In this document: piece after piece, positions 1 through 64,000 of the stretch | Position numbering within the stretch: the first letter of the stretch is position 1 | Layout of the letters: each line of letters opens with the position of its first letter | DNA from: Candidatus Nomurabacteria bacterium | GTDB taxonomy: Bacteria > Patescibacteriota > Minisyncoccia > Phycocordibacterales > UBA5272 | Direction: 5' to 3' | DNA: 64,000 bases | Assembly (NCBI GenBank): GCA_029288775.1 | Contig: JARIGQ010000004.1 | Span: 3,303 to 67,302, forward strand | Translations under genes and position numbers: made by a program | Notes under the pieces: generated by a model | Told to the model about the DNA's origin: nothing | Database searches by the model: none | The model's input: only the letters and a program-made list of their open reading frames with translations

Positions 1-76
1 CAGTGGCTTTCTTCTTCAGGGTGTGATGCCTTAAGTGAGGTGGCGTAGAACGAATTTTTATTGTACAATATATACC

Positions 77-1291
77 ATGAAAAGGCAAGACCTCGAAAAG
101 GTTGGTCTTCCCGATAATCCTGGCGTTTATTTTTTCCGCGACAGTGACGGGAATATCCTCTATATAGGAAAAGCGACCTCGCTTCGTGATCGCGTGCGAA
201 GCTATTTTAATCCCGACCTCATGAAGGCTCGGGGACTTCGTCTTGTGTCTATGGTGACTGCTGCCGATACGGTGACCTTCCAAAGCACGAATTCCGTACT
301 TGAGGCACTTCTTCTAGAAAGCAGGCTTATTAAGGAACATACCCCGCCGTATAATGCGCGGGAGAAGGATAACAAGAGCTTTACCTGTGTAGTCATTACC
401 AAGGAGGAATTTCCTCGCGTACTTATCATGCGCATTCGCGATTTTGAGAAGCGTTTTGATAAAAAGGATATACAAAAAGTGTATGGTCCATTTGCTTCTT
501 TACGTCAGTTGCGAGAAGCAATGAAGATTATTCGGCGCATGTTCCCGTATCATGATAAATGCGAAGCCGGTCAAGGGAAGCCATGTTTTAATGCTCAACT
601 CAAGCTCTGTCCAGGGGTGTGCACCGGGTTGGTTACCAAGGAAGAATATAAAAGACATATCGATAATATTCGAAAGCTCTTTGAGGGAAAAAGGACAGAA
701 TTAAAGAAAGATCTCGAGCAGCAAATGAAGGAGTTTGCAAAAAAGCAGGAATTTGAAAAGGCTGCCCAGGTACGTAATACGCTTTTCGCTTTGGACCACA
801 TAAAAGACATCAATCTCATTCAAGATGAGGAAATATTGTCTTTTAAGGACGCCGCTTTTCGCATCGAAGCCTATGACGTAGCCCATATTTCTGGCTCTGA
901 TCGGGTAGGGGTGATGACGGTCATTGAAGGGAAGGAGAAGTGCAAGGAGAGCTATCGCCGCTTTAAGCTTCCTGAAAAGACCAATGATGATTATGAAGGA
1001 CTACGTGAAATCATGCTCCGCCGATTTAATCACAAGGAATGGCGCTATCCAGATTTGATTGTTATTGATGGAGGCAAGGCGCACAAGGATACCGCCCAGC
1101 GGGTACTCGCGATGCTTGGTCTTTCCATTCCGATTGTTTCCGTGGTCAAAGATGAGAGACATAAGCCAAAGGACATCCTGGGAGATAAAGTCCATGTGGA
1201 TAACCATAAAAAGGAAATACTTTTAGCAAATGCTGAAGCCCACAGATTCGCAATCGGTTACCATAAAGTCTTGCGCAATAAGGTTGTTTAA
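77..1291 (+). CDS. uvrC: Excinuclease ABC subunit C (UvrC), naturally short form lacking the C-terminal (HhH)2 domain
   Basis: N-terminal GIY-YIG motif (GVYFFRD..GNILYIGKATSLRDRVRSYF), Cys-rich/UVR segment (CPGVCTG, KKDLEQQMKEFAKKQEFEKAAQVRN), and the RNase H-like endonuclease region (IDGGKAH...AEAHRFAIGYHKVLRNK). The ORF track starts at GTG 35; the internal ATG at 77 (MKRQDLEKV) fits the UvrC N-terminus better. Confidence 0.8.
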   Translation: MKRQDLEKVGLPDNPGVYFFRDSDGNILYIGKATSLRDRVRSYFNPDLMKARGLRLVSMVTAADTVTFQSTNSVLEALLLESRLIKEHTPPYNAREKDNKSFTCVVITKEEFPRVLIMRIRDFEKRFDKKDIQKVYGPFASLRQLREAMKIIRRMFPYHDKCEAGQGKPCFNAQLKLCPGVCTGLVTKEEYKRHIDNIRKLFEGKRTELKKDLEQQMKEFAKKQEFEKAAQVRNTLFALDHIKDINLIQDEEILSFKDAAFRIEAYDVAHISGSDRVGVMTVIEGKEKCKESYRRFKLPEKTNDDYEGLREIMLRRFNHKEWRYPDLIVIDGGKAHKDTAQRVLAMLGLSIPIVSVVKDERHKPKDILGDKVHVDNHKKEILLANAEAHRFAIGYHKVLRNKVV

Positions 1292-1416
1292 GAACATGCG
1301 TTCTAGCGTGTCAATACTAACTCTTGACATGCCCTGAGGGACAAAAAGCATGGCTTTTACTTCTCTCCTCTGTACAATCTAAGTATTACCAAATAATACC
1401 TATTTTCAGAGCGTGT

Positions 1417-4389
1417 ATGGCTATTCTACAAACAATTAAGAAGCGTAATGGTGAGTTCGTCCCATTTGACGAAGCGAAGATCGAGCGGGCAATCAAGAAG
1501 GCATTTCTCAGTGTGCTTCGTGATGAAAAGCCGGCGGTAGCTCGCCATATCATGGAGCTTGTAACCAAGGAGCTCGAACTAGAAGCCATCACGCGCGATG
1601 GGTATGTGCCGACGGTGGAACACACCCAGGACCTTGTAGAGAAGCACATTATGGCAGCGGGCTTCTTTGACGTTGCTAAGCACTACATCATCTACCGTTT
1701 CGAGCATCAGAAGATTCGTGACGAAAAGAAGCAGGAAATGCTCGAAAAGGTAGAGGAGGGAGGGCTCATGATTGTGAAGCGCGATGGACGCTCTGAACGC
1801 TTCGATATCGCTAAAGTCCGTGCATCGCTCATGCATGTTGTGAAAGGGTATGAAAAGGAAATCAACGTTGAGCAGATTTTGAATCAGGTGAAGCTTGAGG
1901 TGTATGAAGGCATGCCAACTCGCGACATCCGAAAAGCCCTCGTGATGACGGTACGTGCCATGATCGAGCAAGATCCAGCGTACTCATATGTTGCATCCCG
2001 CATGGTACTTCATTCTATTAATGAAGACTTGATGGGCGAAGCTCTCGACTATACAAAGGTAGACGAACAGTACAAGCAGATGTTTGTGAATGGTATTGAA
2101 AAGGGATTGGAACGTGGGCTTTTGGATGAGCGCATGAGAAGCTTTGATGTAGCAAAGCTTGCAGAATCACTTGTTCGTGAACGAGATCATCTTCTTATGT
2201 ATCTTGGAACGCAGACGCTCTATGAGCGCTATCTTGTGCGCGATGCGGAAGGTGATGGAAACATTATTGAACACATTCAAGGATTTTGGATGCGTGTGGC
2301 TATGGGTATTGCCCTTGGAGAAAAGGAAAGTGATCGCACAGCTCGTGCTGTCGAGTTCTATGAGGCAATGTCTCAGCTTCGCTTTGTCCCTTCATCACCA
2401 ACGCTTTTCCACTCTGGAACCAAGCATCCTCAGCTCTCATCTTGTTACCTCAATACAGTAGGGGATTCACTCGAATCCATCTTTAAGGTGTACGCGGATA
2501 ATGCTCAGCTTTCTAAGTGGGCAGGAGGTATCGGTACGGACTGGACAACGGTACGTGCTTCAGGTTCTCTTGTAAAGCGCTCAGGTATCAAGTCAAACGG
2601 TATTGTGCCATTCCTTAAGATTGCCAACGACGTAACCGTTGCTATCAATCGCTCAGGTCGTCGTCGAGGGGCAACATGTGTGTATCTTGAGAATTGGCAC
2701 TATGATGTGGAAGAATTTCTCGAGCTTCGCAAGAATACGGGTGATGAACGTCGTCGTACGCATGACATGGATACTGCACTTTGGATTTCGGATCTCTTCA
2801 TGAAGCGTGCACGTGATGATGGTGAATGGTCACTCTTTTCTCCTGATGAAGTGCTGGAACTTCACGAAACCTACGGCAAGAAATTCGAAGAACACTATGC
2901 GCGCTATGAGCAGCTCGGTAAGGAAGGCAAGCTTCGCGTATATAAGAGTATGAAGGCGCGCGAGCTATGGAGGAAGATGGTGACAATGCTCTATGAAACT
3001 GGTCACCCATGGATTACATGGAAGGATCCTTCAAACATTCGTTCACCGCAGGATCATGCCGGCGTGGTACACAATTCAAACCTCTGTACAGAAATTACGC
3101 TTAACAACTCAGAAGAGGAAACGGCAGTGTGCAATTTGGGTTCGCTCAACTATCAGCGTCTCGTTCGTGATGGCAAGTTTGATGTGGATCTCGTTGCCGC
3201 AACGACTCGTACCGCTATTCGCATGCTTGATAATGTGATTGATGTAAATTATTACCCAACAATCGAGGCCAAGACATCGAATCTCCGTCATCGACCAATC
3301 GGCATGGGTATTATGGGCTTCCACGACGCGCTCTATATGATGAATATCAACTTCGACTCGGATCAGGCGGTACAGTTTGCTGATGAGTCTATGGAGCTTA
3401 TCTCGTATCATGCCATTCTTTCATCAGCAGAACTTGCTCGTGAGCGAGGTGCATACTCAAGCTTTAAGGGTTCCAAGTGGGATCGCGGTATTTTCCCGGT
3501 AGATACGCTAGCGCTTGTTGAGGCTGAGCGTGGTGTTGAGCTTCCAGTTTCCAAGACCGGACGCCTTGATTGGACACCAGTGCGCGAAGCAGTGAAGCAA
3601 TTTGGTATGCGCAATTCAAATACCATGGCTATGGCGCCAACAGCAACTATCTCTAACATTGCCGGATGCGTACCGACTATTGAGCCTATCTACAAGAACA
3701 TCTACGTGAAGTCCAACATGAATGGTGAATTTATCATCATTAATCCATATCTCGTCGCAGATCTAAAGTCGCTTGGTCTTTGGGATTTTGAAATGATCGG
3801 CCAGCTTAAGTTCCACGATGGTTCCGTTCGCGATATTCCACAAGTACCTGCGCATTTGAAGGATAAGTACAAGGAAGTATTCCAAATCGATCCGTCATGG
3901 CTTATCAAGTCCGCTGCGCATCGCGGTAAGTGGGTGGATATGTCACAGTCCCTTAACATCTACTTTGCAGGATCGTCTGGTCGTGAACTTGCAAACATTT
4001 ACGAGTACGCATGGTCGCTTGGTCTTAAGACTACGTATTACCTTCGTTCGCTTGGTGCATCTCAGGTAGAAAAGGCAACCGTAAGCACTGCTGAATTCGG
4101 TGCAACGAATAAGCGCTCTACAAACACAACCGGAGCAGCTGCACCTACTGGAGAGGCCGTTCCAAGTCCGATGTCCATGGCATCAGCAGTTGCTGTTGCA
4201 ATGTCGACGCCAGTTATGGCAACTCCTGTGCTTGAGCAAGTAGTGTCTATCCCATCTTCAATGCCCGCTATGTCTAGCGTATCTCAAGTAGAATCAGTAC
4301 CCGCATTTAGCATGGGCGAAGCGCCGAAAGTTCAGCCGAAATACAATATTACCGTTATGCCTGGGGCCCATTGCGATGGCTGCGAATAA
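1417..4389 (+). CDS. nrdA: Class I ribonucleotide reductase alpha subunit (NrdA) with two N-terminal ATP-cone domains and a long low-complexity linker before the C-terminal CxxC
   Basis: Two ATP-cones (IKKRNGEFVPFDEAKIERAIKKAF; MIVKRDGRSERFDIAKVRASL), active-site NLCTEI, the radical-transfer YY pair (LKTTYYLRS) and a C-terminal CDGC. The extended ORF begins at 1324; ATG 1417 is chosen by homology. Confidence 0.85.
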   Translation: MAILQTIKKRNGEFVPFDEAKIERAIKKAFLSVLRDEKPAVARHIMELVTKELELEAITRDGYVPTVEHTQDLVEKHIMAAGFFDVAKHYIIYRFEHQKIRDEKKQEMLEKVEEGGLMIVKRDGRSERFDIAKVRASLMHVVKGYEKEINVEQILNQVKLEVYEGMPTRDIRKALVMTVRAMIEQDPAYSYVASRMVLHSINEDLMGEALDYTKVDEQYKQMFVNGIEKGLERGLLDERMRSFDVAKLAESLVRERDHLLMYLGTQTLYERYLVRDAEGDGNIIEHIQGFWMRVAMGIALGEKESDRTARAVEFYEAMSQLRFVPSSPTLFHSGTKHPQLSSCYLNTVGDSLESIFKVYADNAQLSKWAGGIGTDWTTVRASGSLVKRSGIKSNGIVPFLKIANDVTVAINRSGRRRGATCVYLENWHYDVEEFLELRKNTGDERRRTHDMDTALWISDLFMKRARDDGEWSLFSPDEVLELHETYGKKFEEHYARYEQLGKEGKLRVYKSMKARELWRKMVTMLYETGHPWITWKDPSNIRSPQDHAGVVHNSNLCTEITLNNSEEETAVCNLGSLNYQRLVRDGKFDVDLVAATTRTAIRMLDNVIDVNYYPTIEAKTSNLRHRPIGMGIMGFHDALYMMNINFDSDQAVQFADESMELISYHAILSSAELARERGAYSSFKGSKWDRGIFPVDTLALVEAERGVELPVSKTGRLDWTPVREAVKQFGMRNSNTMAMAPTATISNIAGCVPTIEPIYKNIYVKSNMNGEFIIINPYLVADLKSLGLWDFEMIGQLKFHDGSVRDIPQVPAHLKDKYKEVFQIDPSWLIKSAAHRGKWVDMSQSLNIYFAGSSGRELANIYEYAWSLGLKTTYYLRSLGASQVEKATVSTAEFGATNKRSTNTTGAAAPTGEAVPSPMSMASAVAVAMSTPVMATPVLEQVVSIPSSMPAMSSVSQVESVPAFSMGEAPKVQPKYNITVMPGAHCDGCE

Positions 4390-4437
4390 TCTCGCTCTTC
4401 ATTTCCGCTTCTTATTAACTTAGTCTTTTTACACCGT

Positions 4438-5592
4438 ATGCCCCCTTACCAACCACACAATTCACAAGGAACACTTCCAGGAATGCCTCATGTCCCCCAA
4501 GGTCCTTTCATGACCGCCGCTACCGGTCCTATTCCGGTTGGCTATGATCCATCCAAGCCGGTTATTTCGCGCGGGGCTGGACGCGTGGATGTAAATGAAC
4601 GCAAGATCATAAACGGGGGTGGAGCGGATGTAGTGCAGCTATGGCCCATCAAGCACAAGTTTGCATGGGACGCATACAATGTGGGAAATGCCAATCACTG
4701 GTTGCCGACGGAAATTTCCATGCAGCTTGATATTGAGCAGTGGAGAAGTCAGTCAGTGCTTACGGCAGATGAGCGTCATGCGCTTAAGATGGTGCTCGGG
4801 TTCTTTACGACTGCAGACTCCATTGCGGCGAACAATCTTGTGCTTGCCTTCTACAAGCATGTGACGTCACCTGAGACGCGACTATACTTGCTTCGTCAGG
4901 CATACGAAGAAGCGATTCACACGCAAGCCTATCAGTACATCGTGGAATCACTTGGACTTGATGGAACGGAAATCTTCAACATGTATCGCGAAATCGACGC
5001 GATTTACAATAAGGAAGAATTCGTACTTTCTTTCAATCAAGGAATCTTTGATCCCAATTTCAAGACGGGGACATTTGAGGCAGATCAGAAGTTCTTGGAA
5101 AATGTCTGCGTCTTCTCGCTTATTCTTGAAGGCATATTTTTCTATTCATCATTTGCGGTGATGTTTGGATTTCAGCGACAGGGGAAGCTTGTCGGATCTG
5201 CAGAACAGATTCAGTACATCATGCGTGATGAGTCTAATCACATGGACTTCGGTATCAACATGATCAACACCATCAAGCAGGAACAGCCGGAACTCTGGAC
5301 ACCTACATTCGTGGAGCGTATCAAGGCTCTTGTGGACAAGGCGGTGAAGCTTGAGTACCAGTTTGCGGTGGATGTATTCCCGAAGGGAATCTTTGGACTA
5401 AATGCCGAAGGGTTCAAGCAGTACATTGAGTACATTGCAGATCGTCGCCTGATGCGTGTCGGTATTGATGCGGTGTATGGATCAGCAAACCCTTTCCCGT
5501 GGATGAGCGAAGCAGTGGATTTGGCTAAAGAAAAAAACTTCTTCGAAACTCGCGTAACTGAGTATAAAACGGGTGGTACTTTGGAATGGTAA
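4438..5592 (+). CDS. nrdB: Class I ribonucleotide reductase beta subunit (NrdB/R2), eukaryote/Chlamydia-like clade with an N-terminal extension
   Basis: Di-iron ligands and radical Tyr (FFTTADS, EEAIHTQAYQY), ILEGIFFYSSFA, RDESNHMDFGI, and C-terminal EKNFFETRVTEY. Alternative starts are possible at 4483 or 4510. Confidence 0.85.
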   Translation: MPPYQPHNSQGTLPGMPHVPQGPFMTAATGPIPVGYDPSKPVISRGAGRVDVNERKIINGGGADVVQLWPIKHKFAWDAYNVGNANHWLPTEISMQLDIEQWRSQSVLTADERHALKMVLGFFTTADSIAANNLVLAFYKHVTSPETRLYLLRQAYEEAIHTQAYQYIVESLGLDGTEIFNMYREIDAIYNKEEFVLSFNQGIFDPNFKTGTFEADQKFLENVCVFSLILEGIFFYSSFAVMFGFQRQGKLVGSAEQIQYIMRDESNHMDFGINMINTIKQEQPELWTPTFVERIKALVDKAVKLEYQFAVDVFPKGIFGLNAEGFKQYIEYIADRRLMRVGIDAVYGSANPFPWMSEAVDLAKEKNFFETRVTEYKTGGTLEW

Positions 5593-5630
5593 ATCAAAAC
5601 CGCGCCCCTCCGGGCGCGGTTTTGATTTCA
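5591..5630 (+). terminator. Rho-independent terminator after nrdB
   Basis: Perfect 17-bp stem AAATCAAAACCGCGCCC / GGGCGCGGTTTTGATTT with a CTCC loop and a T-rich 3' side, starting directly at the stop codon. Confidence 0.75.
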
Positions 5631-5693
5631 CTGCATCTACTGCATTACTATACTACTTGCTATACTGTGTGTATGTTAAAGGTCTCGCGTTCC

Positions 5694-6647
5694 ATGCCTG
5701 ATATTGCGGTTATTCGCGGAGGAAGAGAGGATTTTTCTTTATCGCTTTCTGAAGGGCAGGAGATACTTAAGTCACTTTCGAAAATCGGCTATAAGCCGCT
5801 GGATGTAATCGTGGATAAAGAGGGGAAATGGACTGCCCAAGGGTTGCCCACTGACGCGCATGCGATCTTTACGCGCGCACATACAATTGTGGATGTAACG
5901 AGAGATCGCAATGCGCCGCATGTTGCACTTGCTAAGAAAATGGGGGTACCACTTTTATTTTCTCCGGCAAACGATGTTCATCTTTCGCGTGAGGATATGT
6001 ATCGACTACTTCGCATGCAGGGATTTAAAGTACCCGATACAACGGTCGTGCGGGCCAAAGCGCCGCTCCAGGATTCACTCTTTCGTGATGTGTGGTCTCG
6101 CTATCACACGCCGCTTATGATTCGTCCACTTGTGAAGCGAAATGATGTAGCCTCCAAGTTGGTCACAAAATATGCTGATTTTGAAAAGATAGTGCGAGAG
6201 TACCATACAAAAGGGGTGGACGTGCATATACTTACGTATCGAAGACTGCCTACGTCATCCTTGATTGTCCTTCCGGATTTTCGCGGAGAAAAGGTATACA
6301 CGCCGGTATGGGTGGAAACGTTTGCAGGAATCAATGAGCTTCCGAATGTGTCTCATCGTATGCAGACGTATCTTCATGCTCCCGAGTTTCGCAAGGAACA
6401 AATGAAAAAGATTGCCACCTCAGTATATGAAGCATTGGAGCTTACAGGTCCCGCAATCATTGATGTCATTTATGATAACAATACGTACAAAGTAGTGAAT
6501 ATAGAAACGTCACCTTCACTTCGACCAGACGGGCGCTTCATGACCTCATTACGATCTACCGGTGTAGACATTGGTCAGTACATACATGAGCACATCAAGC
6601 GCGAAGTAGAAAGTGGTATCAATCCATTGTATGACTTCGCAAGATAG
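5694..6647 (+). CDS. D-alanine--D-alanine ligase-like ATP-grasp protein (divergent)
   Basis: MPDIAVIRGG...E..LSL.SG start typical of Ddl, a central ATP-grasp segment, and C-terminal IDVIYDNNTYKVVNIETSP (Ddl-like ...NE.NT.PG). The extended ORF begins at 5586 with an implausible N-terminus. Confidence 0.55.
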   Translation: MPDIAVIRGGREDFSLSLSEGQEILKSLSKIGYKPLDVIVDKEGKWTAQGLPTDAHAIFTRAHTIVDVTRDRNAPHVALAKKMGVPLLFSPANDVHLSREDMYRLLRMQGFKVPDTTVVRAKAPLQDSLFRDVWSRYHTPLMIRPLVKRNDVASKLVTKYADFEKIVREYHTKGVDVHILTYRRLPTSSLIVLPDFRGEKVYTPVWVETFAGINELPNVSHRMQTYLHAPEFRKEQMKKIATSVYEALELTGPAIIDVIYDNNTYKVVNIETSPSLRPDGRFMTSLRSTGVDIGQYIHEHIKREVESGINPLYDFAR

Positions 6648-6715
6648 GAAGCTTATTGTACTTATTCTAGGTTTACCTATTGTGATAGGTCTTATTATTT
6701 TTCTTTTGAAATAAA

Positions 6716-6759
6716 CATGACCATTAAAGTGGTCATGGGTGGTTCACAGTTTTTTTCGC
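6716..6759 (+). terminator. Candidate hairpin terminator downstream of the ddl-like gene
   Basis: CATGACCA-TTAAAG-TGGTCATG hairpin followed 12 nt later by a T7 run; the geometry is imperfect. Confidence 0.35.
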
Positions 6760-6837
6760 TATACATAGAAAGGACTAGACGGGCTGTATTAAAGTTAATT
6801 TCCTTTAGGTCCAGTTTCTTGAGTACTTTTGGTAATT

Positions 6838-7227
6838 CTAAGTATGTATAAGCGTAAGTCTCCTTAGCTTTCCCTTGAGGTGGAAAAAAATTGGTTCAAC
6901 TGTCATAATACTTACAGGGCATGGGTCAATTATAGATCCACTTGGGCACAATAACCATGAGTGAATAGTTATCTCTCTAATTACTGGCTTATACTCATTT
7001 TTCACTTCTATTTCTACTGTAAAGTGATACCCGTCTGCAACTCGCAACTGTGGTATATGAATAACAAGTGCTCTACAAATGGAGTGACAATTATACAAAA
7101 GATCTTCTCCATAGACCGCTAGTTCGGCATTGTTTTTTATGAGGTTTTCAAGAATAAACCTTCCACGACGATAAAGAATGCAATCTTCTTCAGTTATACC
7201 ATCTCTAAGGCGAGGGTTGTTTAACAT
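6838..7227 (-). CDS. Hypothetical Cys-containing protein in an AT-rich island
   Basis: 129-codon ORF in a markedly AT-rich stretch; no recognisable motifs; a weak AGGA lies 7 nt upstream. Confidence 0.3.
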   Translation of the reverse strand: MLNNPRLRDGITEEDCILYRRGRFILENLIKNNAELAVYGEDLLYNCHSICRALVIHIPQLRVADGYHFTVEIEVKNEYKPVIREITIHSWLLCPSGSIIDPCPVSIMTVEPIFFHLKGKLRRLTLIHT

Positions 7228-7446
7228 ATTTTTCCTAAAGGACTATCTATCTTAACGATACGGGGCATAATGTCCTCTGTCAATGTTTTTGTCCTTTCTT
7301 TAAGTATGTGTAGTAATAAATACATTCAATACTAAGGATATGGTGTTGAATGTTCCTTTAAGGAGTCTTCACACTTAAATTGATGCTATTTTCTTTATAT
7401 TCTCTCCCAACGAATTTGAACGTAAATTATACTCTTGCCTAAAAGA

Positions 7447-7481
7447 GAAAACCGCCCCTCTGGTAAGTATGGCGGTTTTCT
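7447..7481 (-). terminator. Rho-independent terminator downstream of the YegP-like gene
   Basis: AAAACCGCC ... GGCGGTTTT stem with a 14-nt loop and a T-rich tail on the minus strand. Confidence 0.6.
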
Positions 7482-7548
7482 CAGTGTGTTCGTACGATTA
7501 CTCGAACGAAGTGACGTCTTTGTTTGATGCGTTACGGTTGCTTCATGG

Positions 7549-7845
7549 CTACTTTCCAACTTTTTGAGCGGAAGAGTTTGCTTTCGAAGGTTCCGCTTTC
7601 TTGACCGCAGTCCGTTTGAGAGACTGCTTCCCAGTTGTTTTTGAAGCCGCATCTGCTTTTTTATCAGCATCGACAAGCAAAGCTTTTGCAGTCCATTCGG
7701 AAAGCTTCTTTGCCTGCGCGAGCGCTTTTGATTTTGAATCAAACGGAGTTGACTCTGCGATCTTGTCGCCAGTGCGGGAGAGAAGCCGGAATCGATACAA
7801 ACCTTTCTTGTCTTTATAGACTTCAAGGATCGGTGTCTTTGTCAT
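7549..7845 (-). CDS. YegP/DUF1508-domain protein with a basic Lys/Ala-rich tail
   Basis: ILEVYKDKKGLYRFRLLSRTGDKIAESTPFDSKSKALAQA matches the YegP repeat signature (F.iykd..G.yRwrL.a.NGe.ia.Se.Y.sk..a). Confidence 0.7.
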   Translation of the reverse strand: MTKTPILEVYKDKKGLYRFRLLSRTGDKIAESTPFDSKSKALAQAKKLSEWTAKALLVDADKKADAASKTTGKQSLKRTAVKKAEPSKANSSAQKVGK

Positions 7846-7953
7846 CTATAATTCATTTACTTAAATCTGATAAACATGAAACAACTGTCTGAGATATAGT
7901 GTATATCTTCAGCGTGCTATACTCAATAGCAACAAGGGAAGTTATTCACATAT

Positions 7954-8364
7954 ATGGAAAAGAAACTTTCGTACGTAGGGAATATTGGAACGATTGTACA
8001 GAAGAATGACAATTTTCGCGAGGTACTTTTTACCGGGACTAAGTCGCAGCTTGTGGTCATGTCTATTCCAGTCAAAGGGGAGGTGGGAGAAGAAATTCAC
8101 GAGCATGTCGAGCAGACGCTTTATATTATTTCGGGCATCTGTAAGGTGATACTGGATGATGTTGAGCATGTAGTATCCGGTGGAGATGTAGTGGTGGTTA
8201 CTCCTGGAACCAAGCATAATTTCATTAATGTCGGAGAAGATATTGTAAAGATTATTACGACATATTCGCCACCTAATCATATTGATGGTCGAGTACACAC
8301 AACGAAAGAGGACGCAGATAATGATAGCGAAGATGAAGCGATCGGTCATTCCTACACAAGCTAA
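7954..8364 (+). CDS. Cupin-domain protein
   Basis: Two-His cupin motif pattern (GEEIHEHVEQTLYIISG ... GDVVVVTPGTKHNFINVG). Confidence 0.65.
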   Translation: MEKKLSYVGNIGTIVQKNDNFREVLFTGTKSQLVVMSIPVKGEVGEEIHEHVEQTLYIISGICKVILDDVEHVVSGGDVVVVTPGTKHNFINVGEDIVKIITTYSPPNHIDGRVHTTKEDADNDSEDEAIGHSYTS

Positions 8365-9145
8365 AAACGATGCACAGTTTGTAAAGCATATCGTTTCCCA
8401 TTACGAAAAGTATGGGCGTCATGAGCTTGTGTGGCGTACAAAAATCACTCCGTATCGTATCTTGGTAAGCGAAATCATGCTGCAGCAGACGCAGGTATCG
8501 CGCGTACTTCCCAAGTATCAGACATGGATGAAATTGTACCCAACTCTTTTTCGTTTAGGTGAAGCGTCATTTACGGACGTGCTCAAGTTGTGGCAGGGAC
8601 TTGGGTATCAACGTCGCGCAAAGGCACTTCATGAAATCGCAAGGAATGTAAAAGCTCTTCCCAAAAGCTATGCCGAGCTTCTCAAACTAAAGGGTATTGG
8701 TCCTTATACTGCATCAGCAATACTCGCCTTTGCTTACGATGTTTTTCCAGATCATCTTGTAGAAACAAATATTCGCACCGCACTCATTGAAGCATTTCAT
8801 CAAGGGGAAACCAATATACATGATGGCAAGCTCTACGATGATCTCGCTCGCTTGCATAAGCTTGCTTCAGTGCAGAAGCTAGGGGCACGTCATTTTTATT
8901 ACGCGCTCATGGATTATGGGGCATATCTTAAGTCCGAGAAGATTTCTCATAATATAAAAAGCGCACACTATTCGCGTCAGAGTCCTTATATAGGGTCGGT
9001 TCGACAATTGCGAGCAAAGATACTATTTGCAATTGCTCATAAGGAAAAGCTCCCTTCAGACGAACGTGCCCAATCAGTACTCGAGAAGCTTATAGAAGAA
9101 AAGTATATTGTGGAGCGCAAAGGCGGATATGCTATTGTGGAATAG
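8321..9145 (+). CDS. MutY-like HhH-GPD adenine DNA glycosylase lacking Fe-S cysteines and the C-terminal MutT-like domain
   Basis: Strong MutY N-terminal signature (YGRHELVWR..ITPYRILVSEIMLQQTQVSRVLPKY, LWQGLGYQRRAKALHE, LKGIGPYTASAIL). No Cys cluster follows. AAAGAGG lies 9 nt before ATG 8321. Overlaps the cupin 3' end. Confidence 0.7.
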   Translation: MIAKMKRSVIPTQAKNDAQFVKHIVSHYEKYGRHELVWRTKITPYRILVSEIMLQQTQVSRVLPKYQTWMKLYPTLFRLGEASFTDVLKLWQGLGYQRRAKALHEIARNVKALPKSYAELLKLKGIGPYTASAILAFAYDVFPDHLVETNIRTALIEAFHQGETNIHDGKLYDDLARLHKLASVQKLGARHFYYALMDYGAYLKSEKISHNIKSAHYSRQSPYIGSVRQLRAKILFAIAHKEKLPSDERAQSVLEKLIEEKYIVERKGGYAIVE

Positions 9146-9824
9146 CGAGTTCGGTCAAAAGTGTTTTTACTTGGCGATCAGAAAGGGTATGTACTTGGCC
9201 TTGTTTTAATCCATGACTTACAAAAGAGAGTATGCGTACGCGTTTAAGTGTCTTTACGGTAAGATTAAGCGCATTAAGCATACGGCGTATCTCATGTTTC
9301 TTGCCTTCGGTAAGAATAATGCGTAGCGAGTAGCCTTCGTTATAAATCGCTACTGATTTTACCGGAGCATATTGGGCTTCTTGGGTGCGAATGCCTTTCT
9401 TAAGAAGAGTGACAACGCGCGGTGTGCATTTTTCGCGCACAGTAACTTCATATTCTTTTTCTCGAGCGTGACGAGGATGAAGGAGCGCATCCACTACACG
9501 ATAATCATTTGAATAAAGGAGTAAACCTTCACTTTCTTTGTCCAAGCGACCCAAGGGTTCGCAGTGAGGAAGTTCGGGGAGAGGTCCTGTTACCACGCCA
9601 CGCGGCTTGTAATACAAAGCATACATATAGTTGGTTTCCGGCGCCTGTACGGAAATTACGTCACCCTTTTTTACTTTACTGCCAAGCGTGGCAGGCTTTT
9701 TGTTAATGAGAATATATCCTTTTTCTATATAGGTATCGATGGTGCGGCGAGAGCCTATTCCTTCATCACGTAGAAAAGCATTGATTCTCATTTCTTCTTT
9801 GGTTGTAACTTTTATTTCTCGCAT
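9132..9824 (-). CDS. Pseudouridine synthase, RsuA/RluB family (S4 domain plus catalytic domain)
   Basis: N-terminal S4-like RINAFLRDEGIGSRRTID..GYILINKK, the catalytic motif GRLDKESEGLLLYSNDYR, and HEIRRM. Confidence 0.8.
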   Translation of the reverse strand: MREIKVTTKEEMRINAFLRDEGIGSRRTIDTYIEKGYILINKKPATLGSKVKKGDVISVQAPETNYMYALYYKPRGVVTGPLPELPHCEPLGRLDKESEGLLLYSNDYRVVDALLHPRHAREKEYEVTVREKCTPRVVTLLKKGIRTQEAQYAPVKSVAIYNEGYSLRIILTEGKKHEIRRMLNALNLTVKTLKRVRILSFVSHGLKQGQVHTLSDRQVKTLLTELAIPQ

Positions 9825-9845
9825 GGTAATGGATTGAGGAAAGGA

Positions 9846-11015
9846 TTATCTGGTATCTTTCATTGGTAAGACGTACGAAACACTCCACAAAAGTGCACAA
9901 CCTAAAACAATAAACATAAGTTGGGGTCGCTCTACAAGGAACGGAGCAAGCGCCAAACCGATTGCCCCTACTGCTATGGTTGCAAATGACATCGTGTTTG
10001 AAAAAAGCGCCGTAAGGGAAGCATCTTCCGGACCTACTTTTTTGAAGTAGTATGCAAAGGCCATCGTTTCCACAAAAGCTGCCCCGATACGAGAACTCAG
10101 GAGGACGATAAGCCATAGTGAGACGCTCGGCACATCTATTAAAACACACAGGAAGGTAGTGAGGGCAAGAATAAGCAATCCTCCAATCAAAAGTTCTTTC
10201 TCTCCGAGTTTGGTATCTGCAAGGTAGCCAAGCTCGTAAGGAAGGACGACAAGAGGAATAAGTGCAAAGGGAAGTATGGCCGTAAGATACACAGGAAGAT
10301 TAATGCCAATGGTTACAAGGTACATCGGTGAATAGATAATCATCACTGCATAAAAACATTGCGCCATGAATTCCGCCATGAGTGCAGCGCGTATGTTTTT
10401 ATCTTTCCACGCCACCTTAAGTGCTTGCAGCATATTGATACGATCATATGCAGGCTCCTCAATATGCAAAAAATAATGGTGAATGAGAATTACAAACGGA
10501 ATAAGCATACACGCAGAGACAATATATACGGTAGAAAATGAAGCAACCGAAAGAATTGCTCCCGCAAGAACAGGGGAAATTAAGATGCCTATATTTAAGA
10601 GCGTGAGAAAGATACCTCGAATGGAACCTGTTTCTGCATGCTTTGAAAAGCTTTCGATAAACACATTCAAACAGACATAGATAAGGGTTTGCAGGAGAAA
10701 ATGTGTAATAAAGAGAAACGCAAGCAGATAGGGGTTTTGGAATAAGCCGAAGGCAATCGTAGCTACTATCTCTGCAGCTACAAGTGACATGGTGAATCGA
10801 TAGGTGTGCAAACGACGCATGTACTTGGAAACCGACATTGATCCATAGAGTGCGGCAAAGCTTCCAATCATATAAATGAGGCTCACATTGCCAGCACTCC
10901 AATAGGTATGCAGGTAGGACGAACTTACATACAAGGGTATGCCATAGTGCAGCGCGTAGAGGATAGTAAGAAGATAACTTACAAGAAGAAGACGGTTTTT
11001 GACAATGGCATGCAT
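9846..11015 (-). CDS. MFS-type transporter (about 12 predicted TM segments)
   Basis: Hydrophobic 389-aa ORF with repeated TM helices and MFS-like loop motifs; specificity unknown. Confidence 0.6.
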   Translation of the reverse strand: MHAIVKNRLLLVSYLLTILYALHYGIPLYVSSSYLHTYWSAGNVSLIYMIGSFAALYGSMSVSKYMRRLHTYRFTMSLVAAEIVATIAFGLFQNPYLLAFLFITHFLLQTLIYVCLNVFIESFSKHAETGSIRGIFLTLLNIGILISPVLAGAILSVASFSTVYIVSACMLIPFVILIHHYFLHIEEPAYDRINMLQALKVAWKDKNIRAALMAEFMAQCFYAVMIIYSPMYLVTIGINLPVYLTAILPFALIPLVVLPYELGYLADTKLGEKELLIGGLLILALTTFLCVLIDVPSVSLWLIVLLSSRIGAAFVETMAFAYYFKKVGPEDASLTALFSNTMSFATIAVGAIGLALAPFLVERPQLMFIVLGCALLWSVSYVLPMKDTR

Positions 11016-11067
11016 AACAAAAGTATATAGGAAAAAGGGCCGTTTTCCGGCCCGTTTTCCACGTACG

Positions 11068-12915
11068 CTAGACGGTAATGATTACTGGAATAATAACTGG
11101 TCGCTTTGCAGTCTTTTGCAGAAGAAACTTGGTAGTTGATTCCGTCACATCCTGCTTGAGCTGGTCGAGATTCATATATCCGCCTCGAGCAAGGGCATCC
11201 TCGATAACTTTCTTGGTTAGGAGGCGTGTTTGATATAGCAAATCTTGTGATTCCTTGAGATAGACGAAGCCACGCGAAATAAGATCAGGGGATTTCTTAA
11301 GTGTGTGTGTTCGGCTGTCGATAACACCAATCACGACGAACATTCCATCTTCCGCAAGAGCTTGTCTATCGCGCATGACCACATCTTGTATCTTGCCCAC
11401 AGATGTTCCGTCTACCACAATCATTTCCGAGGGAGCTTTTTCCTTGATAATACCAATCTTATTTCCACCATCAGTGATTTCGATCACCATACCGTTATCA
11501 GGAATGACGATATTTTCTTCAGGGGTACCGAGCTTGCGTTCGATGTCGGCATGGACGCGAAGCATATAGTGATAGCCGTGTACGGGGATGAAGAACTTAG
11601 GATGCACTTTCCGGTGAATCCACATGAGTTCATCATGATTAGCGTGACCTGAAGAATGAACATCAGATGTCTTATAGTGAATAAGATGAGCACCTTGGCG
11701 AGAAAGTTTGTCTTTCAGGTTTTGTACTGCGCGTTCGTTGCCTGGCACGATAGAGGAGGACATGAGAATGGTGTCGCGCGGAGTAAGGCGAATAAATTTG
11801 TGCGTTTTATTCGCAATGCGACCGAGAGCTGCAAATTCTTCTCCTTGTTGGCCGGTAGCCAAAATGATAAGTTTGTTTTCCGGGTAGCGATTCATGTCTT
11901 CGAGAGGAATAAGCGTCTCCGGTTTTACTTTGAGCATGTTTGCAAGCTTGGCGATCTCCACGTTAGTTTTCATGCTGCGGCCTTCCACCACCACTTTTTT
12001 GCCATATTTCTCTGCGGTATTAAGCATGAAGAGCATACGTTCTACCTGGGAAGCAAATGTAGAAATAATAAGACGGCCCGGGGTCTCGCGAATGATTGTT
12101 TCAATGTTGTTATACACGACCGTGTCCGAAATGGAGAATCCAGGGTTTTCACAGTTTGTCGAATCTGCCATAAGCAGGAGTACGTTACGATGTTCGAATA
12201 CTTTATAACGCTCAACTTCATCATCCGTTGGAATGCCGTCATTGTGTTCGAGACGCAAGTCACCAGTGTGAACCACATCTCCATAAGGAGTTTCTACAAT
12301 GATTCCCATGGAGTCAGGAATAGCGTGAGTTACACCAAAGAAGCGCACCTTAAGATCACCTAACGTTACCGTATCGTCTTTTTCAACCACGTTGATGGTA
12401 AGCGGAGCAAGGTGAGGGAATTCTTCTTGTCGCTTTTTAATCATGAGTGACGTAAAGAGCCTGGCATAAATCTGAGGGTTGCCAATGCGGGGCATAATAT
12501 AAGGGATAGCTCCAATGTGGTCGAGATGGCCGTGGGTCACCAGTACGCCTTTGATTTTATGTTTATGTTCTTCCAAATAACGAGTGTTTGGAAGAATAAA
12601 GTCGATACCTGGCGTATGGGTTTCGGTGAACTGAATACCGGAGTCAACAATCACAATACTATCCTTGTATTCAATCATACTCATGTTTCGGCCAATTTCT
12701 TCTACACCTCCCAAGTGAATGACGCGGATATCGCCGTCTTTGAGTGGGGGAATATGATCGGTTTCGCGTTTTCCGGAAACGGTCGTATCGAATTTTGGTC
12801 CAACCATAGACCGTGGTGGACGAGCATTGCGTCCACGACCGCCGCGAGACCGCTCGCGCCGGACGGGAGGAGCTTGAGTTTCGTTCTTTGGTGTTGTTGT
12901 AATTTCTTCGTTCAT
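11068..12915 (-). CDS. rnj: Ribonuclease J (metallo-beta-lactamase/beta-CASP) with an Arg-rich N-terminal extension
   Basis: HGHLDHIGAIPYI (the HxHxDH motif), a beta-CASP region, and an RNase J C-terminal domain; N-terminal RRERSRGGRGRNARPPRS. Confidence 0.9.
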   Translation of the reverse strand: MNEEITTTPKNETQAPPVRRERSRGGRGRNARPPRSMVGPKFDTTVSGKRETDHIPPLKDGDIRVIHLGGVEEIGRNMSMIEYKDSIVIVDSGIQFTETHTPGIDFILPNTRYLEEHKHKIKGVLVTHGHLDHIGAIPYIMPRIGNPQIYARLFTSLMIKKRQEEFPHLAPLTINVVEKDDTVTLGDLKVRFFGVTHAIPDSMGIIVETPYGDVVHTGDLRLEHNDGIPTDDEVERYKVFEHRNVLLLMADSTNCENPGFSISDTVVYNNIETIIRETPGRLIISTFASQVERMLFMLNTAEKYGKKVVVEGRSMKTNVEIAKLANMLKVKPETLIPLEDMNRYPENKLIILATGQQGEEFAALGRIANKTHKFIRLTPRDTILMSSSIVPGNERAVQNLKDKLSRQGAHLIHYKTSDVHSSGHANHDELMWIHRKVHPKFFIPVHGYHYMLRVHADIERKLGTPEENIVIPDNGMVIEITDGGNKIGIIKEKAPSEMIVVDGTSVGKIQDVVMRDRQALAEDGMFVVIGVIDSRTHTLKKSPDLISRGFVYLKESQDLLYQTRLLTKKVIEDALARGGYMNLDQLKQDVTESTTKFLLQKTAKRPVIIPVIITV

Positions 12916-12952
12916 AGTATTGTGGTTAATTGCTAGTCTGTTCCCGGGAGGG

Positions 12953-14689
12953 TTAATGAATAATATTTTCTACTACCTGCTCAATCCGTTTGGTATATGT
13001 TATCGGCCATACTCGCTCGGTGTATACGTGCCATTCGTTAACAAGGGTGAAGCGTGAAGAGTTGGTATAGCTTACGGAAGGGAGTACGGTCGCTGCTTTG
13101 TCTTTTGTGACATAAATAAGCGAGGGAGCAAAGAGGAATATTCCGGGCACTTCTTCTTGGAACTCATCTTTTACTTTTGCATAGGTACTTGCGCGAGCTT
13201 CAGGATCCGTTTCTGTGCGCAATGTCTGGAGATTCGTGTCGAGACTATTGGAAACATAATTGGAGATATTAAGTCCGGGATAATTTCTTTGCGAGGAGTG
13301 CCAGAACGCATAGAGATCGGAAGGGGTTTCTACAATGGAACCAAAGAGAAGCGCTTGGAAGTCACGCTCGCGAATCACTGTTTGATTGAGATCTGTTACT
13401 TCATAGACGGCAAGGTTTACATTGATGCCGATTGCTTCCCAATAACTTTTGATCATGGTAGCAACTGCACGCATTTCATCGGTATTGGCAGTGGTCAACG
13501 TAATAGTAATTTGCTGCTTGGCTTTGCTTTCTTTTGAAAGAGAGAGAAGGCGTTTTGCTTCCTCAGGATCATAGGTTGAAACCGAAGTTTCATCGTCAAA
13601 TGGGAATGGGCCATCAAGTGCTTTGCCATAATTATGGAGCACGTTGTGTACGATGGCGTTCTTATCAATTGCTGCCTGGAGCGCTTGGCGTACTACTTTC
13701 TCTGAAAGAGCGGAGTTCTTATTAGGATTGAAAAATACCGTGAATGTGCGAGGGAGAAGGGAAGTGCGAACAGAGGATGAAGCTACCCCAAGCTGAAGTA
13801 CTTCATCGGGAGAAATACCGTGAATACGACTTACCTCTCCATCTTCAAATGCTTGAACGAGGTACTTTTCGCTTTGATAGGTTTTGATAATTAATGTATT
13901 GATGTACGGACGTCCAAGTGTGTATTTTTCATGTGCGGCAAGGTCAAATTCATACGGAATACCGGAAGATGTCTGAATGTCGTCGATTTTGTACGGTCCG
14001 CTTCCGATTGCGTGAATATTATAATCAGAGAGACTGAATTGTTCGACGCTAAGATTTTTCCAAATATGCTTAGGAAGAATGCCAAGTGTTAAGTTATTGA
14101 AAAAGAGAGGATATGGTTGGCGAAGGGTAAAAGTAAGTTCCTTGTCGCTTATTTTTTGCATAGTGATCCCTTCCCATTCAAGGCGGTGTGGGCTTTTGAT
14201 ATTTGCATCTTGCACGAGATTGATCGTATAGATTACGTCGTCTGCTGTAACTGGTTTACCATCGTGAAAAGTTGCTCCAGATTTAATGACAACATCATAA
14301 TGAAGATGATCATCGCTTTCGGTGATTGATTCTGCCATGTCATAGACGGTATTGCCTGCCTCGTCATACTTTGTAAGACCCGCATAAACGAGTGACGTGA
14401 GATCCTGATCCTGTTCAGTGCTTGCAAGGACAGGGTTAATGAAGCGGGGAGTTCCGATGATTCCTTCCGATATGCTTCCTCCATAACTTGGCACATTCAC
14501 GAGAAAGCGAGAGTTGATAGAGATAAGCGCCGAAAAGAGAAGTATTGCGGAGATAAACAAAAGCACCCACATCAAAATGACCTGTTCCGGAGAAAGTGAT
14601 CGATACAACTCCTTAAGTTTTGAAGGAGTTTTCTTGATTTCGCGATTGAAATCTTCTGGTATGTGAGAGGTGTCCATATCTAGAAGCAC
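12953..14689 (-). CDS. ABC transporter substrate-binding protein, family 5 (peptide/nickel type), membrane-anchored
   Basis: N-terminal TM helix, then the SBP_bac_5 signature (YDMAESITESDDHLHYDVVIKSGATFHDGKPVTADDVIYT). Confidence 0.75.
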   Translation of the reverse strand: MLLDMDTSHIPEDFNREIKKTPSKLKELYRSLSPEQVILMWVLLFISAILLFSALISINSRFLVNVPSYGGSISEGIIGTPRFINPVLASTEQDQDLTSLVYAGLTKYDEAGNTVYDMAESITESDDHLHYDVVIKSGATFHDGKPVTADDVIYTINLVQDANIKSPHRLEWEGITMQKISDKELTFTLRQPYPLFFNNLTLGILPKHIWKNLSVEQFSLSDYNIHAIGSGPYKIDDIQTSSGIPYEFDLAAHEKYTLGRPYINTLIIKTYQSEKYLVQAFEDGEVSRIHGISPDEVLQLGVASSSVRTSLLPRTFTVFFNPNKNSALSEKVVRQALQAAIDKNAIVHNVLHNYGKALDGPFPFDDETSVSTYDPEEAKRLLSLSKESKAKQQITITLTTANTDEMRAVATMIKSYWEAIGINVNLAVYEVTDLNQTVIRERDFQALLFGSIVETPSDLYAFWHSSQRNYPGLNISNYVSNSLDTNLQTLRTETDPEARASTYAKVKDEFQEEVPGIFLFAPSLIYVTKDKAATVLPSVSYTNSSRFTLVNEWHVYTERVWPITYTKRIEQVVENIIH

Positions 14690-14712
14690 ATGGACTAGCT
14701 ATCGTGACTTAC

Positions 14713-14952
14713 TTATCTGACGATGAGAGGGTAGGCAAGCGTTATCACAAACAAAAGCGATGTGATAATCGTCATGCGATGTAATACCAATTCTCCACCG
14801 CGCTTTTCAAAGCTAGCTCCAGCCCCGTCGGCACCGAGTGCGCCAGACGCGTCGGTATTGGCTCGTTGGATGAGCACGAGGGCGATGAGGAGAATAGCTA
14901 GCGTTATTTGCACAATAGATAGCATGTGAACCATGATCCTATTATACCACAA
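14713..14952 (-). CDS. secG: Preprotein translocase subunit SecG
   Basis: LSIVQITLAILLIALVLIQ ... GADGAGASFEKRGG ... second TM; a SecG-like arrangement. The true start may be the internal ATG at 14934 or 14925. Confidence 0.65.
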   Translation of the reverse strand: MWYNRIMVHMLSIVQITLAILLIALVLIQRANTDASGALGADGAGASFEKRGGELVLHRMTIITSLLFVITLAYPLIVR

Positions 14953-15004
14953 GGCAAATAGAGGTGTAAATAGAATGGAAAATGGGGAAAAGTGTGACTT
15001 ACCC

Positions 15005-18000
15005 CTAGGTAAGCATCTTGATTTCGTCGACTACAAGGGTCTTTTCTCCGTTCCTTGTAGCCACTTTCCCGCGCACAACGATCGGCACATCAAGGACAAT
15101 AGAAGATTTGTAGCGCTTATAGGTTTCGGGGAACACGGCAACTTCCATAGCCCCTCTATAGTCTCGCAGGCGTACAAGAGCCATATGGTCGCCTTTTTTG
15201 GTTTTGGTGATCTTGGAGTTTTCAATGATTGCAGCCAGGGAAACTTCCTTACCATCTGCTATATCGTGGTGTATTTTTTCAATGTCTAATCCTCGTGCAG
15301 CAATTTTTTCTTTCCATGGATCAAGTGGGAAACCGGAGACAAAGAGTCCAAGCAGCTCTTTTTCCCATTGTAATTTTTGTTCTTGAGAAATAGGGGGAGC
15401 AGGTTTCATGACAAAAGATGTTGTATCTTCTGTACCAAACAATGAATCTTGCAGCACGTTGTCTTTCACTACGTGCTTATGGAAAGCGAGGATGTTATCC
15501 ATGTTTGCAAGTATTTGTCCGCGATCACCAAGTTCGTCGAGTGCACCACACATGGTGAGTGCTTCGAGAGATTTTTTGTTGAGGTTTTTATGCGTTACTC
15601 GGCGAATGAATTGTTCAAATGAAGTGAAGCGCCCGTTCTTATTCCGTTCTTCGATGATTGCATCCGAAATATCTACTCCTAAGTTTTTAATGGTGTAGAG
15701 TCCGAAACGAATTTCTTCTTTACCATTACTATCTTTAATAATGGAGAAACCTCCTTCGGATGCGTTTACATCCGGTGGAAGCACATTGATATTCATACGT
15801 TTACATTCCGCCACAATTTCTGCAATCTTTTCTACGTCTCCCGATTCATTTGTCATAATCGCTGTCATGTACGCGACAGGGAAGTTTGCTTTCATGTATG
15901 CCGTCTGGTACGCCACACGACCATAACTTGCAGCATGAGCCTTGTTGAATCCATATGCGGCAAATGGTTCGATTTGTTCCCACAGCAAGTCCGCCTTTTT
16001 TTGCGAAAGTCCATGTTCAATGAATCCTTGCATGAGCTTTTCTTTTTGCGCTGCCATTTCTGCAGGAATCTTTTTACCCATAGCTTTGCGAAGCTTATCC
16101 GCTTCAAGCCACGAGTACCCCGCCAAGTGAATAGCGATGAGCATCACGTCGTCTTGATATACGATGACACCGAATGATTGATCGAGTACTTGCTCAAGAC
16201 GTGGATCCACAAAAGAAATGAGCGAAGGGTTATGTTTTCGCTTGATGTATTCGGGAATCATTTCAAGCGGTCCCGGACGATAGAGCGCCACCATGGCGTT
16301 GATGTCGAAGATGGTTGAAGGTTTTAGTTCCTTTAAAAACCGTGTCATGCCAGAGCCGTTTAATTGGAAGAGTCCCATCGTTTCTCCGCGAGCAAGCATG
16401 TCAAATGTCTTTTGATCATCAAGCGGAATTGCTTCTATATCGAGCTTTACTCCATAACGGTCCTCGGCAATTTTAATGGCATCTCCTAAGATGGTGAGAT
16501 TACGAATACCCAAGAAGTCGAATTTAAGCAGACCGGCATCTTCGATCGTATACATATCATATTGTGTGATGATCTTGCCGCCTTTGGGATCTTTTTGTAT
16601 TGGGGTAAAGTCCCAGAGCGGAGAAGGGGAGATTACCGTGCCTGCTGCGTGTACAGAGATGTGTCGTGCACATCCTTCTACTTTTTGTGCCATGTCGAGA
16701 ATCATTTGTACTTCACGATCAGTGTCATACATTTCCTTAAGTTCCGGAACATCAACAAGCGCACTTGCAATGGTGACAGGGAATCCTTGTTTGGGTGGAG
16801 GAATCATTTTGGAAATTCTATCGCCAACGGTGTAGGGGAATTTCATTGCGCGCGCGACATCCTTCACTGCGCCACGAGCCATCATGGTACCGAAGGTTCC
16901 GATCTGGGCCACGTTATCAATTCCGTATTTGCTTCGTGCATAATCAATTACTTCATCGCGTCTTGTATCGGCATAGTCCATATCGATATCCGGTGCAGAC
17001 GGACGTTCTGGATTGAGAAAGCGTTCAAATGGAAGCTTGTATTCAAAAGGGTTACATTTTGTAATTTGAAGCAAATACGTTACGAGTGAGCCCGCAACCG
17101 ACCCTCGAATATTAGTGAGAATATTATTTTCTCGCGCGAAACGAAGAAGGTCGTATACCACAAGAAAGTATGGAGAATAGCCTTTGTCTGCAATCACTTT
17201 AAGCTCATAATCTAAACGCTCTAGTACATGCGGAGCAGGCTCCATGTCTCGTACTTGAAGTCCTGCATAGGCAAGCTCACGGAGATCTTCATCGTAGCTT
17301 TTTTTGAATTCAATATTGGGAAATACCCATTTGCCTAGAGGTATTTGTACATCACACAATTCGGCAAGCTTAACTGTGTTTTCAAGCGCATCCGGAATAT
17401 CTGCATATTGTTTCGCTGCTGCCTCTGGATCCACAAAAGAAAAGTCTTCTTTTTGAAAAAGGTGTGCGTATCTGTTTTGAGAGTATTCGTCACCGTGGAC
17501 AAAGTACAGTGTTTTGTGAGCTGCTTTATCATTAGGGCTTAAATAGTGTGAATTCCAGGTTGCAATAAGAGGGGTGTTTGTTTCGCGTGCAAGAGCGATT
17601 GTTTTTTCCCGCATAAGTGGTCCATGTTCCATTGCAGTATGCGGATTGATCTCGAGAAAGAAATGTTCACCAAAGTGTTCCTTGTAAAAAGCTAAGCGCG
17701 TCCTCGCTTCTTCTTCATTAATCGCCAGAAGATTGCTCACCTCTCCCCATTGTCCACCCGAAAGGAGAGTGATCCCATCTTTGTAGGTGAGAAGTATGTC
17801 TTGGGTGAGTACTGGTTCCAGTGGATTCTCGACGTTTACAATAGAGGTAATACGCATGAGATTTTTATAGCCCTGCAAACTATGTGCAATGAGAACTGTT
17901 TTAAACTTCCTGTCATTGTAATGAAGGTCAAATTCCACCCCTATGATAGGTTTTAATCCTTCTTTTTCACACGCTTTAGAAAACTCAATAGCGCCATACA

Positions 18001-18157
18001 TATTGCTGTAATCAGTAAGCCCTACAGCAGTATGACCATAGGATTTTGCTTTCTTTACGAGCGCATCTATTTTAGGGAGAGCGGAGAGAAGGGAATAGTG
18101 GCTATGGTTACGAAGATGCACGAACATAGGGTTAGTATACAGCATGATAAAGCTCAC
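15005..18157 (-). CDS. dnaE: DNA polymerase III alpha subunit (DnaE)
   Basis: PHP domain (FVHLRNHSHYSLL), polymerase core motifs, and a C-terminal OB-fold; 1050 aa. The start may be an internal Met (18142 or 18127). Confidence 0.9.
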   Translation of the reverse strand: MSFIMLYTNPMFVHLRNHSHYSLLSALPKIDALVKKAKSYGHTAVGLTDYSNMYGAIEFSKACEKEGLKPIIGVEFDLHYNDRKFKTVLIAHSLQGYKNLMRITSIVNVENPLEPVLTQDILLTYKDGITLLSGGQWGEVSNLLAINEEEARTRLAFYKEHFGEHFFLEINPHTAMEHGPLMREKTIALARETNTPLIATWNSHYLSPNDKAAHKTLYFVHGDEYSQNRYAHLFQKEDFSFVDPEAAAKQYADIPDALENTVKLAELCDVQIPLGKWVFPNIEFKKSYDEDLRELAYAGLQVRDMEPAPHVLERLDYELKVIADKGYSPYFLVVYDLLRFARENNILTNIRGSVAGSLVTYLLQITKCNPFEYKLPFERFLNPERPSAPDIDMDYADTRRDEVIDYARSKYGIDNVAQIGTFGTMMARGAVKDVARAMKFPYTVGDRISKMIPPPKQGFPVTIASALVDVPELKEMYDTDREVQMILDMAQKVEGCARHISVHAAGTVISPSPLWDFTPIQKDPKGGKIITQYDMYTIEDAGLLKFDFLGIRNLTILGDAIKIAEDRYGVKLDIEAIPLDDQKTFDMLARGETMGLFQLNGSGMTRFLKELKPSTIFDINAMVALYRPGPLEMIPEYIKRKHNPSLISFVDPRLEQVLDQSFGVIVYQDDVMLIAIHLAGYSWLEADKLRKAMGKKIPAEMAAQKEKLMQGFIEHGLSQKKADLLWEQIEPFAAYGFNKAHAASYGRVAYQTAYMKANFPVAYMTAIMTNESGDVEKIAEIVAECKRMNINVLPPDVNASEGGFSIIKDSNGKEEIRFGLYTIKNLGVDISDAIIEERNKNGRFTSFEQFIRRVTHKNLNKKSLEALTMCGALDELGDRGQILANMDNILAFHKHVVKDNVLQDSLFGTEDTTSFVMKPAPPISQEQKLQWEKELLGLFVSGFPLDPWKEKIAARGLDIEKIHHDIADGKEVSLAAIIENSKITKTKKGDHMALVRLRDYRGAMEVAVFPETYKRYKSSIVLDVPIVVRGKVATRNGEKTLVVDEIKMLT

Positions 18158-18197
18158 TAATCGGCATAGAGGAGGGATCTCTTATATACTCTGTGTG

Positions 18198-18860
18198 ATG
18201 TCAAAACTACCACCAAAACGCTCCATCCAGTACCCTTTCAAGGGTTGTATTGGGATAGATGAAGCGGGTCGCGGTCCTTTAGCCGGTCCGGTTACAGTGT
18301 GTGCGTGCTTTGTGGAAGATCTAAAAGAAGTAAAAAGAGTACTTTTTTCTAATTCTATTAGAGACTCTAAAAAACTTAATAATTCATTAAGAATCAATAT
18401 ATTTAAAACTATTAGACAAAAACGATTAATTAAATCTCGCATAGAATATGCAATTGCATCTCGTTCCGCTGCATTTATAGACCAGCATGGCATTGTGAAA
18501 GCAGTGGACGCGTGTATTGTTTCCTGTCTACGCACATTAAGTCGCAAGGGTCTTCCTGTGGAAACCCTCAAGATACGCTTGGATGGAGGTTTAAAAATTA
18601 AGCACTATAAGGCTAACCAGAGTACTCATATCAAAGGGGATGAACAGTTTGTAGAAATAGCTTTAGCCTCTATTGTGGCTAAAGTACATAGAGATAGCTA
18701 TATGGAGCGACTAGCAAAGCAAATAAAGGGATACAAGTGGGAAAATAACGTCGGGTATGGAACCAAAGAGCATAGAGAGGCTATAGGTAACATGGGTGCC
18801 ACAAAATACCACAGAAGTACGTATTTAAAAGGGTTTAAACTATTCGATAAAGCAGAATAA
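18198..18860 (+). CDS. rnhB: Ribonuclease HII
   Basis: GIDEAGRGPLAGPVTV, DSKKL and ASIVAKVHRD motifs. The start is trimmed from 18144 to ATG 18198, so it lies 40 bp from the divergent dnaE start. Confidence 0.85.
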   Translation: MSKLPPKRSIQYPFKGCIGIDEAGRGPLAGPVTVCACFVEDLKEVKRVLFSNSIRDSKKLNNSLRINIFKTIRQKRLIKSRIEYAIASRSAAFIDQHGIVKAVDACIVSCLRTLSRKGLPVETLKIRLDGGLKIKHYKANQSTHIKGDEQFVEIALASIVAKVHRDSYMERLAKQIKGYKWENNVGYGTKEHREAIGNMGATKYHRSTYLKGFKLFDKAE

Positions 18861-19095
18861 TTAAAAGAGGTCATTTTGGGCAAAAATTACAAAAAATTCA
18901 TCTTTTTGAGGGTGCTATAGAACGACCATAGAACGCTTCTCTAGAGGGCGTTCTAACCCCCTTAATAGCGGGGGGATAATTTATGCAAAAAAGTTAAAAT
19001 CACTTTTTAAGATAAGGGTTTTTTGTTTGGACTTTATCCACATTTTTTACTACTTTTATTCACGATTTTTACTATACTTAATAGTAATAAATTGC

Positions 19096-22000
19096 ATGTC
19101 AAAGCTCAGCAATTCAGGGTTCAGAAAAGTTCTTTCAAGGGTAGCTAACCATATAGCTCTCTTTGTCTTTTCTGGTTTGATTTTTGCATCCAGTACTGCT
19201 TTTGCATTTGCTGCACTTTCTTACTCTGCGCCACGTCAGCCTTTCGCTAGCTTTAAGTTTGCTCACACATTCTCACTTTCAGAACTTTCACCACAGGCTG
19301 TTGCCTCTAAAGTGTTTGCGCTTTCCTATACCTTGCCTTCGGTTGCGCAGAACGTGGCTTCTCTCTCACGCCCACTCGTTGCTTCTATTCCTACTGATCT
19401 TGGATCGGGTGTAACTTTGGCAGATACACTCCCTGTACTTGCGCTTTCACTTCCGGTTATTCCTGCAGGTATCCCTCAGGCAATTGCTCACGAAATTGCT
19501 ACGATTTCCCTTCCACAGATTTCTTTGAATATTCCTGCACTTGCTGTGCGTCCAATTGACGAGCACGCTGTAGTGCTCTCAGGGACAGAGGATCGTTCAA
19601 TCGGCGTTGCAGGTACGGGACTCACACTTGTAGGAGGCATAACTCCTGAGGATGTTGTACCGCATGTGCTTACCTCTACAACATTTACCCTAAGTGCACT
19701 TTCTTCCAAGTTTGCAACATTCACACCTCCTCATGCATCACTTGCGCTTCTTCCTGTTACATCAAAGCAAGGCATGGTGCTTGGGGTAAGTACAACCAAT
19801 ACTGCGCTTGCACAGACGAAAAAGACTCTCCCGCTTATCGACAAGCTTTCTCTTGCGCTTTACTGTTCATTTACCAAGAACAATGTTGACCGTACACGCT
19901 GCAATTATGATGCGATTGCTGACGGTTCTATCCCGGTGTCTACGGCGTCATCTGTAGCTGCAACGACTCCAGCTGCGATTCCAGCAACTCCAAGCAATTT
20001 GTTTACATCTAACGATCAGGGTGTGGCTTCTCCAACCTTTATCACCAAGTACATCACCCAGTACGTAGGTGTCCCAGGAACTCCTGGACGTGATGGTAAG
20101 GATGGTGTAAATGGAGTTACTTCTACAGTAAACGGTATTCTTCCTCCAGCAGGGTTGGGATCATACATTATCCCTTCATATTCTTCACCTTCAACAGCAA
20201 TCGGCATTTCTACTATCGGCTACCTGAAGGATACAACCATCGAGAATCCAACAATTACCCAAGGTACTGCCGTTAATCTCTCCCTCACGACTCCGATCCT
20301 TAATAGTCCAACGCTTAAGGATGCGGTGTTTACAGGCCTTTCTCTTTTCACTAGTCCAGCATCGTTTACTTCAACGGTTGCAATCAACAGCCTTACAGCA
20401 ACATCATCCGTTATTACTAACGCAAGTACGACAAATGCATATATTGCAAATCTCTTCGTAGATGCCGCTACTTCTACCAATTCATACGTAAGCCAGCTTG
20501 TAGCGGCTTCATCTACACTCTCTGATGCTGTTATCACTAATTCCACAACTACGAATGCGTACATCGCAAATCTCGTTGCTGCATCTTCCACACTTACGGA
20601 TCTTATTGCAACGAATGCTGCGTTTACAAACTCCACAACAACCAATGCGTTCATCTCCAGTCTTGCGCTCGTAAACGGCAGCACGACCAACTCCACCACT
20701 ACGAACTCGTATATCACGAATCTCTTTACGCATAATGCAACGACGACCAATGCCATCATAACCAATTCGACTACTACTAACGCATATATCACTTCTCTTG
20801 CGGCGGCTTCAACGACAATCGATGATCTTGTAACCACTCGCGCAACATCAACCGCTCTTTTTGCAAATCTTCTTTCTGCAATCGATACATTTATCACCAA
20901 CCTTACTGCTACCAACCTCACCGCAACCAACGCAACTGTTGCAAATGCAACGACAACCAACTCAACTACCACTAACGCGTATGTTGCCAATCTCTCTACG
21001 GATAATGCCACAACAACAAATGCATATGTAACAAACCTTACAGCATCATCCACAACAATTGGAGATTTAATAACCACTCGCGCAACATCAACCGCATTCT
21101 TCTCAACACTTCTTTCTGCAATCGATACATTTATTACGAATCTTACGGCTATCAACTTAAACGCAACCAATGCAACTATTGCAAACGCCACCACGACTAA
21201 TTCAACAACCACGAATGCATATATTGAAAATCTCTCTGTAGGTACAAGTTCCGCAACATCGCTTACAATAGGTGGCGATCTAAGCGTAGGTGGCACTTCA
21301 ACGTTCGCGACAACCTCATCCACCTATGCAGCGATTGATACTGCATCGACAACCAATCTTTCTGGTACTAACTTCTGGTCTACGCTTGCAACTATCATAA
21401 GCGCAACTATCACGAATCTTATTGCAACCAATGCAACCACTACCAACGCTACCTCTACCAACTTTTATGCTTCAAACGGAGTTATCGATAACGCGACTAC
21501 GACAAATCTCTTCACACAGACGCTTTCTGTAGGTAATGGATACATCCAGGGAGATCAGTCAGTGCAAGGATCATTTAATGTAGCGGGCACTTCTACACTC
21601 GGATCCAATGTATTCCTTAATGGTAATGTGGTGATCGGTACTTCAAGTAATGAATTGCTTACCGTCAATTCTCTCATTAACTCAGATGTTACTCCTGCAC
21701 AGAATAAGGTATATGATCTCGGTACCCCATCATTCTATTGGAGAACGCTTTATGCAGACTCTATCAACGTAAACTCTATTTCTGCGGCATCGACGACAAT
21801 TTCTGGAACTTCAAACAATTCGTTTACGATTAATTCAGACAATAATACTAACGACCTCGAAGATTCTCAGCTTGTGTTCTACCGCGGTCTCGTAACGCCA
21901 AATGCCATCCTGCGCTGGAATTCTGCCCTTAGCCGTCTCGAGGCTAATCAGTCATTCAAGATTCAGAACGAAACTCCTTCAGTGGGAACCACTACGCTTA

Positions 22001-25000
22001 CCGTACAAGCGGGTGCAGGACAAGGAACAACCAATCTCTTTGAGCTTTTGGATAATTCTGGAAGCAAGCTTGCTATGTTTAATTCTCAAGGATGGCTTGG
22101 CATCGGTACTTCAAGTCCGGTTGCTGCGCTCGATGTAAATGGTCCTATTAAGTCCGGCGGTGATGTGAAGAATGTGCTCAATATAAATGACAAGGGTTCG
22201 GGTAACTTGCAGTCAACCTTGCGCATCCTTACCAATATTCCATATGCAGATGGCCTTCAAGCCCTAGACGCTATAACTATTACAGGTTATGACTGGCGAA
22301 ATAGCAAACCTCTCAGCCTCCGTCTAGTCTTTTATATCTTTGGCGGAAACTTCATTCAGTACGGCGCTTCTTCCCAGGGCGGACTTGCTCCACGAATATC
22401 ACTTGGAAACGTTAATGGAAAGGTGGCAATTTTGCTTGACCGTTCATCTGGAGGAGGAGGTGGAGACTGGGCGTTCTCTACACTATCTGTTGATGTGATG
22501 AATAATAACAATCTCTGGACTCAGTCAGATCTTTCAGGATGGTCCTATGATTACGGCAATCTTTCAGGAGCATCCAATGTTGTTGCGCTTTCATATTCAA
22601 GCCAGCTCGGTAATGCCTCAACTACCGGTCTTACTGCTACCAATATTTTCTCAACAACACTTGCAGTTACCGGTACTTCTACATTTGGTACTAATGGAAG
22701 CAACGTGGGAATCGGTACAACAAGTCCGCAAGCAACGCTTGAAGTAGCGGGTGCAGCTGCTGGTCTTACAGTGAATCGTACTCATGTACAATGCGGGGCT
22801 TCAATTGGGCTGGTTAATAATTCGAATGTTTCAAATTCATGGTCATTTAAGAATAGCGATTCACCTTGTACTCCGGGCACGCTTGGTAATTTGTATTTTA
22901 TCCAGAATTCTACAGAAAAAATGGTTCTTACCTCTGGAGGTGTTCTTGGCATCGGTAGTACCACTCCAAGCCTTAAGCTTACGGTGCAGGGAGCTGCATA
23001 TATAGGAGGAAATATTGTTGCAACAGGCACGCTTTCATTGGGTACAAGTACACTCTTTACTACAAGTGCAGGAAATGTTGGCATCGGTACGAGTACTCCT
23101 TTGGCAAAGTTTGCTATCGTGGATTCCAACCAGACTTCAACATCCTCGAGTGGGGCTGTTGGAATGGCTAATGCAAATCTCTCTATCTTTACCAACCAAT
23201 TTGGCCAAGACTTTGGTGGGTCAGTTGGATTTGGCGGATACCAGGGTTCGTCCGGGCAGCAAACTTTGTTTGGTCAAATTTCTGGTCGCAAAGAAAATGC
23301 TTCAGATCCAAATGCTCGTGGTTATCTGGCTTTCTCTACTCTAGGAACAGGTGCTGGAGTTGCCTACCCATTTGCAGAACGCGTGCGTATTAGTAGCGAT
23401 GGTTCACTTGTGATCAACAGCAATGGATATGATGCAACTTCAACCAAGCTCCTTATTGTAAAGGGGTCAGCAAGCCAGGCGGTGAACCTTCAGGAATGGC
23501 AGAATAGCTTCGGTACAGCACTTTCTGTTGTAGATGCTTCAGGTAATCTTGGGTTAGGCACATCAACTCCAGGTTCTAAGCTTTCCGTACAAGGTAGTGC
23601 ATATATTGGCGGAAATTTTACGGCAACCGGTACGCTTACCACACTTGGAACAGGGAGCTCATCAATTGCAGGAGCTTTGGGGGTAGGTATTGCGTCTCCA
23701 AGTTATTTCCTCGATGTGGTTCCACCATCAGGAACTGCTGTAGACCTCTTCAGGGTTGCATCTTCGACCAGTCCTGGAGGGGCACTTGTTGTGAAGAATA
23801 ATGGTAGTGTAGGTATCGGTACAACTACTCCACTTAACACGCTTGTGGTCAGTGGTCCGGCACTAGGAGGTATTACTATCGACAGAGGTAATTCCAATTC
23901 ACCAAACCTTACGTTCTCTTCTAATGGAACTACCATCCTTAGCCAGATTCGCGGTGTCATTGGTGGAGGTATGGCGTTTACTTCCAGCAGCTTAACAGAG
24001 TGGGGTCATTTTGACGCGAGCGGTAACTTCGGTATCGGAACTTCGAGTCCGGCTTCTCCACTCCACGTATATAGCAATAGCAGTAATGCTTACATTATTA
24101 CTGATACTTCGGGAACAAATAATACCGGTGTACAATTCAGACGGGACAATACTATTAAGTGGCAGCTTTTCTCTGATAGTCTTGATAACTTCGGGATCTT
24201 TGATGGAACTAATAAGATTGCAACTATCCAAAGAGGTGCTCCAGCGAATAGCTTGTTTGTTCTTGCTAATGGAAATGTTGGGGTAGGTACTTCAACTCCA
24301 GGTTCTAAGCTTTCCGTTCAAGGAGATTCATACTTGGCTGGTAATGTGACCGCAACGGGTACGCTTACTGTCCTTACTAGTGGTACTAGTCGTATCGGTT
24401 CTGTTTCAAGATATGTAACCATGTTTGATAATGGGAGCGGACAAGTTGAACTTGCTTTCAATGGTTCGGACGCTAATGCTTCCCGCATTTCGACGGATAA
24501 CAATGATCTTTGGATTAGGCCTGCGACGGGTGTTATCGGTATTGCAGCAGGTACAACTTCTCCACGCCTCAAGATTGGTTCAATCTCATCTGGATGGGGA
24601 ATGCAGACGACACTCGCTGCTCCGATGAACTTTGAAAGCCTTAGTGTAGATATCAATACCAATCCTTTTGTATTCAACCGAGTAGGTGCATGGGGAGGTA
24701 ATCCAAACGTAAAATTGTTTAAGGTGCAGGACGCAGGCAACGATGTCTTTTCAGTGGGTGGTGTACTCAATGCCATTAATGGTTTGACTGTTGGTCCATC
24801 TGCAACAAGTGGTATGGTTTCTCTCACTGCTGTGGGTCTAGATACCAATATTCCGTTTGCTATCAACGCAAAGGGTAGCGGATCTATCAACATTGGAGGA
24901 ACAAGTACAGGAAATATTGTTCTTGCAACTGGAGGAGGTAGTGTGGCTATTGGTACAAGTAGTCCATCTAGCCAGTTGGAAGTTTCTGGAGGAGCAGCCA

Positions 25001-28000
25001 GTTCATATCTTACTCTTTCTACAAACTCGGGAGTACAAGCTACAGGAATCAAACTTGTGGCTAGCGGTACCACAACTAATTGGATTATTGGTTCTCAAGG
25101 TGGAGCCGTGACTAATTTGCAATTTGTCTCAGGAGCTGGCAATAGTCTTACTTTGGATAGTACGGCAAATATGGTTTTCAGTAATACTAATAACCACAGT
25201 ATTTCTATTGCACAAAACAGTGCAACTAATATTCCAGGTAAGCAATTGACGGTGTCTGCAGGGAACGCGGCACTTGGTTTAGCTACAAACTTTGACGGAG
25301 GAACACTTGTCCTCGCAGCTGGCCAGTCAACAGGAACAGGAACAGGAAAGATTCAATTCCAGACTTCTCCAGCAGGATCATCTGGTACAGCAACAAATAC
25401 GTTGATTACCGCGATGACTATTCTTGGCGGTGGCAACGTAGGTATCGGTACTTCAACCCCAGGCTCGCTCTTTTCAGTACAGGGTAATTCATATATCGGA
25501 GGTAATGAGACAGCAACTGGTACACTTACAGTGCTAGGTACAGGGAATTCTTCCTTTGCTGGAAACGTAGGAATAGGTACGACAACTCCAGGTAATCCTC
25601 TAGTTATTACTGCAAGTGGGGTCACAAGTAGCCTTTTCAGTATCGCAAGCAGTACCGGTGCAAACTTGGTACAGCTTGCATCTGATGGTGTAACGGGAAG
25701 CTCTCTATTTAACGCAAGTACAGGTGAAAATCGTTTCAACATCAACCCTAATGGTCAATATGTGCGTGTAAGTGGTGCGGGTGTATACGGTTGGTCGCCA
25801 AGTACAAATGCAGGCGTTAGTGCTGATACAGGTCTCTCGCGCATTTCAGCAGGAGTAGTTGCTGTAGGAAATGGAACGACAGGATCAGCAGCAGGTACGC
25901 TTGTTGCTGGAGCAATCGGTATTGGTACTACCACTCCTTCTGCAAAGTTGATGATTGACGGAACTATCGCAAATACCAACTCAGGTCAGGGGCTTGTTAT
26001 TTCTGCAACTAATGGTACAACTGTTGGTCCACGCCTCGCAATCTTCCCAAATGGCAACGCTTCCGCAGCTATTCAAACGCTCGTAAACGGAGCACTTAAC
26101 TTCCTCAGTTCAGCTGGTAACGTGAATATGACTATTGCTGATGCTACGGGAAACGTAGGCATTGGAACTTCAACCCCAGGTTCTAGGCTTTCAGTTCAAG
26201 GAGATTCATATTTTGGAGGGAACCTTACTGCAACAGGCACTATTACTTCGCTTAGTGCTGGTAATTCATACTTTGCTGGAAATATTGGTATTGGCACTTC
26301 ATCTCCAACTCATGCGCTTACATTTGCTTCTACTTCAAGCGGTATTGCTTTCTACAACACTTCAGATCAGACTACTAATTATGAACGCTTCGTAGAGGCA
26401 TGGAATCCTTCCAATAATACCTTTAATCTATTCCAGTCTTTTGGTGGAAGTGCAGCAAATAGAAGTGTTCGTCTAGGTATTGCAGGTGGAGCAGGGGCAA
26501 CTGCACCAGATTCATATTTAGATGTTGTCTCAAACGGAACATTCAATTTCCGTTCCGCTAATCCTGCAGCAACTACATACACAACTCTAGGATTAGGGGC
26601 ACTTCAGAACGCTTCTTCGTATAATCAGACAACTGTTGCTATTACGCCAACTATCAATCAGTCTGGAACAGGTTCTTACACAGCGCTCCTCATCAATCCT
26701 ACAGAAACAGGCGTTGGTTCAGGAAACAATTATCTTATTAATGCTCAGGTAGGTGGATCAACTCGTATGGTGCTGACAAATACTGGTAATCTCGGTATCG
26801 GTACTACTACTCCACTTTCAAAATTTGTGATTGATAGTGGTAGTGCGGTAATCCGAGGTACTAATAACAATCTTCAAGTTGTTGATAACGGTACGGGAAG
26901 GAGCTTTGTGTTTGGTGTAGCAGGAACTTCGGGGGGCTTCTTTAACAATGCGACTATTGGTGATAGTATCTTGCGTGCGTCCACCGGTAATAAGATGATG
27001 CTCGGTATCGATAATGGTACGGGAAATGCTGCACCGGTGCTTACTATCAGTGGTACTAATGTCGGTATCGGCACAACTACTCCAGGACGCTATCTCACCA
27101 TCCAAGCAGTTGCTGGATCATCGGCAGGATTTGATCTTGCCGATCCTAATACTAATCAGGTGTGGTCGTTTATCAATGGCACCACAGGTTCTCCTGTGGG
27201 CGCAGGCAATTTTGCGATTTATGATACCACGAATCAAGCTACTAGAATGGTTGTTTCTAACGCAGGAAACGTAGGTGTCGGTACCACTACCCCAGGCTCA
27301 CTTCTTTCAGTACAAGGAAATGGTTACTTCGGTGGGAACCTTACAGCAACAGGAACATTAAGTGTACTTGGTTCTGCAACTTCTACATTTGCCGGAGCGG
27401 TTGGTATTGGGACGACAACCCCAAGTTACAATCTTAGTGTTGTAGGAAATACATATACATCAGGTTCTATCAATTTTGGAGGGGCCGGAAACAATAATCT
27501 TGGAGTGTTGTCTCAAGTGGGTACAAATGATACTTATCTTTCAAATCACCTACATACTCAATTCGGCCTTTGGGTTCGTTCAACGGATACTAATAGGGTA
27601 AAAGGAATGGACCAATCTAGCGGTAATAGTTCTAACCTGGGATTGTATGTAAACTTCGGAGAAAAAATGACAATTGATACCAACGGAAATGTAGGTATCG
27701 GAACTACAACCCCGGGATCTAAGCTCTCCGTACAAGGTGATGCTTATATAGGAGGAAATGTTACTGCAACGGGTACGTTTGCAATCGGTACAAGTACACT
27801 CTTTACAAATACTGCTGGGCAGGTAGGTATTGGTACTACCAACCCTTCATACCGCCTTGACGTGCGTACCACGGGAGCTGCGACAGGTCTTGCTATTTGG
27901 GATGGTTCAAATGGAAGTATCTTTGGAAGATTTGGAATCACAAGAGTTGGTGCTACAGCTAATACGTTTTCATTTATAAACTATCCTTCCTATGCGTTTG

Positions 28001-31000
28001 ATGCGACTACAACTATTTCAAGTGGAAACTTCGGTATCGGTACAACCACACCAGGTTCTAAGCTAGCGGTACAAGGGGATGGCTACTTCGGAGGTAACCT
28101 TACTGCAACTGGGACTATCACAGCACTTGGAGGATTTACAAACTTCGGAAGCACCACGCTTACGGATGCATCTTCTACCAATCTTACTGCAACTAACTTC
28201 TGGTCTACGCTTGCAAATCTCGTTACGGCAAACATTACGAATGCATCGACGACCAACCTTTCGGCAACCGGCGCAACCTTTGGTGATGCTTCCATCACAA
28301 ACACGCTTACCGTTGCTTCAAACACAAGCCTTGCAACTACTACTATCTCTGGATACTTGGGAGTTGGCACGACGAGTCCTTCTCAGCTCCTTACTGTAGG
28401 TAACAACAATCAATTCACGGTAAGTTCTACAGGTACGGTCGCTATCTCTTCTGCGGGTCAGTTGAGTTTTACTGGAGGTAGTATCTGGCCTATCATTACT
28501 CGCAACACTGCAACTGGTGGACTTATTCTTAATACTCAAAATGCTGTAACAAGCTCAAACAGTCTGCTCTCTATTCGTACCAATGGCGGTTCGGATGCGT
28601 TTACACTCCTTGCAGATGGACGTCTTGGACTCGGCACCTCAACTCCAGCTTCGAAGCTAACTATTATTTCACCTGATAATTCACAGGGGACAAGTATTGT
28701 AGCCGCATATGCTAACAATCTTACCCAAGGAACCTCGCTTCGTTATGACGGTCTCTATGCTATCGGAAGCAATTCATCAGTAGACGTGCGGCTTGTTCCT
28801 CAAGGGGTTGGACGTGTACTTATCCCTAATGGGAACGTTGGTATCGGTACAAGTACACCTTTAAGTGTTCTTCATATTGAAGGAACAAACAGTTCTGCTG
28901 GAGGTATTACTCTTACAAGTAGCGCGGGCAATGTAAACAGGTTCCAGATTTTCCCACTGGGGTCTATTAGTACTGCATTCAAAAATATGGGTGGAGGCGA
29001 TACTCAATTCCAAAACTCCGCTGGAACAGCACAGCTCTCTATTCAGACAAGTACGGGAAATGTCGGTATCGGTACCACTACCCCAGGCTCGCTTCTTTCG
29101 GTACAAGGTGATTCATACTTCGGTGGTAACGTTACTGCAACAGGAACACTAAGTGTACTTGGTTCTGCGACTTCTACATTTGCCGGAGCGGTCGGTATTG
29201 GCACAACAACTCCGCAGTGGAAATTGAGCGTAGAAGATCCTACAAGTGCATTTATTACTCTTAACAACAGTACTGGTAACGCAGGAACATTTGCTGGAGT
29301 CCGCTTCCAGATAGCAGGTAAGGACAGATATACCGCAGCCCTTAATGCTGGTGGTGATCAAATCTATTCTCGTTTCAATGCAAGTGGTGCATATCAAAAT
29401 GATGTTCTTGCCTTGAAGTCAACGGGAGATGTCGCATTTAATACAAATCAGCTTTATGTTACTAATGCAACAGGCAACGTTGGTATTGGTACTTCCACTC
29501 CGGGGACAAATTTGGTAGTCGGAAATAGTGGAGCGTTTACTGTAAATAGCAGTGGTCAGGTTACCACGGGGAGTACGCTTACTATGGCTGGAAGCAATAA
29601 CGCGATTACGGCATATAACGGTATAGGCGGATCAGGTATCTTCGGTCTTAGTCGTCAAAACGATGTAGCGAATGCTTCCCTTCAGATCGCTGCCTACGGA
29701 GGAATTGGTTTCACTGTTAATAGTGCAGGAGGTTCGATAACACCGGCATCTACCTCTTCAAGCATGTTCATTGCAACATCTGGAAATGTGGGTATCGGAA
29801 CAACCACACCAACCAAGAGTTTGAGTGTTATCAATTCAAGCTTAGGTGGAGATCAGTTGCTTCTTGGTAGCACCGGTACTGCGAATCCTGCATTTCTCCA
29901 AATGGGCGTAGCGGATACGGGATCCAATACTACAGTTGATCTAAGTGCGATCAATAATGCTTCTCAAAATGCATACGTGCGTCTTTTCCGTCAGACAAAT
30001 ACTATAGGGTCTAAGGTGTTCCAAATTCTTAAGGGTGATGGTACCGCAAATGCGGATACTCAAATTACCGTTGCGGGTACAACCTTCTTCAATCTTGGAG
30101 GTGGAAACGTGGGTGTTGGTTCATCTTCTCCGGTAGGGCGCCTCGCCGTTACAGGGTCTGGACTTTCAAATGGTATTGCGTTCCAAATTACAGACGCCTC
30201 CAACACTCCTCGATTTACATTACAGGACAATGGTACGACTACTTTTGGACAGCTTGCTACCAACACTAATGCAATTCTTTTGAGTTCTCAGAATGGTACG
30301 CTTTCAGAAGTGTATGACAATAGCGATATGCGATGGAGTCTTGATTCTAATGGATCTGTTCGTTACGGACTCAGCGCAGGAGGTACTTCACAGCTGGGAA
30401 CACTCCGCTTAGGTTCGGGGGGAAGTGTTAGTCCGAGCTCTTATTCATACATAACAGGAGGCGGAGCAGGTCAAGCACAATTGAACTTCTTCGTTGGTTC
30501 CACCTCGTCTCCTTCTATTACACTTACCAATTCTGGAAAGGTGGGAGTAGGTACTACTTCGCCAGTTGATCCTTTCCATGTGATTGGAAATGGTCGCTTT
30601 ATGACGTCAGGATCATCTGAGTATTTGACTGTGGGAACATATGATAGCAATAACGCTTACCTTCGTTATGCGACATTCAACGTATCTCGCTTCGTAACGG
30701 GTGTGGACGCATCGGATGGTAAGTACAAGATTGGTACAGGAAATGACTTTTCTGCTACAAAGTTTGCTATCGATACAAATGGAAATGTGGGCATCGGTAC
30801 AACAAGTCCAATCAGTGTTTTGCATATCGTTGCATCAAATGCCACTATTTCTCTTCAGTCCACCACCACTAATGGTTTTTCCGGTCAAAACATGTACGAC
30901 AGCAATGGAAACTTGGCAGCTTCCTTCCAATATGGAAATAGTGCTGCGTCGGTTTTCCCGAATGCGATGTTCTTAGGTACAAGAATTGCCAATGCACCTG

Positions 31001-34000
31001 TTATATTTATTAGCGGCGGTTCTGCAAGCGGTGGTTCTACTAATGAACGAATGAGAATTGATTCAAATGGTAACGTAGGTATTGGTACTTCAACACCAAG
31101 TTACCCATTGGATGTGAGTGGTTTCATTAATACTGACAAAAACTCAGGATACAAAATGGATGGTCTTACTGTGCTCTACTCGACATCTACCCAGCAATCC
31201 GTGTTTGTTGGTCAAGGTGCAGGAGCTGGAATTGTTTCATCTGCTGCAACCACTAGTGTTTTACGCAATACTGCAATGGGATATCTTGCGCTTAACCTTG
31301 CAACTTCCACGGGGTCAAACACAGCATTTGGTGCCCGCACACTTTCAAATGTTCAGTCAGGAGCACAGTCTTTCAATGGAACGGCAAACACTGCAGTAGG
31401 TGCAGGGTCAGGGTTCTCTGTAACCACTGGTTTTGGTAACAGCTCATTCGGTGAATCATCAGGTGGTGCAGTAACAACAGGTGCAGCAAACACATCACTT
31501 GGTTACCGTGCAGGAAATAATATTACTACAGGTAGCAACAACGTAGCTGTCGGTGGATTTACTACAGCTGTAGGTGCGCTCTTCTCAAATCAAACTGGGT
31601 CCAACAACGTAGCAGTGGGTGCTGCAGCGCTTGCAGGAACTACATCGGTAAGTATTTCTTCTAATACCGCAGTGGGACATCTTGCAGGTTTTAATATGCA
31701 AGGCAACAATAACACCTTGCTCGGTTATCAGGCTGGTTATGATATGAGTACGGGTAGCCAGAACATTGTTGTTGGCTACTATCCAACAACAAACGTGGGT
31801 ATTACTACAGGTTCCAACAACATTTTGATTGGTCAGGACTTGCGCACGGGTCTTTCCCAGACGGGTTCCAATCAGCTCAACATTGGTAACCTTATCTTTG
31901 CTACAGGTCTTGGAAGTGGTTCTACACTCAGCACAGGAAATGTTGGTATAGGGACTTCAACTCCAGGGCAAAAGCTCGATGTTGTAGGAAATATTCGTCT
32001 CACTGGAACAGGAAGTAATAGTATTGAGTTCTACGATTCTACAAACGCAGCAAATGGTCCACAGGTACTTTCTTCAATCACGGGCATTAATACTGTAAAC
32101 CATGGTTCCGGCGCTCTTCAGTTCTTTACTGCAATGAATAATACTCTCACTGAAGCGATGAGAATTGACCGAACAGGTAATATTGGAATGGGTACAACTT
32201 CCCCAGGGTCTAAGCTATCTGTACAAGGTGATGGCTACTTCGGTGGTAATCTTACTGCGACGGGAACACTTAACGTACTTGGTACAGGGTCATCCACATT
32301 TGCATCTGACCTTACTGTAAATGGTGATAATGGTCGCATCTATGGAAATTATCTCTTTACAGATCCGGGAAGTGCTGGTTCAACTACTCTACGTCTCGGT
32401 ACACAAGGTGTGGCTCGTCTTCTTCTTTCATCGGCTGATGCAACATTTACAGGAAACATTATTCCAAATGGTGATAATACGAAGACATTGGGCACACTAG
32501 CTGCACGCTTTAATGGACTTAACATCGGTACAGGTAATTCAACTTTTGCTGGAAATGTAGGTATTGGTACAACAACGCCAAATCAGAAGTTGGTAATTTC
32601 TGGAACTTCTCTTTCTGCAACACAGCCAGAAATTAGTTTGTATAACACAGGCTCAGGAGGTATAGGATGGAGCCTCATTTCAACTGATAACAATAACAGC
32701 GCACTTGGAGGTAAGTTTGCCATTCTTCCAACAGGTGGCTCTAGTGTCGTAGCTCCTTTCATTATTAGTGGAAATAACGTAGGAATTGGCACATCTACCC
32801 CAGGATCCAAACTTTCTGTAAATGGTGATTCATACTTGGCTGGTAACGTGACTGCAACGGGCACACTTAACGTGCTCGGTACTGGAACTTCTACATTTGT
32901 CGGAGCTCTCGGGGTAGGGGTTGCTAATCCAAATGCGGTATTCCATGTTTCTTCACCTACAAGTACAAGTAATGTTGTTGCAAGAATTGATAATACGTCT
33001 GGTTCATATGGATGGCTCTTCCAAAATGCTGGAGGTACTACATCAAGAATTGCGCTATATGGCATGGATAATACCGGTGCACAGACACTCCGTCTTGATC
33101 CCGCCGCAGCTTCATATTTCAATGGTGGAAACGTAGGTATCGGTACAACAACCCCAGGGTCACTTCTTTCAGTACAAGGCAATGGTTACTTTGGAGGCAA
33201 TGTGGCTGCAACAGGTACACTTGCAATCGGTACAAGTACACTTTATACAACTGCACAAGGTAATGTAGGTATTGGCACCACAACTCCATTATCGACGCTT
33301 TATGTGGAAGGTTCATCTCCTGTTCTTACTGTCAGTTCAACTGGAGGAAGACAAATAACTATTGCTCCTGCAACAGGCGCTATTGACTCTGTAAATAGTG
33401 CACTTCATTTTAATCGTTTTTCAAGTCAAGCAGTTTCGATCGGATTTAGCAGTGCTTCTCACCTTCGCGTAGGACAGGCTCCAGAAAATTCTTTTGGAAA
33501 TACTGCGCTTCTCTATATAGGAAATACCGAAACAGGTACTCCGGGATTTGTTTTGGACAAGGCACCTGGTCAGACTTCAGATATTCTACAAGTTCGTTCA
33601 GCAACGACAACAACAGGGGATATCTTTACAATCAAGAGTAATGGAAATGTAGGTATCGGCACCACAACTCCTTCCCAACTGCTTACGGTAGGAAATAACA
33701 ACCAATTTACAGTTACAAGCGCTGGTGCAGTAAATATTCCATCAGGAAATCTTTACGCACTTACTATGACTACAGGAGCTATCGCAAACAACAATAGCAA
33801 TACGTATGCAAATCTTGTTTTTGGAAACGCAGGTCTAACAGCTTCACGAAATGTCGCAGACAGCAACCCGTCGCTTATTGTAAATCAGGCGAATGCTAGT
33901 TCAACAGGAGATATATTGGATCTGCAGGCGGCTGGAATTACCAAAGTAGCATTTGCTCAGAATGGAAACGTGGGTATCGGAACTACCTCTCCTCTCTATG

Positions 34001-37000
34001 CCTTGGAAGTGGCAAGTAGCTCAGCCTTCGGTGTGCCTAGCGCCACACAGGCTCCAATTCTTATTCGTGGAGGTGCATCAGGCACTGCGATGCTTACATT
34101 TACACGCACCGTCGGGGCTACTGCTCAGTATTCCTGGGCGCTTGCCGGAGGAGGGCTTTCGTTTAGCGACGATTTAAACGGAGGAGTGACTACTAACGTC
34201 TTTGGAGATAATAATATCAATCAACTCTACATTGGTCAGCGTTCCCGTATTACTGATACCTCAGGTAAGCCATCACTCCTTGCAGGACAAAGCTATTCAA
34301 ACCTAGCTGGTAGTGATATTAATGCTGGACTATTTACTATTCGTGGAGGACTAGGTAATGGAGCTGGAACACCAGGAGATATTACCTTTGAAACAGGGAA
34401 TGTACTTGCTACAGGGTCAACGCCACAGTCAGCAACTCGCCGAATGACTATTTTGGCAAATTCTGGAAACGTAGGTATCGGTACAACAACCCCAGGGTCA
34501 CTTCTTTCAGTACAGGGAAATGGTTACTTCGGAGGTAATTTTACGGCGACAGGTACTATAACTTCTCTTGGTACCGCCACATCATCTTTTGTCGGTGCGT
34601 TAGGAGTCGGTACTTCTACACAAAGTTATAAGTTCGCAGTTATGGGTACAAATGGTATTGGGGTAGACACGGAAAGTGCAGGAGGAAGTGCTGTAGGACT
34701 TGTTTCAATCAATAATGCAACCATTCGATTGAATACTGCAAACTTTGTTCAACTGGAAGGTACGCAAGGTACTAGATTTACAAATAATGGTGCAAGTGTT
34801 GAATACGGAAGAATCACATCTGCAGGTCTCGGCATCGGTACCACAACTCCAGGTTCCAAGCTCTCGGTACAAGGTGATTCATACTTGGCTGGTAACGTGA
34901 CTGCAACGGGTACGCTTAACATGCTTGGAACAAGCAGCTCAACAATTGCAGGTGCGCTATCAATCGGAACTACATCTGCTCCGGCTGCTCTCCTTGATGT
35001 AGGAGGAAACACTCGTATCGGTCTTAACACCATTTCATTCCTCGGTACGGCAACTATTTCAAGCCAGGGACAAATCAACATCAATTCAGGAAGTACCCGC
35101 GACATTCAGCTTAATACCAACACTGGAAACTTCAGCGTCCTTGGTAATGGTAACTCGAACAACTTTACCGTGTTGGGATCGAATGGCAACGTGGGTATCG
35201 GCACTAGTTCACCTTCTTATAAGTTGGAAGTAAACGGAGCAGCAAATATTCGTGTAGCAACAGATCAAAATATGCGCTTCGGCTCAAATAGTAACGGAGC
35301 TTTCTTGGCTACGTATCTGGATACTCAAGCCTCTTTCAATACTATACAGCTTTATGGCAGTACCATCCTTCTTAATCCAAATGCAGGTGGCAATGTAGGC
35401 ATCGGTACTACGACTCCACTTGGATCTAAGCTTGCCGTACAGGGAGATGGATACTTCGGAGGCAATCTTACAGCAACTGGCACACTCACCGTACTTAGTT
35501 CTGCGCTCTTTGGTGGCAACGTGCTTCCAAATGTTACGAACACGTATGATCTCGGTTCTGCTTCAGCTCGCTGGAATAATCTCTTCGTCAATAACTTCAC
35601 TGCATCATCATCAGTTGCGGATTACTTCACCGCAGCTTCAACTACCGCGACAAGTACCTTTAATGGAAACGTAGTGATTGGAAGTGGATCATTCGCATAT
35701 GATGCATCTTCAACCCAGACGACGATTTCCAACCTTGCAATCGGTAACCTTGCATTCGATCAGGATGCAGGCCAGGTATCATGGGTAGATCTTCCAATTT
35801 CTGGAGCAACTGCAACAGGCACCATCATGAGCTACACTTCACAGCTCGGTGGCAACAACATGCTTACTGTTTACGGTGAGCATGATGGTCAGGGTGGTAT
35901 CCAGAATCCACGCTTTGGATTCGGTACGACAACGCCGACATCATACTTCCACATTGCTGCGACAGGTACCAACCCATTCTTCACAGTTGGTACTTCAACC
36001 AACCAGGGTCTCTTCACCATCCTTTCAAATGGTTACGTAGGACTTGGAACTTCTACTCCGTCATCTAATCTTTATATTCAGGGATCTGATGTGACTCCTA
36101 ATTTGACCGTTGCTTCTTCAAGTGGGGCAACACAGTTCACGGTGCTTGCAAATGGCAATGTCGGTATCGGTACTTCAACTCCTGGATCTAAGTTCTCTGT
36201 AACTGGTGATTCATACTTCGGAGGTAATGTGTATGCAACGGGTACGCTCACTAGCGTAGGAGCAATTACGTCTTCTACTGCCACTGCAAGTAGTAGTATT
36301 GCCGGAGGTCTTAAAATCGCTTCGGGAGGGCTTGGGTCACTTCAGAATGGGCTTACAGTAGGAAATACTACAGGACTTAATCACACGGTAGATATTGGCG
36401 CAACCGGTATGGCTACCCTTCGTCTATCGGATTCCGGAGGCCGCTCTATTACATTTGGTTCAAACCGCAACTCATATGATGCTATAAGCGGAACTGCAGC
36501 TTTTGTAGGTGTACAGGATGGAGGAAGTCTCCTTTTGCGTGCGACACAAGGAACGTCTAATCATGTTATTCTTCAGCCGGGAGCGACAGGAACAGTCTAT
36601 GCTATAGGTCAATCATTTGCGGTTGTGCCTAATCCATCAGCTACATACTCAGCACTCTTTAACGTAGGAACAGGGTCGTCTACTCAGCAGCTGGTAGCTG
36701 TCGCTACGACAACAAACGCTGGCATCTTCAACATCCTCGCAAATGGTGCGGTAGGTATCGGTACGACAACTCCTACCACTCCTTTGACAGTTGTAGGCAA
36801 TAGCAGCTTCTTCCCATCGACAAATGGAGTTGTAACTATTGCGAGCGCTAGTTGGAATGCTAATGCTCCTCTTAAGATGGGACAAATCGGTAGTTCTGGA
36901 GCAATTCAGTTTGCTCGCGCAAGCGACGGAAATGGAGTTGCTAGTATCGGATATGCCAGCGGTACAAACAGTACAGACTTCCGTATCGGAAGCAATGGTG

Positions 37001-40000
37001 GATTTGGAACGATCAACTTCGACGTAGCCGGTGTTAATTCTGTAATGACCCTCGATTCAAACAGCCGTGTCGGTATTGGTACAACTTCGCCCGGATCTCT
37101 CTTCTCTGTACAGGGAAATGGTTACTTCGGAGGCAATATTACAGCGACAGGTACAATCACATCGCTTGCAACAGGTACTTCAACTCTTAATGGTAATCTT
37201 TCTCTGGCATACCAGACAGGTATCTTTACAACAAGCAACGGTACAAGTACATTGCTCCAAGTAACTCGTAGCGATGGTACTCAACCAGGTCTCTTCCGTA
37301 CAAACGGATGGAGAGATTTCACTGTAAGCGGCGCGTTTGGCGTAGGTTATGATCTTGCAACCACTACAGGTTCTGCTGGTGCAGGCAATCTCCTTGTGTC
37401 TGGAAATATTGGTATTGGTACAACGAGTCCCGCAGCAGCCCTTCATCTTACAGGTAGTTCTAATATGGCCCTTCGTATCCAGTCTTCTGGCGTAAATGGG
37501 TACGCTGAACTCAAGAATGCTAGCGTGAACGGATCACCTTCACAGTTAAATGTGTCTTCAGATAATAATGACGACACCCAGCCTGCATTTACTATTAACG
37601 CTTTCCGCACTACAGGAGGTGTTGTAGGCAACCTAAATGCAGCAAAGTCACTTCTCTCAGTGGCAGCTAGTGGTACTAGCGTGTTTGATATCAAGCAATC
37701 AGGAAATGTTGGTATCGGTACTTCAACTCCACAGTCTGCACTTGAAATTACTGGTGCGAACAAGAAGCTTACGTTCTCGCTTGCCACTACCACAACTACG
37801 TTCTCACAGATTTACAATGATGGAAATAACCTTAATATTTGGAGTCAAAGCAATAGCGGATCCCTTATTAACTTCCAGGTTAATGCTCAAACTTTGAGCC
37901 TCGCTCCAAATCTTTTCGGGGCATCTAACTATTGGGGCTTTGATGGTCAAACTGTTACAGGGCGAGACTTTGGTATTCGTAGCGGCGCAGGTATGATATT
38001 CACTACAAATACTAGAAACTTTGCAAGTCCAGCCCTCTATCTTGCAAGTAGTTCAGCTATTGCACTTATCGGTGTAGGTACTTCTTCTCCAAGCGCAACA
38101 CTCTTTGTACAAGGTTCTGCTTCATCTACGCTTAACCCATTTGCTGTTGCTTCCTCATCAGGTACTAATCTCTTCACCATTAATCCAAGCGGTAACGTAG
38201 CTATCGGAATGACTCCAGTGTCCGCAGGGCTTGTAATAAATGGTATCGATAACGGAGCAGGAGGATCACCTACTGGAGCTGGAGGTCTACGCGTATATCG
38301 TCCGAATAGTGGATCACAATATATCAGTCTTGATTACTCAGATGGTAGTCAAGGATACCTTACAGCTAATGGAGATAAGGGATTCAACCTTGTAAACTAC
38401 GGCAGCTCTACAGGAAATAATATTCGCATCGTAAATAACTATGCAAACGCAAGCGTAAGCAATGGTATCTTCGTAAGTACTTCCAATAACGTAGGTATCG
38501 GTACCACTACCCCAGGTTCACTCTTTTCTGTACAAGGAAATGCATATGTTGGAGGTAACGTTACTGCAACGGGTACGCTTACCACACTCGGTACAGCAAC
38601 TTCATCTGTGATGGGATCCCTGGTTATCGGTACAAGTACTATGACTTCTGTAGCGGGCCAGCTCGATGTCTTTGCATCTGCTGCAGGAGTCGGTTCATAT
38701 ATTCGTGGCAATAACCCTTCAAATTCAAATAACCTTGTTCTCGGTATTGCAAATGGTTTCAATATTGCACCTACCGCTATGACAGGATTTTACAATGATT
38801 CCGGTAATAACGTTGGTCTTCGATTCTTGGATACTAACGGTGCTGTGTCACGCGCCAAGATTGGTACAAATAGCGATACGTACTTTGCTGTCGGGCTAGG
38901 TAATGTCGGTATCGGTACCTCAACTCCTGGATCTAAGTTCTCTGTAACTGGCGATTCATACTTCGGAGGAAATATTACAGCAACAGGTACGCTCAATGTT
39001 TTCAACAACATCCGTATCTCAGGATCAGGTAATGGTCTTTACTTCCCAGATGGAACATTCATGGGAACTGCAGCGGGTACTTCAACAGGCATTACATCCC
39101 CTACTGATCTTGCACTCGCAGCAGATAACGATACTGATGGATCAGGTGTACTTACTTTCTCAACCTTCGGTCTTGAGAGAATGCGAGTACTTAACAACGG
39201 CTCAATTGGTATCGGAACCACTTCACCAGCTGGTCTCCTCGGGGTAAATGGTGATGGATACTTTGGCGGCAATCTTACTGCAACAGGAACTCTTTTCTCT
39301 TCAAACATTGATACGGATGCCAACAATGCAACTCTTCGTCTAAAGACACAAGGAATAACACGTCTTACAATTGATAATTCAAACACTCAATTCAACAACA
39401 ATGCTATTCCTAATGTTGACAATACTCGCTCGCTAGGTTCACTTTCAGCTAGATGGAATTCACTTAATATTGGTACAGGAACATCAACTTTTGCTGGCGC
39501 TGTAGGTATAGGCACCACAACACCTGCTGAAGCTCTTGAAGTTGCTAATGGGAATATTCAGATCGGGTTCAATCAGTTCTTGAAGGGTCGATCAGCTAGC
39601 GGTGCATCCTTCAATCTTATTGGTGTTAATTCATCAGGAAATACAACTGTAGGTAATCTCAACCATCTTATCTTCATCGCTAGCGGTGCTGAACGTGCTC
39701 GTATCGATGGTCCAACAGGAAACTTCGGTATCGGTACTACTTCACCTGGATCACTCCTTTCCGTACAAGGAAATGGTTACTTCGGAGGTAACCTTACTGC
39801 GACAGGTACGATAACTGGTGCAAGTACTATTACTGCTTCAGGTCAGATTACATCAGGTAATATTGGTTTTCAAACAATCGGTAATGGTAATGGTACATGG
39901 TTTGGAAGGCAGCTCACTATTACGGGTGGAACCTATATTGTCAGTGCGGCCAATGGTACGACGTTTAATTCTGCTACGACATCTTTCAATGGAGCTGTTG

Positions 40001-42591
40001 CAATCGGTACAAGTTCTCTTGCCACGACACCGTCATTCCTTACTATTTTTGGTTCATCGACACTTCAATCCACAAACCTCTTTACTCTTGCATCGTCTAC
40101 TGGAGCTTCACTCTTTACCGTGACATCTGCAGGAAACGTAGGGATTGGTACCACTACTCCAGGTTCACTTCTCTCGGTACAAGGTGATGGATACTTTGGG
40201 GGTAACCTTACTGCCACGGGTACCATTACTTCACTTTCTGCAGGAAATAACTACTTTGCAGGAAACGTAGGCATCGGTACAACCACTCCAGCTAGAGTAT
40301 TGGAAGTTTTTGGAACATTTAATGTCGGCACGTCTTCACTCAGTCAGATTTTTGCAGATACTTCATCTAGACAAGTAGGTATTAACGCGACATCATCTTC
40401 TCTTATTTCCAACTCAAGCCTTACGATAGGTGCAACATCTTCTCTTTCTACAGGTATCTCAATAACAGGCATTACTCAAGGTACCGGATTTTCAGCCGCT
40501 TCCATTACAAGTGGTACTGCCCTAACTGCAAGCAACTTATCTACTGGAACAGGATTCAATCTTCCGGCTTTGACCTCAGGAACAGGAATAAATATTGGTT
40601 CATCTAACAATATATCTACCGCAAAGGGCTTAACCTTTAGCACTGCAAGCGGTGGCATGACTACGGCTTCTGCTATTAACATTACTGGTTCAGCTGCGAT
40701 GAACGCTGATTACTCAGGAGCACTTATCAATCTCGACTCAGTACGTAGCGTGTCCGTTGCTTCCACACGTTTCCATTCAGGAAATATGATGAAAATTGCT
40801 CCACAATACGGAGTTAACGGTTCCGGTTCTGCAACGCTTCTAGTTTCTGGTACTACTACCATGATTACCCGTACACTTAGTAACGCTTCCACAGGAGCAA
40901 CTTCATCCCTTCAAATCACTGCACCACTTTTCTCTCTCGCCAATCTTTGGAGCGGAAATACAGGTACTACAACAGACTCAAGCGCACTCTTTGATCTTTA
41001 TCAAGGCTTCGCAACATCTACTGGTACGCTTCTCCGTGCAAATAGCTTGGGGTCAGGTGCTCTTGCAACATTTGTAGGTTCTGGTAACTTCGGTATCGGC
41101 ACCTCCACACCTACGGCTAAGCTCGATGTATACGGAACAGGTTCTGCTCAGCCATTCCGTGTCTCTTCATCAACTAGCGCATCTCTCTTCGAAGTAGAAT
41201 CAAATGGAAACGTGGGTATCGGTACTACAACGCCTGGTTCACTTCTCTCCGTAAATGGTGATGGATACTTCGGAGGTAACCTTACTGCAACTGGTACGCT
41301 TTCGATCCTTAACAACTCTTCATTTACCGGAGCTGTTAACGCCTCTTCTACATTTGCTGTAACAGGAAATGCAACATTTTATGGCGCGATCAACGTTTCC
41401 GGTTTAGCAACTTTTGCAAACGCTTCAACAACCAACCTTTCGGTTGCTGCAGCTAGCTACTTCGGTGGAAACACAAGCGTTATGGATCAGAATGGAAACC
41501 TCGGGTTAGGTACAACTACTCCTGGACTTGCGCTCGATATCTGGACTGCGACAACTTCAACGATTGACATGCTTCGCATCGGAAGCGGAAATGGTATTGC
41601 GTTCCGTGTAGATTCTGCTGGCAATATTTTCTCAAATGGTGCAACGACAATCGGTGCTCCTGCTGACGTTGCGGAAAGTTATCCTGCACTTGAAGCTGTG
41701 GATGCGGGTACGGTGGTTGCATTTGGAACATCTACCGTCGCTTGGAGTTCGACTCGTGGAAGCGCGACATCGACCGCATCTTCATCGGATGTATACCAAA
41801 TCTCAGGCATCAAGAAGGCTCGTGATCAGTTCGAGGCAATCGGAATCGTGTCTACTCGCCCAGGACTTCACATTGGTGCGGATGTACAAAATGGCGTACC
41901 GGTAGCACTTGCTGGACGTGTACCGGTAAAGGTTACGGATGAAAACGGCGCGGTCAAGGCTGGAGATTTCCTTACCGTATCTCTTACTCGCCCCGGATAC
42001 GCTATGAAGCTTACTGGCGAAGGAAAGTCTATCGGACGTGCTATCTCAGACTACGTTCCAGGAAATGACAAAGTAATCGCGTATGTGGAGAATGGTTACC
42101 AGAAGGTTGATATGAATGGCAAGTCTGCTACGACGACAAACATGCTCACAACTGGAAACGTAGACCTTAATGCAAATGGCGTTGCGATCTACAACATCAA
42201 GAGCCTCGCGTCTGCATCCGGTGCATGGTCAATTTCTGAAGACGGTCGCATCATTGCAAAGGTAATCTGTCTTGAGGATGTATGTATCAATAAGGATCAG
42301 CTTACGAAGATCTTGAACTCCACAGGACAGACGGGAATGGTTGCAGGAACTAGTACTACAAGTAGCCCAGTAGATACAGTAAATACAATAGGCAATGGGA
42401 CGAGTACGGATGCGGTAAGTACAGTAGATACAGGCAACACTGAAACTACTGCATCTACTTCTCCTACTGCGTCCACTGGTTCTACTGGGTCGACTGCATC
42501 TACTGAAACCACTGGACCTACTGGGTCTGCTGAAACTACTGCACCCTCCGCTCCGGTATCGGTAGCGCCAAGTGACACTCAGACCCCATAA
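19096..42591 (+). CDS. Giant (7,831-aa) secreted/surface repeat protein, putative adhesin or fibre
   Basis: One uninterrupted ORF. It has an N-terminal signal/TM segment (HIALFVFSGLIFASSTAFAFAA), a Thr/Asn-rich repeat stalk, about 60 copies of a GxVGIGTTTPxxKLxVxG module, a globular C-terminal domain and a Thr/Ser/Gly tail. The extended ORF begins at 19027. Confidence 0.85.
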   Translation: MSKLSNSGFRKVLSRVANHIALFVFSGLIFASSTAFAFAALSYSAPRQPFASFKFAHTFSLSELSPQAVASKVFALSYTLPSVAQNVASLSRPLVASIPTDLGSGVTLADTLPVLALSLPVIPAGIPQAIAHEIATISLPQISLNIPALAVRPIDEHAVVLSGTEDRSIGVAGTGLTLVGGITPEDVVPHVLTSTTFTLSALSSKFATFTPPHASLALLPVTSKQGMVLGVSTTNTALAQTKKTLPLIDKLSLALYCSFTKNNVDRTRCNYDAIADGSIPVSTASSVAATTPAAIPATPSNLFTSNDQGVASPTFITKYITQYVGVPGTPGRDGKDGVNGVTSTVNGILPPAGLGSYIIPSYSSPSTAIGISTIGYLKDTTIENPTITQGTAVNLSLTTPILNSPTLKDAVFTGLSLFTSPASFTSTVAINSLTATSSVITNASTTNAYIANLFVDAATSTNSYVSQLVAASSTLSDAVITNSTTTNAYIANLVAASSTLTDLIATNAAFTNSTTTNAFISSLALVNGSTTNSTTTNSYITNLFTHNATTTNAIITNSTTTNAYITSLAAASTTIDDLVTTRATSTALFANLLSAIDTFITNLTATNLTATNATVANATTTNSTTTNAYVANLSTDNATTTNAYVTNLTASSTTIGDLITTRATSTAFFSTLLSAIDTFITNLTAINLNATNATIANATTTNSTTTNAYIENLSVGTSSATSLTIGGDLSVGGTSTFATTSSTYAAIDTASTTNLSGTNFWSTLATIISATITNLIATNATTTNATSTNFYASNGVIDNATTTNLFTQTLSVGNGYIQGDQSVQGSFNVAGTSTLGSNVFLNGNVVIGTSSNELLTVNSLINSDVTPAQNKVYDLGTPSFYWRTLYADSINVNSISAASTTISGTSNNSFTINSDNNTNDLEDSQLVFYRGLVTPNAILRWNSALSRLEANQSFKIQNETPSVGTTTLTVQAGAGQGTTNLFELLDNSGSKLAMFNSQGWLGIGTSSPVAALDVNGPIKSGGDVKNVLNINDKGSGNLQSTLRILTNIPYADGLQALDAITITGYDWRNSKPLSLRLVFYIFGGNFIQYGASSQGGLAPRISLGNVNGKVAILLDRSSGGGGGDWAFSTLSVDVMNNNNLWTQSDLSGWSYDYGNLSGASNVVALSYSSQLGNASTTGLTATNIFSTTLAVTGTSTFGTNGSNVGIGTTSPQATLEVAGAAAGLTVNRTHVQCGASIGLVNNSNVSNSWSFKNSDSPCTPGTLGNLYFIQNSTEKMVLTSGGVLGIGSTTPSLKLTVQGAAYIGGNIVATGTLSLGTSTLFTTSAGNVGIGTSTPLAKFAIVDSNQTSTSSSGAVGMANANLSIFTNQFGQDFGGSVGFGGYQGSSGQQTLFGQISGRKENASDPNARGYLAFSTLGTGAGVAYPFAERVRISSDGSLVINSNGYDATSTKLLIVKGSASQAVNLQEWQNSFGTALSVVDASGNLGLGTSTPGSKLSVQGSAYIGGNFTATGTLTTLGTGSSSIAGALGVGIASPSYFLDVVPPSGTAVDLFRVASSTSPGGALVVKNNGSVGIGTTTPLNTLVVSGPALGGITIDRGNSNSPNLTFSSNGTTILSQIRGVIGGGMAFTSSSLTEWGHFDASGNFGIGTSSPASPLHVYSNSSNAYIITDTSGTNNTGVQFRRDNTIKWQLFSDSLDNFGIFDGTNKIATIQRGAPANSLFVLANGNVGVGTSTPGSKLSVQGDSYLAGNVTATGTLTVLTSGTSRIGSVSRYVTMFDNGSGQVELAFNGSDANASRISTDNNDLWIRPATGVIGIAAGTTSPRLKIGSISSGWGMQTTLAAPMNFESLSVDINTNPFVFNRVGAWGGNPNVKLFKVQDAGNDVFSVGGVLNAINGLTVGPSATSGMVSLTAVGLDTNIPFAINAKGSGSINIGGTSTGNIVLATGGGSVAIGTSSPSSQLEVSGGAASSYLTLSTNSGVQATGIKLVASGTTTNWIIGSQGGAVTNLQFVSGAGNSLTLDSTANMVFSNTNNHSISIAQNSATNIPGKQLTVSAGNAALGLATNFDGGTLVLAAGQSTGTGTGKIQFQTSPAGSSGTATNTLITAMTILGGGNVGIGTSTPGSLFSVQGNSYIGGNETATGTLTVLGTGNSSFAGNVGIGTTTPGNPLVITASGVTSSLFSIASSTGANLVQLASDGVTGSSLFNASTGENRFNINPNGQYVRVSGAGVYGWSPSTNAGVSADTGLSRISAGVVAVGNGTTGSAAGTLVAGAIGIGTTTPSAKLMIDGTIANTNSGQGLVISATNGTTVGPRLAIFPNGNASAAIQTLVNGALNFLSSAGNVNMTIADATGNVGIGTSTPGSRLSVQGDSYFGGNLTATGTITSLSAGNSYFAGNIGIGTSSPTHALTFASTSSGIAFYNTSDQTTNYERFVEAWNPSNNTFNLFQSFGGSAANRSVRLGIAGGAGATAPDSYLDVVSNGTFNFRSANPAATTYTTLGLGALQNASSYNQTTVAITPTINQSGTGSYTALLINPTETGVGSGNNYLINAQVGGSTRMVLTNTGNLGIGTTTPLSKFVIDSGSAVIRGTNNNLQVVDNGTGRSFVFGVAGTSGGFFNNATIGDSILRASTGNKMMLGIDNGTGNAAPVLTISGTNVGIGTTTPGRYLTIQAVAGSSAGFDLADPNTNQVWSFINGTTGSPVGAGNFAIYDTTNQATRMVVSNAGNVGVGTTTPGSLLSVQGNGYFGGNLTATGTLSVLGSATSTFAGAVGIGTTTPSYNLSVVGNTYTSGSINFGGAGNNNLGVLSQVGTNDTYLSNHLHTQFGLWVRSTDTNRVKGMDQSSGNSSNLGLYVNFGEKMTIDTNGNVGIGTTTPGSKLSVQGDAYIGGNVTATGTFAIGTSTLFTNTAGQVGIGTTNPSYRLDVRTTGAATGLAIWDGSNGSIFGRFGITRVGATANTFSFINYPSYAFDATTTISSGNFGIGTTTPGSKLAVQGDGYFGGNLTATGTITALGGFTNFGSTTLTDASSTNLTATNFWSTLANLVTANITNASTTNLSATGATFGDASITNTLTVASNTSLATTTISGYLGVGTTSPSQLLTVGNNNQFTVSSTGTVAISSAGQLSFTGGSIWPIITRNTATGGLILNTQNAVTSSNSLLSIRTNGGSDAFTLLADGRLGLGTSTPASKLTIISPDNSQGTSIVAAYANNLTQGTSLRYDGLYAIGSNSSVDVRLVPQGVGRVLIPNGNVGIGTSTPLSVLHIEGTNSSAGGITLTSSAGNVNRFQIFPLGSISTAFKNMGGGDTQFQNSAGTAQLSIQTSTGNVGIGTTTPGSLLSVQGDSYFGGNVTATGTLSVLGSATSTFAGAVGIGTTTPQWKLSVEDPTSAFITLNNSTGNAGTFAGVRFQIAGKDRYTAALNAGGDQIYSRFNASGAYQNDVLALKSTGDVAFNTNQLYVTNATGNVGIGTSTPGTNLVVGNSGAFTVNSSGQVTTGSTLTMAGSNNAITAYNGIGGSGIFGLSRQNDVANASLQIAAYGGIGFTVNSAGGSITPASTSSSMFIATSGNVGIGTTTPTKSLSVINSSLGGDQLLLGSTGTANPAFLQMGVADTGSNTTVDLSAINNASQNAYVRLFRQTNTIGSKVFQILKGDGTANADTQITVAGTTFFNLGGGNVGVGSSSPVGRLAVTGSGLSNGIAFQITDASNTPRFTLQDNGTTTFGQLATNTNAILLSSQNGTLSEVYDNSDMRWSLDSNGSVRYGLSAGGTSQLGTLRLGSGGSVSPSSYSYITGGGAGQAQLNFFVGSTSSPSITLTNSGKVGVGTTSPVDPFHVIGNGRFMTSGSSEYLTVGTYDSNNAYLRYATFNVSRFVTGVDASDGKYKIGTGNDFSATKFAIDTNGNVGIGTTSPISVLHIVASNATISLQSTTTNGFSGQNMYDSNGNLAASFQYGNSAASVFPNAMFLGTRIANAPVIFISGGSASGGSTNERMRIDSNGNVGIGTSTPSYPLDVSGFINTDKNSGYKMDGLTVLYSTSTQQSVFVGQGAGAGIVSSAATTSVLRNTAMGYLALNLATSTGSNTAFGARTLSNVQSGAQSFNGTANTAVGAGSGFSVTTGFGNSSFGESSGGAVTTGAANTSLGYRAGNNITTGSNNVAVGGFTTAVGALFSNQTGSNNVAVGAAALAGTTSVSISSNTAVGHLAGFNMQGNNNTLLGYQAGYDMSTGSQNIVVGYYPTTNVGITTGSNNILIGQDLRTGLSQTGSNQLNIGNLIFATGLGSGSTLSTGNVGIGTSTPGQKLDVVGNIRLTGTGSNSIEFYDSTNAANGPQVLSSITGINTVNHGSGALQFFTAMNNTLTEAMRIDRTGNIGMGTTSPGSKLSVQGDGYFGGNLTATGTLNVLGTGSSTFASDLTVNGDNGRIYGNYLFTDPGSAGSTTLRLGTQGVARLLLSSADATFTGNIIPNGDNTKTLGTLAARFNGLNIGTGNSTFAGNVGIGTTTPNQKLVISGTSLSATQPEISLYNTGSGGIGWSLISTDNNNSALGGKFAILPTGGSSVVAPFIISGNNVGIGTSTPGSKLSVNGDSYLAGNVTATGTLNVLGTGTSTFVGALGVGVANPNAVFHVSSPTSTSNVVARIDNTSGSYGWLFQNAGGTTSRIALYGMDNTGAQTLRLDPAAASYFNGGNVGIGTTTPGSLLSVQGNGYFGGNVAATGTLAIGTSTLYTTAQGNVGIGTTTPLSTLYVEGSSPVLTVSSTGGRQITIAPATGAIDSVNSALHFNRFSSQAVSIGFSSASHLRVGQAPENSFGNTALLYIGNTETGTPGFVLDKAPGQTSDILQVRSATTTTGDIFTIKSNGNVGIGTTTPSQLLTVGNNNQFTVTSAGAVNIPSGNLYALTMTTGAIANNNSNTYANLVFGNAGLTASRNVADSNPSLIVNQANASSTGDILDLQAAGITKVAFAQNGNVGIGTTSPLYALEVASSSAFGVPSATQAPILIRGGASGTAMLTFTRTVGATAQYSWALAGGGLSFSDDLNGGVTTNVFGDNNINQLYIGQRSRITDTSGKPSLLAGQSYSNLAGSDINAGLFTIRGGLGNGAGTPGDITFETGNVLATGSTPQSATRRMTILANSGNVGIGTTTPGSLLSVQGNGYFGGNFTATGTITSLGTATSSFVGALGVGTSTQSYKFAVMGTNGIGVDTESAGGSAVGLVSINNATIRLNTANFVQLEGTQGTRFTNNGASVEYGRITSAGLGIGTTTPGSKLSVQGDSYLAGNVTATGTLNMLGTSSSTIAGALSIGTTSAPAALLDVGGNTRIGLNTISFLGTATISSQGQININSGSTRDIQLNTNTGNFSVLGNGNSNNFTVLGSNGNVGIGTSSPSYKLEVNGAANIRVATDQNMRFGSNSNGAFLATYLDTQASFNTIQLYGSTILLNPNAGGNVGIGTTTPLGSKLAVQGDGYFGGNLTATGTLTVLSSALFGGNVLPNVTNTYDLGSASARWNNLFVNNFTASSSVADYFTAASTTATSTFNGNVVIGSGSFAYDASSTQTTISNLAIGNLAFDQDAGQVSWVDLPISGATATGTIMSYTSQLGGNNMLTVYGEHDGQGGIQNPRFGFGTTTPTSYFHIAATGTNPFFTVGTSTNQGLFTILSNGYVGLGTSTPSSNLYIQGSDVTPNLTVASSSGATQFTVLANGNVGIGTSTPGSKFSVTGDSYFGGNVYATGTLTSVGAITSSTATASSSIAGGLKIASGGLGSLQNGLTVGNTTGLNHTVDIGATGMATLRLSDSGGRSITFGSNRNSYDAISGTAAFVGVQDGGSLLLRATQGTSNHVILQPGATGTVYAIGQSFAVVPNPSATYSALFNVGTGSSTQQLVAVATTTNAGIFNILANGAVGIGTTTPTTPLTVVGNSSFFPSTNGVVTIASASWNANAPLKMGQIGSSGAIQFARASDGNGVASIGYASGTNSTDFRIGSNGGFGTINFDVAGVNSVMTLDSNSRVGIGTTSPGSLFSVQGNGYFGGNITATGTITSLATGTSTLNGNLSLAYQTGIFTTSNGTSTLLQVTRSDGTQPGLFRTNGWRDFTVSGAFGVGYDLATTTGSAGAGNLLVSGNIGIGTTSPAAALHLTGSSNMALRIQSSGVNGYAELKNASVNGSPSQLNVSSDNNDDTQPAFTINAFRTTGGVVGNLNAAKSLLSVAASGTSVFDIKQSGNVGIGTSTPQSALEITGANKKLTFSLATTTTTFSQIYNDGNNLNIWSQSNSGSLINFQVNAQTLSLAPNLFGASNYWGFDGQTVTGRDFGIRSGAGMIFTTNTRNFASPALYLASSSAIALIGVGTSSPSATLFVQGSASSTLNPFAVASSSGTNLFTINPSGNVAIGMTPVSAGLVINGIDNGAGGSPTGAGGLRVYRPNSGSQYISLDYSDGSQGYLTANGDKGFNLVNYGSSTGNNIRIVNNYANASVSNGIFVSTSNNVGIGTTTPGSLFSVQGNAYVGGNVTATGTLTTLGTATSSVMGSLVIGTSTMTSVAGQLDVFASAAGVGSYIRGNNPSNSNNLVLGIANGFNIAPTAMTGFYNDSGNNVGLRFLDTNGAVSRAKIGTNSDTYFAVGLGNVGIGTSTPGSKFSVTGDSYFGGNITATGTLNVFNNIRISGSGNGLYFPDGTFMGTAAGTSTGITSPTDLALAADNDTDGSGVLTFSTFGLERMRVLNNGSIGIGTTSPAGLLGVNGDGYFGGNLTATGTLFSSNIDTDANNATLRLKTQGITRLTIDNSNTQFNNNAIPNVDNTRSLGSLSARWNSLNIGTGTSTFAGAVGIGTTTPAEALEVANGNIQIGFNQFLKGRSASGASFNLIGVNSSGNTTVGNLNHLIFIASGAERARIDGPTGNFGIGTTSPGSLLSVQGNGYFGGNLTATGTITGASTITASGQITSGNIGFQTIGNGNGTWFGRQLTITGGTYIVSAANGTTFNSATTSFNGAVAIGTSSLATTPSFLTIFGSSTLQSTNLFTLASSTGASLFTVTSAGNVGIGTTTPGSLLSVQGDGYFGGNLTATGTITSLSAGNNYFAGNVGIGTTTPARVLEVFGTFNVGTSSLSQIFADTSSRQVGINATSSSLISNSSLTIGATSSLSTGISITGITQGTGFSAASITSGTALTASNLSTGTGFNLPALTSGTGINIGSSNNISTAKGLTFSTASGGMTTASAINITGSAAMNADYSGALINLDSVRSVSVASTRFHSGNMMKIAPQYGVNGSGSATLLVSGTTTMITRTLSNASTGATSSLQITAPLFSLANLWSGNTGTTTDSSALFDLYQGFATSTGTLLRANSLGSGALATFVGSGNFGIGTSTPTAKLDVYGTGSAQPFRVSSSTSASLFEVESNGNVGIGTTTPGSLLSVNGDGYFGGNLTATGTLSILNNSSFTGAVNASSTFAVTGNATFYGAINVSGLATFANASTTNLSVAAASYFGGNTSVMDQNGNLGLGTTTPGLALDIWTATTSTIDMLRIGSGNGIAFRVDSAGNIFSNGATTIGAPADVAESYPALEAVDAGTVVAFGTSTVAWSSTRGSATSTASSSDVYQISGIKKARDQFEAIGIVSTRPGLHIGADVQNGVPVALAGRVPVKVTDENGAVKAGDFLTVSLTRPGYAMKLTGEGKSIGRAISDYVPGNDKVIAYVENGYQKVDMNGKSATTTNMLTTGNVDLNANGVAIYNIKSLASASGAWSISEDGRIIAKVICLEDVCINKDQLTKILNSTGQTGMVAGTSTTSSPVDTVNTIGNGTSTDAVSTVDTGNTETTASTSPTASTGSTGSTASTETTGPTGSAETTAPSAPVSVAPSDTQTP
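20068..20118 (+). other. Short collagen-like G-X-Y x5 segment within the giant protein
   Basis: GVPGTPGRDGKDGVNGV. Confidence 0.4.
20392..21252 (+). repeat. Asn/Thr-rich 11-residue-periodic repeat region including a ~240-bp tandem duplication
   Basis: Repeats of the NSTTTNAYI[AT]NL type; two near-identical ~80-aa units (DDLVTTRATSTALFANLLSAIDTFITNLTATNLTATNATVANATTTNSTTTNAYVANL...) spanning 20800-21240. Confidence 0.8.
22090..41545 (+). repeat. Array of about 60 degenerate coding repeats (GNVGIGTTTPGSKLSVQGDGYFGGNLTATGTL modules with variable spacers)
   Basis: The motif recurs at irregular 50-150 aa intervals. Many copies share about 90 % nucleotide identity over about 150 bp (for example 27280-27430 versus 29060-29210). 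Confidence 0.85.
41485..42330 (+). other. C-terminal globular domain of the giant protein (tail-fibre C-terminal / intramolecular-chaperone-like), followed by a T/S/G-rich tail
   Basis: Non-repetitive segment ADVAESYPALEAVDAGTVVAF...GIVSTRPGLHIGADVQNGVPVALAGRVPVKVTDENGAVKAGDFLTVSLTRPGYAMK..., similar in architecture to the C-terminal domains of phage or bacterial tail-fibre-like proteins. Confidence 0.45.
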
Positions 42592-42623
42592 TAGGAGGAG
42601 GGGAGAGGGGATAGCGGAAACGG

Positions 42624-42708
42624 TAATTTCAGTACATTACAGTACAATACAGTAATCAGTGGATGTGATAGAAGATAGTAACAAGTACATGCAGTAAATA
42701 CAGTGAAT
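42624..42708. repeat. Intergenic CAGTA-array element A (CAGTA arm only)
   Basis: CAGTA at 42630, 42640 and 42650 (exact 10-bp phase), CAGTG at 42657, CAGTA at 42692 and CAGTG at 42701. Confidence 0.7.
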
Positions 42709-42729
42709 GCTAGGCGCAGGAAATATAAC

Positions 42730-45051
42730 ATGAAAGAAAATATGAAAAATAGAATAAGTAAGAACGTAGCAGCGATAAAAAGGCAAAGCCTTTTTATCGC
42801 TGTATTACTGATCGCCCTTTTCTGTAGTACTGTATGGACTAAAATCACTATATCAACTGTATTTACTGTACCCACTGCGTCTGCTGCCATTGTTCCCGTT
42901 CAGCCCTCCAATCAGGGTCTTGTTGGATATTGGAAGTTTGATGAAGGGGAAACGGCAACAGCAAAGGATTATTCCGGCAATCGTCTCAATGGAACTTTAA
43001 ATAATTTTTCCAGTACACCCTCTACCACAAGCGGATGGCAGACAAAGGGGAAAATAAATGGAAGTATTGCGTTGGATGGTGTGGATGATTATGTGCATAT
43101 TGGTACCCCGTCCGCTTTAAATATTACAGGAGATCTAACTCTTTCTGCTTGGGTAAATCCGCGAGCTTACACAAGTAATCCGTGTGGAGGAACTGCTCAA
43201 TTTCCGGTCTTTGGAAGAATCACTAATAGTAGATCTCCCTATGTTTTATCTATTGCCGCTAATTCTATCCTTTTTGGTAATAACCTTACTTCGGGAGGAG
43301 ATGTAAATAATTGGCAATATTTGATCCCCTCAACTTCGAATCCTGTTAATAAATGGGTACATGTAGCAGCGGTACGCTCTGGTACTACAATGATGGTTTA
43401 TAAAAATGGAGTTTTATTAGCTACTTCTACTCTTTTAGGTCCTAGTGTAAACACCTCATGGTCCGGGATACGTTTTGGGTTTGATGGATGTGGGAATTAT
43501 TACGCATCTGGATCCTTGGATGAATTATATATTTACAATCGAGCCTTATCTTCTTCTGAAATTGCTTATCTTGCAAAAAATGCCCCAACGTCAATTGGTG
43601 CTACGGCCACTTCCACTGCTTCATCGCTTACAAATGGCTTACAGCTCTACTACTCTTTTGATGGGAAAAATACTACGCCTACTTCTATTCCAGATATGTC
43701 TGGCAATGGGAATACAGGGACCGGATCATCAAGTACTGCCTTTGCTACCGCAGGGTCACTTAGTACGGGGAAAATAGGGCAAGGGGTTTTACTTACTTCT
43801 ACAACCACTGGTGCCTCGTATGTTCAGTATATTGATACAGGTTCCTCGACTTTTAACATTACGAATAAACTTACCATTTCTGCCTGGATTAAACCTAACG
43901 CAGCAGGGATCAAGACAAACACCATTCTTTCAAATGCCCGCGACTGCGGTGGTTGTGGCACATATAAAGGATTTAATTTCGGTAGCACTGCCGCCTATAA
44001 TGGTCTTAGTTTTTCCTATTTCGATTCTAATTCTTCGGGTCCGTTTGGTCTTACTGTGAGTAATTACTTTCCTCCAATTAATACGTGGACACATTTGGTA
44101 GTAACATTTAATAACAAAGTCACTAAAATTTATGCTAATGGAGTTTTAATTTCAAGTGGTACTATCGGAGGTACAGGTACAATAGGTACTCCTTTTAGTT
44201 TTGACAGTTTTGTTGGACGATATGGTTTTAGTCCAGGGTTCGGTTCTTCAAATGCTGTGTATGATGAGGTGCGTCTTTATAACCGAGATTTAAGTGTGAG
44301 TGAAATACAGCAGCTCTATAAGCTTGGGCAAGTGAAGCTTGCAAGCTCGGACCCCATATCTGCTCAATCAGGCACCGCTTCAGGACTCGTTGCTCATTTT
44401 ACTTTTGATGGCAAGAATATGACTTCAACATCTACTCTCGATAGTTCTGGTGGAGGAAATACCGGAACCTTAAACGGATCACCTCGTACAGATATTGGAA
44501 AAATTGGACAGGGATTAAGGTTTAATGGGAATGGTCAGTATGTTTCTCTTCCGAACTCCTCTCTTGAGCTTTCTGTACCGCTTTCATTTTCTGTATGGAT
44601 TAAACCAGTTCTACCTTCCTCTGCCGCAGGTTTAATTACTACCGATAAATCAGGAAGTAGTGTTCACTCAGGAGCTTGGATTGATTTACAAAGCAACGGA
44701 GCGCTAGGTCTAAACTACGGAAATAATACTATATGCGGCCCGACGGGTAGAAGATCATTTGCTACAGGTGGAGGGGTTATACAATCAAATAAATGGTACC
44801 ACGTTGTGGGGATTATACGTGGTCCAGTGGATATGAGTATTTATGTAAATGGAGTAAATATAAGCGGGTCATATAGCGGATCTGGTACCAATATTGTTTA
44901 TAGATCCGATTCAGGTCCTAGAATTGGAAGGGAAGATAATTGTTTAGCGAATTATTGGGACTATAGTGGATTAATGGATGATGTCCGTATCTATAATAAG
45001 GCACTTTCTGCTGCAGAAGTTCAACAGCTCTATAAATTAGGAGGAAAGTAG
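42730..45051 (+). CDS. Secreted protein with three LamG/concanavalin A-like lectin domains (Laminin_G_3 type)
   Basis: N-terminal TM/signal segment (LFIAVLLIALFCSTVW). Three repeats of the LVGYWKFDEG...DYSGNRLNGTL...GKINGSIALDG.DDYV ... LYIYNRALS pattern. The ORF track starts at GTG 42703; ATG 42730 is preferred. Confidence 0.75.
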   Translation: MKENMKNRISKNVAAIKRQSLFIAVLLIALFCSTVWTKITISTVFTVPTASAAIVPVQPSNQGLVGYWKFDEGETATAKDYSGNRLNGTLNNFSSTPSTTSGWQTKGKINGSIALDGVDDYVHIGTPSALNITGDLTLSAWVNPRAYTSNPCGGTAQFPVFGRITNSRSPYVLSIAANSILFGNNLTSGGDVNNWQYLIPSTSNPVNKWVHVAAVRSGTTMMVYKNGVLLATSTLLGPSVNTSWSGIRFGFDGCGNYYASGSLDELYIYNRALSSSEIAYLAKNAPTSIGATATSTASSLTNGLQLYYSFDGKNTTPTSIPDMSGNGNTGTGSSSTAFATAGSLSTGKIGQGVLLTSTTTGASYVQYIDTGSSTFNITNKLTISAWIKPNAAGIKTNTILSNARDCGGCGTYKGFNFGSTAAYNGLSFSYFDSNSSGPFGLTVSNYFPPINTWTHLVVTFNNKVTKIYANGVLISSGTIGGTGTIGTPFSFDSFVGRYGFSPGFGSSNAVYDEVRLYNRDLSVSEIQQLYKLGQVKLASSDPISAQSGTASGLVAHFTFDGKNMTSTSTLDSSGGGNTGTLNGSPRTDIGKIGQGLRFNGNGQYVSLPNSSLELSVPLSFSVWIKPVLPSSAAGLITTDKSGSSVHSGAWIDLQSNGALGLNYGNNTICGPTGRRSFATGGGVIQSNKWYHVVGIIRGPVDMSIYVNGVNISGSYSGSGTNIVYRSDSGPRIGREDNCLANYWDYSGLMDDVRIYNKALSAAEVQQLYKLGGK

Positions 45052-45079
45052 GAGCAGTGGAGATGGCAGGTTTCGGTAA

Positions 45080-45202
45080 AATACAGTGACTCAGTAAGTT
45101 GCAGCAGGTAAGTAATTTCAGTAAATACAGTAATGCGAGAGTGATTACTTGTTTACTGACACTACTGCGTACACTGGGCTACTGTGCCGCTGAAATTACT
45201 TG
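45080..45202. repeat. Intergenic CAGTA/TACTG element B (both arms)
   Basis: CAGTG/CAGTA at 45085, 45092, 45119 and 45128; then TACTT/TACTG/CACTG at 45146, 45154, 45163, 45172, 45180 and 45197 (8-9-bp phase). The inverted pair AAGTAATTTCAG / CTGAAATTACTT. Confidence 0.75.
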
Positions 45203-45251
45203 AATTTTCGCTCTTGCTAAAAAGTGTAGAATAAGGTAAAATAAGTGCATT

Positions 45252-45437
45252 ATGGTAGTACGAATGAGACACACCCGAGCGCATACGGCTAACCGTCGCT
45301 CACACCACGCGCTTAAGGCAGCGAACCTTGTTGCTTGCAAGAACTGTAACGCCATGAAGACTCCGCACCGCGTTTGTGACGCCTGCGGCTATTATCGTGG
45401 CCAGAAAGTGCTTACAATAAAGGCAAAGGTGCAGTAA
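45252..45437 (+). CDS. rpmF: 50S ribosomal protein L32
   Basis: RRSHHALKA...C.NC...K.PHRVC.CGYYRG, the L32 signature with a Zn-ribbon. Confidence 0.8.
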
Positions 45438-45553
45438 ATTAAGTAGTTTCAGTATATACAGTGCCCAGTAAGTTGCATTAGGTAAGTAATTTCAGTAGCA
45501 CGATTACTGAGCCACTGAAACTACTGCATGCACTGGACTACTGAAATGTACTA
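45430..45553. repeat. Intergenic CAGTA/TACTG element C (both arms); overlaps the rpmF stop codon
   Basis: GCAGTAAAT includes the rpmF TAA. CAGTA/CAGTG at 45450, 45459, 45466 and 45493; then TACTG/CACTG alternating at 45504, 45513, 45522, 45531 and 45539, and TACTA at 45549 (9-bp phase). Confidence 0.75.
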
Positions 45554-45663
45554 CCCTAATGGGCTATTGAAATGCACTGCCTCCACTTTCCACAATTTTC
45601 GTTTTTCTATCTGCACATGTGCGCTACACTATACTGATAAGTAAGTCATAGATCTTTTCCTTC

Positions 45664-46563
45664 ATGAGTACTCGCCACATAGCCCGAACACTCGCTCTCC
45701 AAACACTTTTTGAACTCGACATGAAAGGTGAGCTTGGCATTACTCAGGATGCCGTAGAGCCTATTCTTATACGCAATAGGGACGAGTTTGGCGAAGGCAT
45801 AAAGGATGCCTCATTTGCAAAAGATATTTTGACCAACGCTCTTTCGCGCCGTATCACTATTGATGACATTATTACACGTGCGGCTCCAGATTGGCCACTC
45901 GAAAAAATTAGTACCGTAGATAGGAACATTTTACGCATTGGACTTACCGAGCTTTTGTTTGGTGATCGCGGACAAGTTCCTCCGAAGGTAGCTATCGACG
46001 AAGCAATAGAACTTGCAAAAACCTATGGTGGAGAAACTTCGGGCCGCTTTGTAAACGGTGTACTCGGCGCTATATATAAGGAAATGGGCGAACCTGAAAA
46101 GGAACAGACCACTAAGACCAAATCCGAGCATATGAAATCCGCTCCGAAAGAAATGCTTGCGGGTGCGGTCGTCCTTTCGAAAACTGATGGCAAACTCCAT
46201 GTCGGACTTGTCCATGATGTGTTTGGTTATTGGACGCTTCCAAAAGGACGACTTGAAGAGGGAGAGGATTTGGAGAAGGGGGCAAAGCGTAAAATTGAAT
46301 CTGAAATCGGTATTCCAGTTACTATTATGGATAAGCTTGGTGAGAATGAATATATCGCTAATAAGCCGGAAACTGGAAAGGTGGTCAAGCATGTAAGCTA
46401 TTTCTTGGCTACCGCAAAATATATTCCGCTTCAGCTCGAAAAGAAGACTGGCCTTGATGATGCTAAGTGGTTTGATGCTGATGAAGTAAGTGAGCTTCGT
46501 ATTTATGATGACATTAAGCCGCTTATCGAAAAGGCACTGTCTCTTGCTGAAAAGATTGTATAA
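45664..46563 (+). CDS. nusB: NusB (transcription antitermination) domain fused to a C-terminal NUDIX hydrolase domain
   Basis: N-terminus: ARTLALQTLFELD, LRIGLTELLF, AIDEAIELAKTYGGETSGRFVNGVLG (NusB). C-terminus: Nudix box PKGRLEEGEDLEKGAKRKIESEIGI (GX5EX7REUXEEXGU), after GAVVLSKTDGKLHVGLV. Confidence 0.8.
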   Translation: MSTRHIARTLALQTLFELDMKGELGITQDAVEPILIRNRDEFGEGIKDASFAKDILTNALSRRITIDDIITRAAPDWPLEKISTVDRNILRIGLTELLFGDRGQVPPKVAIDEAIELAKTYGGETSGRFVNGVLGAIYKEMGEPEKEQTTKTKSEHMKSAPKEMLAGAVVLSKTDGKLHVGLVHDVFGYWTLPKGRLEEGEDLEKGAKRKIESEIGIPVTIMDKLGENEYIANKPETGKVVKHVSYFLATAKYIPLQLEKKTGLDDAKWFDADEVSELRIYDDIKPLIEKALSLAEKIV

Positions 46564-46575
46564 TTCGGTGAATCT

Positions 46576-47268
46576 ATGACTCTTCAAGAATTTGAGCGCT
46601 CCATTTCAGTAACCTTCAAGAATAAGGCTCTTTTGGAGCAAGCGTTTATTCATCGTAGTTTTATTAATGAAAATCCAAGAAGCGGTTTGGAACATAATGA
46701 ACGCTTGGAATTTTTAGGGGATGCTGTCCTTGAGCTTGTGGTGACAGAATTTTTGTATGAAACCTATCCTCATCACAACGAAGGAGACCTGACCGCCTAC
46801 CGCTCAGCCCTTGTGAATGCGGTGACATTGGGCAAAGTGGCAGATGATCTTGGGTTTAACGATTTGATGAAGCTCTCCAAAGGAGAGGCGAAGGATGTGT
46901 CACGTGCGCGTTCGTCTATCTTGGCGGATGCGTACGAAGCATTCGTTGGGGCGCTTTATTTGGATCAAGGGTATAAAGAGGCAAAAGTATTTATTTCTAA
47001 AACGGTACTCATTAAAACAGAGGATATCGTCAAGCAAGGATTGTACAAGGATGCTAAAAGTTTCGTCCAAGAAAAAGCTCAAGAGGTGAGAAGTGTTACT
47101 CCTGCTTATCGTGTGCTTGGAGAGGAAGGGCCGGATCATGATAAACGATTCCGCGTAGGTATTTATTTTGGTGAAGAATTGATAAGTGAGGGTGTAGGTA
47201 AGAGCAAGCAAGAAGCAGAAACCGAAGCAGCTCGCGCCGCACTTATTAAAATGCAGTGGATGGAGTAA
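46576..47268 (+). CDS. rnc: Ribonuclease III
   Basis: ERLEFLGDAVLEL signature, ADAYEAFVGALYLD, and a C-terminal dsRBD (KSFVQEKAQEV...GVGKSKQEAETEAARAAL). Confidence 0.9.
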   Translation: MTLQEFERSISVTFKNKALLEQAFIHRSFINENPRSGLEHNERLEFLGDAVLELVVTEFLYETYPHHNEGDLTAYRSALVNAVTLGKVADDLGFNDLMKLSKGEAKDVSRARSSILADAYEAFVGALYLDQGYKEAKVFISKTVLIKTEDIVKQGLYKDAKSFVQEKAQEVRSVTPAYRVLGEEGPDHDKRFRVGIYFGEELISEGVGKSKQEAETEAARAALIKMQWME

Positions 47269-47380
47269 ATACAGTATATACAGTAATTTCAGTGGCCCAG
47301 TAGGGTAGTACATTTCAGTAAATACAGTATTTAGTGGCACAATAGATACACTAAACCTAGTGGTTTCAGTTCGTTGCAGT
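47266..47380. repeat. Intergenic CAGTA-array element D (CAGTA arm only); begins at the rnc stop codon
   Basis: GAGTAAATACAGTATATACAGTAATTTCAGTGGCCCAGTAGG...TTTCAGTAAATACAGTA; CAGTA/CAGTG at 47272, 47281, 47290, 47298, 47316 and 47325 (9-bp phase). Confidence 0.75.
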
Positions 47381-47406
47381 GGTAGTTTTTGTAGTACACT
47401 TTGTGA

Positions 47407-47766
47407 ATGCTGGAGTATAAAGATCTGATTGTTTGGCAAAAGGCTTTTGATCTGTCATTGCATATTTACAAAGCAACTGAACAATTTCCGGAGGTAGAAA
47501 AATTTGGTTTGCAATCACAAATGCGAAGAGCTGCTGTTTCTATCCCTTCTAACATTGCCGAAGGTAGTCGACGTGGAACTCATAAAGATTATATTTCTTT
47601 TCTTAGAGTTGCCGACGGGTCTGCGGCAGAATTGGAGACACAATTGTTGTTGGCTCATGCATTAAAGTATATGTCTGAACCTCAATTTACCACTTCGCAG
47701 GAACTTCTTATGGAAGTACGCAAAATGCTGCCTTCAGTGATAGGTAGGTTGCAATCTTCTTCTTAA
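47407..47766 (+). CDS. Four-helix-bundle protein (23S rRNA intervening-sequence protein family, TIGR02436-like)
   Basis: Family-typical MLEYKDLIVWQKAFDLSLHIYKATEQFP..EKFGLQSQMRRAAVSIPSNIAEGSRRGTHKDYISFLRVADGSAAELETQLLLA. Confidence 0.8.
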   Translation: MLEYKDLIVWQKAFDLSLHIYKATEQFPEVEKFGLQSQMRRAAVSIPSNIAEGSRRGTHKDYISFLRVADGSAAELETQLLLAHALKYMSEPQFTTSQELLMEVRKMLPSVIGRLQSSS

Positions 47767-47768
47767 AT

Positions 47769-47820
47769 GTACTATAGTACTGAAACTACTGTGTTTACTG
47801 AAATTACTTTATTTTTACTT
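47769..47820. repeat. Intergenic TACTG-array element E (TACTG arm only)
   Basis: TACTG at 47779, 47788 and 47797; TACTT at 47806 and 47816 (9-bp phase). Its reverse complement matches element D over about 25 nt (AGTAATTTCAGT....CAGTAG). Confidence 0.75.
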
Positions 47821-47822
47821 GT

Positions 47823-48554
47823 ATGCGTTTAGATCAGGCGCTTGTAACACGTGCTTTATGCGAATCACGCACAGAAGCGCAGGAGCTTATCGAAAAGTCA
47901 TTGGTGCTTGTAAATGGGGTGATTGTTACTAAGCAAACAAAGGCAATCAAGGATACGGATGAATTGAGCGTACAAGGAAAGCGAAGTTTTGTATCCCGGG
48001 GAGGGGAGAAACTTAAAGGTATTCTGCAGGATATTTATGGAGATGAGGAAGTCATACAAAGCCAGGTGCAAGGAAAACAGGCACTTGATATTGGTTCATC
48101 TACCGGCGGGTTTACGGATTGCTTGCTTTCGTATGGAGCTGCGCACGTTGATGCGGTTGATGTGGGCACAGACCAATTTCATGCTCGATTACGAGGAGAT
48201 ACACGAATTACGCTTTTTGAATCTACAGACATACGTGCATTCCAAGCTTCCCGTGAGTATGATATCGTGGTTGCTGATCTTTCTTTTATTTCCCTTGAGC
48301 CTTTGTTTGAAACTATTCTTTCTTTTGGAAAAAATGGAACGGCATTTTTTCTTCTCATTAAGCCGCAGTTTGAAGTGGGGAAAGGAAATACGAAAAAAGG
48401 CATTGTAAAAGATATGGAGCTTGTGCTTTCACTTCTTAAAAAATATGAAGTCATCGCCAAATTACATGGAATGACTGATTTACAAATACTTCCGTGTCAT
48501 ATTCAGGGAGGTGAGGGTAATCAGGAATTTTTCTTATACGGAGTGTGTGCATAA
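47823..48554 (+). CDS. tlyA: TlyA-family rRNA 2'-O-methyltransferase (S4 domain plus FtsJ-like MTase)
   Basis: MRLDQALVTRALCESRTEAQELI..VLVNG (S4), FVSRGGEKL, LDIGSSTGGFTDCLLSYGAAHVDAVDVGTDQ. Confidence 0.85.
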   Translation: MRLDQALVTRALCESRTEAQELIEKSLVLVNGVIVTKQTKAIKDTDELSVQGKRSFVSRGGEKLKGILQDIYGDEEVIQSQVQGKQALDIGSSTGGFTDCLLSYGAAHVDAVDVGTDQFHARLRGDTRITLFESTDIRAFQASREYDIVVADLSFISLEPLFETILSFGKNGTAFFLLIKPQFEVGKGNTKKGIVKDMELVLSLLKKYEVIAKLHGMTDLQILPCHIQGGEGNQEFFLYGVCA

Positions 48555-48556
48555 GA

Positions 48557-48596
48557 TGCAAAGCAAAACCGCCCTTCCGGGCGGTTTTGCTTTGCA
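48557..48596. terminator. Bidirectional intrinsic terminator shared by tlyA (+) and the convergent RRM gene (-)
   Basis: TGCAAAGCAAAACCGCCC-TTCC-GGGCGGTTTTGCTTTGCA, a perfect 18-bp stem with A/T-runs on both sides. Confidence 0.8.
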
Positions 48597-48615
48597 TTAA
48601 TCTGCTGCAGACAGA

Positions 48616-48897
48616 TTAGAATGCGCGACGTGGACGATCCTCTCGCGGAGCGAGTGGACGCGCGATGTTCACCGTAAGACGGCGACCCTGGAAATCCTGG
48701 TCATGGAACATAGCGATAGCCTTTTGAGCCTCTTCTTCAGACGCCATCTCAACGAAGCCGAAGCCCTTTGAGCGGTTAGTCATCTTGTCGATAATGATTT
48801 GAGCAGAAGTTACAGTTCCAGCTGCGCTGAAATGCGCCTTAAGATCCTCATTTGTAGAAGAGTAAGGTATTCCACCTACGTAAAGTTTTGAATTCAT
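48616..48897 (-). CDS. RRM-type RNA-binding protein
   Basis: RNP-2 LYVGGI and RNP-1 KGFGFVEM motifs; Arg-rich C-terminal tail. Confidence 0.8.
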   Translation of the reverse strand: MNSKLYVGGIPYSSTNEDLKAHFSAAGTVTSAQIIIDKMTNRSKGFGFVEMASEEEAQKAIAMFHDQDFQGRRLTVNIARPLAPREDRPRRAF

Positions 48898-49000
48898 TGA
48901 TGTAGAAACTAATTGTTAACAATAAGCCCTAGCACACATTCCTAAAAACGTGGAGTTGCTTATGATCTCATACTACCACATCTAGGGTAAATAGTAAACA

Positions 49001-49138
49001 CAGTGGGGTAGTAATTTTAGTAGCCCAGTGTATGCAGTAAATGCAGCACATTTCAGTAATGCGATGATGAATGTACTGAAATTACTACCTAAGGGTATCT
49101 ACTGTGTCACTGGGTGTACTGCCCCACTGGGTCTACTT
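49001..49138. repeat. Intergenic CAGTA/TACTG element F (both arms)
   Basis: CAGTG/CAGTA at 49001, 49026, 49035 and 49054; TACTG/CACTG at 49073, 49083, 49100, 49108, 49117 and 49126; TACTT at 49134. Confidence 0.75.
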
Positions 49139-49142
49139 GCAT

Positions 49143-50618
49143 TTATAGTTTGCCGAGATCAAGCGTCTGGGTAATACCAAGTTCTCGTACGAATTCTCCT
49201 ACGTGGGATACGACAATAATCGGTCCTTCGAAGTTTTTTATTGCTTCGGCGATTACGGGGATGTGGCGGAAGTTGATATGGTTTGTCGGTTCGTCTAAGA
49301 TGAGGAGTCCTGGTTCTTGGAGACGAAGGTAGGCAAACATAAGGAGTCCTTTTTGGCCTTCTGAAAGAAGTCCAATTTTGGAAGCGAGTTGTTCTGCACC
49401 TAAAAGCATGGATGCGGCGACGCGGCGAATGAGCTGATCATCGAGCTTTTTCAATACCTTGGCAAGTTCTTGGTAGGCGCTTTTGTCGAAATCAAGCGTA
49501 GAGAAGTCCTGACGGTAATAGCCAATGCGTATTCCTTCTTTTACGCTGACGCCTTTTTCGGTACCTTTGGCAATCTTTTCAAGAAGCGTGGTTTTTCCAA
49601 TACCGTTGGGTCCTACGATATGGAGCTTGTCACCTTTGCGAAGTTCAAGCTCAACATTTCGCTTTACGGGAGTGCCATCATGCAATACTTCAACCGATTC
49701 AAAGCGTACGATAACCGAACCAATATCTTCCTGACATTTAATGTCGAATGGTCTGATGGTACGGTCTTCCTTTCGTACATCCACCTTGTCTTCTTCCATT
49801 TCATCGATTTCATCACGGAGCTTAGCGGCAAGTTTTCGCATCTTACCTCCTTTGTGCGCGAAGAAGTTCACTTTTTCCTTGTTGCTTAGAATTTCCTTTT
49901 CGAGCTGGGCATTGGCACGCTGTTCGCGTTCCACTTGGCGCTTGATATCTTCTACTACTTTGTAGTAATTACCTACATACTGTTCTACTTTACGATTTTG
50001 AGTATTGATATAGAGGACACCATGAGTAAAGGCATTGAGGAAGGGAGCATCGTGAGAAATAACAAGTACGGTGCCCGGGTAATTTTTGAGGAAATCTGTA
50101 AGCAGGGCAATGCCAGCCTTATCCAAATTGTTGGTTGGTTCATCCAACAGCAAAATATCTGGATTTTGGATGAGCGCTTGCGCGATGAGAAGGCGTCCTT
50201 TTTGTCCACCTGAGAGTTCTTTGATGGTACGATCAAGCGGCACGTTCAATTGCACTTCGGTAAAGACTTCCTTGGCGCGCTTATCAATATCGTAGATCTT
50301 TTCGTCAAAAGCCTTTTCCAAGAATTGTCGCACAGTAAGATGCCACTGCGAGTGGGGGATGAATTGTTTAGCAATTGCTACATGCAAATCCTGTCCAATA
50401 ATAATGCGGCCTTCATCGGCTTTGCGTTCACCCATAATAAGCGAAAAGAGCGTGGACTTACCGGCGCCGTTTTGCCCCATAAGCGTGAGCTTGGTTCCTT
50501 TGCGTACAACAAAATTCGCCTCATCTAAGATGCGTTTGTTTTCGCCAAAGTTAAAGATGACGTCTTCGAAGCGAAGCACTGCTTCACCTCCTTGTGGAAT
50601 TGCTTTTTCGACTGCCAT
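49143..50618 (-). CDS. ABC-F family ATPase (two ABC domains, no TM; EttA/Uup-like)
   Basis: Two copies each of Walker A (GQNGAGKST; GPNGIGKTT), the ABC signature (LSGGQKGRL; LSEGQKGLL) and Walker B (LLLDEPTN; LILDEPTN). The start is trimmed to ATG 50618 (MAVEKAI...). Confidence 0.85.
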   Translation of the reverse strand: MAVEKAIPQGGEAVLRFEDVIFNFGENKRILDEANFVVRKGTKLTLMGQNGAGKSTLFSLIMGERKADEGRIIIGQDLHVAIAKQFIPHSQWHLTVRQFLEKAFDEKIYDIDKRAKEVFTEVQLNVPLDRTIKELSGGQKGRLLIAQALIQNPDILLLDEPTNNLDKAGIALLTDFLKNYPGTVLVISHDAPFLNAFTHGVLYINTQNRKVEQYVGNYYKVVEDIKRQVEREQRANAQLEKEILSNKEKVNFFAHKGGKMRKLAAKLRDEIDEMEEDKVDVRKEDRTIRPFDIKCQEDIGSVIVRFESVEVLHDGTPVKRNVELELRKGDKLHIVGPNGIGKTTLLEKIAKGTEKGVSVKEGIRIGYYRQDFSTLDFDKSAYQELAKVLKKLDDQLIRRVAASMLLGAEQLASKIGLLSEGQKGLLMFAYLRLQEPGLLILDEPTNHINFRHIPVIAEAIKNFEGPIIVVSHVGEFVRELGITQTLDLGKL

Positions 50619-50630
50619 ATAAAGAGAAAT

Positions 50631-50642
50631 GCCCACGTGGGC
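50631..50642. promoter_or_regulatory. Perfect 12-bp palindrome GCCCACGTGGGC in the divergent ABC-F / nrnA intergenic region
   Basis: Seen directly; 13 bp upstream of the ABC-F ATG. Confidence 0.3.
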
Positions 50643-50718
50643 AGCTCGTCTATAGTAACACATTTTCCTTCTTTTGTCAGTTCTGTTGAACGGCTGCTCC
50701 TCACTGTATACTTATTTT

Positions 50719-51582
50719 ATGGAACCTCTCAAAGATATCGTTATTTTCTATCATGCTCATTGTTATGACGGATTTGGCGCAGCATATGCGGCGTGGAAAA
50801 AATATGGAGATAATGCTTCCTATATTCCAGCTCTTCACCTAAAGGTGGATGACTACCCTGAAGGAGTTGTTGATAGAGAAGTGTATGTTCTTGATTTTTG
50901 TTTTAGTGAGCGGATTACACGTGAGCTTCTAGAGAAGAATAAAAAAGTAGTAGTGCTTGATCATCATGAGAGTGTGAAGCAGCTCGTACAAAGCCTGCCC
51001 GACCATGTCTATTCTGAAACCGATTCTGGAGCAAAGATCGCATGGAAGTTTTTTCAAGGAGAGACAGTGCCAAAGCTTATTGAGTACATTTCGGATAGTG
51101 ATACCTGGGCTCATGCTTTACCTCATTATCAGGAAATAGAAGCGTATATTCATGTCCACGAACTAGATTTTGGCGTTTTTGAGGAATTGCAAAAAGAATT
51201 AGAAACTAATCAGGGAGCTGCAATCGAAAAAGGAAAAGTGCTCACTAAACAATTTACTCAATTAGTTCAGGAACACATGGATAAAGCCATGCTTGTAGAG
51301 TTTGAAGGCTATCAAGTATATGCCGTAAATGCCTCATCTTTTTTGCGAAGTGAGCTTGGACATCAACTCGCTCTTAAGAAAGGACCATTCTCTATTGTGT
51401 ACCGGTTTGAGCGGGATGTGCTCAGGGTCTCTTTGCGAGGTGATGGAAGTATAAATTGTACAGACCTTGCTCTAAAGTACGGTGGAGGGGGTCATCATGA
51501 TGCGGCGGCTATTATTATGAAGAATAGAAACCCTTTGCCATTTAAAATAGTGGACAATCCTTACGAACATACCGAGAAGTAA
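50719..51582 (+). CDS. DHH/DHHA1-family phosphoesterase (NrnA-like nanoRNase/pAp phosphatase)
   Basis: DHH motif (VVVLDHHE), and the GGGH of DHHA1 (LKYGGGGHHDAAAI). Confidence 0.7.
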   Translation: MEPLKDIVIFYHAHCYDGFGAAYAAWKKYGDNASYIPALHLKVDDYPEGVVDREVYVLDFCFSERITRELLEKNKKVVVLDHHESVKQLVQSLPDHVYSETDSGAKIAWKFFQGETVPKLIEYISDSDTWAHALPHYQEIEAYIHVHELDFGVFEELQKELETNQGAAIEKGKVLTKQFTQLVQEHMDKAMLVEFEGYQVYAVNASSFLRSELGHQLALKKGPFSIVYRFERDVLRVSLRGDGSINCTDLALKYGGGGHHDAAAIIMKNRNPLPFKIVDNPYEHTEK

Positions 51583-51599
51583 AGGTATACTCATCTGTA

Positions 51600-52094
51600 A
51601 TGTATCAAGTACTTGTTGTAGGTTTAAGCGTCCTTTTTGTGTTTATGGGTGGATATTTTATTCGTACTGCCGACGGCCAAGGTATTGTTATGTCCGCTTT
51701 TGAGCAACAAAGAAGCGATACAATGATTCCCGGAGCTACATCTTCTTCTGGAGGTACGACTGGAAAGTATATATGTGATGAACATCAAGGTTGTCCTGAT
51801 GTGGCTGCATTGTATCTAGGTAAGGATAAGTCAGCACATTTGGTTACCACCTTTACAGAGGGGGGAGAGACACTTGATGAACATGGTTTATGGCGGAAGG
51901 CTAAAGGAGTAGTCATTATTGATTTCTCTGGAAATACCGAAGGAGAGTATGACCATCCTACTACGCGTCGTTTTAAAATAACTGCTTCAACCACACTTCG
52001 TGAAGTACAAGCTACCTCATCAAACGAATATGAAGCTCTTGTGTTTGAAAAAGAAAGCGATGAAGAGTCGGTTCTCCAAGGAGATGCTTTTTAA
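51600..52094 (+). CDS. Hypothetical membrane-anchored protein
   Basis: N-terminal TM helix (VLVVGLSVLFVFMGGYFI); no recognised domain. Confidence 0.4.
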   Translation: MYQVLVVGLSVLFVFMGGYFIRTADGQGIVMSAFEQQRSDTMIPGATSSSGGTTGKYICDEHQGCPDVAALYLGKDKSAHLVTTFTEGGETLDEHGLWRKAKGVVIIDFSGNTEGEYDHPTTRRFKITASTTLREVQATSSNEYEALVFEKESDEESVLQGDAF

Positions 52095-52245
52095 GAAGAT
52101 TTTTCTTGCGCTTAAAATCTCAAGCAATATAAGGTAAATGGGGTCTTTACCACATGTGGATTTTATTTTGTAAGATATAGAATGAAGGTATCGTCATTAA
52201 AAATGGTCGCACAATGAGAGTTAACAGATAAGACCGACCATCCTA

Positions 52246-52434
52246 ATGACTATGGCAAACAATAATCAGAACAACAATAGCAACTCAAAGCGCGGACTTG
52301 CATCAGCTGACGAACAGACTCGCAAGCGCGTGGCAAGTGAAGGAGGAAAAGCATCAGCAGAATCACGCCGCAATGATCGCAACAATAGCAATGGCGGAAA
52401 CGGAGGAGGTGGTAATGGCGGAAACAATCGATAA
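52246..52434 (+). CDS. KGG-repeat general stress protein (YciG-like)
   Basis: KRGLASADEQTRKRVASEGGKASAE matches the KGG stress-protein repeat; Asn/Gly-rich ends. Confidence 0.55.
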   Translation: MTMANNNQNNNSNSKRGLASADEQTRKRVASEGGKASAESRRNDRNNSNGGNGGGGNGGNNR

Positions 52435-52450
52435 GCCTCACAAAGCTTGC

Positions 52451-52481
52451 GAAAGCACCCCTGTAAAGGGTGCTTTCTTGC
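52451..52481 (+). terminator. Intrinsic terminator after the KGG gene
   Basis: GAAAGCACCC-CTGTAAA-GGGTGCTTTC followed by TTGCTTT. Confidence 0.6.
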
Positions 52482-52582
52482 TTTCACTTATCCACTGGCT
52501 AAGTGGCATGGGGTCGCTACACTTAAAGAATAGGGATCTCGTATCCTTCAGGTCGGAGATCCTTGAATTTTAAACTAACACT

Positions 52583-52783
52583 ATGCTCTCACAACTCGCT
52601 CGTATCTTGGTGATTGTTGGAGGCCTTAACTGGGGCCTAGTAGGTCTCGGTTCTCTTATGAGCTCTGGAAGCGACTGGAATGTCGTTCACATGCTCTTGG
52701 GTAGTTGGCCAATGTTAGAAGCTATTGTCTATCTCTTGGTAGGTCTTTCAGCTATCTACATGATTTGGGATTCCATGCGCTAA
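52583..52783 (+). CDS. DUF378-family small membrane protein
   Basis: ILVIVGGLNWGLVGL ... AIVYLLVGLSAIYMI matches the DUF378 two-TM pattern. Confidence 0.7.
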   Translation: MLSQLARILVIVGGLNWGLVGLGSLMSSGSDWNVVHMLLGSWPMLEAIVYLLVGLSAIYMIWDSMR

Positions 52784-52798
52784 GATTGGAAGTAAAAT

Positions 52799-52827
52799 AG
52801 TAAATCGCGCTTTAGGCGCGATTTACT
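52799..52827 (+). terminator. Hairpin/terminator after the DUF378 gene
   Basis: AGTAAATCGCGC-TTTAG-GCGCGATTTACT, a perfect 12-bp stem. Confidence 0.5.
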
Positions 52828-52898
52828 ATTCCCAAAAGGAGGATCTTGCTAAGGTTAGAGGTTTTTAGTATGATACAAAGCACATTTGAGGCTTTCGC

Positions 52899-52970
52899 TC
52901 CGCAGTAGCTCAGCGGTAGAGCAGCGCGCTGTTAACGCGTTGGTCGTAGGTTCGATCCCTACCTGCGGAG
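52899..52970 (+). tRNA. tRNA-Asn (anticodon GTT)
   Basis: Manual fold: acceptor TCCGCAG/CTGCGGA, D-arm GCTC-AGCGGTA-GAGC, anticodon stem GCGCG/CGCGT with loop CTGTTAA, T-arm GTAGG-TTCGATC-CCTAC, discriminator G; CCA is not encoded. Confidence 0.85.
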
Positions 52971-52985
52971 CAAAAGTCTTGAGTC

Positions 52986-53020
52986 AAAAATACCCGCCCA
53001 AAGCGGGTATTTTTGTATTT
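52986..53020 (+). terminator. Intrinsic terminator after tRNA-Asn
   Basis: AAAAATACCCGC-CCAAA-GCGGGTATTTTT followed by GTATTTT. Confidence 0.7.
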
Positions 53021-53128
53021 TGGTCTCATAGAAAAAGCCAAAGTACTCCATTGTACTCCTGTAATTTCTCTATTTCTTTCTTCGTCACAAAGAGAGTAAC
53101 CAGGATTAATTAGCACTAGTACTCAACC

Positions 53129-53809
53129 ATGGACTATACAACTACTACATACACTCCGGGAATTGGTCAACAATTTACCGCTTCGCTTCAAAATGTGTTC
53201 TATACGTTTCTTTTGTTCCTTCCTAAACTTGTCGCTGCAATTATTATTTTTATCGTGGGCTATGTTTTGGCAGTAGTGCTTGCCAAAGTAGTACGACGAA
53301 TTGTTGCTTTTAGTCGTATCGACAGAGTAGTGCAAGATGTGGAAACTCATTCTCATCTACGAAGTGCAGGAATTCATTTCATTCCTTCCGTCGTGCTTGG
53401 TGTGATTACAAAATGGCTCGTTATGATTGCTACACTGGTAACCATTGCCGGAGTACTTAACCTCCAACAGATCAATCTCTTTTTGAATCAGCTCCTCCTG
53501 TATATTCCTAATATTCTAGTTGCGATTGTTATTGTTACCGTCGGATTTATTGTGGGGGATTTCTTGGAACGGTTGGTTAAAGGAATGCAGTTCTCAAGTA
53601 TTAGCCTTGGGGATAAACAAGTTATTTCGTTGGTGGCCAAGTACGGAACGGTCATCTTTGCAATTACCGCTGCGCTCGTACAATTAAAGATTGCAACTTC
53701 TCTTATTCAAATGCTCTTTGGAGGGCTTGTGCTTACTCTTACACTTGCCTTTGGTTTGGGTGGACGAGAGCATGCCGCTAAACTTCTCGATAAAGTCTAT
53801 CCGCGATAG
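53129..53809 (+). CDS. Hypothetical polytopic membrane protein
   Basis: Multiple TM helices with repeated 'conserved TM helix'-like segments (IIIFIVGYVLAVVLAKVVRRIV ... IVIVTVGFIVGDFLERLVKG); function unknown. Confidence 0.45.
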   Translation: MDYTTTTYTPGIGQQFTASLQNVFYTFLLFLPKLVAAIIIFIVGYVLAVVLAKVVRRIVAFSRIDRVVQDVETHSHLRSAGIHFIPSVVLGVITKWLVMIATLVTIAGVLNLQQINLFLNQLLLYIPNILVAIVIVTVGFIVGDFLERLVKGMQFSSISLGDKQVISLVAKYGTVIFAITAALVQLKIATSLIQMLFGGLVLTLTLAFGLGGREHAAKLLDKVYPR

Positions 53810-53825
53810 AGGGATAAGATGTGGA

Positions 53826-53863
53826 AACAGAAGAGCACCTTAAGAGGTGCTCTTCTGTTTTGG
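53826..53863. terminator. Bidirectional intrinsic terminator between the membrane-protein gene (+) and PMM (-)
   Basis: AAACAGAAGAGCACC-TTAAG-AGGTGCTCTTCTGTTTT. Confidence 0.75.
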
Positions 53864-53889
53864 TTGAGGAATTGGAGCTCGGACTAGTT

Positions 53890-54633
53890 TTAAGAAATAA
53901 GAAGGTCTCGGATAAAATCAGCAGTTTCTTGGACATTCTTAACTGCGTGGGTTTGTACCGGAACACGAAAGACAGCAGCATCATTACCTCCTTCAAAGAG
54001 TGCGTCGCCTACATAGACACATGATTCTATTGGTTGTTCCAGGCGATTGGCGAATTGTTGAACTGCGTAAGCTTTATCGATGCCGATTTTAGTGATATCA
54101 ATTGTAGTCATTCCTCCCAACCGAAGACAAAAGCCAGGCAGTTGAGGGGTTGCGCGAGCAACGAGCATTTGTCGTATCTTTTGATCCGGGTCGAATGTTT
54201 TTTTTGCTTCAAGTGGAGCTTCTTGACCCAAGAGCGAAATAGCTATTGAAGATGTGCGGTCTTCGATTTGGTTGCCAAAGAGCGCGTGCCCTTCTGTTAC
54301 TTCTTTGACAAGAGGTTCGAAGACTTCCGTGATGTGTTTTTTTTCTTCATCGCTTAATTCCATGACATACAAGTCTTTCCAAGTATTGTCTTCGTATAAT
54401 AAAGCGCGTGCGCCTGAAGTAGGAAAAAGGGTAAGGTTACTAAGGAGAGTAGAAGGTGGAAGATGAGCGACAATTTGTGACTTCATTTGTTCTATTCCTG
54501 CCCCGGATACCAAAGCAACAGGGAGACGATTTATAAGTCCACCAAGAAGCGTAGCCATTTCAAATGAAAGTGCTTGTTTGCTTTCAGTTAGAGTTCCATC
54601 TATGTCAAACAATATACCAGATAGCTTATTCAT
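53890..54633 (-). CDS. Eukaryotic-type phosphomannomutase (HAD-IIB, PMM family)
   Basis: HAD motif I ILFDIDGTLT, about 247 aa like PMM, and C-terminal VYVGDALFEGGNDAAVF (PMM-like ...GDK...GGND.EIF). Confidence 0.65.
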   Translation of the reverse strand: MNKLSGILFDIDGTLTESKQALSFEMATLLGGLINRLPVALVSGAGIEQMKSQIVAHLPPSTLLSNLTLFPTSGARALLYEDNTWKDLYVMELSDEEKKHITEVFEPLVKEVTEGHALFGNQIEDRTSSIAISLLGQEAPLEAKKTFDPDQKIRQMLVARATPQLPGFCLRLGGMTTIDITKIGIDKAYAVQQFANRLEQPIESCVYVGDALFEGGNDAAVFRVPVQTHAVKNVQETADFIRDLLIS

Positions 54634-54639
54634 GGACGG

Positions 54640-56571
54640 TTACTTAGCAGGCACAGGCTGCAGGCGGTTCATAAGCAGGGAAAGGGAGCAAGTGGCAACA
54701 TGGACTACCTTGTCTCCTCCGCCGTAATAGATAAACAACGTATCGTCTTGAAGCACTGCTCCGCATGGAAATACTACGTGAGGAATAATGCCCTCATGTT
54801 CATAGGCTGTATGTGGGAACATAATTGGCTCTATGCCTCGTCCTATGAGAACTGTGGGATCATGTGTATCCATAAGCGCAGCACCCAATGAGTATGTCCC
54901 ATCTTCTGAAATGCCGTGATAAAGGAGAAGCCATCCGGCTGATGTGTGGAGTGGAGGACTAGCAAGTCCTATTTTGCGGGAATCCCAAAACCCAGGACGG
55001 GGTTGCAGGACATCGATACATTTTGAGAGTTGTATATTCTCTAAAGGTTCTATGGATGGCACCGTATCGGCGCATAGTTGTCCGTTGATACGATGCAGGA
55101 ATACATACTCTCCTTTAACTGTTTCCGAGACCAGACATGCATCCTTGTCGCTTATTCCTGGCGGGCTAATAAGGTGCGGAGTATGCCACTTTTCCCACGC
55201 ACGATCGAGAAAGTCGGTTTTACTAATGGAAGTAATAGCTACCCGAGGTTCATCGACCCCATTGTACGCGGTGTAGAGCATATAAAGGGTATTGTCGATG
55301 CAGGTAATACGAGGATCTTCGCATCCGGAAAATGTGTTATCTCCCGCCTTTTTCATTTCAAAAGATTCTCGTGGTAGATAGATAGGGTCGGGAAGTCGCT
55401 CAGAAACCGTGTATCCATCCTGAGAAACAGCAAGGCCAACTACAGAGGTATTGTCACTCCCCATGGCTCGATAGAGGATATAGGTTGTGTCATCAATCTT
55501 AATCGCGGCAGGGTTAAATACTGCTACATTCTGCCACTTTGATCGAAGGAGGGGCTTAAGTATTGGTCCGCGAGGGGCGCGCGTGACAAGCTCCTCCTCT
55601 CTCATGCTTGTAAGAAGATGTGAGAGAACGAGGTTTGCTTTTGCACATACGGTGTCTCCAGCGCCATAGAAGATACTTAGTACGTCGGTTGTTTCATTAT
55701 AGATAAGACCCGAAGGAAATACTACATCTCGTACAAGACCGAATCGTTCATAAGCGGCTTCCGGTACAAGGATGGGGTTACGTGTACGGTATACGATCTT
55801 GAGAGGATTCACTTTATCGAGAACTACAGCTTCGATGGTAAACAATCTTTTTTCCGGAGTGAAATAGTGTTGGGCGCGAGAGTAAATGAGAAGCCATCCG
55901 TCTTTGGTAAGTAATGGCGGGGCACCAACTTCATTGTGATCATCGGAAGTTTTTGAGAGTATTAGCTTTTGCGATTGAAGATTGGCATGCCAGGTTGTCC
56001 AATAGTCTTCCGTAAAGAATTCTTCAATGGAGTCTGCTTGGGCTATAGCGGTTACGGCAGGGGGTTCGTCCGTGTGTGCTGTAAGGATGAGTGTTACTTT
56101 TCCCTCTATACGTTCAGGAAACAAAGTCATTGCCTTGGCGTTAAAAGGCGTGACAAGGTGTCGAGACTCAATCGTAATAAGGTCGCTTGATATGGCACAT
56201 GCGGCTTTGATGGTAGAGGGACCGAATGGAACACCTGAAATGGCTGTATAGAATATATAGTACTTCCCTTCAAAGTAGGTGACTCGCGGATCCTCACATG
56301 CGTACATATCGTATGATTCATTTCCCTCAAAAAGAATTCTTTCCTCTGCAAACGTTCCATCCGGTTGCTCCTTAGCAATGCCAATACACGATCGGGGTGC
56401 ATCATTTGATACCAAAGGATCAGGCCTTCCGATGGCGCGGTAGACAAGATAAGTGGCACCGTCTTTTTGTATAGGACAGCCATTTAAGGCTGCAACTGCT
56501 TGACGGGGGTCATGAGGAGAGGGCAGGAGAAGTGGATTTTTTTGCGAACGGGTAACTGTATACATATACAA
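54640..56571 (-). CDS. Tandem double GH130-domain protein (mannoside phosphorylase/hydrolase family)
   Basis: Two GH130-like units, each with the YRA.G... / CEDPRVT..[Y]Y..YTA pattern (CEDPRVTYFEGKYYIFYTA; GCEDPRITCIDNTLYMLYTAYNG). Confidence 0.7.
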   Translation of the reverse strand: MYMYTVTRSQKNPLLLPSPHDPRQAVAALNGCPIQKDGATYLVYRAIGRPDPLVSNDAPRSCIGIAKEQPDGTFAEERILFEGNESYDMYACEDPRVTYFEGKYYIFYTAISGVPFGPSTIKAACAISSDLITIESRHLVTPFNAKAMTLFPERIEGKVTLILTAHTDEPPAVTAIAQADSIEEFFTEDYWTTWHANLQSQKLILSKTSDDHNEVGAPPLLTKDGWLLIYSRAQHYFTPEKRLFTIEAVVLDKVNPLKIVYRTRNPILVPEAAYERFGLVRDVVFPSGLIYNETTDVLSIFYGAGDTVCAKANLVLSHLLTSMREEELVTRAPRGPILKPLLRSKWQNVAVFNPAAIKIDDTTYILYRAMGSDNTSVVGLAVSQDGYTVSERLPDPIYLPRESFEMKKAGDNTFSGCEDPRITCIDNTLYMLYTAYNGVDEPRVAITSISKTDFLDRAWEKWHTPHLISPPGISDKDACLVSETVKGEYVFLHRINGQLCADTVPSIEPLENIQLSKCIDVLQPRPGFWDSRKIGLASPPLHTSAGWLLLYHGISEDGTYSLGAALMDTHDPTVLIGRGIEPIMFPHTAYEHEGIIPHVVFPCGAVLQDDTLFIYYGGGDKVVHVATCSLSLLMNRLQPVPAK

Positions 56572-56577
56572 TGAAGT

Positions 56578-57717
56578 TTATCCTGTTTTAGTAAGAAGTT
56601 CATGTAACAACTCCTTCTCTTCTAAGTGGGCGACACATACACGTTTATCTCCTCCACCATAATAGAGAAAGATTCTATCGCCTTGTTTTACTGCCCCGCA
56701 CACATACACGATTCCTGGTTTACCGTCATTTTCATACCATTCATTTGGTTCCAGAAGGGGGAATTGTAATCGTGCCAACACGCGATATGGTTCTTGTAAG
56801 TCCAAAAGAAGAACACCTACTTTGTACTTATGTGGTTCAGCATGGGTGTTTGCATGGTAGAACAGAAGCCATCCCTTTTCTGTTTTAAGGGGAGGTGCCC
56901 CTGGACCCCGCATTCGAGTATCCCATGTTGCATCTGTCGTAGATTCGCGAGGGCCGACGGGACTTTGCACAAACGGCTGAGAGAATCCAAACCCTTCAAG
57001 GTTCTCTCGAAGCTCGATTTCTATTTTAGGGGAAATGCTATGAAGAATACCGTACTTGCCTTGTATTTTTTCTGGAAATAGTACCCAGTTTTTATGTATT
57101 TCTCCCGGAGGAGAAATGAGCTGGGGACGCTTCCATGTCCATTTCTTTTCGAGAAAATCCTTTTCGCTGATTGATGTAAGTCCAATCCGTATGAAGTCCC
57201 ACCCATCAAAGGCACTGTAGGTAAGATAGATAGTGTCGTCAATCTTTGTAATGCGTGGATCTTCACAGCCTCCCCAACTCCCTCCTGAAGGGTAAAGTGT
57301 AGGGTTATATGCTCGAAGATAGGGCGGAATAAATCGGTCAATAATGGAAGAATACACGGGGTAGGGAAGCGTACCGTCAATACGTACTCCATCTTTTGAG
57401 GATGCATATCCCAGGCGTGACACTCCATCTTTTCCGATGGCACGATACAAAAGGTGGGTTGTGTCTCCTATGCGAATTGCTCCGGGATTAAATACACCTT
57501 CGCACTCCCAGTCAAGGTGAAAACGTCCCTCATGTATCGGGTTGTGATATCCCTTTTGTATAAGGATTGATTTGGAGCCCTCTCTTTTCTCATCGGGACG
57601 AACATATTTTTTCCATAACACATAGAGGAGTACAAGAACAATGATTCCAAGTGTTTGAACAGCAAGCGGCGATTCCAGTAGTGTATCTGGAAGAGACGAA
57701 GATGTGGACGATATCAT
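56578..57717 (-). CDS. GH130-family glycoside phosphorylase/hydrolase with an N-terminal TM anchor
   Basis: TM segment LAVQTLGIIVLVLLYVLW, then GVFNPGAIRIGDTTHLLYRAIG ... WGGCEDPRITKIDDTIYLTYSAFDG. Confidence 0.7.
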   Translation of the reverse strand: MISSTSSSLPDTLLESPLAVQTLGIIVLVLLYVLWKKYVRPDEKREGSKSILIQKGYHNPIHEGRFHLDWECEGVFNPGAIRIGDTTHLLYRAIGKDGVSRLGYASSKDGVRIDGTLPYPVYSSIIDRFIPPYLRAYNPTLYPSGGSWGGCEDPRITKIDDTIYLTYSAFDGWDFIRIGLTSISEKDFLEKKWTWKRPQLISPPGEIHKNWVLFPEKIQGKYGILHSISPKIEIELRENLEGFGFSQPFVQSPVGPRESTTDATWDTRMRGPGAPPLKTEKGWLLFYHANTHAEPHKYKVGVLLLDLQEPYRVLARLQFPLLEPNEWYENDGKPGIVYVCGAVKQGDRIFLYYGGGDKRVCVAHLEEKELLHELLTKTG

Positions 57718-58151
57718 GATTGCTGAGGCGTATGTGCGCGTGTTGGTCTATTATATTTGTCTTCCAATCGCTCTATGTCTTCTTCATTAAACATACCAAT
57801 GGCAATTTCCAAAAAAACCACAGGATCAGAATCGGCTTGTATGCGATGAAGGGTGCCTCGTGGAACTTCGTAATACTTTCCCACCTCAAGAGGGCTTGAG
57901 GAAGTGTCCAAAGTAATAGTTCCTGTGCCTGAGATAATCTTCCAGTATTCGTCGCGATTTTCATGGCGTTGCAGGCTGAAGGCTTCACCCGGTAATACTG
58001 TAATAATTTTTACCGTACTTGGCTCATTGAGAGTAAAACGCTCGAATGTTCCCCATGGCCGTTCTTCTGTTTTGTGTGCAATAAGGTGAGGGTGAGGATC
58101 CATAGAGAGGGTTTTGCTTAATGTACTTTCAGTATATAGACAAAAAGACAT
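57714..58151 (-). CDS. Stand-alone mannose-6-phosphate isomerase-type (type II PMI) cupin domain
   Basis: RPWGTFERF..NEPSTVKIITVLPGEAFSLQRHENRDEYWKIISGTG ... YYEVPRGTLHRIQADSDPVVFLEIAIGMFNEEDIERLEDKYNR matches the ManC/PMI C-terminal cupin. It overlaps the next gene by 4 nt (ATGA). Confidence 0.65.
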   Translation of the reverse strand: MSFCLYTESTLSKTLSMDPHPHLIAHKTEERPWGTFERFTLNEPSTVKIITVLPGEAFSLQRHENRDEYWKIISGTGTITLDTSSSPLEVGKYYEVPRGTLHRIQADSDPVVFLEIAIGMFNEEDIERLEDKYNRPTRAHTPQQS

Positions 58152-58206
58152 TATTTGGTGTTGAAAACCTGCTGCTTACAACCTTTTTACTCTATCAGCA
58201 CATGTA

Positions 58207-58241
58207 AAATAGGCTCCCCTTGCTAGAAGGGGAGCCTATTT
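58207..58241 (-). terminator. Intrinsic terminator (bidirectional hairpin) downstream of the GlsB-like gene
   Basis: AAATAGGCTCCCC-TTGCTAGAA-GGGGAGCCTATTT. Confidence 0.7.
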
Positions 58242-58256
58242 GTTAAACGAACTTAT

Positions 58257-58505
58257 TTATCTCCTGATCGCGCGAACGATTGCAATAAGTACACAGGCAC
58301 CGATGAGCGCAACTATGAAACTGTAAAGATTGAACCCTGTCGTGCCGGACTGGCCGAAGAAACTCATGATCCAGCCACCAATGACTGCACCGACAATACC
58401 AACGATGATATTGAGGAGGGGGCCTTGTTCGGCGTCAGTCTTCATAATGATTGAAGCGATCCATCCCACAAGAGCACCGAAGATGATCCATAGAAGTATT
58501 CCCAT
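58257..58505 (-). CDS. GlsB/YeaQ/YmgE-family (transglycosylase-associated) small membrane protein
   Basis: MGILLWIIFGALVGWIASIIM...GIVGAVIGGWI, the family signature. Confidence 0.8.
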   Translation of the reverse strand: MGILLWIIFGALVGWIASIIMKTDAEQGPLLNIIVGIVGAVIGGWIMSFFGQSGTTGFNLYSFIVALIGACVLIAIVRAIRR

Positions 58506-58633
58506 AGTAGTATAGATTAGTTAATGTAATGTCCAGGGTCGCGTAAGCGCAACTCTGTCTATGTATGGTGACGCTTTGGGAAAAAGAATCTTACTTTGAG
58601 AGCGCTTGAAAAGACTAGTATTTAAAGGATTAT

Positions 58634-58963
58634 CTAGAAGCTCTCCTGGTTCTCCTCATCTCCCATTTGGGTAAATTCATCCAAGTTCACCAAGGAATCC
58701 ATTTTGTCATCTACTTCTTCCAGCTCCATCTCATCTTCTGATTTTTTGGGTGTGCCATCATCAAAGGGTACGCCGAGGAGTTCTTCTCTTAGTTCTCCGG
58801 GAGAATGATATTCTTTTTCTGGTAGAAGGGCTATTGCTTCGCGGACATTATCAGGCAATGGGAAATCCAATGATTCTTGGACAAGTCCATCGCGATCGAT
58901 AGGAAAAGGAACGTTTTCAAAAAAATCATCCAAGTGGTTAATGATGCTTCTATCCATATGCAT
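58634..58963 (-). CDS. Hypothetical acidic protein
   Basis: ORF trimmed to Met-50 (MHMDRS...) because a strong terminator for the upstream gene lies at 58990-59018; highly acidic C-terminus. Confidence 0.35.
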   Translation of the reverse strand: MHMDRSIINHLDDFFENVPFPIDRDGLVQESLDFPLPDNVREAIALLPEKEYHSPGELREELLGVPFDDGTPKKSEDEMELEEVDDKMDSLVNLDEFTQMGDEENQESF

Positions 58964-58989
58964 CCTAGACGGAAGGAGATTTATTCTCT

Positions 58990-59018
58990 TACAAAAAAGC
59001 GCCCATCGGGCGCTTTCT
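58990..59018 (-). terminator. Intrinsic terminator downstream of the 59028-59735 membrane-protein gene
   Basis: Minus strand reads AGAAAGCGCCCGATGGGCGCTTTTTTGT. Confidence 0.75.
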
Positions 59019-59027
59019 AAGTACAGG

Positions 59028-59735
59028 TTAAGCAATGTGAGGTCCTGAAGTACTTTTAGATTTATGCATATGGTGGTCTTTAAGCATCTTGTAAACATAG
59101 GCGTATGCAATAAGGGAGAGAGGAACAGTAATCACCAGTCCCACGCCAAGAAGAAGGAGTCCTAGAAGATTTATAGCGGCTAAAATGAGATTGAATGCAA
59201 GGAGTTTAAGAAACATTCCTCTTGTACTGTTCCAGCTAGAAGTAAAGGAAGTCCGAACGTCTGCGCTACTGTCTATGATGGCATAGATGTAGAATTTGAG
59301 GCGTAAAGAAATGTAAAGCAGTGGCCATAGAGAAAGTATTCCCACACCAACCGCAAGCCATATATGATCTTCCGAAGAAGAAAAGAGTTTGAAAATAACG
59401 GCCGCGTCAATAACTCCAATGAGGGTAACAAGGAGGCCAATTATCACCATATAAAGGAGGGTACCTAGAAGGGATTTTATAAAAATGGTTTTATTGGTAA
59501 ACGGCAAAAGGAGGTCTTTCCATGCGGTAGGTTGTCCATCTACGATTCGAAGCGAAAGGCCTACAAGCCCAATCATGACTATTAATCCTACTAAGAGATG
59601 AAGAGGGGGGAAAGTGGGAATCGAGAGAAGAAAAAGTGAAACTAACGCCACTTGAAAGAGGAACCAGGAATGTTCTTTGGTTTTTTCCCATCCGAACGTT
59701 AGTGCGTGCTGTATTGAAAATGTATGTTGTGTCAT
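59028..59735 (-). CDS. Hypothetical polytopic membrane protein
   Basis: 6-7 predicted TM helices; no recognised catalytic motif. Confidence 0.45.
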   Translation of the reverse strand: MTQHTFSIQHALTFGWEKTKEHSWFLFQVALVSLFLLSIPTFPPLHLLVGLIVMIGLVGLSLRIVDGQPTAWKDLLLPFTNKTIFIKSLLGTLLYMVIIGLLVTLIGVIDAAVIFKLFSSSEDHIWLAVGVGILSLWPLLYISLRLKFYIYAIIDSSADVRTSFTSSWNSTRGMFLKLLAFNLILAAINLLGLLLLGVGLVITVPLSLIAYAYVYKMLKDHHMHKSKSTSGPHIA

Positions 59736-59761
59736 AAGCCTAGTATAGCAGGCCAATGATC

Positions 59762-60238
59762 CTAGTGAACATCTTCATGTTCAGCGTGAAAGCGCTCAAG
59801 TTCTTCGCTTAGGGTTGCCATATCTTCTCCGGCCACCTTTTCTTCCATGGAAGGTAAGAGTTCTTCCTCCTCCTCTAATACATGATGAGTAAAGGTTTCA
59901 TTCAAAACTTTTACACGTGCATCAAATTGAGGGTCCTCGGGATGGGTAACGCTTAATTCCTCTAAGAGGCGCCTAGCAATTCCATGTTCTGCCTTTGCTT
60001 CTTCTACCATCTTGCGTGCTTCTTCTTCAAAGGCTCGAGAAGCTAAAGGATAGACGAGTCGCTCTTCCATTTCCATATGCAAACGAAGGAGGCGAATAAG
60101 TTTTCGTACGGTTTTATTTTTAGTCTCATAGCCCAGCTCATCTATCTCTTCATATTGTTTAAAGAGAGCTTCAGCTTTTCTATGATCATTGAGGATAAAT
60201 TCGATGGGGTCATTCATAGGGACGTAAGCATATTGCAT
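59762..60238 (-). CDS. Hemerythrin HHE cation-binding domain protein
   Basis: ILNDHRKAEALFKQYEE ... HHVLEEEEELLPSMEEK (H..EEE..LFP-like) motifs; the start is trimmed to an internal ATG. Confidence 0.6.
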   Translation of the reverse strand: MQYAYVPMNDPIEFILNDHRKAEALFKQYEEIDELGYETKNKTVRKLIRLLRLHMEMEERLVYPLASRAFEEEARKMVEEAKAEHGIARRLLEELSVTHPEDPQFDARVKVLNETFTHHVLEEEEELLPSMEEKVAGEDMATLSEELERFHAEHEDVH

Positions 60239-60379
60239 ACTAAGTGAAAGTATGGTGGTATGTCTACGTGACGGGGTATAGGTGCTTTGCCTTACCAAAG
60301 AAGAGATGTAATATTTCTCTCCCTGTAGCGTCACCCTCGTCAGAAACGACACTTTTATCTTAATCGCTACACAACGCAT

Positions 60380-61033
60380 ATGACGGAAAGATCAGTTCGA
60401 GCTATTATTATAGGAATTATTGTCCTTGTCCTTTTAGTTGGAGGGTTTTTGTATTATTCCAAGCATCAGCCAGCCGGTCTTATTACTAGCTTTACAGAGT
60501 GTGAAGCCGCCGGGTATCAAATTGTCACTACTGCTCCGCCTGAATGTGTCACTCCCGACGGAAAAGTATTTGTAGACACATCCGTTACAGAACCGTTTCC
60601 TACTTCCACAGAAGGAGCCGGAGGAGTTTCTTCTGTAGGTTCAGGGAAAACTGGCACAGGAAGTAGCACTGCCACTTCTTCTGCTACCACAACAATTACC
60701 GATCGTATTCGGGTATCGAGTGTGAGTGCAAATCAAGTGGTAAAAAGTCCCCTAATCGTCTCTGGTCAGGCACGCGGATCGTGGTATTTTGAAGCAGCAT
60801 TTCCTGTGGAGCTCTTGGACGGTATGGGAAAGCGTATTGCTCTTATCTCGGCTCATGCTGAAGGTGATTGGATGACAACCAATTTTGTTCCGTTTTCGGC
60901 AACACTTTCTTTTGCAAAGCCAGCCACCGCTACAGGGACACTTGTTCTACGCAATGACAACCCCAGTGGTTTGCCTCAGAACGCGCTTGAGCTCCGTATA
61001 CCTGTGCGCTTTGCGACCTCTACTTCCCAATAA
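60380..61033 (+). CDS. Membrane-anchored Gmad2 immunoglobulin-like domain protein
   Basis: N-terminal TM helix, a Ser/Thr/Gly linker, then a Gmad2-like pattern (VKSPLIVSGQARGSWYFEAAFPVELLDGMGKRIA ... NFVPFSATLSF). Confidence 0.55.
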   Translation: MTERSVRAIIIGIIVLVLLVGGFLYYSKHQPAGLITSFTECEAAGYQIVTTAPPECVTPDGKVFVDTSVTEPFPTSTEGAGGVSSVGSGKTGTGSSTATSSATTTITDRIRVSSVSANQVVKSPLIVSGQARGSWYFEAAFPVELLDGMGKRIALISAHAEGDWMTTNFVPFSATLSFAKPATATGTLVLRNDNPSGLPQNALELRIPVRFATSTSQ

Positions 61034-61093
61034 TGTATGTCACGAGATACCTTTTCTAACTGTTATTTTCTACTATAGCCCTGCATCGCCCTT

Positions 61094-61594
61094 ATGGATC
61101 ACCTTACTGGAAAACTTAAACAAGCATATGACGAATATTCCGACGCAATATTTCGCTATTGTTGCTTTAAGGTTTCCGATCGCGAAAAAGCGATTGACCT
61201 CACTCAGGATGTTTTCGTAAAAGTATGGCAATATCTTTTGGCAGGAAATGAGGTAGAGAATATGAAGGCGCTTCTTTATAAAGTGGCACGCAATCTCATC
61301 ATTGATGAATATCGCAAGAAAAAATTTGACTCTCTTGATACAATGTCCGAAGCAGGCTTTGAACCGACGGACAATGCTCAATTGGATACTATTTCTATAG
61401 TGGAAGCAGGACTTTTGGTGGAACGCATTAAGGAGCTTCCCGAAGCATATAGCGAAGTTGTTTTTATGCGGTATGTTGATGATCTTTCGGTAAAGGAAAT
61501 TGCAGAAGCTCTTGGTGAACAGGAAAACAACGTATCTGTCCGCATCCATCGCGGACTGCACAAGCTTAAAGTCAGCATTACCCAAACCTCATGA
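61094..61594 (+). CDS. ECF-family RNA polymerase sigma factor (sigma-70 regions 2 and 4)
   Basis: Region 2 (DLTQDVFVKVWQYL ... LYKVARNLIIDEYRKK) and region 4 (SVKEIAEALGEQENNVSVRIHRGLHKLK). Confidence 0.85.
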   Translation: MDHLTGKLKQAYDEYSDAIFRYCCFKVSDREKAIDLTQDVFVKVWQYLLAGNEVENMKALLYKVARNLIIDEYRKKKFDSLDTMSEAGFEPTDNAQLDTISIVEAGLLVERIKELPEAYSEVVFMRYVDDLSVKEIAEALGEQENNVSVRIHRGLHKLKVSITQTS

Positions 61595-61845
61595 ACGAAG
61601 AAGATAATTACACAATCAAGCGTCTCAGAAGTATGAAGATGACGGACGAAGAAAAAGCCGAAGTGTGGAACGGCGTGCTTCGTCGAGTGACGGATTATCC
61701 GCCAGGCGAATATCCCTTTGAAGGTAAGCCAAATACATGGGACGGCGTGCTTCGCCGCCGATCTGATTTTCCAGAAGGTGCATACCCTGAGCATTTAGCT
61801 AAGCGCAGCGTGCAAACCGACGACACCGAAGAAGCCCCATTGTAA
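61591..61845 (+). CDS. Small soluble protein with an internal tandem repeat; candidate atypical anti-sigma partner
   Basis: Start overlaps the sigma-factor stop (ATGA); two ~20-aa repeats, W[ND]GVLRR.[TS]D[YF]P.G.YP. The function is inferred from position only. Confidence 0.45.
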   Translation: MNEEDNYTIKRLRSMKMTDEEKAEVWNGVLRRVTDYPPGEYPFEGKPNTWDGVLRRRSDFPEGAYPEHLAKRSVQTDDTEEAPL

Positions 61846-61967
61846 GAAAGGCAACTATTTCGCGTCTCTATTGATAGGGTGGATGCACCCTTTATAAGCA
61901 TTCCGGGCCTGCTGTACACCTTACATGTATCAAAGGCCGGATACTGTGTCCCCTTATAAGTAACGTT

Positions 61968-62645
61968 ATGAAATACGCCACTCTACGTGCTAAAGCGACT
62001 CTGAGCGCACTTTTGCTACTTGGTATAGTCACAGCACACGCTTATGCGCTTGATACTGGCGTGTATCTTGACGCTTCTGCATCCGCAGCATCTGTTCAAG
62101 ATATCGACACTTCGCTCGATCTTAAGGCAGATACTATAACGCATGTGGAAGGAGCGTATCAATTAGAAGCACAAGAGAAGAGTAGTACAACGCAGCCAGA
62201 GACCACCACTTCATCTCCGCAAAGTACTCCTTGGGAAAAAGCATGGCTATATGGGGACGCCGATACCGCAACAAGTGCGTCACCATTTCTTTTCCTCAAG
62301 CATCTCTTTGCAGTGCTTACTTTTAATGTCGATTTTGGTACTGAGGAAGCTTCAAGTACTCAAGGGATACTTCAATCTCTTGTGGTACGTGATGTAGGTT
62401 CAGATAAAGCCACAATCGATTGGTCTCCGACAGTTTTAGAGGACGCAACGGTGTATTATGGCACCACGACTTCTCTAGCAATGGCGGAGGCAGCGGTTCA
62501 TGAGCCTTCTTGGAAATTCTGGAAGCGAAGCCAGATTACTCTTGAAGGACTGACTCCTAACACAACGTATCTTTTCAAAGTAGTAGGAAGCACGGGTACT
62601 GGCACTACAACCGCCGCATCCAGCTTTACTACTTTGCCTCATTAG
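61968..62645 (+). CDS. Secreted protein with a C-terminal fibronectin type III-like domain
   Basis: Signal peptide (LSALLLLGIVTAHAYA); FN3-like end (ATIDWSPTV...LEGLTPNTTYLFKVVG). Confidence 0.55.
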   Translation: MKYATLRAKATLSALLLLGIVTAHAYALDTGVYLDASASAASVQDIDTSLDLKADTITHVEGAYQLEAQEKSSTTQPETTTSSPQSTPWEKAWLYGDADTATSASPFLFLKHLFAVLTFNVDFGTEEASSTQGILQSLVVRDVGSDKATIDWSPTVLEDATVYYGTTTSLAMAEAAVHEPSWKFWKRSQITLEGLTPNTTYLFKVVGSTGTGTTTAASSFTTLPH

Positions 62646-62672
62646 GGCTTCTAATCTACTTACTTAATTACT

Positions 62673-63404
62673 ATGACAACAAACGTACTTACTATCGCGA
62701 ATGGCTATCTTCGCAAGAATCTCGGCCACATCGTCACGTTCATTACATCAGCATTCATTGTGCTTGCTGTGACGCTCGGCTTTACTCAACTAGCCTCTGC
62801 ACAAATGGTTCCTATTGTTGGGCAAGCGGGACCGGGTGCATCTGGAGCAAATGTTACTTCTATTCAAAGCTATCTTGCCACTACTCAGTTCTATCCTGAG
62901 AAGTTGGTGACCGGCTATTATGGTCCTCTTACGCAAGCAGCCGTAGAGCGTTTCCAGGCTTACTACGGTATTGTAAGCTCAGGATCACCTTCAGCCACAG
63001 GCTATGGGCGAGTGGGTCCTTCTACGCTTGCTAAGATGAATATTCTTATTTCCGGTGGAGTTTCTTCCGGGGCCGATACATCAGCTCCTTATATTAGTGG
63101 AGTAGTGGTTTCCCCGGGTTCAACAAGTGCAACCGTATCATGGAATACGAATGAACTTGCAACCGGTCGTGTGTATTACAACACAACACCGCTTACTTTC
63201 AACGAAGGGGACATTAATTCGGTCGGCTTCTCGGTAACCAATGGTCAGAGCGCAAGCTTCGATACGACAACTCGTCTCGTCCATGGGGCGACAGTTACCG
63301 GTCTTAGTCCCAATACAACGTACTACTACCTTATCGTGGCAACCGATCCTTCAGGAAACGTAAGTATTTCTCTTCCAGGAGCTACGTTCCGCACAGGAAT
63401 GTAA
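62673..63404 (+). CDS. Membrane-anchored peptidoglycan-binding (PG_binding_1-like) protein with a C-terminal FN3-like domain
   Basis: TM helix; YYGPLTQAAVERFQAYYGI...GRVGPSTLAKM (PG-binding repeat); then ATVSWNTNELATGRVYY...TGLSPNTTYYYLIVATD. Confidence 0.6.
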   Translation: MTTNVLTIANGYLRKNLGHIVTFITSAFIVLAVTLGFTQLASAQMVPIVGQAGPGASGANVTSIQSYLATTQFYPEKLVTGYYGPLTQAAVERFQAYYGIVSSGSPSATGYGRVGPSTLAKMNILISGGVSSGADTSAPYISGVVVSPGSTSATVSWNTNELATGRVYYNTTPLTFNEGDINSVGFSVTNGQSASFDTTTRLVHGATVTGLSPNTTYYYLIVATDPSGNVSISLPGATFRTGM

Positions 63405-63433
63405 TCCACCGCTGGGTAACATATACAGAAAGC

Positions 63434-63468
63434 GAACTACCGGAATAGTGTTCCGGTAGTTCCATATT
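63434..63468 (+). terminator. Intrinsic terminator hairpin after the PG-binding/FN3 gene
   Basis: GAACTACCGGAA-TAGTG-TTCCGGTAGTTC, a perfect 12-bp stem. Confidence 0.55.
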
Positions 63469-63527
63469 TGAGGGTACCCTCACCACCGTTCCGGTGGTAT
63501 ACTATCCGTATAATTGAAATATAAAAT

Positions 63528-63893
63528 ATGCATATCATCATCACCGGTGTTCATATGGAAATGACGGACGCGATTAGAAAGTATGCAATGGATAAAATGC
63601 AGATGCTCCAGAAGTATGTCGCCAAGGACGACACGAGCGGAAAATTGACCGTTGAGCTTTCAAAAACCACTAATCACCATGCCCATGGAGCAGTTTTCCA
63701 AGCAGAAGGAATACTTCATATTCGTGGGAAGGAAACGACAGTGCAAACAACCCAAGATGATCTCTATAAAGCAATTGATATTCTGAAAGATATGCTCGTT
63801 CGCGAGTTGGCACAACATAAGGATAAGGAGCGCTCCATTTTCCGAAGAAGTGCCCACAAAGTAAAATCCCTTTTTAAAAGATTAACTGATTGA
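63528..63893 (+). CDS. hpf: Ribosome hibernation promoting factor (HPF/RaiA family)
   Basis: MHIIITGVHMEMTDAIRKYAMDKMQMLQKY ... LTVELSK ... AEGILHIRG ... LYKAIDILKDMLVRELAQHKDK matches the HPF fold signature. TATAAT lies about 20 bp upstream. Confidence 0.8.
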   Translation: MHIIITGVHMEMTDAIRKYAMDKMQMLQKYVAKDDTSGKLTVELSKTTNHHAHGAVFQAEGILHIRGKETTVQTTQDDLYKAIDILKDMLVRELAQHKDKERSIFRRSAHKVKSLFKRLTD

Positions 63894-63897
63894 ACCC

Positions 63898-64000
63898 ATG
63901 GATCACGACACAAAAACAACGTTTACCGTTATAATTATTCTCATCGTCGCTTTAGCGGGAACTGCTTTTTTCTTACGAGGAGCTCCTCCGCAAAAGCAAG
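63898..64000 (+). CDS. 5' end of a hypothetical membrane protein (runs off the window)
   Basis: ATG at 63898, then a hydrophobic segment (VIIILIVALAGTAFFL). Confidence 0.3.
   Translation, partial: MDHDTKTTFTVIIILIVALAGTAFFLRGAPPQKQ

What the first reader, a model, noticed from the sequence alone, without database searches (positions are those of the whole stretch)
19096..42591. A single 23.5-kb gene encodes a 7,831-aa secreted repeat protein
One uninterrupted reading frame occupies 37 % of the window. The protein has a signal/anchor segment, an Ala/Pro/Leu-rich N-terminal region, a short collagen-like GXY stretch and an Asn/Thr-rich repeat stalk. It then carries about 60 beta-rich GNVGIGTTTP...KLSVQG modules and a distinct C-terminal globular domain. 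This architecture is typical of giant surface fibres or adhesins, which are thought to mediate host attachment in reduced-genome episymbionts. No catalytic motif is visible, so the function is inferred from architecture only.
Basis: partly seen in the sequence, partly recalled or inferred. Interest (0 to 1): 0.75.

Follow-up and report, generated by a model that had tools for sequence, protein, structure and literature searches.

The report
Giant phage-tail-fibre-like surface fibre, CPR bacterium
A tiny-genome CPR bacterium spends 23.5 kb on one intact gene for a 7,831-residue secreted fibre built from about 62 phage-tail-fibre-type modules and ending in a phage-type self-cleaving folding domain, probably a very long host-grabbing adhesin.

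Summary
Window 19096-42591 (+) is one uninterrupted ORF of 7,831 aa. It has a signal peptide, an Ala/Pro/Leu-rich base, six collagen-like triplets, an Asn/Thr stalk, about 62 'GNVGIGTTTP' motifs and a distinct C-terminal domain.

The tools add identity. The repeat body is homologous to phage tail-fibre shafts and to the crystallised Bdellovibrio MAT (mosaic adhesive trimer) fibres. The repeated motif is their beta-helix capping loop.

The host is a Paceibacteria-type CPR bacterium. The gene lies between rnhB and nusB among housekeeping genes. At this site relatives carry orthologues of 475, 943, 3,080 or 3,327 aa, or none. These share the N-terminal ~1,050 aa, and the long ones also share the C-terminal ~520 aa. 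The middle is unalignable.

Repeats are diverged at DNA level, so mis-assembly is unlikely.

Most likely it is a Sec-exported homotrimeric fibre, roughly 0.3-0.5 um long, folded from its C-terminal chaperone, which then self-cleaves. Host adhesion, trimerisation and cleavage are inferred, not shown.

Verdict: a new variant of a known kind; moderately high interest.

The parts
18957..18975 (+). Terminator-like hairpin after rnhB. It separates the giant gene from the upstream transcription unit.
   Evidence: CCCCCTTAATAGCGGGGGG plus a T-rich tail. 2 sites found against 0.3 expected in shuffles.
19096..42591 (+). Complete coding sequence of the 7,831-aa fibre protein (784 kDa, pI 5.4). It is identical to the public unnamed NCBI protein P0164.
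19096..19212 (+). Sec-type signal peptide, aa 1-39: basic n-region, hydrophobic core aa 19-31, A-F-A at 37-39. Cleavage is predicted by rule only.
   Evidence: hydropathy. The orthologues have equivalent N-termini ending in VYA/A, SYA/L and VNA/F.
19213..20067 (+). Ala/Pro/Leu-rich 'base', aa 40-324, with the conserved LPLIDKLSLALYC...RCNY Cys pair (C257/C269) and YITQY. It is the presumed cell-proximal retention domain. No known family matches it.
   Evidence: Conserved in 11 syntenic CPR loci. Only 17 cluster representatives carry it in 1.84 billion proteins. Pfam gives no hit even at E<=1.
20068..20121 (+). Collagen-like GXY x6, aa 325-342. 16 of the 17 family representatives have a GXY run of 15-27 residues at the same place, so it probably acts as a trimer register element.
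20122..21705 (+). Conserved SYIIPSYSSPS segment followed by the Thr/Asn/Ala-rich stalk, aa 343-870. Hydrophobic period is 5.0 residues with an ~80-aa super-repeat. The fold is unknown.
   Evidence: No PDB or Pfam match. The stalk is shared with L015, L014, L009, L007 and P0043.
21706..22080 (+). Post-stalk junction, aa 871-995. It lies inside the best-conserved stretch of the family (aa ~750-1057, 53-66% identity to orthologues). It contains the first P..D..YDLGxxxxxWRxLY motif, at aa 873.
22081..41487 (+). Module array, aa 996-7464: about 61 beta-rich domains, each opened by a GNVGIGTxxPxxxLxV capping-loop motif. It is homologous to phage tail-fibre shafts and to Bdellovibrio MAT beta-helix domains. 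Orthologues cannot be aligned here.
31183..31905 (+). Atypical insert, aa ~4030-4270, with NTAxG/SNNVAVG-type short repeats and no capping loop (288-aa gap between motifs). Part of it matches a tail-spike PHROG.
   Evidence: phrog_4636 tail spike, E 2.4e-11, at aa 4053-4139. No Pfam or PDB sequence hit.
41488..41664 (+). Last capping loop and short distal segment, aa 7465-7523. This would be the mature fibre tip if cleavage occurs.
41662..41676 (+). A7523-D-V-A-E7527, the predicted autocleavage motif (cut predicted before D7524).
   Evidence: The family profile aligns D-l-A-E to residues 1-4 (DFAE) of the cleaved phi29 gp12 fragment 3GQH. D is conserved in 24/25, A in 25/26 and E in 25/26 family members. 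All 80 viral homologues have [YF]ADLAE.
41665..42108 (+). G2-type (phi29 gp12-like) intramolecular chaperone core, aa 7524-7671.
42109..42345 (+). C-terminal extension, aa 7672-7750, with the conserved TTGNVDLNANG...CLEDVC (C7725/C7730) subdomain. Only the close CPR homologues have it.
42346..42588 (+). Thr/Ser/Pro-rich low-complexity tail, aa 7751-7831, with short DNA tandem repeats. The orthologues have similar Pro/Thr/Glu tails.
42703..45051 (+). Downstream gene for a 782-aa secreted or membrane-anchored protein with three LamG (concanavalin-like lectin) domains. No terminator lies between it and the giant gene, so it may be co-expressed. It is part of the same variable surface-protein island.
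   Evidence: The equivalent position in L085 holds a different 1,616-aa protein.

Best explanation
The gene encodes a Sec-exported, homotrimeric, phage-tail-fibre-like surface fibre of a CPR (Paceibacteria-type) bacterium.

Proposed working:
1. The signal peptide takes the unfolded 784-kDa chain across the single membrane.
2. The conserved N-terminal base (aa 40-324) holds the fibre on the cell, by an unknown partner.
3. The collagen-like triplets and the Asn/Thr stalk form the proximal shaft.
4. About 61 triple-beta-helix-type domains, each opened by a capping loop as in Bdellovibrio MAT fibres, form a shaft roughly 0.3-0.5 um long. That is as long as or longer than the cell.
5. Folding is nucleated at the very end by the C-terminal phi29-gp12-type intramolecular chaperone. 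Three chains therefore register only after the whole chain has emerged.
6. The chaperone then removes itself by autocleavage before D7524, releasing a 308-aa, 31-kDa fragment and exposing the distal tip.
7. The fibre captures or holds host cells by binding their surface polymers.

Shown here: the intact ORF, homology of the body to tail-fibre and MAT shafts, fold and motif homology of the C-terminal domain to the gp12 autochaperone, the chromosomal CPR context, and conserved ends with a hypervariable middle among orthologues.

Inferred: trimerisation, cleavage, surface retention, fibre length and host binding.
For: - ORF integrity and diverged repeats.
- Body, PHROGs: tail-fibre families phrog_9942 (E down to 6e-32) and phrog_18345 (2e-27), tail spike phrog_4636.
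- Body, sequence: phmmer hits to crystallised Bdellovibrio MAT fibres Bd2133 8OND (E 2e-7), Bd3182 8OJN/8ONB/8ONC and Bd2439 8OL4/8ONF. The alignments are centred on MRIDxxGNVGIGTTxPxxKLxVxG.
- Body, homologues: 280 homologues of one body segment. Many end in PF13884 Peptidase_S74, and one of those listed is named 'tail fiber domain-containing protein'.
- Body, fold: the top 14 Foldseek PDB hits of the body model are all MAT fibres, followed by T4 gp34.
- MAT properties (trimeric beta-helix, capping loops, conserved N-end and variable distal end, surface display, glycan binding) come from PMC10769870.
- In 80/80 viral contigs the domain is at the extreme C-terminus of tail-fibre ORFs.
- The gp12 domain is an intramolecular chaperone that is needed for trimer folding and is cleaved off afterwards (PMC3357383, PMC4690869).
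- Extracellular signature: signal peptide, three paired Cys, and collagen-like triplets in 16 of 17 family representatives.
- Context: housekeeping genes on both sides, and codon usage close to theirs (r 0.83 against a control of 0.91).
- Orthologues at the same rnhB-nusB site share the base. The long ones share the same C-terminal domain (P0168 3,327 aa seen on 21 contigs; P0166 3,080 aa; P0169 1,946 aa).
- Giant surface proteins are already proposed as host-attachment devices in the CPR predator Vampirococcus (PMC8080830).
Against: - No direct evidence of expression, secretion, trimerisation, cleavage or binding.
- The giant itself gets no Pfam or NCBIfam hit. Its C-terminal region gets no PHROG hit, and PF11962 is reached only through distant relatives.
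- The body model is a monomer of modest confidence (pLDDT 70.5, pTM 0.41). Its Foldseek TM-scores are low (0.13-0.49), so the fold evidence for the shaft rests mainly on sequence.
- From my own recollection of the primary gp12 study, which I could not read, release of the phi29 gp12 chaperone involves ATP. ATP is not available outside a cell.
- The domain is followed here by about 160 extra residues of unknown role.
- How the base is retained on the cell is unknown. A cleaved signal peptide would leave no membrane anchor.
- The fibre length is a scaling estimate from two MAT fibres, not a model.
Confidence: 0.65

Rival explanations
1. The molecule is the same (a trimeric tail-fibre-like fibre), but its role is structural and not host-specific. 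It could be an envelope coat, a spacer between cells, or a biofilm or aggregation fibre.
For: No receptor-binding domain of known specificity was found. Vampirococcus shows a thick fibrous coat filling the space between its own cells as well as towards the host (PMC8080830). Some relatives carry only a 475-aa stub, or nothing, at this site. The gene is therefore dispensable within the clade.
Against: Conserved ends with a hypervariable, mosaic middle and distal part are what the MAT paper lists as the signature of recognition fibres, and are typical of phage fibres. A pure spacer would not need about 60 dissimilar domains. Every homologue with a known role is a receptor-binding fibre.
Confidence: 0.15
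2. The fibre is an offensive tailspike-like device. One or more beta-helix modules would be depolymerases that degrade host capsule, S-layer or wall, as in phage tailspikes.
For: aa 4053-4139 match a tail-spike PHROG (phrog_4636, E 2.4e-11). phi29 gp12 and the S74 proteins K1F and P22-type spikes are enzymes as well as adhesins.
Against: No glycosidase, lyase or esterase family or catalytic motif was detected in any segment, even at relaxed thresholds. The best structural relatives (MAT fibres) are adhesins without reported enzymatic activity.
Confidence: 0.1
3. It is a real phage, prophage or tailocin tail-fibre gene and not a cellular gene.
For: Both the shaft and the C-terminal chaperone are of phage type.
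Against: It is flanked by DnaE, RNase HII, RNase J, L32, NusB and RNase III, and no phage gene lies in the 64 kb. Orthologues sit at the same chromosomal site in several genomes. It has a Sec signal peptide and a CPR-specific N-terminal base. Codon usage is near-native. The longest viral ORF in the 80 loci examined with this chaperone is about 2,125 aa.
Confidence: 0.03
4. It is an assembly artefact (repeat expansion or collapse, or a chimera) or a decaying pseudogene.
For: Many related MAG contigs break inside the orthologous gene. That shows the locus is hard to assemble. This exact protein is on record from a single contig.
Against: There are 7,831 codons without a stop, while the other frames are open for at most 112 codons. 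The longest exact repeat is 50-59 bp and the repeats are at most 90% identical over at most 234 bp, which is below what collapses assemblies. N- and C-terminal architecture match independent orthologues of 3,080-3,327 aa. One of these was assembled on 21 contigs, 17 of them 0.2-1 Mb.
Confidence: 0.04

Closest known systems
Bdellovibrio bacteriovorus MAT (mosaic adhesive trimer) fibres: Bd2133, Bd3182, Bd1334, Bd2439 (PDB 8OND, 8OJN/8ONB/8ONC, 8OML, 8OL4/8ONF; Caulton et al. 2024, PMC10769870)
   Same: Both are secreted cellular (not viral) fibres of a bacterium that lives on other bacteria. The shaft is built of beta-helix domains opened by the same GNxGxGTxxPxxxLxV capping-loop motif. There is direct sequence similarity (E 2e-7), and MAT fibres are the top Foldseek hits. 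Both have a conserved N-terminal end and a variable, mosaic distal part. Both are related to phage tail fibres.
   Different: MATs are about 600-1,100 aa, and 21 separate genes exist in one genome. Here one gene of 7,831 aa concatenates about 61 domains. The MAT N-terminal ~130-aa domain was not recognisable here; the base is CPR-specific and includes collagen-like triplets and an Asn/Thr stalk. MATs end in an S74 chaperone or an adhesive tip, whereas this protein ends in a G2 (phi29 gp12-type) chaperone. The envelope is different too: CPR cells are thought to have a single membrane, Bdellovibrio is diderm.
Bacillus phage phi29 pre-neck appendage gp12, C-terminal autochaperone (MEROPS/Pfam Peptidase_G2, PF11962; PDB 3GQH, 3GQK, 3SUC)
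   Different: The giant scores below Pfam detection for PF11962. Its domain has an extra insert (aa ~7550-7570) and is followed by about 160 further residues. The gp12 body is a single right-handed beta-helix tailspike of 854 aa with enzymatic activity, not a modular capping-loop shaft. Cleavage has not been shown here.
Phage tail fibres and tailspikes with an S74 intramolecular chaperone (T5 pb1, K1F endosialidase; Pfam PF13884)
   Same: Homologues of the body modules commonly end in PF13884. The general logic is the same: an elongated trimeric beta-helix folded from a C-terminal chaperone that is then removed.
   Different: There is no S74 domain and no SDxxxK motif at the C-terminus. The chaperone is of the other (G2) type, so shaft type and chaperone type are combined differently. 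In the 80 viral ORFs examined, the G2-like domain almost never occurs with capping-loop shafts (one motif in one ORF).
Giant surface proteins of CPR and other ultrasmall or predatory bacteria (Vampirococcus lugosii 1,392-4,163 aa, PMC8080830; Omnitrophota giant genes, bioRxiv 10.1101/2023.11.21.568195)
   Same: All are very long secreted or membrane proteins in host-dependent or predatory bacteria, proposed to mediate contact with host or prey.
   Different: The domain content differs: WD40, PKD, integrin and fibronectin in Vampirococcus; SecA-helicase and antiparallel beta-helix with cell-wall hydrolases in Omnitrophota. Neither paper reports tail-fibre or MAT-type shafts or a G2 chaperone. 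Omnitrophota giants are much longer, so 7,831 aa is not a size record.
Trimeric autotransporter adhesins (YadA, BadA, SadA)
   Same: They are long trimeric 'lollipop' fibres with repetitive heads and stalks. One Parcubacteria homologue of the body is annotated 'putative hemagglutinin'.
   Different: There is no C-terminal beta-barrel anchor and no YadA/Hep_Hag repeats by Pfam. Polarity is opposite (N-terminal base, C-terminal chaperone). CPR cells are thought to lack the outer membrane that TAAs need.

Membership tests
MAT (mosaic adhesive trimer) superfamily, Caulton et al. 2024 | Shaft of beta-helix domains with the capping-loop motif (V-G-G/N-pi-x-x-P-x-x-x-L type; GNLGLGTAAPTSALHV in Bd2133) | tested here: met
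   62 motif copies. phmmer alignments to 8OND, 8OJN and 8OL4 are centred on the motif. MAT fibres are the top 14 Foldseek hits.
MAT (mosaic adhesive trimer) superfamily, Caulton et al. 2024 | Conserved beta-rich N-terminal domain of ~130 aa directly after the signal peptide | tested here: inconclusive
   No MAT N-domain sequence or structure was available for direct comparison. The giant's aa 1-450 hit no Pfam family at E<=1. An exhaustive phmmer search with aa 140-440 found only 17 representatives, 16 of them with the same collagen-like run. There is no sign of the MAT N-domain, but aa 40-140 were not searched exhaustively.
MAT (mosaic adhesive trimer) superfamily, Caulton et al. 2024 | Homotrimeric, intertwined fibre | not testable with these tools
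   Only monomer prediction was available. Indirect support: collagen-like triplets, homology to trimeric shafts, and a trimer-forming chaperone type.
MAT (mosaic adhesive trimer) superfamily, Caulton et al. 2024 | C-terminus is an S74 chaperone (SDxxxK) or an adhesive tip domain | tested here: not met
   No PF13884 hit. The only SDxxxK is a chance match at aa 3873. The C-terminus is a G2-type chaperone instead.
MAT (mosaic adhesive trimer) superfamily, Caulton et al. 2024 | Displayed on the cell surface and binds prey or host epitopes | not testable with these tools
   Needs microscopy, proteomics or glycan arrays.
Peptidase G2 / phi29 gp12-type intramolecular chaperone (PF11962) | Fold of the gp12 C-terminal autochaperone | tested here: met
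Peptidase G2 / phi29 gp12-type intramolecular chaperone (PF11962) | Asp and Glu of the D-x-x-E motif at the cleavage site (the start of the cleaved fragment) | tested here: met
   The profile aligns D-l-A-E with residues 1-4 (DFAE) of the 163-residue chain 3GQH. D is conserved in 24/25 and E in 25/26 family members. That chain residue 1 is gp12 D692, and that these residues are catalytic, rests on my recollection of the primary gp12 paper, which I could not read.
Peptidase G2 / phi29 gp12-type intramolecular chaperone (PF11962) | Significant match to the Pfam model | tested here: not met
   The giant's C-terminus gets no Pfam hit even at E<=10. Distant family members do: P0023 27.1 bits (cutoff 25), P0027 21.5, P0030 21.0. 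Viral homologues also miss the model.
Peptidase G2 / phi29 gp12-type intramolecular chaperone (PF11962) | Autocatalytic cleavage and release after trimer folding | not testable with these tools
   Requires expression of aa ~7300-7831 and of D7524 and E7527 mutants.
Peptidase S74 tail-fibre chaperone (PF13884) | C-terminal S74 domain with the Ser-Lys dyad (SDxxxK) | tested here: not met
Trimeric autotransporter adhesin | C-terminal YadA-type beta-barrel anchor and an outer membrane | tested here: not met
   No such domain. The C-terminus is the G2-type domain plus a Thr/Ser/Pro tail.
Prophage or tailocin tail fibre | Location among phage structural genes | tested here: not met
   Housekeeping genes lie on both sides, and the site is the same in several genomes.
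Bacterial collagen-like proteins (Pfam Collagen PF01391) | Long G-X-Y array recognised by the model | tested here: not met
   Only six triplets and no Pfam hit. One body homologue (P0051) does carry PF01391.

The most novel reading that the evidence does not exclude
The gene could be a 'library on a string'. Where Bdellovibrio uses about 21 separate MAT genes, this CPR lineage may have fused dozens of dissimilar receptor-binding beta-helix domains, captured serially from phage tail-fibre genes, into one half-micrometre multivalent fibre.

One supporting hint is a motif found at four internal positions (aa 873, 4463, 5484, 6778). In the four phage fibres inspected, this motif lies directly before the chaperone cleavage site. 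The internal copies would then be scars of former fibre ends.

The rnhB-nusB site would be a recombination hot-spot that tunes both host range and reach, with products from 475 to 7,831 aa. That would give a genomic read-out of host range in uncultured CPR bacteria.
Probability: 0.2. Interest if true: 0.8.

Novelty: new variant of a known kind. Interest (0 to 1): 0.62.

Why it matters
How CPR/Patescibacteria find and hold their hosts is largely unknown. [quoted passage not shown]

This gene gives a concrete, testable candidate:
- It is a cellular fibre made from phage host-recognition parts, related to the fibres a bacterial predator uses to recognise prey.
- It has a defined predicted maturation step (cleavage before D7524).
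- It sits at a defined hypervariable locus (rnhB-nusB), where relatives differ 16-fold in length.

It also shows that the two known tail-fibre chaperone types (S74 and G2) can be swapped on the same shaft type. A genome that is probably under 1 Mb invests 23.5 kb in one fibre. The orthologous genes break many related MAG assemblies, so fibres of this kind are probably under-counted in CPR genomes.

Tried and rejected
- Pfam and NCBIfam on the whole protein in pieces: no hits. Relaxed Pfam (E<=1) on the base, stalk, junction, NTAxG insert and long inter-motif inserts: nothing credible.
- PDB sequence search of the stalk/junction and of the NTAxG insert: no hits.
- S74 chaperone: rejected. No PF13884, and no C-terminal SDxxxK.
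- Trimeric autotransporter: rejected, no anchor domain.
- Prophage origin: rejected from context.
- Diversity-generating retroelement: no reverse transcriptase or Avd-like gene among the window ORFs scanned. Avd-like 23S_rRNA_IVP genes occur only in relatives.
- N-glycosylation sequon enrichment in the Asn/Thr-rich protein: not enriched (165 against 177 +/- 11 in shuffles).
- tblastn against 50,697 annotated phage genomes: the C-terminal domain gave no hit. The body hit only one cyanophage structural protein. The phage link is seen only with profiles and in uncultured viral contigs.
- Exact look-up of the neighbouring RNase HII to find the source record: not on record.
- First viral scan with the 39-sequence alignment failed for lack of a conserved stretch. 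It was repeated with 11 sequences.
- Primary phi29 gp12 paper (PMID 19450535): not held. The residue numbering and the ATP dependence of gp12 chaperone release are therefore from memory only.
- Rfam and tRNA scans: only tRNA-Asn at 52899-52971, unrelated.
Full report

Yes. A single ORF runs from ATG 19096 to the stop at 42589-42591 on the + strand. It has 7,831 codons and no internal stop. The other two forward frames of the same stretch are open for at most 112 and 79 codons. The gene takes 36.7% of the window.

A mechanical start at TTG 19027 is possible. The ATG is preferred because it gives the same N-terminal layout as the orthologues. It is also the start used in the public record, where the identical 7,831-aa protein exists unnamed (NCBI source, one contig of 132,803 nt).

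Composition is Thr 14%, Gly 14%, Ser 12%, Ala 9% and Asn 9%, with only six Cys in three close pairs.

- A signal-peptide-like N-terminus. It is the only strongly TM-like segment.
- An Ala/Pro/Leu-rich region.
- Six collagen-like triplets at aa 325-342.
- A Thr/Asn-rich stalk at aa ~440-870.
- 62 HMM-detected GNVGIGTxxP motifs between aa 996 and 7465, with a median spacing of 98 aa.
- A different C-terminal domain.

**2. Artefact or pseudogene?**

This is unlikely. At DNA level the longest exact internal repeat is 50-59 bp. The best repeat pairs are 158 bp at 88% and 234 bp at 76%. Tandem Repeats Finder reports only short arrays. The modules are therefore old and diverged, not recent copies that an assembler could collapse or inflate.

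Independent orthologues of 3,327 and 3,080 aa have the same N- and C-terminal architecture. The 3,327-aa one was assembled on 21 contigs, 17 of them 0.2-1 Mb.

**3. Organism and context**

The flanks are ordinary chromosomal genes:
- Upstream: UvrC, ribonucleotide reductase, RNase J, an SBP_bac_5 binding protein, DnaE and RNase HII.
- Downstream: a LamG x3 protein, L32, NusB-NUDIX, RNase III, FtsJ and an ABC-F ATPase.

No phage gene and no retroelement was seen.

DnaE finds only Patescibacteria/CPR MAGs (Paceibacteria, Nomurabacteria, Yonathbacteria and similar). The best is 83% identical.

Synonymous codon usage of the giant gene correlates with that of the housekeeping genes (r 0.83, against 0.91 for the housekeeping half-versus-half control). 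The gene is therefore resident, not a fresh import.

A terminator-like hairpin follows rnhB at 18957-18975. None separates the giant gene from the LamG gene.

**4. The body is a phage-tail-fibre / MAT-type shaft**

Pfam and NCBIfam find nothing. PHROGs places aa ~1,300-6,900 in tail-fibre families: phrog_9942 (E down to 6e-32) and phrog_18345 (2e-27). One insert falls in a tail-spike family, phrog_4636.

A plain sequence search of the PDB hits the crystallised Bdellovibrio fibres Bd2133 (8OND, E 2e-7), Bd3182 (8OJN/8ONB/8ONC) and Bd2439 (8OL4/8ONF). The alignments are centred on '...MRIDxxGNVGIGTTxPxxKLxVxG'. These are the MAT proteins. They are surface-displayed, intertwined homotrimeric beta-helix fibres related to phage S74 fibres. 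Conserved 'capping loops' close each beta-helix, the N-terminal domain is conserved, and the tips are variable. One of them binds prey glycans (PMC10769870).

One body segment (aa 2340-2770) has 280 homologues at E<1e-5:
- Many end in PF13884 (Peptidase_S74).
- One is named 'tail fiber domain-containing protein'.
- One Parcubacteria homologue is called 'putative hemagluttinin'.

An AlphaFold model of that segment is all-beta but only moderately confident (pLDDT 70.5, pTM 0.41). This is expected for a monomer model of an obligate trimer. Its top 14 Foldseek PDB hits are all MAT fibres, followed by T4 gp34. TM-scores are low, so I treat this as supporting the sequence evidence and not as independent proof.

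48 of the 61 inter-motif segments have no BLASTP relative inside the protein. The shaft is therefore a chain of different domains linked by a conserved loop. Only 23 motifs carry the 'LSVQGxxYFGGN' extension, and 11 pairs lie 41-45 aa apart.

**5. The C-terminal domain is a phi29-gp12-type intramolecular chaperone**

The region aa 7480-7720 has 42 homologues. Family-wide conserved motifs are [GA]-A-D-x-A-E, GVVST.PG and ALAGRVPVKVT.E.G.I..GD.LT.S..PGYAMK.

Four lines of evidence agree:
- Distant members hit Pfam PF11962, Peptidase_G2 'IMC autoproteolytic cleavage domain'. P0023 scores 27.1 bits against a cutoff of 25.
- A profile of the family hits the phi29 pre-neck appendage C-terminal fragment (3GQH/3GQK). 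The D-l-A-E of the profile aligns to residues 1-4 (DFAE) of that 163-residue chain. By my recollection of the gp12 numbering, 163 residues corresponds to aa 692-854, so residue 1 would be the N-terminus created by autocleavage.
- The AlphaFold model (pLDDT 79.5, core above 90) has 3SUC and 3GQH as its top Foldseek hits.

In the family, D is conserved in 24/25 sequences, A in 25/26 and E in 25/26. The motif is present in the long orthologues P0166, P0168 and P0169. In the giant it is A7523-D-V-A-E7527.

The gp12 domain is documented as an intramolecular chaperone. It is required for trimer folding and is cleaved off afterwards (PMC3357383, PMC4690869).

IMG/VR holds at least 298 viral contigs with relatives of the domain. 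In 80 of the 80 inspected it is the extreme C-terminus of long ORFs (median 583 aa, maximum 2,125). It is always preceded by [YF]-A-D-[LV]-A-E. The proteins are tail fibres by PHROGs (phrog_19602). Almost none has a capping-loop shaft: one motif in one ORF.

This CPR family therefore combines an 'S74-style' shaft with the 'G2-style' chaperone.

In the giant the chaperone core (aa 7524-7671) is followed by a small conserved subdomain with a Cys pair (aa 7725/7730). A Thr/Ser/Pro tail (aa 7751-7831) ends the protein. Neither has a known role.

**6. A small CPR-specific family at a hypervariable site**

The N-terminal base (aa 140-440) is rare. An exhaustive phmmer scan of 1.84 billion cluster representatives found 17 proteins. 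These include the giant itself and members of 3,327, 3,080, 1,946, 1,525 and 1,131 aa. 16 of the 17 have a collagen-like run after the base.

tblastn finds the base next to rnhB in 11 related MAGs, and most of those contigs end inside the gene.

Where the site is complete, it holds:
- a 475-aa protein (base plus a short stalk) in GCA_021733405.1, with otherwise perfect synteny;
- a 943-aa protein in L002;
- a 3,327-aa protein in L085;
- nothing in L016.

Orthologues align with the giant over aa 1-1057 (up to 59-66% identity for aa ~600-1057). The long ones also align over aa 7308-7825 (48%). Nothing aligns in between.

Some members end in a different C-terminus ('...FDEAP' type), and L015 carries LVIVD repeats.

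Conserved ends with a mosaic, length-variable middle is the pattern the MAT authors list as the signature of a recognition fibre.

**7. How it most likely works**

Shown: the chain has an export signal, a tail-fibre/MAT-type shaft and a gp12-type C-terminal chaperone, and it is a resident CPR gene.

Inferred:
- Export by Sec as an unfolded chain.
- Retention through the conserved base.
- Registration of three chains by the C-terminal chaperone once the end of the chain has emerged. This fits a 7,831-aa secreted chain that must not fold prematurely.
- Zippering of the triple beta-helix domains towards the cell. The collagen-like triplets and the stalk would form the proximal shaft.
- Autocleavage before D7524, releasing a 308-aa, 31-kDa fragment and exposing the tip (aa ~7369-7523).

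Scaling from Bd2133 (370 aa spanning about 145 A) and Bd3182 (about 760 aa spanning about 550 A) gives 0.29-0.54 um for the 7,484-aa mature chain (PMC10769870). Each mature chain is 749 kDa, so a trimer would be about 2.2 MDa. From general knowledge of CPR cell sizes, not tested here, that length is comparable to or longer than a CPR cell.

The function I commit to is long-range capture and holding of host cells through multivalent binding of surface polymers. The adjacent LamG lectin-like protein may act as a partner.

Confidence:
- The molecular identity (tail-fibre-like fibre plus G2-type chaperone): about 0.9.
- The full mechanism including host adhesion: 0.65.

**8. Rivals**

- A non-specific structural or spacer fibre: 0.15.
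- A depolymerase-bearing tailspike-like weapon: 0.10.
- A true prophage fibre: 0.03.
- An artefact or pseudogene: 0.04.

The reasons are given in the rival entries.

**9. Comparison and novelty**

It works like a MAT fibre or a phage tail fibre. As to membership:
- The shaft and capping-loop criterion is met.
- The MAT N-terminal domain could not be recognised (inconclusive).
- The C-terminus is neither S74 nor a tip domain.
- For Peptidase G2, the fold and the motif are met, but the Pfam model is not.

Giant surface proteins in CPR are a known idea (Vampirococcus, up to 4,163 aa, with other domains). Far longer bacterial proteins exist in Omnitrophota. In the held literature no paper connects MAT or tail-fibre-type fibres or G2 chaperones with CPR.

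I therefore rate it a new variant of a known kind:
- It is a CPR-specific branch with its own base.
- It has a swapped chaperone type.
- Its module count is extreme, 2.4 times the next-longest family member.

**10. Limits**

- Only monomer structure prediction was available.
- There are no expression or read-level data.
- The signal-peptide call is by rule of thumb.
- The fibre length comes from scaling.
- The gp12 residue numbers and ATP dependence are from memory, because the primary paper was not held.

Noticed in passing
window 42703-45051 (+): The gene directly downstream encodes a 782-aa protein with an N-terminal signal/TM segment and three LamG (concanavalin-like lectin) domains. No terminator-like site separates it from the giant gene. 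Its codon usage is much less native than the giant's (RSCU r 0.47 against 0.83; GC3 0.29). It may be a recently acquired partner adhesin.
   Followed up: partly
giant protein aa 873, 4463, 5484, 6778 (window ~21712, 32482, 35545, 39427); viral loci L124, L087, L100, L105: A motif P-x-x-D/N-x-x-x-(D/S/T)LGxxxxR[WF]xxL occurs four times inside the giant. In the four uncultured-phage tail fibres inspected, the same motif lies immediately before the ADLAE chaperone cleavage motif. The internal copies might be scars of former fibre ends, which would mean growth by fusion of fibre genes. Not tested.
   Followed up: partly
loci L001, L004, L009, L014, L039 and others (Patescibacteria MAG contigs next to dnaE/rnhB): Many related MAG contigs end 1-5 kb beyond rnhB, inside the orthologous fibre gene. 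Such genes systematically break short-read assemblies, so they are probably under-represented in CPR gene catalogues.
   Followed up: partly
L081:11561-11926; L085:799-1176 and 4581-4955: Relatives carry small PF05635 (23S_rRNA_IVP) genes beside the fibre gene or DnaE. From memory, this four-helix-bundle family also includes the Avd proteins of diversity-generating retroelements. None was seen among the window ORFs scanned, and no reverse transcriptase was found.
   Followed up: no
L015:3-4181 (-) and protein P0006: One orthologue (at least 1,393 aa, cut by the contig end) replaces most of the capping-loop array with LVIVD repeats ('VSGRYAYTAN...'). A homologue of the C-terminal domain (P0006) has LVIVD repeats after the chaperone domain. 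This shows how freely the distal parts are exchanged.
   Followed up: no
window 20413-21705 (aa 440-870): The Asn/Thr stalk has a sharp hydrophobic periodicity of 5.0 residues and an ~80-aa super-repeat. It has no PDB or Pfam relative, so its fold is unknown. It also causes the strong local GC-skew dip (-0.27 at 20-22 kb).
   Followed up: partly
window 31183-31905 (aa ~4030-4270): This is a 288-aa stretch without capping loops. It is made of short NTAxG / SNNVAVG-like repeats reminiscent of adhesin-head or beta-roll repeats. Part of it matches tail-spike phrog_4636, and nothing matches in Pfam or the PDB.
   Followed up: partly
window 6650-8280: This is the lowest-GC stretch of the window (0.40), with only short ORFs. 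A 98-aa Lys-rich ORF at 7549-7845 (-) looks by eye like a YegP/DUF1508 protein. A 136-aa ORF at 7954-8364 (+) looks cupin-like. Neither was scanned.
   Followed up: no
window 45252-45437 (+): A short ORF that looks by eye like ribosomal protein L32 (rpmF) lies between the LamG gene and nusB. This matches the gene order in the relative L082, where L32 is annotated.
   Followed up: no

Follow-up and report, generated by a model that had tools for sequence, protein, structure and literature searches.

The 64-kb stretch of DNA analysed here (the window) carries, from 42352 to 49140, arrays of a short phased repeat lying between and within genes: at the 3' end of a giant ORF of 7854 amino acids, at both ends of a LamG gene, between rpmF and nusB, between rnc and tlyA, and between genes coding for an ABC-F and an RRM protein. 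The repeated unit has the consensus [C/T/A]AGT[A/G]N3-4 (about 9 bp, with a CAGTR core), and the second arm of an element is made of its reverse complement. Chains of CAGTR start at 42630/42640/42650 and 47272/47281/47290/47298, and chains of YACTG at 45505/45513/45522/45531/45539 and 47778/47787/47796, all within 1 nt of the positions given in an earlier sequence-only reading of the window; the words quoted in that reading, and the overlaps of the motif with the stop codons of rpmF and rnc, are likewise present.

The 9-bp-phased CAGTR arrays and their inverted YACTG counterparts occur far above chance expectation. A scan with the pattern AGTAN4CAGTAN4CAGTAN4CAGT, tolerating up to two mismatches, finds 16 matches in the window compared with none in 100 dinucleotide shuffles, and there are 10 AGTR chains (at least four units, 8-10 nt apart) compared with none in 30 shuffles. 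The modal AGT-to-AGT spacing is 9 nt (42/96 intervals, with 8 nt in 13 and 10 nt in 5), and motif density is 5.8-12.5 per 100 nt in six intergenic regions as opposed to about 0-4.5 in nearly all others. Unit number and spacing differ from copy to copy. The polarity of the arms is fixed, the CAGTR arm always being the 5' one and the orientation relative to the element centre being the same in 8/8 elements. A covariance-model scan of the window against Rfam yielded a tRNA as the only feature reaching the gathering threshold, with the elements lacking any match at E <= 1. A CRISPR identity was also rejected.

Palindromic copies between and within genes

The arrays form one family of palindromic insertion elements with at least seven copies. 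The sequence-only reading had counted six elements, correctly placing them in a single family but missing a two-armed copy (Z, 42352..42550, plus strand; CAGTA arm ~42352-42435, YACTG arm ~42438-42550) that lies in frame within the S/T-rich C-terminal tail of the giant ORF, where it is translated as ...SSPVDTVNT...TETTASTSPTASTGSTGSTASTETTGPTGSAETT... The right arm of copy Z is a perfectly phased run of 12 units with a strict 9-nt period, and the copy accounts for 10 of the 16 pattern matches and folds with z = -3.2. Homologues of the giant ORF have array-free tails of similar length; as copy Z replaces such a tail and adds no length, some copies may come from conversion.

No strand is assigned to the four copies that follow. 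Copy A (42624..42886), previously taken for a CAGTA arm only, also has two arms: the left CAGTA arm (42624-42710) is followed by a loop (42711-42805) with a perfect hairpin of 15 bp (42770-42802) and, at 42730, the start codon of LamG, and the missing YACTG arm (42806-42886) lies within the LamG ORF, where it codes for part of the N-terminus (TKITISTVFTVPTASAA). These two arms pair together in the minimum free energy (MFE) fold (-77.9 kcal/mol, z = -4.5). Copies B, C and F are ORF-less, 130-165 bp long and have complementary arms. Copy B (45075..45204; -44.6 kcal/mol, z = -3.2) is an imperfect palindrome located between the LamG stop and the rpmF promoter; copy C (45428..45592; z = -2.4 on the plus strand, -3.3 on the minus strand), another one, has its 5' end in the last rpmF codons and supplies the rpmF stop codon (TGCAGTAAAT); and copy F (48988..49140), a palindrome lying between the ABC-F stop codon and the conserved sequence upstream of the RRM gene, is the best paired of the ORF-less copies (-58.3 kcal/mol, z = -5.6 on the plus strand; -56.4 kcal/mol, z = -6.7 on the minus strand). 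With z-scores of -2.4 to -6.7, these folds agree with the earlier description of B, C and F as two-armed imperfect palindromes, and with that of a MITE-like family of related imperfect palindromes predicted to fold as long hairpins. The family is not purely intergenic, as had been supposed, since copies extend into coding sequence or sit inside it. The claim that nothing comparable exists elsewhere in the window is nearly right, the exception being half-array G (5629..5668, plus strand), whose five YACTG-type units follow a terminator hairpin (5594-5628) and lie directly upstream of an ATG at 5673; the predicted fold of this region gives structure to the terminator only.

The copies are linked by homology blocks in direct or inverted orientation. 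B matches C over 30/32 nt, F over 20/21 nt and the reverse complement of E (the right arm of the element discussed below) over 22/23 nt; C matches D (the left arm of that element) over 32/35 nt, a 35-nt stretch of the two being 91% complementary; and A matches F over 16/16 nt. Copies Z and C have the exact 17-mer CACTGAAACTACTGCAT in common, Z and F have AGTAGCCCAGT, and the copies draw on a common vocabulary of words. Judging from these multi-unit blocks and this vocabulary, the copies are homologous and of common descent.

Long hairpins between genes might also be transcription terminators or attenuators evolved by the host, an explanation that we find barely credible: none of the hairpins is followed by a T-run, a terminator scan found no match at the elements, the genuine terminators of the window (48556-48597 and 5594-5628) are GC-rich stems with a T-run, and relatives manage without the elements.

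The IVP gene and the arrays that enclose it

Immediately downstream of rnc, and between it and tlyA, lies the only copy with an ORF. Its 5' arm, D (47255..47400, plus strand), consists of some 15 CAGTR units, among them a chain of 9 phased ones, and begins at the rnc stop codon, which is itself part of the motif (GGAGTAAATACAGTA). The ORF that follows (47407..47766, plus strand) codes for a 119-aa four-helix-bundle '23S rRNA intervening-sequence protein' (IVP/S23p), as shown by its matches to PF05635 (E = 2.9e-40), TIGR02436 (128 bits, cut-off 24) and PDB 2GSC (E = 2.8e-21), the last being an entry with 5 chains. This gene had been overlooked in the sequence-only reading. Arm E (47767..47820, plus strand) is a 3' YACTG array of 5-6 units that stops 2 nt 5' of the tlyA ATG, much as half-array G stops 4 nt 5' of its own. 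No rRNA genes were found in the window.

Arm D alone is predicted to be unfolded (z = +0.5). In a fold of 47245-47830, D pairs with E around the IVP ORF (z = -3.3), with 47251-47300 paired to 47775-47825 in both the MFE and the centroid structures, and the duplex between the 70-nt flanks upstream and downstream of the IVP gene reaches -39.1 kcal/mol (z = -5.5). D and E, formerly read as separate elements with a CAGTA arm only and a TACTG arm only, thus belong together as the arms of a single element around the ORF at 47407-47766. The PF05635 ORF is restricted to this copy, and Z, A, B, C and F carry no IVP ORF. A diversity-generating retroelement was rejected, as there is no reverse transcriptase among the scanned ORFs and no long direct repeat of the TR/VR type; the protein is not an Avd either, scoring 41 bits against the Avd equivalog (cut-off 80).

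Presence and absence in related genomes

We compared syntenic loci of L001 and L123 (RNase III 90% identical), L124 (83%) and a JGI contig (85%). Copies B, C, F and D-IVP-E were not found in sister genomes that share the gene order of the window, where spacers measure 6-98 bp as against 138-245 bp in the window, and no arrays were found in about 30 kb of sister loci. In L001, the site of copy A is an array-free spacer of 36 bp and that of copy B a spacer of just 45 bp. The rpmF-nusB spacer is 226 bp long in the window; its counterparts in L001, L123 and the JGI relative measure 37, 39 and 35 bp, respectively, and the C-terminus of rpmF diverges from that of L001 where copy C starts. Around copy F, the flanks are ~95% identical to those of L123, and ~155 bp (~48982-49138) are found in the window only. 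L001, L123, L124 and the JGI 347-kb contig lack the IVP gene between rnc and tlyA, whereas L126/L127 and a JGI 2311-bp contig have it. No target-site duplication could be recognised at the B, C, F and D/E junctions in alignments with L001 and L123, in which the flanks have diverged and some native sequence has been replaced. Since sister genomes lack B, C, F and D-IVP-E, the copies differ among these genomes by insertion or deletion, which bears out the presence/absence polymorphism that the sequence-only reading had proposed as a check.

IVP genes of related CPR contigs, and those of 13 IMG/VR loci, likewise have inverted tandem arrays of short period, mostly 7 bp, on both sides. The closest homologues of the window's IVP are found in L131 (69% identity, local alignment) and L133, between rnhB and dnaE, and are flanked by CAGTRNN x5 and NNYACTG x5, i.e. 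by the same CAGTR core. The L126/L127 IVP, at the rnc-tlyA site, has AGTT/AACT arrays, a second L131 paralogue has TTAAGT/ACTTAA arrays, and among the 13 additional IMG/VR loci, most have lineage-specific arrays of 7-11 bp upstream with their complement downstream. The period is 7 in L131, L133, L126 and most IMG/VR loci versus a modal 9 in the window; similar IVPs have repeat cores in common, and within each genome the ORF-less copies have the repeat period of the IVP cassette that resides there. Tandem periodicity of IVP flanks is higher than that of controls (Mann-Whitney p = 1.4e-7), and flank-to-flank duplexes with z < -3 are found at 8/18 IVP loci compared with 0/28 control genes, the other 10/18 IVP loci not reaching that value. 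In general, inverted arrays of short period lie on either side of IVP genes. Because inverted tandem arrays of this kind also flank the gene elsewhere, the architecture is not confined to this genome, contrary to the initial proposal; the 9-bp vocabulary alone appears to be genome-specific.

The dnaE gene of L131 itself contains an ORF-less palindromic array of 87 bp, inserted in frame (29 aa) and missing from the DnaE of the window and of L133; it folds weakly (z = -1.1). Such copies within coding sequence, dnaE included, are hard to reconcile with a host regulatory array, in which CAGTA would be a double-stranded-DNA site for a regulator, nucleoid or partition protein (comparable to MetJ, omega or ParG-type proteins) controlling the gene cluster. 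A conserved 5-nt core with variable spacers, fixed polarity (8/8 elements) and clustering in one region are what such an array would display, but close relatives have the same operon without the sites, no adjacent DNA-binding regulator gene was found, and the same core recurs with a period of 7 bp in one genome and 9 bp in another, so that the sites would lie on different helical faces. We therefore regard this explanation as quite unlikely.

The 7-bp period, which is not a multiple of codon length, also bears on the idea that the elements are decayed coding sequence, derived from fragments of the giant surface protein's xxT tripeptide-repeat tail that were duplicated nearby and became pseudogenised. 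Copy Z is in frame, 9 nt make three codons, Z and C have their 17-mer in common, and the elements lie just 3' of the giant gene. However, intergenic copies have spacings of 8-10 nt, one reading frame of their CAGTA arm contains stop codons, the copies are palindromic as coding repeats are not, the S/T-rich tails of relatives are array-free, and array-bearing IVP cassettes without such a protein tail are partly seen (L131, L133). This origin seems highly unlikely.

Origin of the family and known systems

It seems probable that the family represents an IVS-type cassette residing outside rRNA, together with ORF-less derivatives of a MITE- or RPE-like kind. The full-length member, made of D, the IVP gene and E, would hold the IVP ORF in the loop of a long stem built by the flanking arrays; B, C, F and A would be hairpin derivatives without the ORF, standing to it as a MITE does to its parent; and copy Z and the dnaE copy of L131 would be translated in frame, like Rickettsia palindromic elements (RPEs). 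Co-transcription with neighbouring genes would produce long imperfect double-stranded RNA stems, likely substrates for RNase III, which may cut them as it does IVS stems. Such cutting would remove the element from the transcript or insulate it there, which would make insertions between and within essential genes tolerable. Side effects would be newly gained stop codons, peptide segments added at the N- or C-terminus of proteins, and arrays adjoining start codons. As for how copies arise, no transposase, recombinase or reverse transcriptase genes were found in the 64-kb window, and as six of the seven or more copies fall within 7 kb of the 64 kb examined, local copying or gene conversion fits at least as well as transposition.

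Variable unit number and spacing, this clustering and the perfectly phased 12-unit run of copy Z could also be produced by simple-sequence expansion in situ, through 9-bp slippage at gene boundaries with inverted partners generated by local template switching; no mobile element would be involved and the link with IVP would be hitch-hiking only. The heptamer number of the Coxiella IVS does differ among strains (PMC4990558). Slippage at separate sites would not, however, yield the ordered multi-unit blocks (21-35 nt, 91-96% identity) that distant copies have in common, and it has to account for complete two-armed palindromes where the sites of relatives are array-free and for the recurrence of the architecture with IVP genes of other, unrelated loci and lineages. 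In our view, expansion in situ is unlikely.

ORF-bearing 23S rRNA IVSs coding for S23p/IVP (PF05635) occur in Leptospira, Coxiella, Xanthomonas and others. They resemble the D-IVP-E element in their cargo protein family, in an ORF placed in the loop of a long stem formed by complementary flanks, in short tandem repeats 5' of the ORF and in sporadic occurrence among relatives. They differ in their location (helix 25 or 45, rather than between rnc and tlyA), in the length and phasing of the arrays (up to ~15 units, 9-bp phased, in the window) and in that ORF-less derivatives and in-frame coding copies are absent from the IVS literature compared. In the Coxiella 23S IVS, tandem heptamers (GACAGAT) lie upstream of an S23p ORF that is probably untranslated, RNase III cleaves at the first repeat and repeat number is strain-variable (PMC4990558). 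IVP ORFs have also been found in rRNA insertions of CPR bacteria (PMC11270868).

Heptamer direct repeats of the TAACTGA type are found in Beggiatoaceae, Cyanobacteria and Bacteroidetes, their mechanism and binding protein not being known (MacGregor 2015, PMC4679880); that paper makes no link with IVP, the terms S23, four-helix and intervening sequence not being mentioned. Like the window arrays, these are short tandem units with an ACTG/CAGT core, mostly intergenic, sometimes within ORFs or over ORF ends, missing in close relatives, and pointing toward a start codon a few nt before which they end, as arms E and G do. They are direct repeats with one inverted case and a period of 7, whereas the window arrays are inverted pairs with a period of 9 bp (7 in L131 and L133). 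Cyanobacterial STRR heptamers such as CCCCAGT are another such repeat.

A bolder proposal, which we regard as doubtful though worth stating, is that an IVP homopentamer binds its own repeats sequence-specifically, IVP and arrays together being self-propagating and a source of short tandem repeats and IVSs. The four-helix-bundle protein would recognise some five CAGUR units, separated by flexible spacers of 2-4 nt, in single-stranded RNA or DNA, much as the TRAP ring recognises spaced GAG triplets. If true, IVP and its inverted arrays would be a self-propagating cassette with ORF-less offspring, which would explain the 'heptamer' repeats (TAACTGA, STRR, Coxiella IVS) of CPR, Cyanobacteria, Bacteroidetes and Beggiatoaceae; rRNA IVSs too would derive from the IVP cassette, and a very large orphan protein family would gain a function.

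Several families of small palindromic elements invite comparison with the ORF-less copies. RPEs (~100-150 bp) lie between genes and in frame in essential genes, whose products gain a peptide segment, as with the 29-aa DnaE insertion of L131 and copy Z; they are not known to be related in sequence to the window family, they are not made of tandem sub-repeats, and no cargo-bearing form is known. Correia elements of Neisseria are co-transcribed, their transcripts being cut by RNase III, and such MITEs are ORF-less, 100-160 bp long, multi-copy, hairpin-forming and strain-polymorphic, with inverted-repeat arms; Correia elements have defined 26-bp terminal inverted repeats and a TA target duplication, in contrast to the tandem-array arms of the window family. 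B, C and F, being short, non-coding, bounded by terminal inverted repeats and present in multiple related copies, have the attributes of MITEs, although the sole ORF-bearing copy encodes a four-helix-bundle protein, no transposase-bearing parent was found in the window and no related transposase is known.

The elements, labelled REP/MITE-like in the sequence-only reading, could also be REP/BIMEs mobilised by a RAYT (an IS200/IS605-like Y1 transposase), or classical MITEs with a transposase beyond the window. They share with these a palindromic, intergenic, multi-copy nature and a species-specific vocabulary. A REP, however, is one palindrome of 20-40 bp headed by GTAG or CGTC, whereas the window has 9-bp tandem arrays in ORF-less elements of 130-165 bp, with no RAYT or transposase gene in 64 kb, no target-site duplication found and IVP as the product of the only ORF-bearing relative; we judge this origin very unlikely. 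A purely architectural analogy to the window family, without homology, is found in another domain of life in the eukaryotic foldback (FB) transposons, kilobase-scale elements of variable arm length whose long inverted arms are likewise arrays of short tandem sub-repeats, with or without a central coding segment.

Repeat arrays and their gene neighbourhood

The arrays lie in an ordinary chromosomal stretch of a Paceibacterota/Parcubacteria-like (CPR) bacterium; those homologues of its RNase III that have a name are assigned to Paceibacterota, Nomurabacteria and similar groups. The genes around the arrays are a 7854-aa ORF (19027-42591, plus strand), the gene for a secreted LamG-domain protein (42730-45051), rpmF (45252-45437), a NusB-NUDIX fusion (45664-46563, plus strand), rnc, which codes for RNase III (46576-47268), the gene for a 119-aa '23S rRNA intervening-sequence protein' (IVP, PF05635; 47407-47766), tlyA (47823-48554) and, on the minus strand, genes for an RRM protein (48616-48897) and an ABC-F ATPase (49143-50663). 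No transposase, recombinase or reverse transcriptase was found in a scan that took in the other large ORFs of the 64-kb window. The 7854-aa ORF alone takes up more than one third of the window; its final 862 aa have no Pfam match, and its homologues in relatives are split or shorter, with LVIVD repeats (faint matches).

The array coordinates of the sequence-only reading are correct to within 1 nt. The pattern AGTAN4CAGTAN4CAGTAN4CAGT, with up to 2 mismatches, has 16 matches in the window and none in 100 shuffles, and runs of 4 or more AGTR units set 8-10 nt apart number 10 against none in 30 shuffles. Parsed unit by unit, the arrays follow the consensus [C/T/A]AGT[A/G] plus 3-4 variable bases, with a modal period of 9 nt (42 of 96 intervals), and the copies draw on a small common vocabulary of words (CAGTAAATA, NAGTAATTT, CAGTATATA, CAGTAGCC, TAGTACATTT, CAG-TAGTTT and others). 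The element family is real, non-random and structurally coherent. When intergenic regions 25 bp or longer were compared for motif density, the outliers were the six regions originally described and one short region at 5593-5673. The claim that nothing comparable occurs in other intergenic regions therefore stands except for this one, which holds a half-array (G; 5629-5668) of five YACTG units, with a terminator on one side and the next ATG on the other.

A family-specific 20-mer, GTAATTTCAGTAAAYACAGT, has one match in the JGI metagenomes, within a coding signal peptide, and one in IMG/VR, in an operator-like region of alternating ACTG...CAGT palindromes. Both matches are due to chance, so the vocabulary of the window was not found outside its source genome in these two collections. 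The IMG/VR match (L141, 620-690), where alternating ACTG-N5-CAGT palindromes follow one another between genes (TTACTGTATTTCAGTGATGCACTGTGTTTACTGAAATTACTGTAGTTCAGTGA), looks like a phage operator cluster and differs in architecture from the window arrays. The four-unit pattern is too permissive for genome contigs, where no title among the at least 120 matches listed names a CPR lineage. Judged from the match listing, contigs with several matches look like tandem arrays, and four loci among those listed (L027, L036, L053 and L068) carry exact 9-bp-phased CAGTA in many tandem copies in unrelated genomes, namely Endozoicomonas, Solibacillus cecembensis (25 matches in 8 kb), Marinomonas and uncultured Bacilli; these may code for tripeptide repeats or be arrays of another sort.

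Anatomy and descent of the copies

Elements B, C and F fold, as their palindromic look had suggested, into long imperfect hairpins (z -2.4 to -6.7, more negative values being more structured). Element A had been taken for a lone CAGTA arm; its partner arm was found at 42806-42886 in the LamG reading frame, where it codes for TKITISTVFTVPTASAA, and the pairing of both arms encloses the start codon of LamG (z = -4.5). Nor are D and E separate single-arm elements: D does not fold by itself (z = +0.5) and pairs with E across the IVP gene, so that a stem closes around the IVP ORF, which occupies its loop (flank duplex z = -5.5). An eighth piece, Z (42352-42550), is two-armed and in frame with the giant ORF, in whose S/T-rich tail it lies; the right arm of Z consists of 12 units, spaced by exactly 9 nt, that are translated as xxT tripeptides.

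In every two-armed copy the CAGTR arm lies 5' of the YACTG arm. The E. coli-type LexA box is TACTG-N10-CAGTA. Such boxes, considered because of the half-site resemblance, appear to be excluded by the opposite arrangement of the arrays, in which all CAGTA units precede all TACTG units. Within the loop of A there is a perfect 15-bp inverted repeat with a 3-nt loop (42770-42802; CAGCGATAAAAAGGC aaa GCCTTTTTATCGCTG), which has the look of a terminator stem but lies 3' of the start codon, in the predicted signal-anchor coding region of LamG. The N-terminus of this protein is unrelated to that of its orthologue in the syntenic sister contig L001, so the LamG 5' end may have been rebuilt out of element sequence.

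The copies are homologous, sharing ordered multi-unit blocks: 30 of 32 nt are alike between B and C, 22 of 23 between B and E, 32 of 35 between C and D, 20 of 21 between B and F and all 16 between A and F, and Z has an exact 17-mer in common with C. The copies are related by descent, beyond the motif alone.

The sister contigs compared have the same gene order, with an RNase III that is 90% (L001 and L123), 83% (L124) or 85% (a JGI contig) identical, and they hold no arrays in ~30 kb. The LamG-rpmF spacer measures 200 bp in the window and 45 bp in a relative, the rpmF-nusB spacer 226 bp against 35-39 bp, and the RRM-ABC-F spacer 245 bp against 98 bp; rnc and tlyA, 554 bp apart in the window, are separated by 2-57 bp or overlap in relatives, and no IVP gene lies between them in the sister contigs compared. 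The cleanest comparison is that of F, with flanks ~95% identical and ~155 bp found only in the window. The copies thus differ between sister genomes by insertion or deletion, as the presence/absence comparison proposed at the outset was meant to reveal. The stop codons of rpmF and rnc do lie inside the motif: the elements overlap the last codons and supply the stops, and beyond that point the C-termini of both proteins diverge from those of relatives. Pure slippage, by which the arrays would be simple expansions of a short unit, cannot explain the multi-unit blocks common to the copies, nor the presence of complete palindromes where relatives have an empty site.

Nothing convincing as a target-site duplication was recognised at the element junctions. 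In all homologues of the giant protein a conserved CLEDVCINKDQLT..ILNSTGQ motif is followed by a C-terminal tail of low-complexity S/T/P sequence, 73-85 aa long, and this similarity in length rules out Z as an insertion. Judging from these tails, Z is a replacement or conversion of existing sequence, kept in frame with no added length.

The IVP gene and its inverted flanking arrays

The tie between the arrays and an IVP cassette is the key result, and is more informative than the sequence-only reading, whose MITE-like or structured-RNA family was half right and missed this tie. The closest homologues of the window IVP, 69% (L131, over the local alignment) and 62% (L133) identical, come from two relatives in which the gene is at another locus, between rnhB and dnaE, flanked by five CAGTRNN units upstream and five NNYACTG units downstream. 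These arrays have the core seen in the window at a period of 7 bp. At the loci L126/L127 the IVP gene has the rnc-tlyA position known from the window and is flanked by AGTT/AACT heptamers, and a second, distant IVP paralogue in L131 is flanked by TTAAGT/ACTTAA. Minimum-free-energy folds of L131 and L126 again place the IVP ORF in the loop of a flank-to-flank stem.

The cassette is found at two spots in this lineage, rnc-tlyA and rnhB-dnaE (the latter at 2299-5508 in L131, 1328-1678 in L133 and 15005-18860 in the window), and each spot is filled in some relatives but not in others; rnhB and dnaE of the window, which overlap in divergent orientation, hold no cassette. Both spots adjoin RNase genes, possibly by coincidence.

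An ORF-less copy lies within dnaE of L131. It is an 87-bp palindromic array of five CAGTAAC-type units, a loop and five CACTGNN units, translated in frame as 29 extra residues that are absent from the DnaE proteins of the window (surrounding 200 aa 71% identical) and of L133. Copies inside coding sequence are thus tolerated. In both genomes the ORF-less copies keep to the period of the IVP cassette found there (L131, 7 bp; window, 9 bp). An array of double-stranded DNA operators is hard to reconcile with one core at either a 7-bp or a 9-bp period, with copies inside dnaE and with the absence of arrays from the same operon in relatives. Decayed coding repeats, as a source of the arrays, are contradicted by the palindromic structure and by the relatives with a 7-bp period. 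The family is best read as an IVS-type (23S rRNA intervening sequence) cassette outside rRNA, together with MITE/RPE-like derivatives that lack the ORF.

We extended the comparison to a convenience sample of 22 IMG/VR loci with IVP homologues, 13 distinct ones of which were tested statistically. Most have, upstream of the gene, a tandem unit of 7-11 bp that is specific to their lineage, and the reverse complement of this unit on the downstream side (for example AGGGTGT/ACACCCT, AGTAGGG/CCCTACT, TAGTCTG/CAGACTA, AACGTTC and YAGTGNN). Flank-to-flank duplexes reach z < -3 at 8 of 18 IVP loci, the other 10 falling short of this threshold, against none of 28 control genes. Tandem periodicity is higher in IVP flanks than in controls (Mann-Whitney p = 1.4e-7), and 7 is the best period for one or both flanks at 15 of the 18 loci. 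IVP genes are therefore generally associated with inverted arrays. The repeat core is common to IVPs that are 62-72% identical and differs below ~56%. At one locus (L145, 1355-1985), 8-bp GGAACTAA arrays followed by their complement occur upstream and again downstream, giving a separate array-built hairpin in each flank without a single stem across the ORF. The window IVP itself matches the pentameric PDB entries 2GSC and 2RLD.

Origin, processing and known counterparts

Several known types of element were considered. The REP-like label attached to the family at first did not hold, as REP/RAYT fails a defining feature, and so does CRISPR; for a diversity-generating retroelement (DGR) there is no RT among the ORFs scanned and no TR/VR pair, and the Avd model scores below its cut-off. 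The elements have no Rfam match, either at the gathering threshold or at E <= 1. Terminator or promoter function was rejected, there being no enrichment and no T-runs.

By analogy with IVSs, arrays co-transcribed with their neighbours would form long imperfect double-stranded RNA, and RNase III could cut it, separating the cistrons and rendering the insertions harmless. The position of the cassette immediately 3' of rnc in several lineages raises the idea of a feedback on rnc mRNA, which is speculation. As to the origin of the copies, they cluster within 7 kb, Z replaces existing sequence, and neither a target-site duplication nor a transposase was found; all this is as compatible with local gene conversion or template switching as with transposition.

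Few uncharacterised small proteins are as abundant in CPR, Bacteroidota and Cyanobacteria as the IVS proteins (PF05635/TIGR02436), and to our knowledge the origin or mobility of rRNA IVSs carrying IVPs has gone without explanation since 1990. The 23S rRNA IVSs are excised by RNase III, are sporadic in distribution and in some cases contain an S23p/IVP ORF, whose product, a toroidal homopentamer of four-helix bundles, has no known function; that IVSs originate from mobile elements has been proposed and never shown (PMC4990558). In the Coxiella IVS, the S23p ORF is closely preceded by three to four tandem GACAGAT heptamers, the first of which is the site of RNase III cleavage, and strains differ in the number of repeats (PMC4990558). 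Insertions in CPR rRNA also contain IVP ORFs (PMC11270868). TAACTGA heptamer direct repeats, described from Beggiatoaceae, Cyanobacteria and Bacteroidetes, mostly point at start codons and end just before them, some lying in ORFs; they are absent from close relatives, with no mechanism or binding protein known, and IVP genes are not mentioned in that paper (PMC4679880). Our incomplete coverage of the literature yielded no paper tying tandem short repeats to IVP genes in general, which is absence of evidence only.

The window unites three things: an IVS-like stem that encloses an IVP gene and lies outside rRNA, the building of stems from tandem short repeats, and ORF-less palindromic offspring between essential genes and, in one relative, within one. 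Through the IVS-protein cassette it is tied to the unexplained heptamer-repeat phenomenon. If the link is true genome-wide, it provides a testable model in which IVPs bind repeat arrays (of units such as CAGUAAAUA) and RNase III processes the stems. The elements are also an annotation hazard, as they alter where genes start and end in the streamlined genomes of CPR bacteria.

Two further features of this gene cluster were noted. The NUDIX hydrolase domain of 45664-46563 lies C-terminal to NusB, a fusion kept in all relatives examined (L001, L123, L124 and L126). Between the convergent tlyA and RRM genes there is a perfect 19-bp GC-rich hairpin (48556-48597), conserved in L001 and L123; its sub-threshold Rfam matches to ohsC and RNAI are structural look-alikes only, and it is probably a bidirectional terminator.

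Follow-up and report, generated by a model that had tools for sequence, protein, structure and literature searches.

The gene at 45664..46563 of the 64-kb stretch of DNA analysed here (the window, 64,000 nt in all) is best explained as an ordinary nusB gene of Paceibacteria, whose product carries a tethered and mostly non-catalytic Nudix module that would bind nucleotides or RNA 5' ends, a reading to which we give a probability of about 0.5. In every model organism, to our knowledge, NusB is a small factor made of a single domain. Known NusB proteins of about 130-150 aa consist of this domain alone, whereas the fusion protein adds to it a tethered Nudix domain of 140 aa. The features considered are the following:

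45252..45437, + strand: rpmF (ribosomal protein L32), upstream neighbour (PF01783, E 5e-19)
45664..46563, + strand: fusion gene nusB::nudix, stop codon included (299 aa; ORF list and sequence)
45679..46080, + strand: NusB domain with seven helices, residues 6-139 (PF01029, TIGR01951, AF2 model)
46090..46134, + strand: flexible Lys/Glu-rich tether, residues 143-157 (low pLDDT)
46147..46560, + strand: Nudix-fold domain of the ApnA-hydrolase (aq_158/Ndx1) type, residues 162-299 (PF00293, PDB matches, Foldseek)
46246..46314, + strand: degenerate Nudix box GRLEEGEDLEKGAKRKIESEIGI, residues 195-217 (direct reading, aligned to aq_158 and Ndx1)
46576..47268, + strand: rnc (RNase III), downstream neighbour (Ribonuclease III and dsrm domains)

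The fusion gene and its occurrence

A canonical NusB had been recognised at the N-terminus by the sequence-only reading, and this identification stands, as both PF01029 (residues 6-139, E 2e-31, 109.4 bits against a cut-off of 23.1) and the TIGR01951 nusB model (115.5 bits against 88.35) score above their curated cut-offs. Moreover, the solved NusB proteins of Thermotoga, Aquifex, M. tuberculosis and E. coli were matched end to end (E 1e-19 to 1e-10), and the AF2 model places seven helices in residues 3-141, with a pLDDT mostly of 84-96. Judged by the equivalog model, this domain is an orthologous NusB and not merely a NusB-like protein. RsmB/Sun is the one well-known protein in which a domain of NusB fold stands N-terminally of an enzyme domain acting on RNA; it differs in that its C-terminal domain is a methyltransferase (16S rRNA m5C) instead of a Nudix domain. 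An RsmB-like protein was considered and rejected, since the RsmB models reach at most 52 bits against cut-offs of 269-540 and no methyltransferase domain is present.

Both halves are encoded in one uninterrupted frame, read directly from the sequence, with an ATG start and a TAA stop, and a protein 100% identical to the product is found in a public collection. All the peptides quoted in the sequence-only reading are present in this ORF, and the linker MGEPEKEQTTKTKSEHMKSAPKE is indeed Lys/Glu-rich and in frame with no hidden stop. Linkers across the family range from 4 to 44 aa in length (median 23 aa), and K makes up 19% and E 16% of their residues. The AF2 model shows an overall pLDDT of 85.6, which falls below 50 only in the tether, and a pTM of 0.56, which argues that the NusB and Nudix domains keep no fixed orientation to each other; as modelled, the two domains fold independently.

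A frameshift or an assembly join around 46080-46150, noted at the outset as a danger to this interpretation, finds no support and has a practically negligible probability, since the same continuous single ORF of 294-331 aa occurs in 80/80 loci from different species-level Patescibacteria genomes, which come from independent assemblies of different studies. In this line, all of the best 120 database matches, ~300 aa in length, carry both PF01029 and PF00293. The high-identity matches resembling stand-alone Nudix proteins are contig-end fragments of the fusion, such as P0125, which starts 39 nt into its contig and is followed by rnc. An origin of the 'Rosetta-stone' kind, from an adjacent free Nudix gene, is unsupported because the short high-identity matches are such fragments. 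The nearest true stand-alone relative (P0141) sits among integrase, DNA-methylase and Rep_O-like genes, away from nusB, and two other stand-alone candidates (P0140 and P0152) lie on contigs too short to show their neighbourhood.

The gene context is equally stable. The adjacency to rnc, pointed out initially, applies to the window, where rnc starts 12 nt past the stop of the fusion gene, and to 80/80 related loci, in several of which rnc overlaps the end of the fusion gene; rpmF is found upstream in 79/80 of them. No second NusB or second Nudix was found within the 64-kb window. In all, 195 species-representative genomes encode a relative. Paceibacteria (Parcubacteria, candidate phyla radiation) form a large group of bacteria with very small genomes, most of them uncultivated; the fusion, far from being a rarity, is shared by hundreds of their genomes and represents the form that NusB normally takes in this bacterial class. 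Such a class-wide fusion suggests that transcription antitermination and rRNA maturation are wired differently in Paceibacteria. The sequence-only reading had also held that this architecture was not a described one, which is correct as regards the literature searched, including that on Parcubacteria, Patescibacteria and the candidate phyla radiation, where no paper describing a NusB+Nudix architecture was found; many copies, however, already stand in public databases, labelled plain NusB even though both Pfam domains have been computed there. At a practical level, the 'NusB' annotation hides a second domain, and the presence of a Nudix motif should not be taken as that of an active enzyme.

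The Nudix domain and its degenerate box

The C-terminal domain is matched by PF00293 at residues 169-288 (E 6e-14, 52.6 bits against a cut-off of 21.1), and its best PDB sequence matches are 3i7u (6e-11) and 1vc8 (3e-10), corresponding to Aquifex aeolicus aq_158 (33% identity) and T. thermophilus Ndx1 (30% identity). Foldseek comparisons gave a TMt of 0.90 with an rmsd of 1.9 A for 3i7u, and a TMt of 0.84 for Ndx1. Together with these two, the nearest neighbours by sequence or structure comprise CT771, the Ap4A hydrolases of human and C. elegans, and Rv2985/MutT1. The domain descends from diadenosine-polyphosphate hydrolases or aq_158-type enzymes. It shares with aq_158 and Ndx1 the domain size and a C-terminal helix, but those enzymes are free-standing and keep a perfect REVWEE core, whereas the fusion protein has an RKIESE core and is joined to NusB. 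The nearest characterised relative, aq_158 (3i7u/3i7v), is an Ap4A/Ap5A/Ap6A hydrolase that has been renamed 'Omnivore RNA pyrophosphatase' and was shown in 2026 to convert in vitro RNAs carrying 5'-ppp, 5'-pp and many caps into 5'-p RNAs, and loss of its E51 kills the enzyme (PMC13145063).

The previous assignment of the domain to the RppH type has to be abandoned. RppH membership was rejected because the RppH models NF001936 and NF001938 give it 21.6 and 17.5 bits where their cut-offs are 118 and 116, about 100 bits short, and RppH is absent from the top sequence and structure matches of the domain. What the fusion protein has in common with E. coli RppH is the Nudix fold and a conceptual link to RNA 5' ends; the essential E53 of RppH is replaced by K210 at the same box position.

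Nor is the Nudix box intact, as had been claimed. Set against the consensus GX5EX7REUXEEXGU, it reads G195-RLEEG-E201-DLEKGAK-R209-K210-I-E-S213-E214-I-G216-I217, so that the REUXEE core has become RKIESE, with two of its three glutamates lost at box positions 16 and 19. K210 (46291-46293) takes the place of the Glu following the Arg, and S213 (46300-46302) that of the first Glu of the EE pair, while G195, E201, R209, E214 and G216 are kept. Among the catalytic box glutamates of aq_158-type enzymes, only E214, equivalent to E51 of aq_158, is retained. The E53A change in E. coli RppH, at the box position of K210, renders that enzyme inactive in vitro as well as in vivo (PMC6061791), and a Mg2+-dependent pyrophosphohydrolase activity of the window protein is accordingly predicted to be impaired.

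Loss of the box in orthologues had been named beforehand as a point against an active enzyme, and substitutions of catalytic residues turned out to be widespread. All three glutamates are kept in 92 of the 250 sampled fusions, a sample biased towards relatives of the window, and in 13/57 non-redundant lineages, compared with 33 of the 39 free-standing relatives that the same query retrieved; one canonical-box orthologue is the L043 protein, with a REIKEE core. Conservation of the RE-Glu itself is 30% in fusions versus 97% in free-standing relatives, and these figures mark the loss of catalytic residues as specific to the fusions. When the states of the box glutamates were mapped on a NJ tree, at least about 24 changes were required. 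Lys is the preferred replacement (66/116 changes at position 16 and 55/115 at position 19), whereas E214, E201, R209 and both box Gly are kept at about 90% across fusions. The damaged catalytic motif in this protein and in most relatives indicates that the Nudix domain of the window protein probably binds and does not cut.

An active RNA 5' pyrophosphohydrolase or decapping Nudix, brought by NusB onto boxA-bearing nascent transcripts so as to couple antitermination to 5'-end processing, with turnover of the leader by RNase III, is an unlikely alternative in our judgement, even though several observations speak for it. The closest characterised homologue yields 5'-p RNA, the equivalent of its essential Glu is still present next to E201, R209 and G195/G216, leaving room for a residual or altered catalysis, and the synteny with rnc is conserved. 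Moreover, 23% to 37% of family members, or between roughly one quarter and one third of lineages, have a perfect box, so that hydrolysis may be ancestral and may still be selected in some of them. Against it stand the Lys and Ser replacing two glutamates in the window protein, the inactivation of RppH by Ala at the first of these positions, the failure of the RppH family models, and the repeated and lineage-independent loss of catalytic residues while the remainder of the domain stays under purifying selection, which argues that catalysis is not what is conserved. The coupling of antitermination with RNA 5'-end processing advanced by the sequence-only reading survives in part: the activity of aq_158 on RNA 5' ends makes the connection with such ends a fair lead, but two of the three catalytic glutamates are lost in the window protein. 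Repeated loss of catalytic Glu under purifying selection offers in itself a natural experiment on the passage from an enzyme to a binding module.

Selection on the fused domain

Decay of the catalytic residues would also be expected if the Nudix domain were a functionless passenger, a fused neighbour gene decaying neutrally, and two further observations go in the same direction: the domain evolves faster than NusB (mean pairwise identity of 52% vs 64%), and in one relative (P0253) it is no longer recognised by Pfam. Such a passenger is nevertheless very improbable. The dN/dS of the Nudix domain is 0.02-0.18 in relatives, similar to that of the NusB half, with 0.034 for a pair carrying RKIEAE (L001/L002), and these low values point to strong purifying selection on a domain that is still functional. 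Many non-catalytic positions, comprising fold residues and the putative pocket residues W190, K194, K242, Y246, W269 and Y281, are 82-98% conserved, and there are conserved positions specific to the fusion (F187, P235, G238, G263, F270, L278 and D283). The host genomes are assumed to be strongly reduced, and the fusion ORF remains whole in all 80 loci, which also argues against a passenger. Three features of non-catalytic Nudix domains of the CFIm25 and NrtR type, namely the Nudix fold, a degenerate box and maintenance under selection, were found here.

Selection could also act on a purely structural role, in which the Nudix domain would be a protein-docking subunit of the Nus complex with no nucleotide ligand. 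The precedent is SuhB, an enzyme-fold protein of the E. coli rRNA antitermination complex that must be present for NusB/E to be integrated stably into the rrnTAC (PMC6614801) and works with NusB/E on boxA RNA; it is, on the other hand, a separate polypeptide with an inositol-monophosphatase fold, unrelated in sequence or fold to the Nudix domain. Nudix proteins without enzymatic activity are recognised as a class (PMC5389931), the fusion-specific conserved positions are of a surface type, and the domain is acidic, as are other docking modules. We consider this scaffold quite unlikely, however, because W190, K194, K242, W269, Y281 and E214, which lie outside the catalytic triad and are shared with active free-standing enzymes, are more conserved than a scaffold needs, and because in the AF2 model the Nudix domain makes no fixed contact even with the NusB domain to which it is joined. 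The acidity of the fused Nudix domain (mean pI 5.7, net charge -4), which exceeds that of the free relatives, argues against generic binding to the RNA backbone, and RNA binding through positive charge was discarded as unsupported.

Probable ligand binding and a possible role in antitermination

For the preferred reading, a tethered binding module, we infer ligand binding without hydrolysis from the conserved non-catalytic residues of pocket type and from the precedent of CFIm25 (NUDT21, PF13869), a protein of Nudix fold lacking two catalytic Glu, which binds Ap4A and ATP and leaves them unhydrolysed (PMC2425470). Like the fused domain, CFIm25 has two catalytic glutamates replaced and belongs to an RNA-processing machine acting alongside transcription; it differs in being a subunit of a eukaryotic pre-mRNA 3' processing factor, from another subfamily and with another partner. 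A precomputed match to PF13869 exists in a few fusion relatives and there is none in the window protein. A second parallel comes from NrtR (Nudix-related transcriptional regulator), a ligand sensor that joins a degenerate-box Nudix domain to a domain for nucleic-acid binding, and whose Nudix domain (3gz8) is the structural match number 6. In NrtR, the partner is a DNA-binding winged helix and the ligand ADP-ribose, whereas here the partner is NusB.

The N-terminal domain would act as NusB in the complex for antitermination and rRNA maturation, where it would bind S10 and boxA RNA, and the Nudix domain of the window protein would serve mainly as a tethered binding module instead of an efficient hydrolase, with Lys standing perhaps in place of the lost Mg2+ ligands. 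Its likeliest ligand would be either a nucleoside polyphosphate (ApnA or NTP-like) or, on the boxA-bearing transcript held by NusB, the triphosphate or cap at the 5' terminus. Where the box is intact, in a minority of lineages, hydrolysis of such ends by the domain may persist. The idea of a binding module can be tested cheaply with recombinant orthologues having canonical and degenerate boxes.

A more specific and tentative proposal, rather unlikely as it stands, is that NusB has acquired in Paceibacteria a tethered 'reader', sensing either the chemistry of RNA 5' ends or dinucleoside-polyphosphate alarmones, which would gate the assembly of the antitermination complex and the hand-over to RNase III. 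NusB would hold boxA, both that of the nascent rRNA leader and that of its own mRNA, while the Nudix domain captures a nearby 5'-triphosphate or Np4N cap, a group that lineages with a canonical box might also remove. The status of the 5' end, or the level of a stress nucleotide, could in this manner control the antitermination complex and the hand-over to the co-encoded RNase III. If true, the reader would constitute a direct physical link between a Nus factor and the sensing of 5' ends, of a kind unknown in model bacteria.

The window itself holds no rRNA operon (no rRNA and one tRNA only within the 64 kb), and a boxA-like element is not clearly present in it; the 226-nt spacer upstream of the fusion gene folds no better than shuffled sequences (z = -0.53). 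Relaxed boxA matches at 16327 and 17677 were taken as chance because the ORF of a large opposite-strand gene, DNA polymerase III alpha-like as assigned from its translation only, contains both of them. Among the relatives, a boxA-like element of the form GYTCYTT N1-2 A[A/C]A is found upstream of nusB (GCTCTTTTAAAA) at a median of 17 nt from the gene, with matches in 27/80 loci compared with 0.002 expected per 50-nt window; the motif at ~17 nt is counted in 27-36 of the 80 relatives. An element of this kind upstream of the fusion gene resembles, and fits with, the autoregulation described for Nus factors (PMC5725501).

A NusB-Nudix protein encoded next to rnc

The window encodes a lineage-wide, selected two-domain protein, in which a canonical NusB half is joined to a Nudix fold of the ApnA-hydrolase type. 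Its gene lies among the following features:

45252-45437: rpmF (L32), the upstream neighbour
45664-46563, + strand: uninterrupted nusB::nudix reading frame of 299 codons (ATG start, TAA stop), in which Pfam recognises NusB at residues 6-139 (E 2e-31) and NUDIX at residues 169-288 (E 6e-14), each match exceeding its curated threshold
46576-47268: rnc (RNase III), beginning 12 nt past the stop of the fusion gene
47407-47766, + strand: 23S-rRNA-IVS-type four-helix protein of 119 aa (PF05635, E 3e-40; weak bAvd-like match), between rnc and the TlyA-like gene
47823-48554: TlyA-like S4+FtsJ methyltransferase

All the peptides quoted in the sequence-only reading are present in this frame, and its description of the N-terminus as a canonical NusB holds, as indicated by PF01029 (E 2e-31), by the NCBIfam equivalog model TIGR01951 (nusB; 115.5 bits against a cut-off of 88.35) and by the solved NusB structures of Thermotoga, Aquifex, M. 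tuberculosis and E. coli, which align across the whole N-terminal half. It belongs to the NusB family, and not to RsmB. In an AlphaFold2 model built with 74 homologues (mean pLDDT 85.6, pTM 0.56), the NusB half forms seven helices, and residues 162-298 adopt a beta-grasp alpha/beta/alpha Nudix fold. Since pLDDT falls below 50 at residues 143-157 only, and given the pTM of 0.56, two well-folded domains are predicted, joined by a flexible tether that leaves their relative orientation unfixed. Across the family, this tether spans 4-44 residues (median 23), with 19% Lys and 16% Glu in its composition.

Among 5.8 billion proteins searched there is an entry with 100% identity, and the best 120 matches (70-92% identity) are all of ~300 aa and carry PF01029 together with PF00293; those that bear a name in the database are called simply "NusB" or "N utilization substance protein B". 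When GTDB was scanned with each species represented by one genome, 195 encoded relatives emerged, and the best 80 of these all come from Patescibacteria metagenome-assembled genomes. The taxon range is that of the labels on the sequence records, which for these 80 loci read Nomura-, Zambryski-, Kaiser- and Wolfebacteria, Paceibacterota and Parcubacteria, together with many generic 'uncultured Candidatus Saccharibacteria', one Gracilibacteria and a few 'bacterium' or 'uncultured bacterium'. A single frame of 294-331 aa was found in 80/80, with rnc directly downstream in every case, as noticed before for the window, rpmF upstream in 79/80, and tlyA after rnc in most of the closer loci. The short, highly similar Nudix matches that seem to stand alone are fragments of the fusion at contig ends, such as P0125, which starts 39 nt into its contig and is followed by rnc. 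A frameshift or assembly join as the origin of the fusion is refuted by these fragments and by the 80 single frames, and together with the domain architecture of the 120 best matches they establish a genuine in-frame fusion. The claim that this architecture had not been described stands for the literature searched, where no mention of a NusB-Nudix fusion was found (the word NusB is absent from a 2017 survey of the Nudix clan), although the variant is not rare in databases, which hold it abundantly with both domains precomputed and an annotation of NusB only.

Among the relatives, a 577-aa protein (P0174) has ~300 additional residues N-terminal to NusB+Nudix, and in another of 293 aa (P0253) the Nudix half is so divergent that it escapes Pfam at E<=0.001, yet it matches the window domain at 1e-11. 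The 23S rRNA intervening-sequence gene looks like an insertion specific to the window genome, because no homologue was detected in 80 related loci. The product of 42703-45051 (+; 782 aa) has a hydrophobic N-terminal segment and three repeats ending ...DE(L/V)x(I/L)YN(R/K)xLSxxE(I/V)xxL..., and from its translation looks like a repeated LamG/concanavalin-type surface protein. An Rfam scan of the 64-kb window found no rRNA operon, its sole family match being a tRNA gene (52899-52970, +).

A boxA-like element upstream of the gene

The rpmF-nusB spacer is short in relatives (median 59.5 nt) and measures 226 nt in the window (45438-45663). Just 5' of the start codon, relatives carry a boxA-like element, which reads exactly GCTCTTTAACAA in L023 and GCTCTTTTAAAATCGT-ATG in five loci, with other examples in L004, L006, L007, L028 and L031 (region 12-50 nt upstream of the start, L001-L037 and others). 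Allowing up to 3 mismatches to GCTCTTTAACAA, it occurs in 36/81 upstream regions versus 6% of shuffles, with a median onset 17 nt before the ATG. Moreover, the relaxed pattern GYTCYTT N1-2 A[A/C]A falls within 50 nt upstream in 27/80 loci versus 0.002 expected per window, and these 27 are the majority of its 46 same-strand matches in 600 kb. The published consensus, GYTCTTTAANA, is gamma-proteobacterial, and boxA near start codons mediates autoregulation of Nus factors at suhB and, putatively, at the ribH-nusB locus of Pseudomonas (PMC5725501). These elements suggest that NusB/S10 may autoregulate the fusion gene in relatives and support the N-terminal domain as a probable working boxA-binding NusB in the lineage. 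The window's own spacer holds no clear boxA copy, only a weak candidate (CCACTTTCCACAATTT, 45583-45598), and its predicted RNA fold is unremarkable and does not surpass that of shuffles (z = -0.53); TTTCAGTA/TACTGAAA also occur in this spacer as inverted copies.

Type of Nudix domain and state of its box

By sequence, the best solved relatives of the Nudix domain are the Ap4A hydrolase aq_158 of Aquifex aeolicus (3i7u, E 6e-11) and the Thermus Ap6A hydrolase Ndx1 (1vc8, E 3e-10), followed by Chlamydia CT771 and the human and nematode Ap4A hydrolases, and Bdellovibrio RppH and Dcp2 match at E ~1e-2 to 1e-3 only. Structure comparison gave the same order, with 3i7u (TMt 0.90, 1.9 A, 33% identity) before Ndx1 (TMt 0.84); the diadenosine polyphosphatases MutT1/Rv2985 of mycobacteria come next, and the Nudix domain of NrtR ranks sixth. 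RppH family models were missed by ~100 bits. From these sequence matches, structure matches and failed models, the domain can be assigned to the ApnA-hydrolase type, and not, as proposed from the sequence, to the RppH type.

Neither is the Nudix box intact, as had been read: in G195-RLEEG-E201-DLEKGAK-R209-K210-I211-E212-S213-E214-I215-G216-I217, compared with the consensus GX5EX7REUXEEXGU, the core REUXEE has become RKIESE, where K210 and S213 replace the Glu expected at box positions 16 and 19, which makes the domain an atypical member of its superfamily, with the fold present and the motif failed. The closest clade around the window protein has RKIE[S/A/Q/K]E as its core, K16 and E18 being fixed and position 19 drifting. 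Position 16 corresponds to E53 of E. coli RppH (Nudix motif, residues 38-60), whose E53A mutant shows no activity in vitro and no complementation in vivo (PMC6061791). From helix geometry, E212 at position 18 would point away from the metal site and offer no substitute.

An active 5'-end hydrolase in the window protein, the activity imagined in the proposal that antitermination is coupled to RNA 5'-end processing, is unlikely. In its favour, E214 is retained, the equivalent of E51 in aq_158, where replacement by Ala is also inactivating (PMC13145063); against it stands the broken box. The link to RNA 5' ends itself has an unexpected foothold in the nearest homologue, an RNA 5' pyrophosphatase, and this is part of what makes the fusion interesting: aq_158 was reported in 2026 to convert RNA 5'-triphosphates, diphosphates and m7G, NAD, FAD, Np4 and sugar caps to 5'-monophosphates (PMC13145063).

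Evolution and possible role of the Nudix half

When the Nudix half alone was searched exhaustively with HMMER against 1.84 billion cluster representatives, 2273 matches reached E<=1e-3, 155 reached E<=1e-10 and 17 reached E<=1e-30; the closest are fusions or their fragments, and free-standing proteins of ~140 aa appear from ~45% identity downwards. Box columns were taken from one HMM alignment of all collected domains. Among 250 fusions, a sample enriched for relatives of the window, all three Glu of REUXEE are kept in 92, two in 82, one in 72 and none in 4; at position 16, 134 proteins have Glu and 66 have Lys, at position 19 the corresponding numbers are 135 and 55, and the last Glu persists in 243. 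After thinning to 57 lineages (<60% identity), the numbers with three, two, one and no Glu are 13, 21, 19 and 4, and the RE-Glu at position 16 is conserved in 30% of fusions versus 97% of 34 free-standing relatives, collected with the same query as a control for query bias. A rough parsimony count on a neighbour-joining tree of 236 fusions gives at least ~24 changes between canonical and non-canonical boxes. Substitutions of the box Glu, which the sequence-only reading had named as speaking against its proposal, are thus widespread in orthologues; to judge from the aligned boxes, the catalytic Glu can be dispensed with in most lineages and is partly missing in the window protein.

The domain is nevertheless not decaying, and its rate of evolution is only somewhat above that of the NusB half (mean pairwise identity 52% vs 64%). 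Its dN/dS is 0.02-0.18 over 13 unsaturated pairs, irrespective of box state (0.034 for the degenerate-box pair L001/L002), and neutral decay behind the altered boxes, like an artefact, is very improbable. Conservation is 82-98% at W190, K194, K242, Y246, W269 and Y281, residues that the free enzymes mostly share; F187, P235, G238, Y246, G263, F270, L278 and D283 are conserved specifically in fusions. A scaffold that acts independently of any ligand could draw on such fusion-specific positions, but we regard it as rather doubtful, given the residues held in common with the enzymes. Lys is strongly favoured where Glu is lost, although a single mutation could equally turn Glu into Gly, Asp, Ala, Val or Gln, which suggests that its charge compensates for the loss of a metal site.

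We give about even odds to the Nudix half being a binding module. The NusB half would nucleate the S10/boxA complex, and the Nudix half of the window protein would bind, without hydrolysing it, either a nucleoside polyphosphate or the 5' end, triphosphorylated or capped, of the transcript that carries boxA. Precedents are CFIm25, a Nudix fold without two catalytic Glu that binds Ap4A and ATP but leaves them unhydrolysed within an RNA-processing factor (PMC2425470), the recognised class of non-enzymatic Nudix proteins (PMC5389931), and SuhB, an enzyme-fold protein required for NusB/E to be integrated into the complex for rRNA antitermination in E. coli (PMC6614801). The family would then display an enzyme becoming a non-catalytic module. 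Generic RNA binding is counted against by the acidity of the fused domain (mean pI 5.7).

A second case of this Nudix type joined to a nucleic-acid-binding module is P0223, found in the search of representatives (379 aa, 37% identity, same subfamily) and fused to sigma-70 region 4 and DnaA C-terminal helix-turn-helix domains, with the same Glu-to-Lys change at position 16 (core RKTREE). The nearest genuinely free-standing relative, P0141 (L081 6001-6453; 150 aa, 42% identity), has a canonical REAQEE box and no nusB nearby; from its neighbouring genes, with weak or faint phage-integrase and Rep_O-like matches and a DNA-methylase match, it lies on a mobile-element-like stretch.
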